Source: Geotalea daltonii FRC-32
GTDB taxonomy: Bacteria > Desulfobacterota > Desulfuromonadia > Geobacterales > Geobacteraceae
Reading direction: 5' to 3'
NCBI RefSeq assembly: GCF_000022265.1
Contig: NC_011979.1
Coordinates: 690,001 to 722,000, forward strand
DNA: 32,000 nucleotides
The notes under the pieces are model-generated. The model searched no databases. It was not told the DNA's origin and saw only the letters and a program-made list of their open reading frames with translations. Made by a program: the position numbers and the translations under genes. Positions 1 through 32,000 of the stretch are shown here, in pieces. Each line of letters opens with the position of its first letter. Within the stretch, counting starts at the first letter, position 1.

Positions 1-1
1 A

Positions 2-733
2 CCGGTTTTCGGCCTCCCCGCCATCTGGATCAAGGGCCGGGACCGGGAACAGGCCCAGGTTTATGGCTATACCGTGGTTGACAACACAACCATACTGGCT
101 ACCCACATCAGCGAGATCATCAAGAAACACGCCCACGAACTGGTGGGCCGCCAGGAGCTGCAGCAGCTTCTGGACAGCCTGTCTTCGACGCTGCCCAAGG
201 TGGTCGAAGAGCTGGTTCCCTCGTTGCTGAGCCTGGGTACGGTTTTGCGGGTGGTCAAGAACCTGCTTCGGGAAAACGTCTCCATCCGCGACCTGCGCTC
301 GATTCTGGAAACCCTTGCCGATTACGGCGGGGTAACCAAGGACCCGGAAACCCTGACCGAGTTTGTCCGCCAGAGCCTCGGCCGCTACATTGTCGAACAG
401 TACAAGAGGGAGGATGATACCCTCTGGGTTCTCACTCTCGACCGTGAGGTGGAGGAATCAATCGCCGATGCGGTACAGATATCAGAGCAGGGGAGCTATC
501 TGGCCATCGAACCGGCCACCGCCCAGAAAATTCTGGCCGCGATACGCAAGGCGGCTGAGAAATTCGACCAGACCGGGACGGCGCCGGTGGTGATTGCCTC
601 CCCCAGCGTCAGAAGGCATATGAAGAAACTGACCGACCGTTACATGCCGAATCTTGCGGTGATCTCCCATAATGAAATCCCGCCCAGCATAAAAATCCAA
701 TCGATAGGGATGGTGAGTCTCGATGCTAGTTAA
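2..733 (+). CDS. flhA: Flagellar type III export gate protein FlhA, C-terminal cytoplasmic domain (5' end outside the window)
   Basis: The reading frame is open from the window edge. The translation PVFGLPAIWIKGRDREQAQVYGYTVVDNTTILATHISEIIKKHAHELVGRQE... matches the conserved FlhA C-terminal region. It is followed by flhF and flhG, as in polar-flagellar loci. Confidence 0.9.
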   Translation, partial: PVFGLPAIWIKGRDREQAQVYGYTVVDNTTILATHISEIIKKHAHELVGRQELQQLLDSLSSTLPKVVEELVPSLLSLGTVLRVVKNLLRENVSIRDLRSILETLADYGGVTKDPETLTEFVRQSLGRYIVEQYKREDDTLWVLTLDREVEESIADAVQISEQGSYLAIEPATAQKILAAIRKAAEKFDQTGTAPVVIASPSVRRHMKKLTDRYMPNLAVISHNEIPPSIKIQSIGMVSLDAS

Positions 734-2075
734 AACATTTCAGGCGGCAGATATGTCGGAGGCCTTGAAGATGGTCAAGGCCGAAATGGGGCTGGATGCA
801 ATGATCCTCTCTTCGAAACAGGAGCGGCGCAGGGGAATTCTCGGCTTTTTCTCCAAACCTTACTTCGAAGTAACGGCAGCTCTGGAACAGAAAAAAGTCC
901 AACGCCCTGTTCATTACCAGGAAAAACCTGAGCGTGAACTGAGCACCAGGGAAGAGTTCCAGAATTCCATGCTGGCGCCTCTGGCTCGGGAACTGCGGGA
1001 GCTGAGGGAGCGGGTTGAAGTGCTGGCAAAGAAGGATGCCGAAAAAAAGGAGGCCCTTTCCTCGACGGCAGCGGAAAAGTCTGAAGACGAGATCAAGCCA
1101 TTTCAACCGCAAAAGGAGGGGACTGCTCCCCGGATTTTTGCCAGGGAGGATATGGAAGAGATAAAGAAACTGCTGCTCAATGCGGTTGCAGCCAAGGAGG
1201 AGAAAGGGTCGAAGCCGGTATCGTTCCCGGTGGTCAGCACCGAGGATAAGGTGTGTGTCAAAAATTTGGCTGACGACTGCGAACTATCTGATGAAGCGCT
1301 GGAGCTTTTGGCCAATGAGCTGCGTTCGGAAGAGGTCGGCACCGACAGCATTCATGCCCTGCTTGAGCTGATCAGGCCTGCAGCCGAACTGGGTGAAGAG
1401 TTGGAGGCGCTGAGGGAGCGGCTTGTTGATGCCTTTGCCGGGATCATCAAATGTTCCGGCCCCTTGCGTCTCAGAAAGACCGGCCCGCGCATCATGGCCA
1501 CAGTAGGCCCCACCGGGGTCGGCAAGACCACCACCATAGCCAAGCTGGCCGCCATGTACGCCCTGAACCGCGGGGCGCGTGTCGCCATGGTCACCACCGA
1601 TAATTTCAGGGTCGGCGCCGTTGAGCAGCTGAAGACCTATTCCAAAATAATGGATGTGCCGCTGGAAGTGGCCGCCACTGCCAAGGAGCTTGAGGCTGTT
1701 TTGGCGAAACATGCGGACAAGGACCTGATCCTCATCGATACGGCCGGCAGAAGTCCCAAAGACCGGGAAAAGCTGGAGGAACTGAAGGTCTACCTGGAAT
1801 CCTGTCCCGGCATCGAGACCTATCTCTGTATTTCCGCCACCACCAGAGACCGGGAGATGAATGAAATCGTCGCCCAATACAGCCTGCTTCCCATTACCCG
1901 ACTGCTCTTCACCAAGCTTGATGAGAGCGAAAGTTACGGCTGTATTGTCAACGCCCAAGTGCGTAACAGGTTTCCGCTTTCCTATTTCACCACTGGACAG
2001 AAGGTACCTGAGGACATCGAAGTGGCGACGGCCCGAAAACTGGCCAACCTGGTGCTGAGGGAGACGGAGAAATGA
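723..2075 (+). CDS. flhF: Flagellar biosynthesis SRP-type GTPase FlhF
   Basis: ATG 723 overlaps the flhA stop by 11 nt. The N-terminus MLVKTFQAADMSEALKMVKAEMGLDAMILS is typical of FlhF. GTPase motifs GPTGVGKTTTIAKLA, LIDTAGRS and FTKLDES are present. Confidence 0.9.
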   Translation: MLVKTFQAADMSEALKMVKAEMGLDAMILSSKQERRRGILGFFSKPYFEVTAALEQKKVQRPVHYQEKPERELSTREEFQNSMLAPLARELRELRERVEVLAKKDAEKKEALSSTAAEKSEDEIKPFQPQKEGTAPRIFAREDMEEIKKLLLNAVAAKEEKGSKPVSFPVVSTEDKVCVKNLADDCELSDEALELLANELRSEEVGTDSIHALLELIRPAAELGEELEALRERLVDAFAGIIKCSGPLRLRKTGPRIMATVGPTGVGKTTTIAKLAAMYALNRGARVAMVTTDNFRVGAVEQLKTYSKIMDVPLEVAATAKELEAVLAKHADKDLILIDTAGRSPKDREKLEELKVYLESCPGIETYLCISATTRDREMNEIVAQYSLLPITRLLFTKLDESESYGCIVNAQVRNRFPLSYFTTGQKVPEDIEVATARKLANLVLRETEK

Positions 2076-2992
2076 GCAGCGATCAGGCTGACACCCTGCG
2101 GCAGCTGGCCGGCACCGTTAATGTTACCCGGCGCGATGTGGACCTTTATGCAGGAAGGATCAGCAGCCGCCAGGATATCCGCGTGATATCGGTAACCAGC
2201 GGTAAAGGGGGCGTCGGCAAGAGCAATGTGGTGGTTAATCTGGCGGTGTCTCTGGCAAACCAGGGGAAAAAAGTGCTGGTGATTGATGCCGATCTGGGGG
2301 TGGGAAACATCGATATCCTTCTCGGCCTGCGCCCTGTATTCACCATGAATCATGTCCTGTCCGGCGAAAAGAGCCTGAATGAGATCATCATCAGTGCAGC
2401 GGGGGGGATAAAAGTGGTACCTGCCGGACTGGGAGTGCAGGAATATACCAGTCTCGGTACGCCGGAGCGGCTCAAACTCCTTGATGAGCTGGACAGGCTG
2501 GAAGAAGATTTCGATGTCTTTATCATCGACACCGAGGCGGGGATTTCGGAAAACGTCACCTATTTCAACGTGGCGGCCCGGGAGATCCTGGTAGTTGTCA
2601 CTCCTGAACCCACCTCCATAACCGACGTTTATGCACTGATCAAACTGTTGTCGACCCGTTACGGTGAACGGCATTTCAAGGTGCTGGTCAATATGGCCAG
2701 GGACCAGAAGGACGCGGTGGGGGTCTATGACAAGCTTTATAATGTAGCGGACCGTTTTCTCGATGTATCCATGGATTTTATGGGTTGCATATTGCGGGAT
2801 GACCTGGTGGGTGAGGCGGTAAGAAGGCAAAAGCCGGTTTGCCAGCTGTACCCTAATGGCAAGGCCTCCCGTTGTTACACTGCACTGGCGAGAAGGATAA
2901 TGGCAAGCGGCTGCGACAACCGGCTGAAGGGAAATATCCAGTTCTTGTCCCGGAAAAATTTCCCCAGCACCGCAGGATTGGAGTGTATATGA
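2072..2992 (+). CDS. flhG: MinD/ParA-type flagellar number regulator ATPase FlhG (FleN/YlxH)
   Basis: ATGA start/stop overlap with flhF. Deviant Walker A SGKGGVGKS and C-terminal amphipathic tail LKGNIQFLSRKNF. Its position between flhF and fliA fits FlhG. Confidence 0.85.
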   Translation: MSSDQADTLRQLAGTVNVTRRDVDLYAGRISSRQDIRVISVTSGKGGVGKSNVVVNLAVSLANQGKKVLVIDADLGVGNIDILLGLRPVFTMNHVLSGEKSLNEIIISAAGGIKVVPAGLGVQEYTSLGTPERLKLLDELDRLEEDFDVFIIDTEAGISENVTYFNVAAREILVVVTPEPTSITDVYALIKLLSTRYGERHFKVLVNMARDQKDAVGVYDKLYNVADRFLDVSMDFMGCILRDDLVGEAVRRQKPVCQLYPNGKASRCYTALARRIMASGCDNRLKGNIQFLSRKNFPSTAGLECI

Positions 2993-3744
2993 ACTGTCTT
3001 CTCAAGGCTTACGAACAAGAGGCTCAACGTACTGCTATCCCCGACAGGGACGAACTGGTGGTTTCCCACCTGCCCCTGGTGAAATTCCTGGTGGACAGGA
3101 TTGCTTCCGCTCTTCCCCCGCACCTGGACCGGGATGACTTGAGGAGTGCAGCCGTAATTGGACTTATTTCCGCTGCAGAACGTTTTGATCCGACCCGGGG
3201 TGTCATGTTCAAGACCTTTGCCGAGCAGCGCATCAGGGGCACCATCATGGATGAGCTTCGCTCCCAGGATTGGCTGACTCGCTCCCTGCGGGATAAGTTC
3301 AAACGCCTGGAGCGTGAGTTTTCTGCCCTGGAGCAGCGCTTGGGGAGAAACCCCTCCAGCGACGAGGTCGCTGCGGCCATGGGACTGGATCTTGAGGCCT
3401 ACTTTCACCTTCTGGAAGAGATCCATTTCCTTTCCTTTGTCAGCCTCGATGATGCCTGGATGGATGAAGACGGCAGCCCGCTGGGGCTCCTGGACGTACT
3501 GGAGGATAAGGGGATCGAGAGTCCGCAGAATCAGCTTATTGCCCGGCAAACCGTGGAAAACCTGGCCGAAGCCATCGATAACCTCCCTGAAAAGGAGCGG
3601 ATCGTCATTACCCTTTACTATTACGAGGAGATGAACCTGAAGGAGATCGGCGCCGTGCTCCATTTGACCGAGTCGCGGATTTCGCAGCTGCACAGCCAGG
3701 CATTGCTCCGTTTGCGGGGCAGGATGAAGCTTCATCGGCCATGA
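2989..3744 (+). CDS. fliA: Flagellar sigma factor sigma-28 (FliA)
   Basis: Start placed at ATG 2989 (ATGA overlap with the flhG stop); the longer ORF from 2872 lies inside flhG. Sigma-70 family region 2 (DDLRSAAVIGLISAAERFDP..FKTFAEQRIRGTIMDELR) and region 4 HTH (EEMNLKEIGAVLHLTESRISQLHSQAL) are recognisable. Confidence 0.9.
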   Translation: MNCLLKAYEQEAQRTAIPDRDELVVSHLPLVKFLVDRIASALPPHLDRDDLRSAAVIGLISAAERFDPTRGVMFKTFAEQRIRGTIMDELRSQDWLTRSLRDKFKRLEREFSALEQRLGRNPSSDEVAAAMGLDLEAYFHLLEEIHFLSFVSLDDAWMDEDGSPLGLLDVLEDKGIESPQNQLIARQTVENLAEAIDNLPEKERIVITLYYYEEMNLKEIGAVLHLTESRISQLHSQALLRLRGRMKLHRP

Positions 3745-3798
3745 CAGGTTTTGAAAAGGATTTGGCGGTCACAAGCCCTTCTACAAAAGGAGCATTAA

Positions 3799-4533
3799 AT
3801 GAACAGCGGTCTTTATGCGGCACTCTCAGGCAACCTGGCGGCCATGCGCAGGCTGGATGTGATCAGCAACAATCTGGCTAACGCCAATACCGCCGGTTTC
3901 AAGGGCGATCGCCTGCAATTCGAGAGTGTTCTTGCTTCATCGAAGAGCCAGTCACAAGCGGCAGCCAGCCCCAATGACTCACCGGTATTCAGCAGTGAAA
4001 TATTTTTTACTGACTATTCACCCGGACCGCTCAAGCAGACCGGCAACACCCTGGATGTGGCCCTTGACGGGGACGGTTTCTTTGTCGTCAATACGCCCCA
4101 GGGGAGGGCCTACACCAGGCAGGGCAACTTCCGGATGGACTCCGCAGGGCGACTGGTGACCAGCGAAGGTTACGAGGTGCAGGGTGGGGGGCCGATCACC
4201 GTCAACGGTGGCCGTGTGGACATCGATGCCAAGGGGGCAATTCTCGTGGACGGGACACCTGCCGGGACCCTGGACATCGTCGATTTCCAGAAGCCGTACG
4301 CTTTGCAGAAATTGGGCGAAGGTCTCTTCATCCCGGCCAATCCCCAGGAAACGCCGGTGAACGTAACGACGACCACCGTGCAGCAGGGGGCCCTGGAGGG
4401 ATCCAATGTCAACGTGGTTGCCGAGATGGTCCGGATGATAGAAACGACCCGCTACTTCGAATCCTGCCAGAAAGTGGTGAGAAGCTACGATGACATTACG
4501 GGAAAGGCAGCCAATGACCTGGGAAGGGTTTAA
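3799..4533 (+). CDS. flgF: Flagellar basal-body rod protein FlgF
   Basis: AAAGGAG SD lies upstream of ATG 3799. The rod-family N-terminus is MNSGLYAALSGNLAAMRRLDVISNNLANANTAGFKGDR, and the C-terminal motif is GALEGSNVNVVAEMVRMIETTRYFE. At 244 aa and immediately upstream of flgG. Confidence 0.85.
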   Translation: MNSGLYAALSGNLAAMRRLDVISNNLANANTAGFKGDRLQFESVLASSKSQSQAAASPNDSPVFSSEIFFTDYSPGPLKQTGNTLDVALDGDGFFVVNTPQGRAYTRQGNFRMDSAGRLVTSEGYEVQGGGPITVNGGRVDIDAKGAILVDGTPAGTLDIVDFQKPYALQKLGEGLFIPANPQETPVNVTTTTVQQGALEGSNVNVVAEMVRMIETTRYFESCQKVVRSYDDITGKAANDLGRV

Positions 4534-4627
4534 AAACCGTTCGAAGTTCGGGTTCGAAGTTCGAGGTTGAAGGCACAAACCTAGAGCGAACATCGAACTT
4601 CGAACATCGAACATCGAACTTAGTTTT
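4533..4627. repeat. Long imperfect inverted repeat built from tandem 6-7 nt units (GTTCGAA/GTTCGGG... facing CGAACAT/CGAACTT...), predicted about 28 bp hairpin in the flgF-flgG spacer
   Basis: Hand pairing gives three paired blocks: 4539-4544 with 4614-4619, 4546-4550 with 4608-4612, and 4552-4564 with 4593-4605 (13 consecutive bp). AAAA/TTTT flanks are at 4533-4536 and 4624-4627. The element ends 4 nt before the flgG SD (GGAGG). Confidence 0.7.
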
Positions 4628-4641
4628 AACGGAGGTTATCA

Positions 4642-5430
4642 ATGATCAGGGCATTATGGACGGCAGCATCAGGGATGCAGGCTCAGCAATTGAATATCGA
4701 CGTGGTTGCCAACAACCTGGCCAACGTCAACACCACCGGCTTCAAGAAGAGCCGTGCCGATTTCCATGACCTCATGTACCAGAGCATGAAGACCAGTGGC
4801 GCCCCATCAACCAATGCCACCCAGATCCCCACCGGTATCCAGGTGGGCCTTGGCTCAAAGCCGGCAGCAGTCACCAAGATATTCACCACCGGTAACGTCA
4901 CCCAGACCGGCAACGAGCTGGATGTGGCCATCGAGGGAGATGGTTTTTTCCAGATACAGATGCCAGATGGCTCCACTGAATATACCCGGGCCGGTGCCTT
5001 CAAAAAAGACAGCCAGGGGCGTGTCGTCACTTCCGAGGGATACCCGCTTCTGCCGGAGGTGGTCATTCCCAACAATACCACGAGCATTACCATCGGCAAC
5101 GATGGTACTGTTTCGGTCATCCAGTCGGGACAGACCTCCCCGACCAGCGTAGGCACCATCCAGCTGGCCACCTTTTCCAACCCGGCCGGACTCTCCAGCC
5201 AGGGGCATAATCTCTTTAAGGAGACCGAATCATCGGGGGCGGCAACCACCGGCACTTCCGGGCAAAACGGCATCGGCACACTCAGCCAGGGCTATCTGGA
5301 AATGAGCAATGTCAGCGTCGCCGAGGAGATGGTCAACATGATCGTCGGCCAGAGGGCGTACGAGATCAATTCCAAAGCGGTGCAGGCGGCAGATGAGATG
5401 CTGCAGACGGCCAACAACCTGAAACGGTAA
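4642..5430 (+). CDS. flgG: Flagellar distal rod protein FlgG
   Basis: GGAGG SD lies upstream of ATG 4642. N-terminus [41 protein letters not shown] and C-terminus [39 protein letters not shown] are typical FlgG. Confidence 0.9.
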
Positions 5431-5434
5431 ATAG

Positions 5435-5615
5435 GGGACGAGTCTTTTCCGCGATTTCTTCGTTCGTCTGCAGGATTGCTTGTGACTCGGCTCCGCCTCG
5501 CCCGTCGGGCAGCCTAAAGCTGTCAACTTTCGTTACACGAAAGTTTGCGACGGATTGAGACGAGGCCTCCGCACAATCCTTTGCCTGCCTTGAACTCACG
5601 AAAAAATCTCGTCCC
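5435..5615 (+). other. About 180 nt nested imperfect palindrome filling the flgG-flgA spacer (possible structured RNA or attenuator)
   Basis: Nested complementary blocks were read by hand. GGGACGAG 5435-5442 pairs with CTCGTCCC 5608-5615. GGATTG 5473-5478 pairs with CAATCC 5574-5579. GCCTCG 5495-5500 pairs with CGAGGC 5561-5566. CGTCG 5503-5507 pairs with CGACG 5548-5552. The central perfect 9 bp hairpin is AACTTTCGT-tac-ACGAAAGTT (5525-5545). Confidence 0.5.
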
Positions 5616-5628
5616 AGAAAGTGTGACG

Positions 5629-6336
5629 ATGAAGGTCTTATTATCAACGGTATTAATGCTTCTGGTTCTCAGTACATCATCGGCCCTGGCCACAAACCAG
5701 ACGGTGAAGGAGGCGGAGGTTCGCCGGGTGGTTAACGATTACCTGCAGCAGAAGTGCGACAATCTGGGACTGGAGATCAACATCAAAAAAATCGCCTACA
5801 GCGGTGATTTGTCACTTTCTGCCGGCGACCTGAGTTATGAAGTGGTGGCGCCAGACCGCTGGGAAGGGTGGGGCAGCGCCAATCTTGCCCTAATCGTCCG
5901 GGTTGACGGGCGGGTCGAGCGAAATGTGCCGGTCAAGGTGGAGGTGGAGGCCATGGCCGAGATGGTGGTGGCGGTCCGTCCCCTTGAGCGCGGCGAAGTT
6001 ATCGATGCGGCAGACGTGGCGGTGCAGAAGCGGGGACTTTCCCGGCTGCAGGGCCGCTTTGTCCGTGATGTGGACGAAGTTGTAGGAAAAAGGGTACGCA
6101 CCGCCATTCGCGGCAACAATCCCATCAGACCGGATTTTCTGGAAAGAGTGCCGCTGATTAAAAGCGGCCAACTGGTTACCATCGTGGCGGAAAACGAATC
6201 GTTACGCATAACGGCTGCCGGCAAGGCCAGGAACTCGGGGGCGGAAGGAGATACGGTAATGGTGAGGAATCTTGCCTCCCAGAAAGAACTTCCGGCACGG
6301 GTTATCGATGCTGAAACGGTGAAGGTGGATTTTTGA
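5629..6336 (+). CDS. flgA: Flagellar P-ring assembly chaperone FlgA
   Basis: Start placed at ATG 5629, which gives the signal peptide MKVLLSTVLMLLVLSTSSALA. The track ORF start 5545 is a TTG inside the palindromic spacer. The C-terminal FlgA/SAF-like region is GKRVRTAIRGNNPIRPDFLERVPLIKSGQLVTIV...GDTVMVRNLASQKELPARV. Confidence 0.8.
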   Translation: MKVLLSTVLMLLVLSTSSALATNQTVKEAEVRRVVNDYLQQKCDNLGLEINIKKIAYSGDLSLSAGDLSYEVVAPDRWEGWGSANLALIVRVDGRVERNVPVKVEVEAMAEMVVAVRPLERGEVIDAADVAVQKRGLSRLQGRFVRDVDEVVGKRVRTAIRGNNPIRPDFLERVPLIKSGQLVTIVAENESLRITAAGKARNSGAEGDTVMVRNLASQKELPARVIDAETVKVDF

Positions 6337-6338
6337 CC

Positions 6339-7031
6339 ATGAATATTCAAAGCACGCCGGCAAAATACCTGATGCTTGCGGTACTGTTACTGCTGCCAGC
6401 CTGTTCCTTCCAGAGCTCGGAAATCAGGACTCCCACCTTTGACGAACAGATGCAGCAGGCAAAGCCTACCTATACCAGCGGATCGATCTGGCAGGATTCT
6501 TCCACCGGCATTACCGAGGATCTCAAGGCACGCAGGAGAGGGGATACTCTCACCGTGGTCATTACGGAACAGGCGAGCGCTAGTAAACAGGCCACTACCG
6601 GAACCAGCCGCGGCAGCACCATTTCCGCCGGCATTCCCAATCTGATGGGGCTGGAGACCAACATCACAGGCATAAGTAACTGGATGGACCTGAGCAATCT
6701 CCTGAACGCCAGCTATGACTCCAAATATGACGGCAGTGGCAAAACAACCCGCGAAGAAAACCTGCGCGCCACCATCACCGCCAAGGTCATCGATGTCATC
6801 GGCAATGGCAACCTGCTCATTGAGGGGAAGCGCAATGTGAAGGTGAACAACGAGGATCAGATAATCGTCCTCACCGGCACCGTCCGCACCCGCGACATCA
6901 GCTCGGACAACGTGGTTAACTCCATTTACATTGCCGATGCCCGCATCAACTACAGCGGCAAAGGGGTCATAAGCGACCGGCAGCGGCCGGGCTGGCTGAT
7001 GGGGATACTGGACGTCATCTGGCCATTTTAG
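6339..7031 (+). CDS. flgH: Flagellar L-ring lipoprotein FlgH
   Basis: ATG 6339 lies 9 nt after the AAGGTGGA SD; the track start 6333 is TTG. Lipoprotein signal with lipobox LLLPAC. Conserved FlgH core GDTLTVVITEQASASKQATT...GNLLIEGKRNVKVNNEDQIIVLTGTVRTRDI. Confidence 0.9.
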   Translation: MNIQSTPAKYLMLAVLLLLPACSFQSSEIRTPTFDEQMQQAKPTYTSGSIWQDSSTGITEDLKARRRGDTLTVVITEQASASKQATTGTSRGSTISAGIPNLMGLETNITGISNWMDLSNLLNASYDSKYDGSGKTTREENLRATITAKVIDVIGNGNLLIEGKRNVKVNNEDQIIVLTGTVRTRDISSDNVVNSIYIADARINYSGKGVISDRQRPGWLMGILDVIWPF

Positions 7032-7092
7032 CTTCGAAAACTTTGGCCGAGGGCTGTGGTGTTGCTGCAGCAAAAGAGGGATAAAGACGAAA

Positions 7093-8187
7093 ATGACCAG
7101 GAGAACCTGTACGATATTGCTGCTGCTGCTTTTGTTGCCACAACTGGCGCTGGCGGTACGGATCAAGGACATTGCCGCATTCGACGGGGTACGTGACAAC
7201 CAGTTGCTGGGGTACGGCCTCGTGGTCGGACTGAACGGCAGTGGTGACAGCGACCAGACCAAGTTTCCCGTTCAATCCCTGGTCAATACCCTGGAGCGAA
7301 TGGGGATCACCATCAACCGAGCCGACATTACGGTGAAGAATGTGGCGGCGGTTATGGTGACCGCTTCTCTGCCCCCCTTCGCCAAGCAGGGCAATACCCT
7401 CGATGTTCTCGTCTCATCGGTGGGAGATGCCAAGAGCCTGGCCGGGGGAACCCTGCTCATGACCCCCCTGAAAGGTGGCGACAGCCAGATCTACGCCGTC
7501 GCCCAGGGGGCGGTCCTTACCAACTCCTTTTCCTACGGCGGCCAGGCCGCTTCCGTGCAGAAAAATCACCCGACAGCCGGACGTGTACCGGCTGGCGCCC
7601 TGGTGGAAAGGGAACTGCCCAACGTACTGGCCGGGCGCAATGTGCTGCGCCTTAACTTGCATCAGCCTGACTTCACAACGGCCTCCAGAATTGCTGCGGC
7701 CGTCAATGGTAAATTCAAGGCACAGGTTGCTTCACTGACCGATCCGGGATCGGTGCAGCTGGCAATGCCCGATGGGTTTATCGGCAGACCGGTGGAATTC
7801 GTGGCTGAGCTGGAACGGCTTGAGGTGACCCCGGACGTTATGGCGAAAGTGGTGCTCAATGAGCGTACCGGCACCATCGTTATCGGCGAAAACGTGCGTA
7901 TTTCCGCAGTGGCAGTTTCCCATGGCAACCTGACCCTCTATGTGAAGGAGACACCGAAAGTTTCTCAGCCCGCACCGCTAGGGACAGGCGAAACCAAGGT
8001 CGTACCTCGGACCTCGGTTAAGGTAAAGGAAGAACGCGGCAGCCTGGCGATTGTTCCGCAGGGGACAAACATCAGCGATGTGGTGCGAGCCCTCAACGCA
8101 CTTGGGGTAACCCCCCGCGACCTGATCGGCATCATGCAGGCGATCAAGGCAGCCGGGGCACTGAATGCTGAATTGTCCGTCATTTAA
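7093..8187 (+). CDS. flgI: Flagellar P-ring protein FlgI
   Basis: Signal peptide ending in LALA, followed by the conserved VRIKDIAAFDGVRDNQLLGYGLVVGLNGSGD. C-terminus ISDVVRALNALGVTPRDLIGIMQAIKAAGALNAEL. Confidence 0.95.
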   Translation: MTRRTCTILLLLLLLPQLALAVRIKDIAAFDGVRDNQLLGYGLVVGLNGSGDSDQTKFPVQSLVNTLERMGITINRADITVKNVAAVMVTASLPPFAKQGNTLDVLVSSVGDAKSLAGGTLLMTPLKGGDSQIYAVAQGAVLTNSFSYGGQAASVQKNHPTAGRVPAGALVERELPNVLAGRNVLRLNLHQPDFTTASRIAAAVNGKFKAQVASLTDPGSVQLAMPDGFIGRPVEFVAELERLEVTPDVMAKVVLNERTGTIVIGENVRISAVAVSHGNLTLYVKETPKVSQPAPLGTGETKVVPRTSVKVKEERGSLAIVPQGTNISDVVRALNALGVTPRDLIGIMQAIKAAGALNAELSVI

Positions 8188-8570
8188 TGGGGTCGAATAA
8201 CAGACTATCGACAAAAGGACAAACCATGGAGATCAAAGCAACCGTCTTGCCGGTAGCGCTTGTAGACAGCACCGGGACACAATCCCTAAAGCTCGGGCAG
8301 CAGTCTGCCGAAAAGAATAACATGGCCATCAGGAAGGCGGCCAGGGAGTTCGAGAGCCTTTTTGTCGGCATGATGCTTAAATCAATGCGCGAGACGGTCG
8401 GCAAGGACAAGCTGACCGGCGGCGGTCATGGTGAAGAGGCATATCAGTCTCTTCTCGACCAGGAATATGCAAAGGCTGCGGCCGAAAACGGGAGCTTGGG
8501 CCTTGCCCGCACAATTGAAAAGCAGTTGCTGGCGGAGGGGGCGGGAAAGAAAAAGCCCGACAAGGATTAA
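8187..8570 (+). CDS. flgJ: Rod-binding protein (FlgJ N-terminal-domain-only type; no muramidase domain)
   Basis: TAATG overlap with the flgI stop. An alternative start at ATG 8226 lies after AAGGA. The rod-binding motif is AAREFESLFVGMMLKSMRETV...EAYQSLLDQEYAKAAAENGSLGLARTIEKQL. At only 127 aa it has no glycoside hydrolase domain. Confidence 0.75.
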   Translation: MGSNNRLSTKGQTMEIKATVLPVALVDSTGTQSLKLGQQSAEKNNMAIRKAAREFESLFVGMMLKSMRETVGKDKLTGGGHGEEAYQSLLDQEYAKAAAENGSLGLARTIEKQLLAEGAGKKKPDKD

Positions 8571-8606
8571 GGCCCACAAGTTTTCCTGACGAAAGGTGGT
8601 TTTTCA

Positions 8607-8888
8607 GTGAAAGTAGATCAACAGAGCCAGGTTCACACCATTGATTTCTACCACGGAAGAACCGCAGCGGCAGATGCAGTAACCGGCAGCGGCAGGCAGA
8701 TTGATATCATCGAAATTTCTCCTGCCACCAGGGAAATAGATGCACTGAAGAAATCGGTCGCCACCCTGCCGGAGATGAGACTGGACCGGGTGGCATTGAT
8801 GAAGCAGCAGCTGGGCTTCGGCGCATACAGGATCGATGCCGAGTTTGTTGCGGCAAAGATGATCGAGAACCATGCAACTGGAGGTTAA
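8607..8888 (+). CDS. flgM: Anti-sigma-28 factor FlgM
   Basis: GTG start lies after the AAGGTGG SD. The protein is small (93 aa). The FlgM-like C-terminus is EMRLDRVALMKQQLGFGAYRIDAEFVAAKMIE. Its position before flgN-flgK-flgL fits FlgM. Confidence 0.7.
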   Translation: MKVDQQSQVHTIDFYHGRTAAADAVTGSGRQIDIIEISPATREIDALKKSVATLPEMRLDRVALMKQQLGFGAYRIDAEFVAAKMIENHATGG

Positions 8889-8890
8889 GG

Positions 8891-9388
8891 ATGACCACTG
8901 GTATTGATGAACTGATAAGAGCCCTGCGGGAAAAGGGGGCGCTACTGGACGAGATGTATCAGCTCCTGGAAGAAGAGCAGAACTGTATAATCGCTCTCGA
9001 TATGGCCCGGCTGGAGACCAACCAGTCAGAAGTTGACAGTGCCATGGGGAGGCTGGAGCGATTGAACGGGAACTGCAGGAACCTTCTGGCAAAGACCGGT
9101 GCAGCGTTGGGGCTTGAGGATAATGGAAGCCTTTCACCGCTCATAGCGCGGACCGCCGGGCAGGAACGCCTTGCCCTGCAAGGTCTGCAGACGGATCTTA
9201 CCACCTCGACCACGGCCGTCGACAACCTCCTTGCCATGAACCGCAATCTTCTTCAGGATTCCCTGGGACTGGTGGATCGGTCACTCAACTTCTTCAACAG
9301 CCTGTTCAACAATCCCACCACCTACGGCCAAGCCGGGACAATGAGAACCAACAATGGCGGAGCCAGGCTGGTGTGCAAGGAGATATGA
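8891..9388 (+). CDS. flgN: Flagellar export chaperone FlgN family protein
   Basis: GGAGG SD present. The 165 aa helical protein (LLDEMYQLLEEEQNCIIALDMARLETNQSEVDSAMGRLERL) sits in the conserved slot between flgM and flgK. The call rests on context plus weak similarity. Confidence 0.65.
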   Translation: MTTGIDELIRALREKGALLDEMYQLLEEEQNCIIALDMARLETNQSEVDSAMGRLERLNGNCRNLLAKTGAALGLEDNGSLSPLIARTAGQERLALQGLQTDLTTSTTAVDNLLAMNRNLLQDSLGLVDRSLNFFNSLFNNPTTYGQAGTMRTNNGGARLVCKEI

Positions 9389-10828
9389 ATGGGAATAAAT
9401 GACATCTTCAGCATAGCCACCAGGGGGATAGCCGCCCAGCGTCAGGCAATCGAGGTGACCAGCGAGAACATCGCCAATGTCAATACCCCTGGCTACTCGC
9501 GGCAACGGGTCATTATGGAAAGCGGGCCGGCAAACATCGCGTCCGGCTTTCCAATCGGTGGAGGGGTAGAGGTAGTTGCCGTGCAACGCTCTTACGACAA
9601 CCTGCTGCAGACGCAGCTAGTTAACGGCAACAGCACCTACCAGCAGAACCTGGCAAAACAGACTGCCCTGCAGCAGGTAGAGCCTCTGTTCAACGAAGTC
9701 TCCACCGACGGCTTGGGCAAGGCCATGGAGAGCTTTTTCGGCTCATGGCAGGATCTTTCCCTTAATCCCCAAGGGGCCCCTGAGCGTCAGGCTCTCATTG
9801 CCCGCTCGCAGATTCTGGTGGATACATTTCACCAGATGAACACCAATCTCAACGCCGTCATCACCAGTGCCGACCAGGATTTGGTCAGCATCACCGCCGA
9901 CGTCAGCGATAAGCTCGGCAATATTGCCTTGCTCAATCAGCAGATCATGACCACCCAGGGCATGGGAGGCAACGTCAATGAGATGAAGGATCAGCGGGAC
10001 CTCCTTGTCCAGGAACTTGCCGGCAAGGTGGGGATAACCACCAGCGAGCAGTCCAACGGCACCTTGACCGTCTCGCTTACTCTCGGTGGCCAGACCCTGG
10101 TGAGCGGCAACCAGTACAGCACCGTCTATACCAGTCCCGATGGGGGGACTCCCCAGCGGAACGATATCTATGTCACCCCCCTGGGCAATCCACCGCCTGC
10201 CAACACACCGGCCACCGACACCGATGTGACCGCCACCATCGGCGGCCTCAATAACGGCTATGGCGAAATCGGCGGAACACTGCAGGTAAGGGACCAGATA
10301 GTGCCGGGGTACCTGGCCAAACTGGATGAGTTGGCCAGCAAGATCATTACCTCGGTCAATACCCAGCACACCGCCGGAGCCGACCTTGCCGGCGGCGCCG
10401 GTGTCGCCTTTTTTACCGGCACTTCCAGCGCCGATATTGCCGTCAGCGGTACGATAACCTCCGATCCGACCAGGATTGCCGCGGCTGCCAATCCGTTTGT
10501 CGGCCCGGGTGACAACCGCAATGCACTGCTCATCGCCGACATCAAAAATTCTTCCCTTGCGTTCAGCACCGGCAACAGCACCGTAGCCGACTTCTTCAAC
10601 GCCTTTGTCAGCAATGTGGGCATCGATGTGCAGAAGGCTAAAAATACGGCGGCGCAGGGGGAGGCTTTCCTGAAGCAGCTGAATACCTTGCGGGAATCAA
10701 ACGCGGGTGTTTCCCTGGATGAGGAGTTGACCAATCTTCTCAAGTACCAGCGGGCATTTGAGGGAGCGGCACGGTTGGTGACGACGGGAAGCGAGATGAT
10801 GGATACCATACTGGCGATGGTCAGGTAA
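9389..10828 (+). CDS. flgK: Hook-associated protein 1 FlgK
   Basis: The ATG directly follows the flgN TGA. N-terminus IFSIATRGIAAQRQAIEVTSENIANVNTPGYSRQRV. C-terminus GVSLDEELTNLLKYQRAFEGAARLVTTGSEMMDTIL. Confidence 0.9.
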   Translation: MGINDIFSIATRGIAAQRQAIEVTSENIANVNTPGYSRQRVIMESGPANIASGFPIGGGVEVVAVQRSYDNLLQTQLVNGNSTYQQNLAKQTALQQVEPLFNEVSTDGLGKAMESFFGSWQDLSLNPQGAPERQALIARSQILVDTFHQMNTNLNAVITSADQDLVSITADVSDKLGNIALLNQQIMTTQGMGGNVNEMKDQRDLLVQELAGKVGITTSEQSNGTLTVSLTLGGQTLVSGNQYSTVYTSPDGGTPQRNDIYVTPLGNPPPANTPATDTDVTATIGGLNNGYGEIGGTLQVRDQIVPGYLAKLDELASKIITSVNTQHTAGADLAGGAGVAFFTGTSSADIAVSGTITSDPTRIAAAANPFVGPGDNRNALLIADIKNSSLAFSTGNSTVADFFNAFVSNVGIDVQKAKNTAAQGEAFLKQLNTLRESNAGVSLDEELTNLLKYQRAFEGAARLVTTGSEMMDTILAMVR

Positions 10829-10857
10829 ATGGCGTCCGAAAGGGGAGGAGAGTTGAC

Positions 10858-11778
10858 ATGCGCGTAACTCCGGGAATGACGGCAGACAATGCTTTGTATA
10901 ATCTGCAGCAGGGGCGGTCGAAGCTGGACCAGCTGCAGGAACAAATCGCCTCAGGTTCCGTTATCAATCGGCCGAGCGATGATCCCATATCCACCCGGCA
11001 GATCCTTGCCATGCAGAATGGGGTCACCGAGGGGGACCAGTACCTGAGCAACATCGAGAAGGGCAACATCTGGCTCAACATAACCAATACGGCGCTGACC
11101 GGAATGTCCTCCATAATGGCCCAGGTGAAAACCATTGCCAGCAACATGATCAGCACCAGTACCGATGCCAACATGATCGCCAATGCCACCACCAACCTCA
11201 CCCAGCTGAAAAACCAGCTGATCGACCTGGGCAATACCCAGATCGGCAACCAGTATGTCTTCGGCGGCTTCGACAACAGCACGGCGCCTTTTGATGCAAG
11301 CGGCGTTTTTTCCGGTACCGATGATCCCATGAAGGTAGATATTGCCAGGAATTCCTCTGTTGCCATCAATATCACGGGGGGGGACCTCTTGCGTGGGGGA
11401 ACACCGGCGGTGGGGGCCGGTTCCGGGGCCACCGCCGGCACCAGGCCGGCGGACATTATCGACAGTATCGACAAGCTGATTGCAGCAATTACCAGCAGCT
11501 CAGCCGCTGATATCGTCGACGGGGTGAAGAACATGAAGGCTTCGGCCGATCAGATTGCCGCTGCCCAGAGCACGGTGGCGGGAAACATGATGCGGCTGGA
11601 CAATGCCAAGACTATGATCGTCAACAATCAGAACACCCTGAAAAACATCATCAGCAGTAAGCAGAATGTGGATTATGCCAAGGCGGCGACGGAACTTTCC
11701 CAGCAGCAGACGGCTTTTGAGGCAGCGCTGTCGGCAACGGCCAAGATCAGCCGGCTGTCATTGCTTGACTACATCTAG
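10858..11778 (+). CDS. flgL: Hook-associated protein 3 FlgL
   Basis: AGGGGAGGAG SD present. Flagellin-like termini: MRVTPGMTADNALYNLQQGRSKLDQLQEQIASGSVINRPSDDP and VDYAKAATELSQQQTAFEAALSATAKISRLSLLDYI. Confidence 0.85.
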   Translation: MRVTPGMTADNALYNLQQGRSKLDQLQEQIASGSVINRPSDDPISTRQILAMQNGVTEGDQYLSNIEKGNIWLNITNTALTGMSSIMAQVKTIASNMISTSTDANMIANATTNLTQLKNQLIDLGNTQIGNQYVFGGFDNSTAPFDASGVFSGTDDPMKVDIARNSSVAINITGGDLLRGGTPAVGAGSGATAGTRPADIIDSIDKLIAAITSSSAADIVDGVKNMKASADQIAAAQSTVAGNMMRLDNAKTMIVNNQNTLKNIISSKQNVDYAKAATELSQQQTAFEAALSATAKISRLSLLDYI

Positions 11779-11814
11779 AAGTAGAAAATAAATATGCATA
11801 TTAATGGTGGAGAG

Positions 11815-11855
11815 GCCATACGAGCGCTTTTACGGCACGAGATGGCCTTTTTTTC
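11815..11855 (+). terminator. Candidate intrinsic terminator after flgL
   Basis: GGCCAT (11815-11820) pairs with ATGGCC (11843-11848) and is followed by T7 (11849-11855). The stem is short and the loop is long (22 nt), so the call is weak. Confidence 0.35.
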
Positions 11856-11898
11856 GCGCGGACTCAAGGCCACCAGTTATCTTTGATGGAAATCGGGC

Positions 11899-11925
11899 TA
11901 AAGATTTGGTTCCATATACCGAAAC
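11899..11925 (+). promoter_or_regulatory. Sigma-28 (FliA)-type promoter for flbD-motA-motB
   Basis: TAAAGATT (11899-11906), an 11 nt spacer, then ACCGAAAC (11918-11925). The enterobacterial consensus is TAAAGTTT-N11-GCCGATAA. It lies about 30 nt upstream of flbD and downstream of the flgL terminator candidate. Confidence 0.5.
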
Positions 11926-11956
11926 AAATAGAAAAGAGCAGTATGGGGGCAGATGA

Positions 11957-12214
11957 ATGATCAGACTGACGCGAATGGACGGCAGTGAAATATATCTCAA
12001 CCCGGATCTCATGGAAATTATCGAAGAGACCCCGGACACCCATATTGCCCTTACGAATGGCAACCGTTACCTGGTCCTGGAGCCGGTGGCCGTGATCCTC
12101 GACCGGATCGTCACCTTCAAGGCCAGTATCCAGCGCCGCTCTTCCGGGGGCATGAAAAAAAAGTACCTTCTCCGGCAACGGAAAGAAAACTACCGACCGA
12201 TCTGTCCTCTCTGA
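11957..12214 (+). CDS. flbD: Flagellar protein FlbD
   Basis: MIRLTRMDGSEIYLNPDLMEIIEETPDTHIALTNGNRYLVLEPVAVILDRIVTFK closely resembles the FlbD family (not CsrA). It lies immediately upstream of motA-motB. Confidence 0.85.
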   Translation: MIRLTRMDGSEIYLNPDLMEIIEETPDTHIALTNGNRYLVLEPVAVILDRIVTFKASIQRRSSGGMKKKYLLRQRKENYRPICPL

Positions 12215-12241
12215 CAGCGGCTTCCACACGGGACTAGAAGA

Positions 12242-13012
12242 ATGGATATAGCATCTATAATCGGTCTGATACTGGGTTTCGGCGCTGTTATCGGCGGCCA
12301 GATCCTTGAGGGGGGGCATGTCAGTGCAATCATTCAGCCGACTGCCGCCCTCATCGTCCTTGGCGGTACCATCGGCGCCACCTTTGTCAGCTTTCCTCTG
12401 GCCAATATTCTCAATGCTTTGAAAGATGCGCGAAAGGTCCTCTTTCCGCCCAAGGATGACCCGGAAGCGGTGATCAAGAACATCATCAATTATGCGGCCA
12501 AGGCTCGGCGCAACGGCTTGATCTCACTGGAGCAGGAAGCCCAGACGGTCAAGGATTCCTTCACCAAAAAGGGCATCTCCCTGGTGGTGGACGGCATCGA
12601 TCCACAGAAGCTCAGGGAAACCATGGAGATAGAGCTTAACTCCTTTGAAGAGCATGCAAAGGCAAGCGCCGAAGTTTTCGAGGCAGCCGGGGGCTTTGCT
12701 CCCACCATCGGCATCATAGGCGCTGTCCTCGGTCTTATCCACGTCATGAACAACCTGTCCGATTCTTCCAAGCTGGGCGCCGGCATCGCGGTAGCTTTCG
12801 TCGCCACCATTTACGGCCTGATGACGGCCAATATCATCTGCATTCCAATCAGCACCAAGCTGAAACTGCGGCTTAAGGAGGCGATTCTGCAGAAGGAGAT
12901 GGTCATAGAAGGGCTGATCGCCATTCAGAATGGGGAGAACCCCCATTTTATCGAGCAGAAGCTGCGTGCCTACCTGCCGGAAGGTGGAGCCGGCGCCAAG
13001 AAGGGCAAATAG
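12242..13012 (+). CDS. motA: Flagellar stator protein MotA
   Basis: Four-TM MotA/TolQ/ExbB family. N-terminus MDIASIIGLILGFGAVIGG. Conserved C-terminal TM pair PTIGIIGAVLGLIHVM...GAGIAVAFVATIYGLMTANIICIPI. Confidence 0.9.
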   Translation: MDIASIIGLILGFGAVIGGQILEGGHVSAIIQPTAALIVLGGTIGATFVSFPLANILNALKDARKVLFPPKDDPEAVIKNIINYAAKARRNGLISLEQEAQTVKDSFTKKGISLVVDGIDPQKLRETMEIELNSFEEHAKASAEVFEAAGGFAPTIGIIGAVLGLIHVMNNLSDSSKLGAGIAVAFVATIYGLMTANIICIPISTKLKLRLKEAILQKEMVIEGLIAIQNGENPHFIEQKLRAYLPEGGAGAKKGK

Positions 13013-13789
13013 ATGGCCCGAAAAAAGAAACCTGAAAAAGAAGCGAATATGGAGCGGTGGATGGTTTCATATGCCGACTTCATAACACTGCTTTTTGCCG
13101 TCTTCGTCACCCTTTATGCCATGAGTCAGACCGACAAGAAAAAGGCGGAGGAAGTTGTTGAATCCTTGCGGGAGTCATTCGGCTACAGCAAGAGTTCTTC
13201 CTCTCCAAAGCCCCGGGTCATTGATTCAGGCAATATCAACATCATTCCCAATATGCGGCCCCAGTCCCTCCCGCAAAAAGCGGTCAAGAGCGGCAAAACC
13301 AAGTCCCATGCCGAAGAAAAGGATTTCAAGGCGGTCAAGGCTGCCATCGAGGCCTATTTGCTGAAAACGGGCGCCCAGGATAAGGTCAGCGTCGAGATCA
13401 ACCGCCGGGGGTTGGTGGTCAGCCTCAAGGAGGCAGGGTTTTTTGACTCGGGGAGTGCCATTGTGCAGCAGAGCGCTTACAGTCTCCTTGCCCATGTGGC
13501 CGAGTCCCTGGTCAATTACACGAACCCGGTCAGGGTGGAAGGGCATACGGACAATGTGCCCATCAACTCCAGGACATTCCCCTCCAATTGGGAACTGTCC
13601 ACGGCAAGAGCCACCAATCTGGTCCAGTACCTGATCAAGTATTACGAGTTTGAGCCGGAAAAAATTTCGGCAACGGGCTTCGGCGAGTACAGGCCGGTGG
13701 CTGACAACACCACTGTCGATGGGAGAAGCAAGAACAGGCGGGTCGATATAGTGCTGCTGTCGGTGGAGAGTGAAAGGGGAGAACCTTAA
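13013..13789 (+). CDS. motB: Flagellar stator protein MotB (OmpA-like peptidoglycan-binding C-terminus)
   Basis: The ATG directly follows the motA TAG. The N-terminal TM carries the conserved Asp (WMVSYADFITLLFAVFV). OmpA-like motifs are VEGHTDNVPI, SNWELSTARA and NRRVDIV. Confidence 0.9.
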   Translation: MARKKKPEKEANMERWMVSYADFITLLFAVFVTLYAMSQTDKKKAEEVVESLRESFGYSKSSSSPKPRVIDSGNINIIPNMRPQSLPQKAVKSGKTKSHAEEKDFKAVKAAIEAYLLKTGAQDKVSVEINRRGLVVSLKEAGFFDSGSAIVQQSAYSLLAHVAESLVNYTNPVRVEGHTDNVPINSRTFPSNWELSTARATNLVQYLIKYYEFEPEKISATGFGEYRPVADNTTVDGRSKNRRVDIVLLSVESERGEP

Positions 13790-13793
13790 ACTG

Positions 13794-13835
13794 GTGATTG
13801 GTGATTTGTGATTTGTGATTTGTGATTGGTGAGGG
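13794..13835. repeat. Six tandem heptamers: GTGATTG GTGATTT GTGATTT GTGATTT GTGATTG GTGAGGG
   Basis: Read directly from the sequence. The array starts 5 nt after the motB stop, in the convergent motB/PilZ spacer. No inverted partner lies nearby. Confidence 0.85.
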
Positions 13836-13889
13836 TCATTGCGGCTGTTTTTGCCGGGTAGTCTGGGCGGGAAAGAGCCGTTTTCTTCT

Positions 13890-14696
13890 TTAGCGGATGG
13901 GGACGATGCGGTCCTGGCTTAGCTGCAGCAGTCTTCTTTGCTCACTGAATATAAAGGAGATGATGGTCTCCCGCTCCCTTTCGTTGATGTGAATAAAACG
14001 CGTGGCGACCCTGTATTGGGTCCCCTTTTCCCAACGCAGGGTGATTTCGTTGCAGCGCACAACCTCTGCCACGGTGCGGATGATCCGCGAAGGGACCAGA
14101 GGAAGAAAAAGATCAATTCCCATCAGTGTCCCCGGAGCCACCGCTTCGGGCAGCTTCAAACGAATACCTCCACCGCTGAGATTCATTTCCATTGGCAGAA
14201 GGTCTTCGCCATCCCGCCATTCCACTACCTTAAAACCATCACCGAACGGCTCCAACTGCAGCTCCGGCAGTGACAAACAGCGCCCTCTTTCAGCATTCCA
14301 TTCTTCTTCTACAATCGAAAGCGGCTGATTTTTCAATACCCGGTATTCCACCGGCATGACCAGATCCAGTCTGAAGTAATCCCGCCGTTGCTGCTCAATT
14401 ATCGGCCCGACCAGCTTTGCCTGTAGTTTGTTGCCGGAATCGACTTTTTCAAGCCTGCCGTTACAACGGTAATGGGCCCATCCGGTCCAGTAGGTGACAT
14501 AAAACTCCGTACCGATTTCCACTTCCGAGCTGTCCGGTAATCCATCCCCGATCAGCTCGATGGAGAGAAGATCCGAATTGATGGCTGTGACAATGGCATT
14601 ACTTTCGAGGAGTTTCTTGTCCAGGAGGCGGACGGCAGCATTTATCTGCTGGTCCGGTTTGAAATGATCTTCGTATTTGACGGTTGTTGCAGTCAT
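13890..14696 (-). CDS. PilZ-domain c-di-GMP receptor, YcgR-like two-domain architecture (candidate flagellar brake)
   Basis: ATG 14696 lies after AGGGGAA. PilZ signature motifs are QQRRDYFR (RxxxR, aa 105-109) and NLSGGG (D/NxSxxG, aa 172-177). An extra N-terminal domain of about 100 aa is present. The gene is convergent with motAB. Confidence 0.8.
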   Translation of the reverse strand: MTATTVKYEDHFKPDQQINAAVRLLDKKLLESNAIVTAINSDLLSIELIGDGLPDSSEVEIGTEFYVTYWTGWAHYRCNGRLEKVDSGNKLQAKLVGPIIEQQRRDYFRLDLVMPVEYRVLKNQPLSIVEEEWNAERGRCLSLPELQLEPFGDGFKVVEWRDGEDLLPMEMNLSGGGIRLKLPEAVAPGTLMGIDLFLPLVPSRIIRTVAEVVRCNEITLRWEKGTQYRVATRFIHINERERETIISFIFSEQRRLLQLSQDRIVPIR

Positions 14697-14797
14697 GGGC
14701 TGGCGTTCCCCTAGGGTGTTCTGTCCATAGGCTTGAAAATGTTAACACATCTTCCCAAACGCAGCAATTATTTACTACAAGGTATTTAATTATCTCA

Positions 14798-14821
14798 GGC
14801 GATTAACGCGGCGCAATCGCC
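14798..14821. promoter_or_regulatory. Inverted repeat GGCGATT-N10-AATCGCC in the divergent intergenic region (possible regulator or enhancer-binding-protein site)
   Basis: Perfect 7 bp arms at 14798-14804 and 14815-14821. The repeat lies about 75-95 nt upstream of the sigma-54-like element at 14895-14910. Confidence 0.3.
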
Positions 14822-14894
14822 CCCCAGTCCAGTCAAATTTATGACAGAATTCGCTGGCCTTGTAGATCCGTACAGTAGTGCCATTTGGCCCGGC

Positions 14895-14910
14895 TGGTAT
14901 GGTAGTTGCT
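14895..14910 (+). promoter_or_regulatory. Sigma-54 (RpoN)-type -24/-12 promoter candidate for the glycosyltransferase genes
   Basis: TGGTATG-GTAG-TTGCT versus the consensus TGGCACG-N4-TTGCW. The GG and GC spacing is correct. The element ends about 40 nt upstream of ATG 14950. Confidence 0.4.
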
Positions 14911-14949
14911 ATTTACCTGGCGAAAAGTCATCATTGAGAGGTTCAGTCG

Positions 14950-17685
14950 ATGAAAGTATCCATGCCTTCCGGTTCCGCCCATGGCTGGGGAATAGCCGGG
15001 GAATACCTGGCGAGGGAGATAATAAAACTGCCACCGGTCGATGGTGTTACGCTCCACTGTATCGGAGGGGTCGATCTCAAGCCTCTGGACCCCCAGGCCT
15101 GGGACAGGATCAACATCGGTTACACTTTTTTCGAGGACGATATCGAAGTGCTGCGCCATACCAGGCGGGCTGCCGCTGAGTGGGATCACATCGTTGCCGG
15201 TTCCAGCTGGTGCGAACAGCATCTGCGCATCGGCGGCATCAGAAATACCAGCACCATTCTTCAGGGGATCGACCCCGCCAATTTCTCCCCTTCTCCCCCA
15301 CGGCCCGATGACGGACGTTTCATCGTCTTCTCCGGCGGCAAGTTCGAGAGTCGCAAATCACAGGATATTGTCATTGCTGCCATGAAGATACTAATGGCCC
15401 GCCATTCCGATCTGTGGCTCTCCTGCGCCTGGTACAACCACTGGCCCTTTTCCATGGCCACCATGCAGGGCTCACGCTACATCAGCTATCGCCATCTTGA
15501 AGAGGACTGCATGGGCCTTTTACGCAGGACCCTGCAGGAAAACGGCCTTCCCATGGACCGAATCATCCTGCATCCCCTGTTGGATAACGCCCGGATGAGA
15601 AATGTCTATGTGGACACTGATATGGGGCTGTTCCCCAACCGTTGCGAGGGGGGGAATAACATGGTCATGTCAGAATACATGGCCTGCGGCAGGACAGCAG
15701 TCGCATCAGACGCCAGTGGCCAGGGAGACATAATTACCACAGAAAATGCGTTCCCCCTGACCAGCTACGAGCCGCTCCTTATCAGCCGCAGCGGGGTCCC
15801 TTCCGCCATCTGGTTTGAACCCTCCCTGGAGGAGGTGGTGGAAAAGCTGGGGTTTGCTTTGCTCAACAGGGGCGAAATACGTGCCAGGAGCATCCGTGCC
15901 GGAGAAGATTTGCAGCGCTTGCGCTGGGATAGAGCTGCCGAGCAGTTTCATGGCCTTGCCTGCAAACTTGCAGGAAAGGGCCGAGAGTCATTGACGGTCA
16001 GAGTGCATCAGGCATCGCTGGGAGAGCCTTTGACCGCAGACGACTATCTGCGGGAGGGTCGGGCACTTCTCGACAGCGGCAATCCGGCACTGGCCGAGGC
16101 ACGTTTGCTGAAGGCACGCGCTCTGAATCCATTCTCCGCAGAAGTTTACAATTGCCTGGCAGGCGCCATGGATGCACAGGAACGTCATCAGCAAGCGCTG
16201 GGCTACTACCAGAAGGCCCTTTCCCTGCTGCCTGACTCGGCAGTGATCAACTTCAACATGGGCAATACCATGAAAAAGCTGGAGAGGCCTATAGAGGCTA
16301 CAGCATATTACCGGGAGGCCCTGAAAACGGACCCCGATTTTGCCGAAGCCCATTATAATCTGGGGCTGGTTCTGCAGGGGCAGCGGCTTTTCGACCAGGC
16401 TCTGGATGAATACGAGCGGGCGCTGGCCCTGAGGCCGGCTCATGCCGGCACCCTGCATAACATGGGAGATATCTTGCAGGACCGTGGCCAAGTGGAACAG
16501 GCGGTTGCCTGCTATGACAAAGTGCTGGCACTGGATCCGCAACTGGCCAATACCCACAACTCCCTGGGCAATGCCCTTCTCTGCCAGGAAAAATATCCGG
16601 AGGCGATTGCCGCCTATGAGCGTGCCATGGCCATCGATCCTGACAATCCGATGATCCACAACAACCTTGGAGCCGCTTTCAAAGACAAAGGCGACCTGGA
16701 TCAGGCCATCGCCTGCCATCGCCGGGCCCTGGCGCTGGAGCCGGGGAATGCCGATGCCCACTGGAACCTGTCCCTGGCTTGCCTTATGAAAGGGGCGTTC
16801 ATGGAAGGCTGGCAGGGTTATGAATGGCGCTGGGAAAAGAGCATACCGGTGCCGCGCCGAGAGCTGCCGCTTCCTCTCTGGGACGGGGAGCCCTTGGGGG
16901 GCAAGAAGATCATTCTTGTCTCCGAACAGGGGGCCGGGGATGTTTTTCAATTTGTACGTTATGCCGCCTTGGTCGCAGGCAGGGGAGGTACTGTTCTGAT
17001 CGAATGTCAGAGTGCAGCCCTGAAGCCGGTCCTGGAACGGGTGCCGATGGTGAGGGAAGCCTTTGTCGCGGGAGAAACGCTGCCACAGGCTGATTGCTAT
17101 TTCCCCCTCATGAGTCTGCCGCTGCTGTTCGGCACCACACTGGAAAGCATTCCGGCAGACGTTCCATACTTGATCCTGGATCCGGCCCGCCTGGAGAGCT
17201 TCCAGCGAAGGATGGGGGGCGATGGTGGTCTTAAGGTGGGGATCGTCTGGGCCGGTAGACAGAACCTGGTGCGCAACCGCAAGCGGACCTGCGGTTTGGA
17301 GGTTTTTGCCCCCCTGGCCGAAATTCCAGGGGTCTTCGTCTACAGCCTGCAGATAGGCCCCGATGCAGACCAGGCTACTCCATGGGTAGCCCAGGGCAAG
17401 CTGGTCGACTTGACGCCGCACATAAGGGATTTTGCCGACACCGCCGCCCTCATATCCAATCTGGATCTTGTCGTCACCATCGATACTTCGGTTGCCCATC
17501 TGGCAGGGGCACTGGCCCGGCCGGTGTGGACCCTGCTCCACTATGCTCCCGACTGGCGTTGGATGCTCGAGCGCAGCGACAGCCCCTGGTACCCGACCAT
17601 GCGGCTCTTCCGACAAAAACAGCCGGGAGATTGGCAGGGGGTAATGGTGGAGGTGAAGAAGGCCCTGCAGGAGATGCTGCCTTGA
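14950..17685 (+). CDS. Three-module protein: N-terminal GT-B (GT4-like) glycosyltransferase, TPR array, C-terminal GT9 (heptosyltransferase-fold)-like domain
   Basis: GAGAGG SD present; 911 aa. The N-terminal module carries a GT4-like acidic motif (NRCEGGNNMVMSEYMACGRTAVAS). About 7 TPR units span roughly 16030-16800 (for example AEAHYNLGLVLQGQRLFDQALDEYERALALRP). The C-terminal module has EQGAGDVFQFVRYAALVAGRGG...PLMSLPLLFG...KVGIVWAGRQN...DLVVTIDTSVAHLAGALARPVWTLL...SPWYPTMRLFRQ, typical of the GT9 fold. Confidence 0.8.
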   Translation: MKVSMPSGSAHGWGIAGEYLAREIIKLPPVDGVTLHCIGGVDLKPLDPQAWDRINIGYTFFEDDIEVLRHTRRAAAEWDHIVAGSSWCEQHLRIGGIRNTSTILQGIDPANFSPSPPRPDDGRFIVFSGGKFESRKSQDIVIAAMKILMARHSDLWLSCAWYNHWPFSMATMQGSRYISYRHLEEDCMGLLRRTLQENGLPMDRIILHPLLDNARMRNVYVDTDMGLFPNRCEGGNNMVMSEYMACGRTAVASDASGQGDIITTENAFPLTSYEPLLISRSGVPSAIWFEPSLEEVVEKLGFALLNRGEIRARSIRAGEDLQRLRWDRAAEQFHGLACKLAGKGRESLTVRVHQASLGEPLTADDYLREGRALLDSGNPALAEARLLKARALNPFSAEVYNCLAGAMDAQERHQQALGYYQKALSLLPDSAVINFNMGNTMKKLERPIEATAYYREALKTDPDFAEAHYNLGLVLQGQRLFDQALDEYERALALRPAHAGTLHNMGDILQDRGQVEQAVACYDKVLALDPQLANTHNSLGNALLCQEKYPEAIAAYERAMAIDPDNPMIHNNLGAAFKDKGDLDQAIACHRRALALEPGNADAHWNLSLACLMKGAFMEGWQGYEWRWEKSIPVPRRELPLPLWDGEPLGGKKIILVSEQGAGDVFQFVRYAALVAGRGGTVLIECQSAALKPVLERVPMVREAFVAGETLPQADCYFPLMSLPLLFGTTLESIPADVPYLILDPARLESFQRRMGGDGGLKVGIVWAGRQNLVRNRKRTCGLEVFAPLAEIPGVFVYSLQIGPDADQATPWVAQGKLVDLTPHIRDFADTAALISNLDLVVTIDTSVAHLAGALARPVWTLLHYAPDWRWMLERSDSPWYPTMRLFRQKQPGDWQGVMVEVKKALQEMLP

Positions 17686-20066
17686 CCAGTGCCGAAGACT
17701 TTTACCGTTCGGGCAATGCCAACGCCACCCGAGGAGATTACGACGGGGCCATTGCCGCCTATCTGCAGGCGCTGCAGCTTGCTCCACGGCAGCCTGCAGT
17801 TCTCAATAACCTGGGTCTCGCCTATGTTGAGAGTGGACGCCTTGATGAGGCCAAGGTCATCTTCGAACGATTCATCGCCCTGGACCCGGAAAACGCCGAG
17901 CCGTGGAACAACCTGGCCGTTGTCGTGCAGATGGCTGGAGACCTGGAGACGGCGACGGAGCTTTTCCGCAAGGCCCTTGCCCTCAATCCACAGTATGCCG
18001 AGGCTTGGTACAACCTGGGCTTTGCCCTGGAAGAACAGCGGAACTGGTCGGATGCCATAACCTGCAACCGGAGGGCGATTCTTGTCCGTACCGATTATGC
18101 TGAGGCACACTTCAACCTGGCGCTGCTGCATCTCCTCACCGGGAAATTTCACGAGGGCTGGCAGGAATACGAGTGGCGCTGGGTGACCAAGGGCTTCAGT
18201 ACCCCCAGGAGACATTTCGCCCAGCCCCAGTGGGATGGCAGCCCTTTTCCTGGCCGGACGCTGCTGGTCCATATGGAACAGGGCTTTGGCGACATAATTC
18301 AATTCATTCGTTACGTACCCATGGTTGCAGGTCGTGGAGGAGGGGTCATTGTGGCTGGCCCTCCCGAGTTGAGGGGATTGCTGGCAAGCGTGGACGGGGT
18401 GGACAGGGTGCTGGTCGACGGCGATACCTGGCCCGAATTTCACCTGCATATACCCTTGATGTCGCTGCCGCTGGTTCTGGGGACTGAACTGGAGACTATT
18501 CCGGGGCAAGTGCCCTACCTGCAGCCTGAACAGCAGAAGGTGAAGGATTGGGCGCTACGGCTTGAGAGTGATCGTGGATTCAAGGTGGGACTGGTCTGGT
18601 CGGGCCGGCTGAATACGGAGAAAAACCGCCGCCGTGCCTGTCCTCTGGAGTACTTTGCATCCCTGTTCGGCATCGCCGGGATCAGCTGGTATACGCTGCA
18701 GATGGGGGAAGGAAGAGAGCAGCTGGAAACGGTGCCTTTCGGCGGCCAGATCAGGGATCTGACTTCCCTGATTAAGGACTTTGGTGATACAGCCGCGTTC
18801 ATTGCCAATCTGGACCTGATCATATCCATCGATACCTCGGTATGTCATTTGGCCGGAGCTTTGGGAAAGGAGGTGTGGACACTGCTTTGCCGGTCTGCTG
18901 ACTGGCGCTGGCTCCTGGATCGCAACGACAGTCCCTGGTATCCGGCCATGCGCTTGTTCCGTCAGGAGCAGACGGGGGACTGGTCATCGGTCATGGCGCG
19001 GGTGGAGGACGCTCTTCAAGAGTGCGCCGCTCCCCGTCTGAAACTCTACTTCTACCGTTCGGGGATTGATTATTTGCTGCCCCCTTTGCTCCATGCAATG
19101 AAAATCCCCCTGCTCTATGACGATCCCCAGGGGCGGCAGGAGGTTGAGGGCACCCGTTACGATGTGCTGAGCATCTGGCAGGAAGATGAACTGGGCAAGC
19201 CTGTCTCACCATGCCGGGATAGCTATGATGAGGTCGATTCACCTGCAGATGCAGATTTCATCGTATTCCCCGAGCGGATCGACGAGCTGCTGGAGAATTT
19301 CGGCGGGGAGGGTACGGCTCGCTTTCTTCACCAGCTTCCCCATTTTGCCACCCACGAGGAGAAGCATGTCTTTCTGACCGTTCACGACAACAGTGATCCG
19401 TTGGGCATCAAATCGGTCATCTTCAGGACCAGTGCCTCTGCCTTCAATGCCGACCCTTGTACCTACGTTTTCCCTTACCGCACTGAGGACTTTAGCCGCT
19501 ACCTCCACTACGACCTTGCCCGCATGGATTATCATACCGGTTTTATAGGTTTTACCGGCTCCAGTCCAATACGTAGCCTCCTCATGGACAGCATAATGAG
19601 GGAGAAACGCCTGGTCAGCTATCTGGACACAAGCGAGCGCTTCTACGGCCATTTCCCGGAGAACGAGTTACCCCGCCGAAGGGCACGGTTCCTGGAATAT
19701 ATGGCCCGGTCCCTTACGGTACTCTGCCCCCGCGGCACAGGAGAAAATACCTTCCGTTTTTTCGAAGCCATGTCCATGGGACGGATCCCGGTTCTTGTGG
19801 GTGATGGCTGTATCCTGCCATTTGCTTCCCATATTGACTATGACGCCTTCATCATGAGAATTCCTGAGCAGGATGTATACCGGGCCGGTCAGCTGCTTTA
19901 CGAGTGGATATCGCGACAGAGCGAGACTGAGCTCCTTGGCCGCTGTCGCCGGGCCAGACAGGTCTGGGAAAAGTATTGCCGCTATTCCAGGATCAGCCCC
20001 ATGCTGCTGGGCATGTTGCAGCGGCATAAACAACGTCTTGTCAAAGATGAAAGAAAAAAAATGTAA
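17682..20066 (+). CDS. Three-module protein: TPR array, GT9-like domain (paralog of the upstream gene), C-terminal exostosin/GT47-like domain
   Basis: The start is uncertain. The only start-like codon before the first TPR is TTG 17682, which forms a TTGA overlap with the upstream stop and has an AGGAGA SD 8 nt upstream. The GT9-like part is EQGFGDIIQFIRYVPMVAGRGG...PLMSLPLVLG...KVGLVWSGRLN...DLIISIDTSVCHLAGALGKEVWTLL...SPWYPAMRLFRQ. The exostosin-like motif is YMARSLTVLCPRGTGENTFRFFEAMSMGRIPVLVGDGCILPFASHIDYDAF. Confidence 0.75.
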   Translation: MTSAEDFYRSGNANATRGDYDGAIAAYLQALQLAPRQPAVLNNLGLAYVESGRLDEAKVIFERFIALDPENAEPWNNLAVVVQMAGDLETATELFRKALALNPQYAEAWYNLGFALEEQRNWSDAITCNRRAILVRTDYAEAHFNLALLHLLTGKFHEGWQEYEWRWVTKGFSTPRRHFAQPQWDGSPFPGRTLLVHMEQGFGDIIQFIRYVPMVAGRGGGVIVAGPPELRGLLASVDGVDRVLVDGDTWPEFHLHIPLMSLPLVLGTELETIPGQVPYLQPEQQKVKDWALRLESDRGFKVGLVWSGRLNTEKNRRRACPLEYFASLFGIAGISWYTLQMGEGREQLETVPFGGQIRDLTSLIKDFGDTAAFIANLDLIISIDTSVCHLAGALGKEVWTLLCRSADWRWLLDRNDSPWYPAMRLFRQEQTGDWSSVMARVEDALQECAAPRLKLYFYRSGIDYLLPPLLHAMKIPLLYDDPQGRQEVEGTRYDVLSIWQEDELGKPVSPCRDSYDEVDSPADADFIVFPERIDELLENFGGEGTARFLHQLPHFATHEEKHVFLTVHDNSDPLGIKSVIFRTSASAFNADPCTYVFPYRTEDFSRYLHYDLARMDYHTGFIGFTGSSPIRSLLMDSIMREKRLVSYLDTSERFYGHFPENELPRRRARFLEYMARSLTVLCPRGTGENTFRFFEAMSMGRIPVLVGDGCILPFASHIDYDAFIMRIPEQDVYRAGQLLYEWISRQSETELLGRCRRARQVWEKYCRYSRISPMLLGMLQRHKQRLVKDERKKM

Positions 20067-20247
20067 GCAGGTGATTTTTCTCCTCAAGTTACCCGACCCA
20101 ACACCGAAGAGATTTCTAAATGCAGAATGTGAGACCGGTCACCGGGGCCACGAAGAATCGTGAGCCTCGACTGCATCAACGGCAAGCCGGGTAACCGGCG
20201 CAACAATCGGCAAGAATGCCGAAAAAACCTAGAAAAGGAGAATCACC

Positions 20248-21063
20248 ATGGCTATCAACGACGTATCATTGACCGCAGGCATGAGAAGTAATCTTCTTAC
20301 CATGCAGAAAACTTCCGATCTTCTCAACCGTACCCAGGACCGTCTCTCTTCAGGCAAAAAAGTTAACTCCGCACTCGACAATCCGACCAACTACTTTGCT
20401 GCCCAGAGCTATTCACAGCGCGCCGGCGACCTCGATGCCCGTAAAGACGGTATGAGCGAGGCAGTTCAGCAGGTAAAAGCCGCCAACGCAGGTATTACAG
20501 CTATCACAAGCCTGATTGAGTCCGCCAAAGGTCTTGCAACTTCGGCTCTTTCCACTTCCAACACGACAACCCGCGCCAGCTTGGCTGGCCAGTACGATAC
20601 GTTACGTCAACAGATCGACAAACTGGCCTCCGACTCCTCCTATGGCGGAAAGAACTTGCTGCAAAACCAGAATATCACCGTCAACTTCAATGAAGACGCA
20701 ACTTCAACGCTGTCAGTTTCCGGGTTCAGCGCCAACTCTACGGGCCTTGCCATGAGCGCAAACTCAAACAGCTGGTCCGCCGATACCGATATCAGCAGCG
20801 ACTCCGGCAAGATGGATTCGGCTATCACGACCCTGCGGTCCAAAACCCAGACCCTGTCGGCTAACCTGAACATCATTACTACCCGCCAGGATTTCACCAG
20901 CAGCATGATCAACACCTTGAGCACCGGTGCGGATAACCTGACCCTGGCCGATATGAACCAGGAAGGCGCCAACATGCTGATGCTGCAGACCCGTCAGTCT
21001 TTGGGTACCACAGCCCTGAGCCTTTCTTCTCAGGCAGCACAGTCAATACTCCGGTTGTTCTAA
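20248..21063 (+). CDS. fliC: Flagellin, small (271 aa) Caulobacter/alphaproteobacterial-like type
   Basis: AAGGAG SD present. N-terminus MAINDVSLTAGMRSNLLTMQKTSDLLNRTQDRLSSGKKVNSALDN. C-terminus MNQEGANMLMLQTRQSLGTTALSLSSQAAQSILRLF. A short Ser/Thr-rich central segment takes the place of a large variable domain. Confidence 0.9.
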   Translation: MAINDVSLTAGMRSNLLTMQKTSDLLNRTQDRLSSGKKVNSALDNPTNYFAAQSYSQRAGDLDARKDGMSEAVQQVKAANAGITAITSLIESAKGLATSALSTSNTTTRASLAGQYDTLRQQIDKLASDSSYGGKNLLQNQNITVNFNEDATSTLSVSGFSANSTGLAMSANSNSWSADTDISSDSGKMDSAITTLRSKTQTLSANLNIITTRQDFTSSMINTLSTGADNLTLADMNQEGANMLMLQTRQSLGTTALSLSSQAAQSILRLF

Positions 21064-21080
21064 TAATAACGGCAGAATCG

Positions 21081-21116
21081 GGTGGAGGGGAGAATTTCCC
21101 TCCACCTCTTTTTTTT
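21081..21116 (+). terminator. Strong rho-independent terminator after the flagellin gene
   Basis: Perfect 9 bp GC-rich stem: GGTGGAGGG (21081-21089) pairs with CCCTCCACC (21098-21106). The loop is 8 nt, followed by TCTTTTTTTT (21107-21116). Confidence 0.8.
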
Positions 21117-21129
21117 AGGGGGTGACTCC

Positions 21130-21807
21130 ATGGCCATACAACCCATAAACAATGACCCTGTGCTGTCAAATTTGACCCGCACAACGGCTACAGGTCAAAC
21201 AGTTGACGCACAAAACGGAATGCTGAAGAAAAACAATGCTGCGGGGGATTCCGTGGCATTTGTTGCTTCAGGAGAGGCAAAATCGGAGTTCGCCCGGATC
21301 AACTCCACCAAGGAAGCTATTGCTGTAGCGGCCAGGGCCATTCATGCCGCTGATGAGGTGATGGATGCCGTCGGCAAGAACCTGTCAAAAATGAAGGAGA
21401 GCCTGGAAACAATCGTCAAGAACTATCCCCCCTTTCCCCATGGCAGTGATGAGCGGATCAAACTCCTGATGAGCTATAACTCCCTGCGCAAGCAGATCGA
21501 CGATCTGACAATGCCGCCACCGCCACCCGATGGCACGGAGTATGCTAAAATAGTGGGTGACCCGGCTATTGCCGGTACCAGTGGCATCAACGTCACCAAC
21601 GAGAAGGGGGACCCGGTGAAGATCAATGCACAGGAAGTGCATACCGGTCCCACTGGTTTGGACCTCCCGATACTGCCGGACATTCCCGGAGACGATGCCA
21701 CAGATGATCAGATCTATGAAGCCTTGGGCAAGCTGGACACGGCAGTTAAGACCCTTTACGAGAGACAGTCGGGACTTGCAGCGGATGCGCAGAAACTGCT
21801 GGCCTAG
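21130..21807 (+). CDS. Hypothetical protein, divergent truncated flagellin-like (D1-type helices and proline-rich insert, no C-terminal D0)
   Basis: Start placed at ATG 21130; the track start 21082 is a GTG inside the terminator stem. The protein is 225 aa. Segments align by eye with the adjacent flagellin. LLMSYNSLRKQIDDLT matches LAGQYDTLRQQIDKLA, both at aa 112-127, with 8/16 identical. GKLDTAVKTLYERQSGLAAD matches GKMDSAITTLRSKTQTLSAN with 8/20 identical. The N-termini share MAI...SNL. A central PPPPP stretch is present. Confidence 0.55.
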   Translation: MAIQPINNDPVLSNLTRTTATGQTVDAQNGMLKKNNAAGDSVAFVASGEAKSEFARINSTKEAIAVAARAIHAADEVMDAVGKNLSKMKESLETIVKNYPPFPHGSDERIKLLMSYNSLRKQIDDLTMPPPPPDGTEYAKIVGDPAIAGTSGINVTNEKGDPVKINAQEVHTGPTGLDLPILPDIPGDDATDDQIYEALGKLDTAVKTLYERQSGLAADAQKLLA

Positions 21808-21831
21808 CCCCCGACACGGATACGGACTGCG

Positions 21832-22221
21832 ATGGCACTGAAAATTTCCCTGAAACCCAATGAACGCATGATCATCGGCGGCGCCGTTATCAGGAATGGC
21901 GGCAAGGCCAGTGAGTTCCATGTGGAAAACAAGGTACCGATTCTTCGGGAGAAGGACATCCTGGGAGAGCAGGACGCCACCACCCCTTGCCGAAACCTGT
22001 ACCTGGTCATCCAGCTCATGTATATCGATGAAGTAAACCTATCCACTTACAACAATACGTATTGGGAACTGGTGAAAGCTCTTGTCGATGCTGCTCCCAG
22101 CATGACCCCGACCCTGGACAGCATCAGCGAATGCATTGTCGGCGGGAACTATTATCAGGCACTGAAACTGACACGAGACCTAATTGACTACGAAGAGGAG
22201 CTTATCAGACATGCTGGCTAA
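21832..22221 (+). CDS. flbT: Flagellin translational repressor FlbT
   Basis: MALKISLKPNERMIIGGAVIRNGGKASEFHVENKVPILREKDIL...TPCRNLYLVIQLMYIDE...YYQALKLTRDLIDYEEE closely parallels Caulobacter FlbT as I recall it (MPLKLSLKPGEK..NGAV..N....L.NK..VLREKDI...YYKAL.L.R.LI.YE). Confidence 0.85.
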   Translation: MALKISLKPNERMIIGGAVIRNGGKASEFHVENKVPILREKDILGEQDATTPCRNLYLVIQLMYIDEVNLSTYNNTYWELVKALVDAAPSMTPTLDSISECIVGGNYYQALKLTRDLIDYEEELIRHAG

Positions 22222-22597
22222 CCAGATCAAGGAATACGCGAACATTCAGAAGGAAGCATTGACCGGCCGTGAACTTGAAGCGTCAGTCCTTACCAGGGCA
22301 GCGCAGATGCTGAAGCATTGTCAGGACAACTGGAATGCGCCCGATCGGGAAAAAAAGCTGCAGGAAGCCCTCAAGTTCAACCAGAAGATCTGGAGCTTCT
22401 TTCAGGCAGAACTTTCGGTTCCGGATAACCCGCTGCCGAAAAAGCTGCGGGAAGATATCCTCAGTCTCAGTCTTTTCGTGGACAAACGGATTTTCGAGAT
22501 AATTGCCTTTCCGGAATCGGAAAAATTGACCATAGTGATCGACATCAACATGAATATCGCCGCCGGCCTGAGAACAGGTCCCGGTGATGACATATGA
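22211..22597 (+). CDS. flaF: Flagellar regulator/flagellin chaperone FlaF
   Basis: Start placed at ATG 22211, after a GAGGAG SD, with an 11 nt overlap with flbT; the track start 22184 is TTG. FlaF-like features are GRELEASVLTRAAQML and NQKIWSFFQAELSVPDNPLPKKLREDILSLSLFVDKR...IDINMNIAAGL. Confidence 0.8.
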   Translation: MLANQIKEYANIQKEALTGRELEASVLTRAAQMLKHCQDNWNAPDREKKLQEALKFNQKIWSFFQAELSVPDNPLPKKLREDILSLSLFVDKRIFEIIAFPESEKLTIVIDINMNIAAGLRTGPGDDI

Positions 22598-22671
22598 ACG
22601 GAAAAACCTGCTTGTAACAGCCCTGCATCCTGAAAGATAGCGGGGCTTTATTATTTGAGGTACTCTGCCCG

Positions 22672-23457
22672 ATGAAAAAGAACCTGGTGATGGGTGCCGT
22701 TTCCGGATATGACTTCAGCCTGATCAGCCCTTTTGTAATATCACTTAGAAAAACGGGCTTTACCGGCGACATTTGTTTCTTTGCGTCGGGGATATCGGAC
22801 CGGACTAAGCATTACCTCCGATTGCTCGATGTGCAGGTGGTGACGCTGCCCCAGGAAGAGCAGTTTGCCGGCATGGCTATCAGCATCACACGATTCATGC
22901 TCTACCAGGCGTTTCTTGCCCGGCAGGACATGGATTATGAGGGGGTAATGCTGACCGATGTGCGGGATGTGGTATTTCAGGTGGATCCATTTGCGTTCGA
23001 TTTCTCAGGCAAGGTCTGCTGTTTTCTCGAAGCCGAAGAAAAGAGAATCATCGACTGCCCCATGAACTGCGAGTGGCTGCGGAGCAAGTTCGGAGACCCT
23101 GTCCTGGCGGAGATCGGGCATAATCCAATCTCCTGTGTCGGCACGATCATCGGTGGAAAGTCGCAGGTCCAGGGATACCTGAAGGTGATGCTCGAACATC
23201 TGACTCCCCCCTTCACCATCCCCGGTGATGACACCGCCGTGCATAACTATCTGATTCACACACGCCAGATTCCGGACATAGCTATCTTCGCAAACGAGGA
23301 TGGACCGGTGATGACTGTCGGCTACAAGTCTTCGGACTCGATGTCTTTTGATGGGGCAGGTTTTCTTTCCAATACCGCAGGCAAGATCGTGAACACCATC
23401 CATCAGTACGACCGGCATCCACAGTTATTGGAAAAGCTCTCTTTCCTCTACGCTTGA
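22672..23457 (+). CDS. Hypothetical protein (possible GT-A-like nucleotide-sugar transferase; function unassigned)
   Basis: ATG-initiated 261 aa ORF without competing frames. A DxD-like segment VMLTDVRDVVFQVDPF follows a Rossmann-like N-terminus. I recognise no family with certainty. Confidence 0.55.
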   Translation: MKKNLVMGAVSGYDFSLISPFVISLRKTGFTGDICFFASGISDRTKHYLRLLDVQVVTLPQEEQFAGMAISITRFMLYQAFLARQDMDYEGVMLTDVRDVVFQVDPFAFDFSGKVCCFLEAEEKRIIDCPMNCEWLRSKFGDPVLAEIGHNPISCVGTIIGGKSQVQGYLKVMLEHLTPPFTIPGDDTAVHNYLIHTRQIPDIAIFANEDGPVMTVGYKSSDSMSFDGAGFLSNTAGKIVNTIHQYDRHPQLLEKLSFLYA

Positions 23458-25313
23458 TTCCTGCACCACTTCAGCCACATCCGGCGATATGCATCCTCCA
23501 GCAGAGCGACGAACCTGGGTGCATCCATCAGGGGCGAACTCTGCAACTCGTGTCGAAGATTGCTTCGAACCTGCGCCAATCTTACCGGGTCGGCAGCCAG
23601 GTCAAGCACGATCTCCATATACTCTTCCTCTGACGTGGCAATCCATTCACGATGGCCGGCATTGGCAAGCAGACTTATTGCCTGCCGCTCGGCAAAGGTC
23701 ACGCCGCTCATTGCCACCACAGGTACTCCCATCCACAATGCCTCACAGGTGGTCGTCCCGCCGGGAAAAGGGAACGTGTCCAGGGCTATGTCCACAAGAC
23801 TATACTCGCGCAGGGTTTCCATATGGGAAGAGTGGCCCCGCAGCATAATTCTTCCCGGATCGATGCCTGCGTGGGTAAATCGGTCTTGAAAGGTTCTGGC
23901 GCATCCGGGATCGTCGAATAGGCGGTTTTTGAGGAGCAGCCTGCTGTCTCGCAGTGTGTGAAGGATTTTCGCCCAAAGTGTGATAACCCGCTGATTTATT
24001 TTGGCGACATTGTTGAAACAGCCCAAGGTGATGGAGCCGTTTTGTTGCATGGGGAGGATGCTGACCTCCGGCGTGGCGATCACGGGACTGAAACAATAGC
24101 GGGTTTCGGGCAGCCTTAACGGTTCCTCGGAGAATAGTTGCGGCAGCTTTTCCGGCGAGGTTATCTCATCTGTGATCAAATAATCGATCGTATCAAGCCC
24201 GCTCGTATTGGGATAGCCGATAAACTCCACCTGGATTGGAGCAGGCTTGCGGGCAAAGACCAGCAGGCGGTGGCCGGAGGTGTGCCCCGCCAGGTCCACG
24301 AGAATATCGATGCCGTCCTCGCGGATCAACTCTGCCACCATGGCGTCGGACATGCCGTAAATGTTTCGCCACTGATCGGCCAGGGACATGGTGTGGTCCG
24401 TGATCCGGTCCGGCGTCCCCACATTGGCATAGCAGTGAATTTCAAAATTTTCGCGCCCGTGAGCTGCGAGCACCGGTTCAATGAAGTAGGCAACGGCGTG
24501 GAGCCTGAAATCAGCTGAAACATACCCGATTTTCAATCGTCTGTTCGGGTCCGCCCGGTTGCCATGGAGTTTTATTTGATTTTTCAGTGGGGTAGCGAAT
24601 TTTGTTGTGAATCTACGGTGTTCGTCATAAAGCTGGCTTGCATCGACAGTGGGGGAAAAGGCCATGGCAATGAGCAGATTGTCAAAGGCGCCCATGTTGT
24701 CAGGCTCACAGGAGAGGGCTTTTCTATAGGCCGTTACTGCTGCTTCAGCATCCCCCATGGACAGCAGGGTGTTGCCCAGGTTGAAATATGCGGCGGCACA
24801 TTCGGGATGCGCCTCGATAATTTCTTCAAACAGAGCTGCAGCATCGCTAAAGCTGAGCAGAAGTCTGAGGACGATGCCCAGATTCACCTTTGCCGTCAGG
24901 TAGTCCGGATCCAGTGCCAATGCCTGTCTGAAATACCCTGCCGCTTCTTCAAGTCTTCCCTGGTTTCTGCACAGGGAACCCAGGTTGTTGAGTGCTTGAG
25001 AAAAACCTGGCTCCAGGGTAAGCGCCTGCCGGTAAAGCGTTTCGGCGTCGGCAGTTTTTCCCTGGTTGCAGAGTAAATTGGCCAGGTGGAAGAATCCCTG
25101 GGCATGGGGGGTATGGGCAACGATCTGGCGGAAGCATGTTTCAGCCCTGGTGGTATCACCCCTATGGGCGAGGATGACACCCAGGCTTAACAGGGCATCC
25201 AGGTGCTCCGGCGATTCGGCCAGGACCTGTTCCAGTAGCTCCTCTGCTTCAGCAATCATCCCCTTGTTTATGAGGATCCGGATATACTTGTAAGTCGTCT
25301 CTGCAGTAGTCAT
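23448..25313 (-). CDS. TPR + GT41 (O-GlcNAc transferase/SPINDLY-like) glycosyltransferase
   Basis: Start placed at ATG 25313 (ATGA overlap with the upstream gene's stop); the track start 25388 is GTG. An N-terminal TPR array is present. The C-terminal part RLKIGYVSADFRLHAVAYFIEP...FEIHCYAN...DILVDLAGHTSGHRLLVFARKPAPIQVEFIGYPNTSGLDTIDYLITDEITSP strongly resembles the OGT catalytic domain. Confidence 0.85.
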   Translation of the reverse strand: MTTAETTYKYIRILINKGMIAEAEELLEQVLAESPEHLDALLSLGVILAHRGDTTRAETCFRQIVAHTPHAQGFFHLANLLCNQGKTADAETLYRQALTLEPGFSQALNNLGSLCRNQGRLEEAAGYFRQALALDPDYLTAKVNLGIVLRLLLSFSDAAALFEEIIEAHPECAAAYFNLGNTLLSMGDAEAAVTAYRKALSCEPDNMGAFDNLLIAMAFSPTVDASQLYDEHRRFTTKFATPLKNQIKLHGNRADPNRRLKIGYVSADFRLHAVAYFIEPVLAAHGRENFEIHCYANVGTPDRITDHTMSLADQWRNIYGMSDAMVAELIREDGIDILVDLAGHTSGHRLLVFARKPAPIQVEFIGYPNTSGLDTIDYLITDEITSPEKLPQLFSEEPLRLPETRYCFSPVIATPEVSILPMQQNGSITLGCFNNVAKINQRVITLWAKILHTLRDSRLLLKNRLFDDPGCARTFQDRFTHAGIDPGRIMLRGHSSHMETLREYSLVDIALDTFPFPGGTTTCEALWMGVPVVAMSGVTFAERQAISLLANAGHREWIATSEEEYMEIVLDLAADPVRLAQVRSNLRHELQSSPLMDAPRFVALLEDAYRRMWLKWCRNQA

Positions 25314-27385
25314 TTGCCCGACCTTTGAACCCAAAACTGATACATGCCGCCGAAAGTGTCCGGGTTCTCCTGTTCGAAAAGATGCCACAGGTGCAGTGAA
25401 TTATGGGTGCTGTCATCGGGAAATCGGTTGCTGTAGCGTAACAGCGTCTGGGCGTCCAGTTGAAAACCAAGGAAAGCCAGGTCGAAATCCTTGATAATTG
25501 CAGCAATCTGCAGCAGATCAAAGGTATGTTCCTGGACATGGAAAATCAGATCACGGCAAGCGCTGGTGCTGTAAAAATCCCTGCTCGCCATTACCTTGCG
25601 GATCAGCTGGTCATCGGTAAACGACGCTATCTCCCTGCGGCAGCGGCGGATATCGTCTGGAGCAGGGTGATAATTCCGCCCGGCTATGAAATTCCGTGCT
25701 GCAGCAATATGTCTTCGGGCGATGGTGCTGTAAAGGGCCACACCCATCAATCCCCCCGGCTTCAATCGGCGCAACAGCTTTCGCCATCCTTCTTCAGGGG
25801 AGGCCATATGGTGGAGAACACCGCTGCATTCAATAATGTCAAAATCCTGCTCCGTGTGGTCAAGGTTCAGGATGTCCCCTTGGACGAAGGTGATGTTGGC
25901 ACACCCGAATTCCTCCGCCTTGCGCATGGCATAGGCAAGACTGGCCTTGCTCAGATCCATGGCCGTTACCCTGGCCCCTTCAAATCGGGCAGCAGTCGTG
26001 ATGGCGTGACGCCCAGTACCACAACCGGCGATAAGAATCGCCGGTTGTTGATTATTCAGGATTTGGGGAATTACCAGATGGGGGAAAAGTTTCGAGAATA
26101 CCTTGTCCATGGGAAGGGGCACAGGCAGCGCCATACTGAACCAGCGTGGATAAGGATTTTCTTCATACTGGTCCTGTACCTGCTGCGAGAGAGCATCTAT
26201 GGGCGAGATAGCAGGGATCATGCACTTCATTCGCTGCTCTGCCAGCGGCTCGACCACTTGGTGCAAGAACACTTTTTGCAGCATCTCATGATGATCTTCT
26301 GCGTCGACAAGGCTGGTAAGCAACTCGCATTCAGGCAGCCGGTGCAATGGCTGATAGCAGGCCAGGAGCACCAGCCGTAACAGGGGGATCTTGCTCCCGG
26401 AGCCAATGCAGTCACAAATAAAGACCTGTAACTGCCGCACAGCCGTCTGCTCCTCCCCGGTGACATAAAAGACGTATTCGTTGCTGAAACAGAGCTGTGC
26501 CAGGCTGCAAAGGAACGGGATGGACCCGGCTAAGTCTGCTGGATAACAAGTATCGGTTGGATGGGATAAAAGCAGGTTTTTTCGCAGCACGGTGAGGAGT
26601 TGTTCCAACTCCCAGTTGCAGAGAAGGGATGACTCCATCACCCGCAGGAAGAGGTCGTCGTCGAGCAGCGACCAGAGCTTTCCCTCAAACATTAGCGTCA
26701 AGAGCTGCTGGTTATCGGCTGCCGCCGATAGCAGCGTTGAAACCTCTGGTCTGGCAAGGATAAGATGGGTGGCAATGTCTGCCAGGGACTCATTGGGTGA
26801 CTGCTCGTATGCTGTGAGCAGGTCTTTTTCCAGGGCGGCCAGCTGCTTGCCGGAAAGGGAACTCTGGCAGTGGGCCAAAAGGCTCTGCCAGAGTCGGACA
26901 TTTCCCGGACCATAGTGCACTGCGGTGCAAAAGGCTCCAATGGCCTTCTGCTGCTCCCCCCTGGCCAGATATATTTCTCCCAGCGTCTGGTGCAAATCGA
27001 CAAGATCGGGCGTCAGTTCCAAGGCTTGTATCACAGTGTTCTCAGCCCCCGCTAGATCTTTAACCGTCAGGAGATGCCTTGCCTGTTCCGCCAGGGCAGA
27101 TACCAGATTGTTCCGAAATTCAGGACGACCGGGAGAGAGTTTTGCGGCGCATTCATAATGTGCTATGGCTTCTTCCCTGCGTCCAAGGCATTGCAGGATC
27201 AAGCCGAGCTTGTCATGTGCCGCTGCAAATCCGGGGGCAATATCCAACGCTGCTGCCAGGCTTTTCGCAGCTTCGTCAAGCAGGGCTTTCTCCATCAACA
27301 TGGTGGCAAGACTGAACCGGACTAAGGCCGTAGCCGGCAGATTATCGGTTTCTTCAGAGGCAGTATTCAAGCCTGTTTCTTGCAA
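25310..27385 (-). CDS. TPR + uncharacterised middle region + class I SAM-dependent methyltransferase fusion
   Basis: The start is uncertain. Candidates are TTG 27385 (GGGGA SD 5 nt upstream), TTG 27370 (TTGA overlap with the upstream stop) and ATG 27301. TPR units occupy the N-terminal roughly 200 aa. The methyltransferase motif I is ILIAGCGTGRHAITTA...VTAMDLS...FVQGDILNL...FDIIECSGVLHHM. Confidence 0.8.
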   Translation of the reverse strand: MQETGLNTASEETDNLPATALVRFSLATMLMEKALLDEAAKSLAAALDIAPGFAAAHDKLGLILQCLGRREEAIAHYECAAKLSPGRPEFRNNLVSALAEQARHLLTVKDLAGAENTVIQALELTPDLVDLHQTLGEIYLARGEQQKAIGAFCTAVHYGPGNVRLWQSLLAHCQSSLSGKQLAALEKDLLTAYEQSPNESLADIATHLILARPEVSTLLSAAADNQQLLTLMFEGKLWSLLDDDLFLRVMESSLLCNWELEQLLTVLRKNLLLSHPTDTCYPADLAGSIPFLCSLAQLCFSNEYVFYVTGEEQTAVRQLQVFICDCIGSGSKIPLLRLVLLACYQPLHRLPECELLTSLVDAEDHHEMLQKVFLHQVVEPLAEQRMKCMIPAISPIDALSQQVQDQYEENPYPRWFSMALPVPLPMDKVFSKLFPHLVIPQILNNQQPAILIAGCGTGRHAITTAARFEGARVTAMDLSKASLAYAMRKAEEFGCANITFVQGDILNLDHTEQDFDIIECSGVLHHMASPEEGWRKLLRRLKPGGLMGVALYSTIARRHIAAARNFIAGRNYHPAPDDIRRCRREIASFTDDQLIRKVMASRDFYSTSACRDLIFHVQEHTFDLLQIAAIIKDFDLAFLGFQLDAQTLLRYSNRFPDDSTHNSLHLWHLFEQENPDTFGGMYQFWVQRSGK

Positions 27386-27990
27386 ATGAATCCCCAGTAT
27401 TCATCCGGTCCAAGACCGGTGGTAAAATTGAAATTCACCTGTTCCAGGGGCTGCAGCCCATTGCGGCCGAGCAGAGAAACCCACATGCCGCGGTTGAGGA
27501 CGCTGTAGTGATTCTGGTTGTTCTCGTGGTGGCAGGCCGTTTCAGGCGCAGGCACCTCAAGGTAAAGAAGGCCGCCGGCTTTCAGCACCCGGGCAAATTC
27601 GGCCAGGGTGAAATGGGGGAAAATGCTGTGCTCGATCACATGCCGGGCCCAGATGAGGTCGAAAGTTTCCGGCAGATAGTCCAAAAACGACTGCTCCATT
27701 TTGGTTACCTGATGGCCCTTTTTCCTGCACGCCTCGATATCTTCATCATTAAGGGTGATGCCCAAGGGAGCGAAACCTTTTTCGCGGAAAATGTCCAGTG
27801 CCGGTCCCTGGCCGCACCCCACATCGAGGATGGCCGCCCCCTGCTGAAGCGGGTATTTCGCCAATAGATTGTTCAGCTGCTGGTTGGTTATTTCGGTATG
27901 GAGCTGCGTCGGCAGTTCCGGGTAGGTATCATTTTCCAGTTTTTTCAGAAAATCGTGCAGTCGGGCAAAGCCCGCGAATGACAATTCCAT
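27367..27990 (-). CDS. Class I SAM-dependent methyltransferase (207 aa)
   Basis: The ATG directly follows the upstream TAA (TAAATG). Motif I is ILDVGCGQGPALDIF; post-I and motif II are FDLIWARHVIEHS; motif III is LKAGGLLYLEVP. Confidence 0.85.
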   Translation of the reverse strand: MELSFAGFARLHDFLKKLENDTYPELPTQLHTEITNQQLNNLLAKYPLQQGAAILDVGCGQGPALDIFREKGFAPLGITLNDEDIEACRKKGHQVTKMEQSFLDYLPETFDLIWARHVIEHSIFPHFTLAEFARVLKAGGLLYLEVPAPETACHHENNQNHYSVLNRGMWVSLLGRNGLQPLEQVNFNFTTGLGPDEYWGFICKKQA

Positions 27991-30900
27991 TTATGCCGCC
28001 CTCTGTGTGCATTCTGTTAATAAATGGGTGATTTCCGCTGTGACCGCGCCATTGTCGATGGCTGCCTCCAGCAGCCGGCGACTCCAGTCGAATCTCCCCT
28101 GGGTATAAAGCACCTTGGCGTGCTGAAAGAGGAAATCGCCGCAGTCGTAGTTCATCTCCCTGACCTGCTGCAATCGCTGCCTTCCTTTGTCCTGTTCTCC
28201 CAAACAGAAATGGATGGAGGCAAGGAGTGCGATAGCCGGAGGATAATCCGGGTGGTTGACCAGCAGGTTTTCCAGGAGAGTGGCGACGGAGACGATCTCG
28301 CCTGAATAGAGCTCGCAACAGCCGTAGTTGAACACCGCTTCTTTCGCGTGGGGATCGAGCGCTACCGCCCTTTTCGATGAGCAGAGCGCCTCGCCATACC
28401 TGCCTTGGCAAAGGTAGGCATGTCCCATGTTGAAGTGGGCATTGGCGGAGTCAGGTTCCTGTTCCACCACCTGTCCCCAGAGTTCCAGGGCTTCGTCATG
28501 TTTGCCAAGTTCTGCAGCCTGAATGGCAAGTTCCGTCAGCGCCTGCACATCTCTGGGATGCTCGGCAAGTTTCTTCTTGCCCAGTTGATAATAAAACTCC
28601 CATTTGCCCCGCAGTTTCTCCTTGTCCAGCTTGCCGTAATGATGAATTGACAGATCTGCTTCTTTAACAGGCAGGCCGGCCCTTTCCAATGACGGTTCCA
28701 CCAGCTCATGGACGGCGTTTTCGAACCTGATGCGGCTGTCGTTCGGGAAGATGCGGACAATGAAATTGGGTTGGAAACCGATACCCGCTTCTTCTTCGGG
28801 ATATCTTCCGTCGTGGGAAAGAAATCCTTTGCTACCGGCCAGACAAGTATAGTTCTTCTGGCACACCGTATATCCGGCCGGCGTGCCAGAGGCCAGGTGC
28901 CGCAGCAACCCATGGTCCCGGCAGGAAATGACCTCGTCGGCGTCCATAACCAGAACCCATGTGCCTGACGCCTTGGCAAGGGACTCGTTCCTGGCCAGGG
29001 CAAAGCTTCCCGGCCAGGGAAGATCGAAGACAGAGGCGCCGAAGGCCCGGGCAATGTCTTTGGTCCGGTCGGTGGAGCCGGTGTCGACAACGATCATTTC
29101 TGAAACGGCAGGTTTGACGCTGGCCAGTGCCCGGGCCAGGTGCGGCGCTTCGTCTTTGGCGATCATGCACAGGGAAATACTGCCCGGCGCGCCTGCCTGA
29201 GGCCGTTCCTTCTGCCCATCCAGCGTTTTCCTCACGTGCAGTGCTGCGTCGATAATGCCGTCGTCGGCGCCGAAGCCGACCATGGCCTGTTCGATCTCGG
29301 CCATGGCCTCTTCATATTTCTGCTGGTTCAAGAGCAGGTCGATCAATTTGAAGGTGATCAATCTGCTGTGGGGGAAGATTGCCCGTGCTTCACGGAAGAC
29401 TGCTTCCCCGCGGCTGAACTGCTCGCTGGCGGAGATGGCGGAGTGGTAACGTTCCATGGCATCGCTTACCGTCGGGTTGAGCATGAAGCCCTTTTCCAGC
29501 AGCTCCAGTGCTTCGCCGTGTGCCTGGGCCGACCAGCGCAGCACACCAAGGTTGGTGCAGGCCTCGCCGAAACCGGGATCGGCTGCCATGGCACTTGTGA
29601 ACAGCTCCTCAGCCCTTGACCGGTCTCCGGCACGGAAGGCAAGCACTCCCTTCAGGTTGAGGGCCTGGGCAAAGGAACTCTCCAAGGCCAGGGCATTATC
29701 GGCGCAGCCCTCGGCTTCAGCAAGTTGCTCCAGCCCTTCTCGACAGACTCCTTCCATGACCAGGCTTTCCGCATCCCCGCCATGGCCGGGCATCTCCCTG
29801 ATGATAGCCAGGGCATCGGAGAACCGTTTTGCCTCAATGAGGAAAGAGGCCAGCAGCCGGTAGGGACGGCGGTCGGCAGGGGCGAATTTTATTCCTTCTT
29901 CGATGAGTACTTTTACCGCCTGGTCCAGGTCACCCTTGTGAAAGCTCTCCTCACCCTTGATCAGCGCGTTATGACTGGCGAGGCGGAAGGCTTCGCCCTT
30001 GTCCATTTTGGTCATGTCCCATTTGCGGTCGAATACCTTGCGGTTAACGGCCATGGCTGCATTGAAGTCGATCCTGTTCCCCTCGAAAGTCCGGCTGCCG
30101 TGGTGATGGATGAAGACGTCGCCGGCGATGACCGACTGCAGCCCGGCCAGGGAGGCGCGCAGGCAGAAATCGTCGTCCTCGAAGTTGCCCAGGGCAAAGG
30201 CTTCATCCAGCATCCCCACCTGGTCCGCCAGGCTGCGGCGGAAGAGCATGCAGAAACCGACCACCAGCTTGACCGGGATGCGCCGGTGACGATGGGCGGA
30301 GCGGAAACCGGCGGCGAAGGCTTGCATTTCGTCCATGTTTGCATAGGGGACCGACAGCAGTTGCTGGGGACCGGCTATGTTGTTGGTCATGGGAGCGACG
30401 ATGCCGTCGGCGGAGGCTTCGAGACATTCCCGCATCCCGGTAAGCCATCCCTCCGTCACCACCACGTCGTTGTTGAGTAAAAGCAGGTATTCACCCTTGG
30501 CGGCAGCCATGCCCTGGTTGCACCCCTTGGCGAAGCCCAGGTTCTTCTTGTTCTCGATAAGCCTGTAGTTTTTGTGGCTTTTCATTTCCTGGCGAAGCCA
30601 TTTGACCGTGCCATCCTTGGAACCATTGTCGACGAAGATTATCTCGTGTTTTTCCGGCGTATGTTTCTGGATGCTTGACAGGCACTCACGGGTGTATTCC
30701 AGCTGATTCAAGGTGAGGATGATGATGGAGGTTAAGTGATCCTCCTTGGCGGCCACCTTTGCCTGTGCCGTTTTTTTCTCTTTCGCCGGCGGGAAGGATA
30801 CCGGTTTCGCCTGCCGGGCCTGTTGAGGCACGGCCCGCAGCAGGTACTGGAAATGCCTTCCTTCATCGGCCAGGGTGGAAACATCCAGCCCCGCCTCGGC

Positions 30901-32000
30901 AAGGGCTTTGGGGATCTGGGGGGGGACCTGCACATCGTTGAGCACCGTTGCGCTCATGGTGGTAGGCGTAAAGCCTGCATTGCCGAAGAGTTCCATCACC
31001 CCCTGACGGGTAAAGAAGCGGAGATGGGTGCGGTCGAGGATGCCTTCATCGGCATAGTCCCATTTCCCTTCCAGGAGCCCCCTCACCACCGACCAGTGGC
31101 GGACGTTGGGGATACTGGCGACGATCTCACCCCCTGCTGCCAGTTTGCCTTTGGCGGCGACGAGAACGGCGGTGGGATCAACGAGGTGTTCCAACACATC
31201 GGCGAAAATGATGGTATCGAAATACCCATCGGGAAGGGTGGGTAAAATCTCCTCCACCGGTCCCGCGCAGACCTTGTCCAGCTTCTGTTCCGCCAGTTTC
31301 GCCGCCGCCGGCAGCATTTCGATTCCCCATACCTCCGCTTTCAGCTTTGCTTTCAGTTCGCCAGCCGTAGCGCCTGCGGCGCAGCCCACGTCAAGGATTC
31401 TCTTCGCCGCCGGATTCACCATTTCCTGCACTTCCGGTCGCGCAAAGCCATAGTAGGCAGCCGGCTTCTCCCCCATCCTGGCCAGGATCTCCTCACTGTC
31501 GGTATACATGCTGTATAGGTCCGAGCCGAACTTGTCCTTGAAGAGGTGATATTTTTCCACCAGGTGATCGGGATGGTCCCGCTCCTCGTCATAGCCCAGG
31601 TGGTAGGCGATGAACTCCCGGGCATAGCCCACCTTGCCGCCGTTTCTGCGCACCTGCTCGCACGCCTCCCAGTCGGTGGTGTATTTCCCGTCAAAGTATT
31701 TCCTTTTGATGCACTGCATCCAGGTGCCCACGTTGGCCAGGGTGATCTTGTCATTGTAAACGGTCTTCTCGCCGAGGATGACATCGGGCAGACTGGCCGG
31801 TTTGTTGACCGGATCGAGGGTCAGGCCGATGAGCCCCATCTCCGGGTACTCCCGGTGCAGGTCGAGCATCCGTTCCAGCCAGCATTTGCCCTGCAGGTCG
31901 GGGACGAGGATGTCCGGGTCGCTGACCACATACGGATCGGAGTTGGCCAGCTCGATGCCCCGCTGGAAGGCGACGGTGAAATAGTTGTCGTCGTTGAAAA
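27991..32000 (-). CDS. Giant multidomain protein (5' end outside the window): GT-A-like, SAM methyltransferase, GT2, TPR, GT2, TPR
   Basis: The frame stays open upstream of the track start (GTG 31929) to the window edge (...FNDDNYFTVAFQRGIELANSDPYVVSDPDILVP...). The methyltransferase domain lies at about 31105-31407 (ILDVGCAAGATAGEL...FDTIIFADVLEHLVDP). GT2 domain 1 lies at about 30070-30735 (SIIILTLNQLEYT...IIFVDNGSKDGT...LLLLNNDVVV...FEDDDFCLR). GT2 domain 2 lies at about 28630-29181 (ISLCMIAKDE...MIVVDTGSTDRT...WVLVMDADEV). TPR arrays lie between and after the GT2 domains. Confidence 0.85.
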   Translation of the reverse strand, partial: FNDDNYFTVAFQRGIELANSDPYVVSDPDILVPDLQGKCWLERMLDLHREYPEMGLIGLTLDPVNKPASLPDVILGEKTVYNDKITLANVGTWMQCIKRKYFDGKYTTDWEACEQVRRNGGKVGYAREFIAYHLGYDEERDHPDHLVEKYHLFKDKFGSDLYSMYTDSEEILARMGEKPAAYYGFARPEVQEMVNPAAKRILDVGCAAGATAGELKAKLKAEVWGIEMLPAAAKLAEQKLDKVCAGPVEEILPTLPDGYFDTIIFADVLEHLVDPTAVLVAAKGKLAAGGEIVASIPNVRHWSVVRGLLEGKWDYADEGILDRTHLRFFTRQGVMELFGNAGFTPTTMSATVLNDVQVPPQIPKALAEAGLDVSTLADEGRHFQYLLRAVPQQARQAKPVSFPPAKEKKTAQAKVAAKEDHLTSIIILTLNQLEYTRECLSSIQKHTPEKHEIIFVDNGSKDGTVKWLRQEMKSHKNYRLIENKKNLGFAKGCNQGMAAAKGEYLLLLNNDVVVTEGWLTGMRECLEASADGIVAPMTNNIAGPQQLLSVPYANMDEMQAFAAGFRSAHRHRRIPVKLVVGFCMLFRRSLADQVGMLDEAFALGNFEDDDFCLRASLAGLQSVIAGDVFIHHHGSRTFEGNRIDFNAAMAVNRKVFDRKWDMTKMDKGEAFRLASHNALIKGEESFHKGDLDQAVKVLIEEGIKFAPADRRPYRLLASFLIEAKRFSDALAIIREMPGHGGDAESLVMEGVCREGLEQLAEAEGCADNALALESSFAQALNLKGVLAFRAGDRSRAEELFTSAMAADPGFGEACTNLGVLRWSAQAHGEALELLEKGFMLNPTVSDAMERYHSAISASEQFSRGEAVFREARAIFPHSRLITFKLIDLLLNQQKYEEAMAEIEQAMVGFGADDGIIDAALHVRKTLDGQKERPQAGAPGSISLCMIAKDEAPHLARALASVKPAVSEMIVVDTGSTDRTKDIARAFGASVFDLPWPGSFALARNESLAKASGTWVLVMDADEVISCRDHGLLRHLASGTPAGYTVCQKNYTCLAGSKGFLSHDGRYPEEEAGIGFQPNFIVRIFPNDSRIRFENAVHELVEPSLERAGLPVKEADLSIHHYGKLDKEKLRGKWEFYYQLGKKKLAEHPRDVQALTELAIQAAELGKHDEALELWGQVVEQEPDSANAHFNMGHAYLCQGRYGEALCSSKRAVALDPHAKEAVFNYGCCELYSGEIVSVATLLENLLVNHPDYPPAIALLASIHFCLGEQDKGRQRLQQVREMNYDCGDFLFQHAKVLYTQGRFDWSRRLLEAAIDNGAVTAEITHLLTECTQRAA

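Follow-up and report, generated by a model that had tools for sequence, protein, structure and literature searches.

The window analysed here, i.e., the whole 32,000 nt stretch of Geotalea (Geobacter) daltonii FRC-32 DNA (NC_011979.1, 690,001-722,000), contains a complete flagellar cluster (flhA to motB) surrounding an island at window positions 14950-32000. According to Pfam, six multidomain proteins of this island (A, B, H, I, J and K) flank the fliC-flbT-flaF genes. Altogether they carry 8 glycosyltransferase (GT) domains, 3 SAM methyltransferase (MT) domains and 6 TPR arrays (Pfam and follow-up tests). The GT domains of A, B, H and K are located immediately on both sides of fliC-flbT-flaF, as in a flagellin glycosylation island in the operational sense of De Maayer & Cowan 2016. 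The E-values of the domain matches are between 1e-12 and 1e-89, and chance is therefore ruled out for them. The original prediction, made by reading the sequence, had proposed the same inventory for the six proteins, and every domain class was recovered by Pfam; its GT4-like call proved weak, its protein K is cut by the window end, and it overlooked a seventh candidate enzyme, G (22672-23457). Since A/B, J/I and I/H overlap by 4 nt each and K and J abut, the genes form two operons. Long ORFs on the opposite strand (e.g., 15988-17787, minus strand) were dismissed as by-products of G+C-rich coding; the Pfam-supported frames account for the region. A hydrophobicity scan revealed no membrane segments (no hydrophobic stretch of membrane-helix strength) in any of the six proteins. 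None of the island proteins reached an NCBIfam equivalog cut-off, and Pfam found no transporter, polymerase, ligase, initiating phosphoglycosyl transferase or lipid-carrier transferase domain in the window.

Protein A (911 aa; 14950-17685, plus strand) consists of a GT4-like domain, a TPR array and a GT9-like GT-B domain. Its start codon is preceded at a distance of 40 nt by TGGTATGGTAGTTGCT (14895-14910, plus strand), the sole match to TGGYAY-N5-TTGCW in the 32 kb window (~0.08 expected by chance); being a consensus match only, this promoter-like site is regarded as a putative sigma-54-type promoter. The GT4-like domain (about 14950-15999) scores just below the Pfam cut-offs (26.9 bits versus 27 for Glyco_trans_1_4, and 23.3 versus 26.4 for Glycos_transf_1) and is weakly similar to PimA (E = 0.025); by eye, its FPNRCEGGNNMVMSEYMACG resembles the EX7E region of GT4 enzymes. 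The TPR array (about 16009-16782; TPR_11, E = 9e-50) is followed by the GT9-like domain (about 16747-17682), which exceeds the gathering score of PF01075 (26.6 bits versus 22). A PDB sequence search with this domain gave no match, and its fold was assessed via a predicted AF2 model (pLDDT 92.4), for which the top PDB folds were WaaF, WaaC and other GT9 enzymes (TM about 0.6; TibC about 0.5). The C-terminal domain of A has the GT-B fold in common with GT9 heptosyltransferases, including the protein heptosyltransferase TibC, whereas it is only 12-17% identical to them and is fused to TPRs. Its NCBIfam score for heptosyltransferase I is 24 bits (cut-off 185). It is not an orthologue of the LPS-core enzymes, and neither the GT9-like domain of A nor that of B is an LPS heptosyltransferase equivalog in NCBIfam.

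Protein B (794 aa; 17682-20066, plus strand) starts with a TTG at 17682 that overlaps the stop codon of A (TTGA) and is composed of a TPR array (about 17688-18176), a GT9-like domain (about 18150-19091) and a GT47/exostosin-like domain (about 19092-20063). The GT9-like domain scores 18 bits with PF01075, under the cut-off, and is 50% identical to that of A. The GT47-like domain exceeds the gathering score of Exostosin_GT47 (PF03016; 47.2 bits versus 33.4), with a match that covers only the C-terminal part of the profile, and is similar to EXTL3 (E = 5e-6).

The fliC gene (20248-21063, plus strand) encodes a flagellin of 271 aa with D0 and D1 regions only (Pfam Flagellin_N and Flagellin_C), in which Ser and Thr make up 27% of the residues, with peaks at residues 91-120 and 151-210. 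It is most similar to Caulobacter flagellins, with residues 1-271 aligning end to end with residues 1-272 of FljM, FljN, FljK and FljL (E = 7e-24); these flagellins are known to be glycosylated by the TPR-fused FlmG. A strong terminator-like hairpin with a 12-bp stem and a T run is located directly after fliC (21080-21107, plus strand). Apart from this hairpin, scans for sigma-70 promoters and terminators gave counts not above those of shuffled controls, and the sole near-match to a sigma-28 promoter, inside the PilZ gene, was at chance level and was rejected. The conserved ORF behind fliC, designated D (226 aa, plus strand), starts at 21127 (21127-21807) and not at 21082 as read earlier. It has no Pfam or NCBIfam match and is weakly but collinearly similar to the flagellin D1 region (E = 0.003); D homologues occupy the same position between fliC and flbT in 15 related loci. 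Then follow flbT (21832-22221, plus strand; Pfam FlbT, E = 8e-46) and flaF (22184-22597, plus strand; Pfam FlaF, E = 8e-37), which may actually begin with the ATG at 22211.

Downstream of flaF, G (261 aa; 22672-23457, plus strand) belongs to a widespread family without a Pfam model (2892 representative clusters at E <= 1e-3) with an invariant D96..D99 motif in MLTDVRDVxFQxDPF. Fusions with GT2, TPR or FkbM domains occur in a small number of relatives, and PF03407 is matched by a single member (6e-4). The family profile gave no match in the PDB, and a single-sequence structure model was unusable (pLDDT 40). G is possibly a divergent GT-A glycosyltransferase.

The remaining genes are on the minus strand. 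Protein H (621 aa; 23448-25313) has an N-terminal TPR array (about 24669-25301) and a GT41 catalytic domain of the SPINDLY/OGT type (about 23451-24575) that clearly exceeds the gathering score of PF13844 (Glyco_transf_41, 198 bits versus 25). The similarity to solved GT41 enzymes spans the whole catalytic domain (PDB matches to SPINDLY, E = 1e-89; Thermobaculum OGT, 3e-87; human OGT, 1e-48). The sequence of H agrees at every residue (100% identity) with a protein recorded for G. daltonii FRC-32. Like SPINDLY and Thermobaculum OGT, H possesses an N-terminal TPR array; in contrast to these enzymes, its array is short and it is encoded in a bacterial flagellar locus. GT41 is a family of protein-directed transferases, and its characterised members act on proteins. 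Nor is it exotic in bacteria, although the original prediction had spoken of eukaryote-type O-GlcNAc transfer: 7613 matches were found among 8000 candidates scored. Protein I (686 aa; 25310-27370) overlaps both J and H by 4 nt and consists of a TPR array (about 26861-27361), a 260-aa middle region (about 26081-26860), for which a family search returned nothing even at E 10, and a class I SAM MT domain (about 25691-26083). Protein J (207 aa; 27367-27990) is a class I SAM MT (Pfam Methyltransf_23, E = 7e-19).

The largest protein of the island is K (>1335 aa; 27991-32000), which is cut by the window end; positions 31929-32000 are free of in-frame stops in the K frame, so that K continues past it, and relatives suggest that about 70-100 aa lie beyond. 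From the N-terminal side, Pfam assigns to K a partial GT2 domain (31549-32000), an MT domain (30964-31443), a second GT2 domain (30085-30732), a first TPR array (about 29290-30012), a third, GmaR-like GT2 domain (28624-29178) and a second TPR array (about 28060-28578, residues about 1118-1290). The catalytic DxD-type motifs are invariant in 14 relatives. Residues about 941-1125 of K correspond to chain residues 11-179 of 204 of the GmaR catalytic domain (PDB 22ao; E = 1e-25), including the metal-binding acidic DADE motif ('vmdadev' in K, 'aidadec' in GmaR), and this third GT domain is also similar to SunS (E = 1e-8). GmaR is the beta-O-GlcNAc transferase of Listeria monocytogenes that puts GlcNAc on flagellin, and its GT domain is followed by TPRs. 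The third GT domain of K and its trailing TPR array have the same order; both proteins are soluble and stem from flagellar loci. Unlike GmaR, K possesses neither the linker nor the antirepressor domain, the latter because K stops directly after the TPR array. Furthermore, the GmaR-like module accounts for no more than the C-terminal third of K, which additionally carries two GT2 domains, an MT domain and another TPR array. Because the MogR antirepressor domain is missing, K is a homologue of the GmaR catalytic module rather than a GmaR orthologue. Pfam detected no MogR-like gene in the window.

A protein search returned 1354 significant K matches, and 80 relatives were obtained from a genome-collection scan; the synteny count was made with the closest 34 loci from other genomes. 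The original prediction suggested testing by comparative genomics whether orthologues co-occur with fliC-flbT-flaF, and for K this was borne out: fliC, flbT or flaF is present within 10 kb in 23 of these 34 loci, and among the 26 K-family loci with at least 15 kb of sequence, 20 carry one of these genes. This linkage (~68% of close relatives) compares with roughly 1% expected for a random 20-kb segment, by our own estimate, in which a genome of 4-5 Mb is taken to have a single flagellin locus or two. Neighbouring fliC-flbT-flaF genes were found for K in Geobacter relatives, in Nitrospirae, and in Syntrophus and further deltaproteobacterial MAGs (e.g., Desulfobacterales). In Nitrospirota and several deltaproteobacterial MAGs it directly adjoins flaF, which gives a minimal unit of K and fliC-D-flbT-flaF. 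The gene arrangement of the window, (TPR-GT9)n, fliC, D, flbT, flaF, (TPR-GT41)n, K, recurs in Geomonas, Citrifermentans and Pelobacter-like genomes. The content of the islands is mosaic between genomes. The proteins of the K family are 1300-2300 aa long with the order GT2, MT, GT2, TPR, GmaR-like GT2, TPR, and some contain additional radical-SAM or GT4 domains. A metagenome scan with the N-terminus of K revealed distant relatives only (42-47% identity).

The synteny with fliC-flbT-flaF, the GmaR-homologous module of K, the assignment of H to GT41 and the solubility of the six proteins speak for the earlier interpretation of the locus as a TPR-fused flagellin glycosylation and methylation system, which is very probably correct in this respect; its further claims, a glycan made of common sugars and an undescribed system, were not supported. 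Judged by its sequence, the region is likely to be a cytoplasmic flagellin-modification island of G. daltonii, responsible for O-glycosylation and methylation. The analysis shows the identities of the domains, the homology to GmaR and to SPINDLY/OGT, the lack of membrane segments, the operon structure and the conserved synteny; we infer flagellin as the acceptor, as well as the sequence of reactions, the sugars donated and the methylation target (sugar or protein). Newly made flagellin, a short, Ser/Thr-rich, Caulobacter-type subunit presumably under the control of FlbT and FlaF, would be held by the TPRs of the soluble enzymes while still in the cytoplasm, ahead of flagellar type III export; for FlmG and Maf-1, experiments have shown that it is the TPR domain that binds flagellin. 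K would be the conserved core, in which the C-terminal GT-A domain and TPRs (GmaR type) most likely put a sugar directly on Ser/Thr of flagellin, while the remaining two GT2 domains and the MT domain would lengthen and methylate the glycan. H (TPR and GT41) would represent a second enzyme acting directly on protein, and A, B, I, J and perhaps G may be lineage-variable accessory modules for glycan elaboration or for the modification of further sites.

Several points count against this reading. No donor-sugar genes are present within the window. The family of TPR and GT9-like proteins is very large and occurs also in non-flagellated cyanobacteria (e.g., Anabaenopsis), relatives of K go by the name 'O-antigen biosynthesis protein' in some sources, and more distant members of the K group (Planctomycetota, Verrucomicrobiota, Ignavibacteriota) had no flagellin genes nearby.

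With regard to the donor sugar, the original prediction was right that the window contains no pse/leg/neu or Maf gene: Pfam and NCBIfam found neither NeuB/PseI/LegI-type nor other sugar-nucleotide synthesis genes, and no island protein matches PF01973 (MAF_flag10, Maf-type) in Pfam. The modification functions present in the island are the three methyltransferases. The conclusion drawn from this, a glycan built from common sugar nucleotides, was not supported, and the claim that a dedicated sugar pathway is missing is unsafe because in relatives sugar-nucleotide genes are located directly upstream of K, a position just past 32000 in our case. There is about an even chance that the window shows only the transferase and tailoring half of the system, that dedicated sugar genes (nonulosonic-acid and Maf-type, or amino-deoxy-sugar) lie just upstream of K past 32000, and that the glycan contains an unusual sugar with a pathway of its own instead of common ones. 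Directly ahead of K, the Citrifermentans bremense locus has genes for GT2, GT1, MT, DegT, PF01973 (Maf-type), a NeuC-like epimerase, TylF, NeuB, CTP-transferase and radical-SAM proteins; that of Geomonas sp. RF6 has genes for a dehydratase/epimerase, DegT, a hexapeptide acetyltransferase, a GFO/IDH/MocA oxidoreductase and an Asn-synthase-like protein; and that of a third genome has dehydratase and DegT genes. K itself also extends past the window end. On the other hand, a radical-SAM/hexapeptide gene is all that lies upstream of K in a Nitrospiraceae relative, and the islands are clearly mosaic from genome to genome.

Alternatively, the TPR-fused transferases might modify something other than flagellin, be it another flagellar protein, a surface protein or a polysaccharide, the fliC locus being merely a preferred site at which islands insert. 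Proteins of the TPR-GT9-like, TPR-GT41 and K-like types do occur in non-flagellated organisms or away from flagellar genes, the families are large (7613-7997 significant matches among the 8000 candidates scored with the GT41 and GT9-like queries, as against the smaller number for K given above), and multidomain GT-MT-TPR proteins also carry annotations as O-antigen enzymes. Nevertheless, we consider this unlikely in view of the linkage of K to fliC-flbT-flaF across several distantly related lineages, i.e., in about two thirds of the close relatives, the GmaR-homologous module of K, and a window devoid of the transport, polymerisation, ligation and initiation functions and of the membrane segments listed above. 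That some modules are mainly regulatory or chaperone-like, acting in GmaR-style antirepression or as TPR scaffolds that keep flagellin for FlaF-dependent secretion, is very improbable: GmaR is bifunctional, TPRs are generic protein-binding scaffolds and the regulators flbT and flaF are adjacent, but K has no antirepressor domain, the window no MogR-like gene, and the catalytic motifs of the K family are invariant.

As a flagellin-modification island, the locus can be compared with several known systems. In Caulobacter, the N-terminal TPR part of FlmG binds flagellin and its C-terminal GT-B domain transfers Pse or Leg; the FlmG class was reported to be confined to Caulobacterales and to depend on a Pse or Leg pathway. 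The same bipartite logic, N-terminal TPRs and a C-terminal GT-B domain in a soluble protein, is found in H (GT41) and in A and B (GT9-like), the likeness being one of architecture as described for FlmG in the literature. The two systems also have the flagellin type (271 aa, end-to-end match to FljK/L/M/N) and the FlbT/FlaF regulators in common, whereas several GT families are multiplied in G. daltonii and the window lacks nonulosonic-acid genes. Flagellin glycosylation islands of Enterobacteriaceae contain GT41 (COG3914)-methyltransferase fusions, GT2 and separate methyltransferases at the flagellin locus, and in Pseudomonas aeruginosa PAO1 and Clostridioides difficile multidomain transferases and methyltransferases make methylated flagellin glycans stepwise. 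The G. daltonii island likewise combines transferases of the GT2 and GT41 families with methyltransferases, either fused or encoded separately, but it differs from these islands in the extent of TPR fusion, the presence of GT9-like and GT47-like domains and the K-type architecture, in its fliC-flbT-flaF rather than fliC-fliA context, and in its host lineage. The view that such a system is undescribed is not fully supported: the GT41/GT2/methyltransferase islands of Enterobacteriaceae have been catalogued, and Aklujkar et al. 2012 noted glycosylation enzymes at the same location in Geobacter genomes. Most likely, the island is a local, so far uncharacterised form of a known type of system, with a protein K that recurs beside flagellin genes in several bacterial phyla.

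A broader proposal, which we put forward tentatively and hold somewhat less probable than its contrary, is that the K family is a third major, hitherto unstudied class of flagellin-modifying enzymes beside Maf and FlmG: a single-polypeptide assembly line that would dock FlbT/FlaF-type flagellins via two TPR arrays and build and methylate an oligosaccharide in cis, with TPR-GT41 and TPR-GT9-like genes as swappable add-ons.

Much is known about flagellin glycosylation from work on pathogens and Caulobacter, whereas no such studies on Geobacter relatives or Nitrospirae were found in the literature; these bacteria are important in metal reduction and nutrient cycling. If K indeed initiates and extends a flagellin glycan, it would be a compact, soluble, cytoplasmic device for multi-step protein glycosylation with built-in TPR recognition, which would be of interest for glyco-engineering. 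The TPR-fused add-on transferases would then represent a natural series for studying the pairing of acceptor and donor specificity, and a testable link between FlbT/FlaF-controlled flagellin secretion and flagellin modification would exist outside the Alphaproteobacteria.

Pfam assignments place a flagellar cluster of standard type in window positions 1-14700, with flhA (3' end), flhF, flhG and fliA; flgF, flgG, flgA, flgH, flgI and the rod-binding flgJ; flgN, flgK and flgL; and motA and motB. Adjoining motAB, on the minus strand and divergent from gene A, lies a gene for a PilZN1-PilZ protein (13890-14696) that may act, like YcgR, as a flagellar brake responding to c-di-GMP; a weak PilZ-family gene likewise adjoins motAB in a Nitrospiraceae locus (L085). 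A 151-aa ORF between flgL and motA (11864-12319, minus strand) overlaps the motA start, has no family match and may be spurious. The remainder of the window is taken by the island around fliC-flbT-flaF.

The plus strand of this island encodes A (14950-17685; a weak GT4-like glycosyltransferase domain, a strong TPR array and a GT9-like domain), B (17682-20066; TPR, GT9-like and GT47/exostosin-like domains), flagellin (fliC, 20248-21063), the unknown 226-aa protein D (21127-21807), the regulators FlbT and FlaF (21832-22597) and the unknown protein G (22672-23457). On the minus strand follow H (23448-25313; TPR and GT41; 100% identical to the FRC-32 "TPR domain protein"), I (25310-27370; TPR, an unknown region and a class I methyltransferase), J (27367-27990; methyltransferase) and K (27991 to beyond 32000; a partial GT2, methyltransferase, GT2, TPR, GT2 and TPR). 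The eight glycosyltransferase domains, three methyltransferase domains and six TPR arrays originally predicted for six proteins were borne out by the Pfam scans, as was the anatomy of the map; what had to be corrected were the start of B, the gene junctions and the extent of K. The K frame contains no stop between 31929 and 32000, and relatives of 1380-1430 aa indicate that ~70-100 N-terminal residues are missing. B starts with a TTG codon at 17682 that overlaps the stop codon of A, J/I and I/H overlap by 4 nt each, and K abuts J, so that the genes form two convergent units, A-B-fliC/D-flbT-flaF-G (plus strand) and K-J-I-H (minus strand), with a terminator (12-bp stem) directly 3' of fliC. Geobacter flagellar genes are RpoN-dependent, and a candidate sigma-54-type promoter-like sequence, TGGTATGGTAGTTGCT, located 40 nt upstream of A (14895-14910, plus strand), would fit this dependence. 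It is the sole consensus match in the 32 kb (0.08 expected by chance). The region upstream of fliC gave no convincing sigma-28 site.

The association of the island with flagellin genes is conserved in related lineages. The K family was scanned in one genome per species, and the resulting 80 loci with 10-kb flanks were searched by tblastn with the proteins of the window. fliC, flbT or flaF was present in 23 of the 34 loci of the closest K relatives (20 of the 26 with at least 15 kb of sequence) and in only one of the 46 more distant loci (Planctomycetota, Verrucomicrobiota, Firmicutes and others). K directly abuts flaF in Nitrospiraceae and several deltaproteobacterial MAGs, which makes K plus fliC-D-flbT-flaF the minimal conserved unit. 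Furthermore, the gene order in the window follows the same plan as in Geomonas, Citrifermentans and Pelobacter-like genomes, i.e., one to four TPR-GT9-like genes, fliC, D, flbT, flaF, none to two TPR-GT41 genes, and K. A routine separation of orthologues from flagellin genes, named in the original prediction as evidence to the contrary, was not seen for the K, GT41 and GT9-like genes of these lineages. The number and type of modules differ between genomes: tblastn found the GT4-like domain of A in three and the GT47-like domain of B in two related loci, and the middle region of I and the G gene in none. Such mosaic content is typical of glycosylation islands.

The flagellin itself contains 27% Ser+Thr and aligns end to end with the 273-aa Caulobacter flagellins FljK, FljL, FljM and FljN. 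The TPR-GT-B enzyme FlmG, whose TPR domain binds flagellin, glycosylates these Caulobacter flagellins prior to FlaF-dependent secretion; in Shewanella Maf-1, a TPR domain is likewise the flagellin-binding determinant. No hydrophobic stretch in the island proteins is strong enough for a membrane helix, and no gene for a transporter, polymerase or lipid-carrier transferase was found in the window. This predicted content, free of membrane segments and export genes, fits protein modification in the cytoplasm better than polysaccharide export. We consider cytoplasmic modification of flagellin the probable function of the island.

The third glycosyltransferase domain of K is homologous to the catalytic domain of Listeria GmaR (E 1e-25; residues 11-179 of the 204-residue chain, with the acidic DADE motif aligned) and more distantly matches the peptide S-glycosyltransferase SunS. 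In GmaR, which glycosylates flagellin with GlcNAc, a TPR domain with a proposed role in flagellin recognition comes after the glycosyltransferase domain. The K module shares this order, whereas the antirepressor domain of GmaR is absent from K. The K family is large (1300-2300-aa proteins with 40-50% identity to K) and occurs in Geobacter sp. M21, Citrifermentans, Geomonas, Syntrophus, Nitrospirae, Desulfobacterales and others. In some family members and their neighbours (P0121, P0123, P0124, P0150, P0153, P0159, P0168; loci L083, 433-4494, and L085, 8282-9967), radical-SAM/B12-binding or SPASM domains are fused to or adjoin GT2-TPR modules, which suggests radical chemistry on the glycan in some lineages.

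The catalytic domain of H is, by its PDB matches (SPINDLY, 1e-89; Thermobaculum OGT, 3e-87; human OGT, 1e-48), of the GT41 family. For the GT9-like domain of A, a confidently predicted model (pLDDT 92.4, pTM 0.92) has WaaF, a Veillonella GT9 enzyme and WaaC as best PDB folds (TM about 0.6); TibC, a protein heptosyltransferase, reaches a TM of about 0.5. The GT9-like domains of A and B are 50% identical. The C-terminus of B matches EXTL3 (E 5e-6), and the N-terminus of A is marginal as a GT4-like domain (slightly below the Pfam cut-off; PimA, E 0.025). The TPR-GT9-like family has thousands of members, one of them from the cyanobacterium Anabaenopsis, which we take to be non-flagellated. Overall, the K, GT41 and GT9-like families are not flagellin-specific. 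A 299-aa protein on a 200-kb contig (P0241) is 94% identical to the GT9-like domain of A alone; in a close relative, this domain would seem to form a gene of its own or one that was called differently.

The other proteins are less easily classified. G belongs to a widespread family (2892 representative clusters) without a Pfam model, with an invariant D..D motif inside MLTDVRDVxFQxDPF. Fusions to GT2, TPR or FkbM methyltransferase domains occur in a few relatives, and a single member gives a weak match to PF03407 (nucleotide-diphospho-sugar transferase); G may be a divergent, unclassified GT-A enzyme, the ninth transferase of the island. D has no Pfam or NCBIfam family. It was found in 15 of the 80 loci, in related genomes always between fliC and flbT. 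At this position, Geomonas, Citrifermentans and Nitrospiraceae have unannotated genes for 161-247-aa proteins; by tblastn, D matched that of Citrifermentans alone. D shows faint collinear similarity to the D1 region of flagellin (E 0.003) and could be a filament component or flagellar regulator that has so far gone unrecognised. In I, the 260 residues between the TPR array and the methyltransferase domain (residues about 170-430; 26081-26860, minus strand) gave no Pfam match even at E 10.

As for the donor sugar, the lack of pse/leg/neu and Maf-type genes in the window had been taken to indicate a glycan built from common sugar nucleotides. This does not follow, since relatives place their sugar genes upstream of K, a position that is exactly the window end. 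Directly before its K homologue, Citrifermentans bremense has genes for a GT2, a GT1, a methyltransferase, DegT, a PF01973 (Maf-type) protein and a NeuC-like epimerase, in a series that further holds TylF, NeuB, a CTP-transferase and a radical-SAM gene (Maf-type gene and NeuB at 4546-5382 and 1597-2637 of locus L084). Geomonas sp. RF6 has a dehydratase/epimerase, DegT, an acetyltransferase, an oxidoreductase and an Asn-synthase-like gene there, and another genome a dehydratase and DegT. The C. bremense island, which combines the Maf-type gene and NeuB with a K homologue and two TPR-GT41 genes, shows that a flagellin island can contain both K-type and Maf-type machinery.

The system can hardly be called undescribed in kind. 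Flagellin glycosylation islands with GT41 (COG3914)-methyltransferase fusions, GT2 enzymes and separate methyltransferases have been catalogued in Enterobacteriaceae, methylated flagellin glycans that multidomain transferases assemble stepwise have been characterised in P. aeruginosa and C. difficile, and glycosylation enzymes at this location in Geobacter genomes were noted by Aklujkar et al. (2012). Our literature search turned up no characterisation of the K family, or of flagellin modification in relatives of Geobacter; the island is thus an uncharacterised form of a known kind rather than a new category. If it does modify flagellin, a tentative division of labour would be that the GmaR-like module of K initiates the glycan and the other K domains extend and methylate it, that H modifies flagellin directly, and that A, B, I, J and G have accessory roles.
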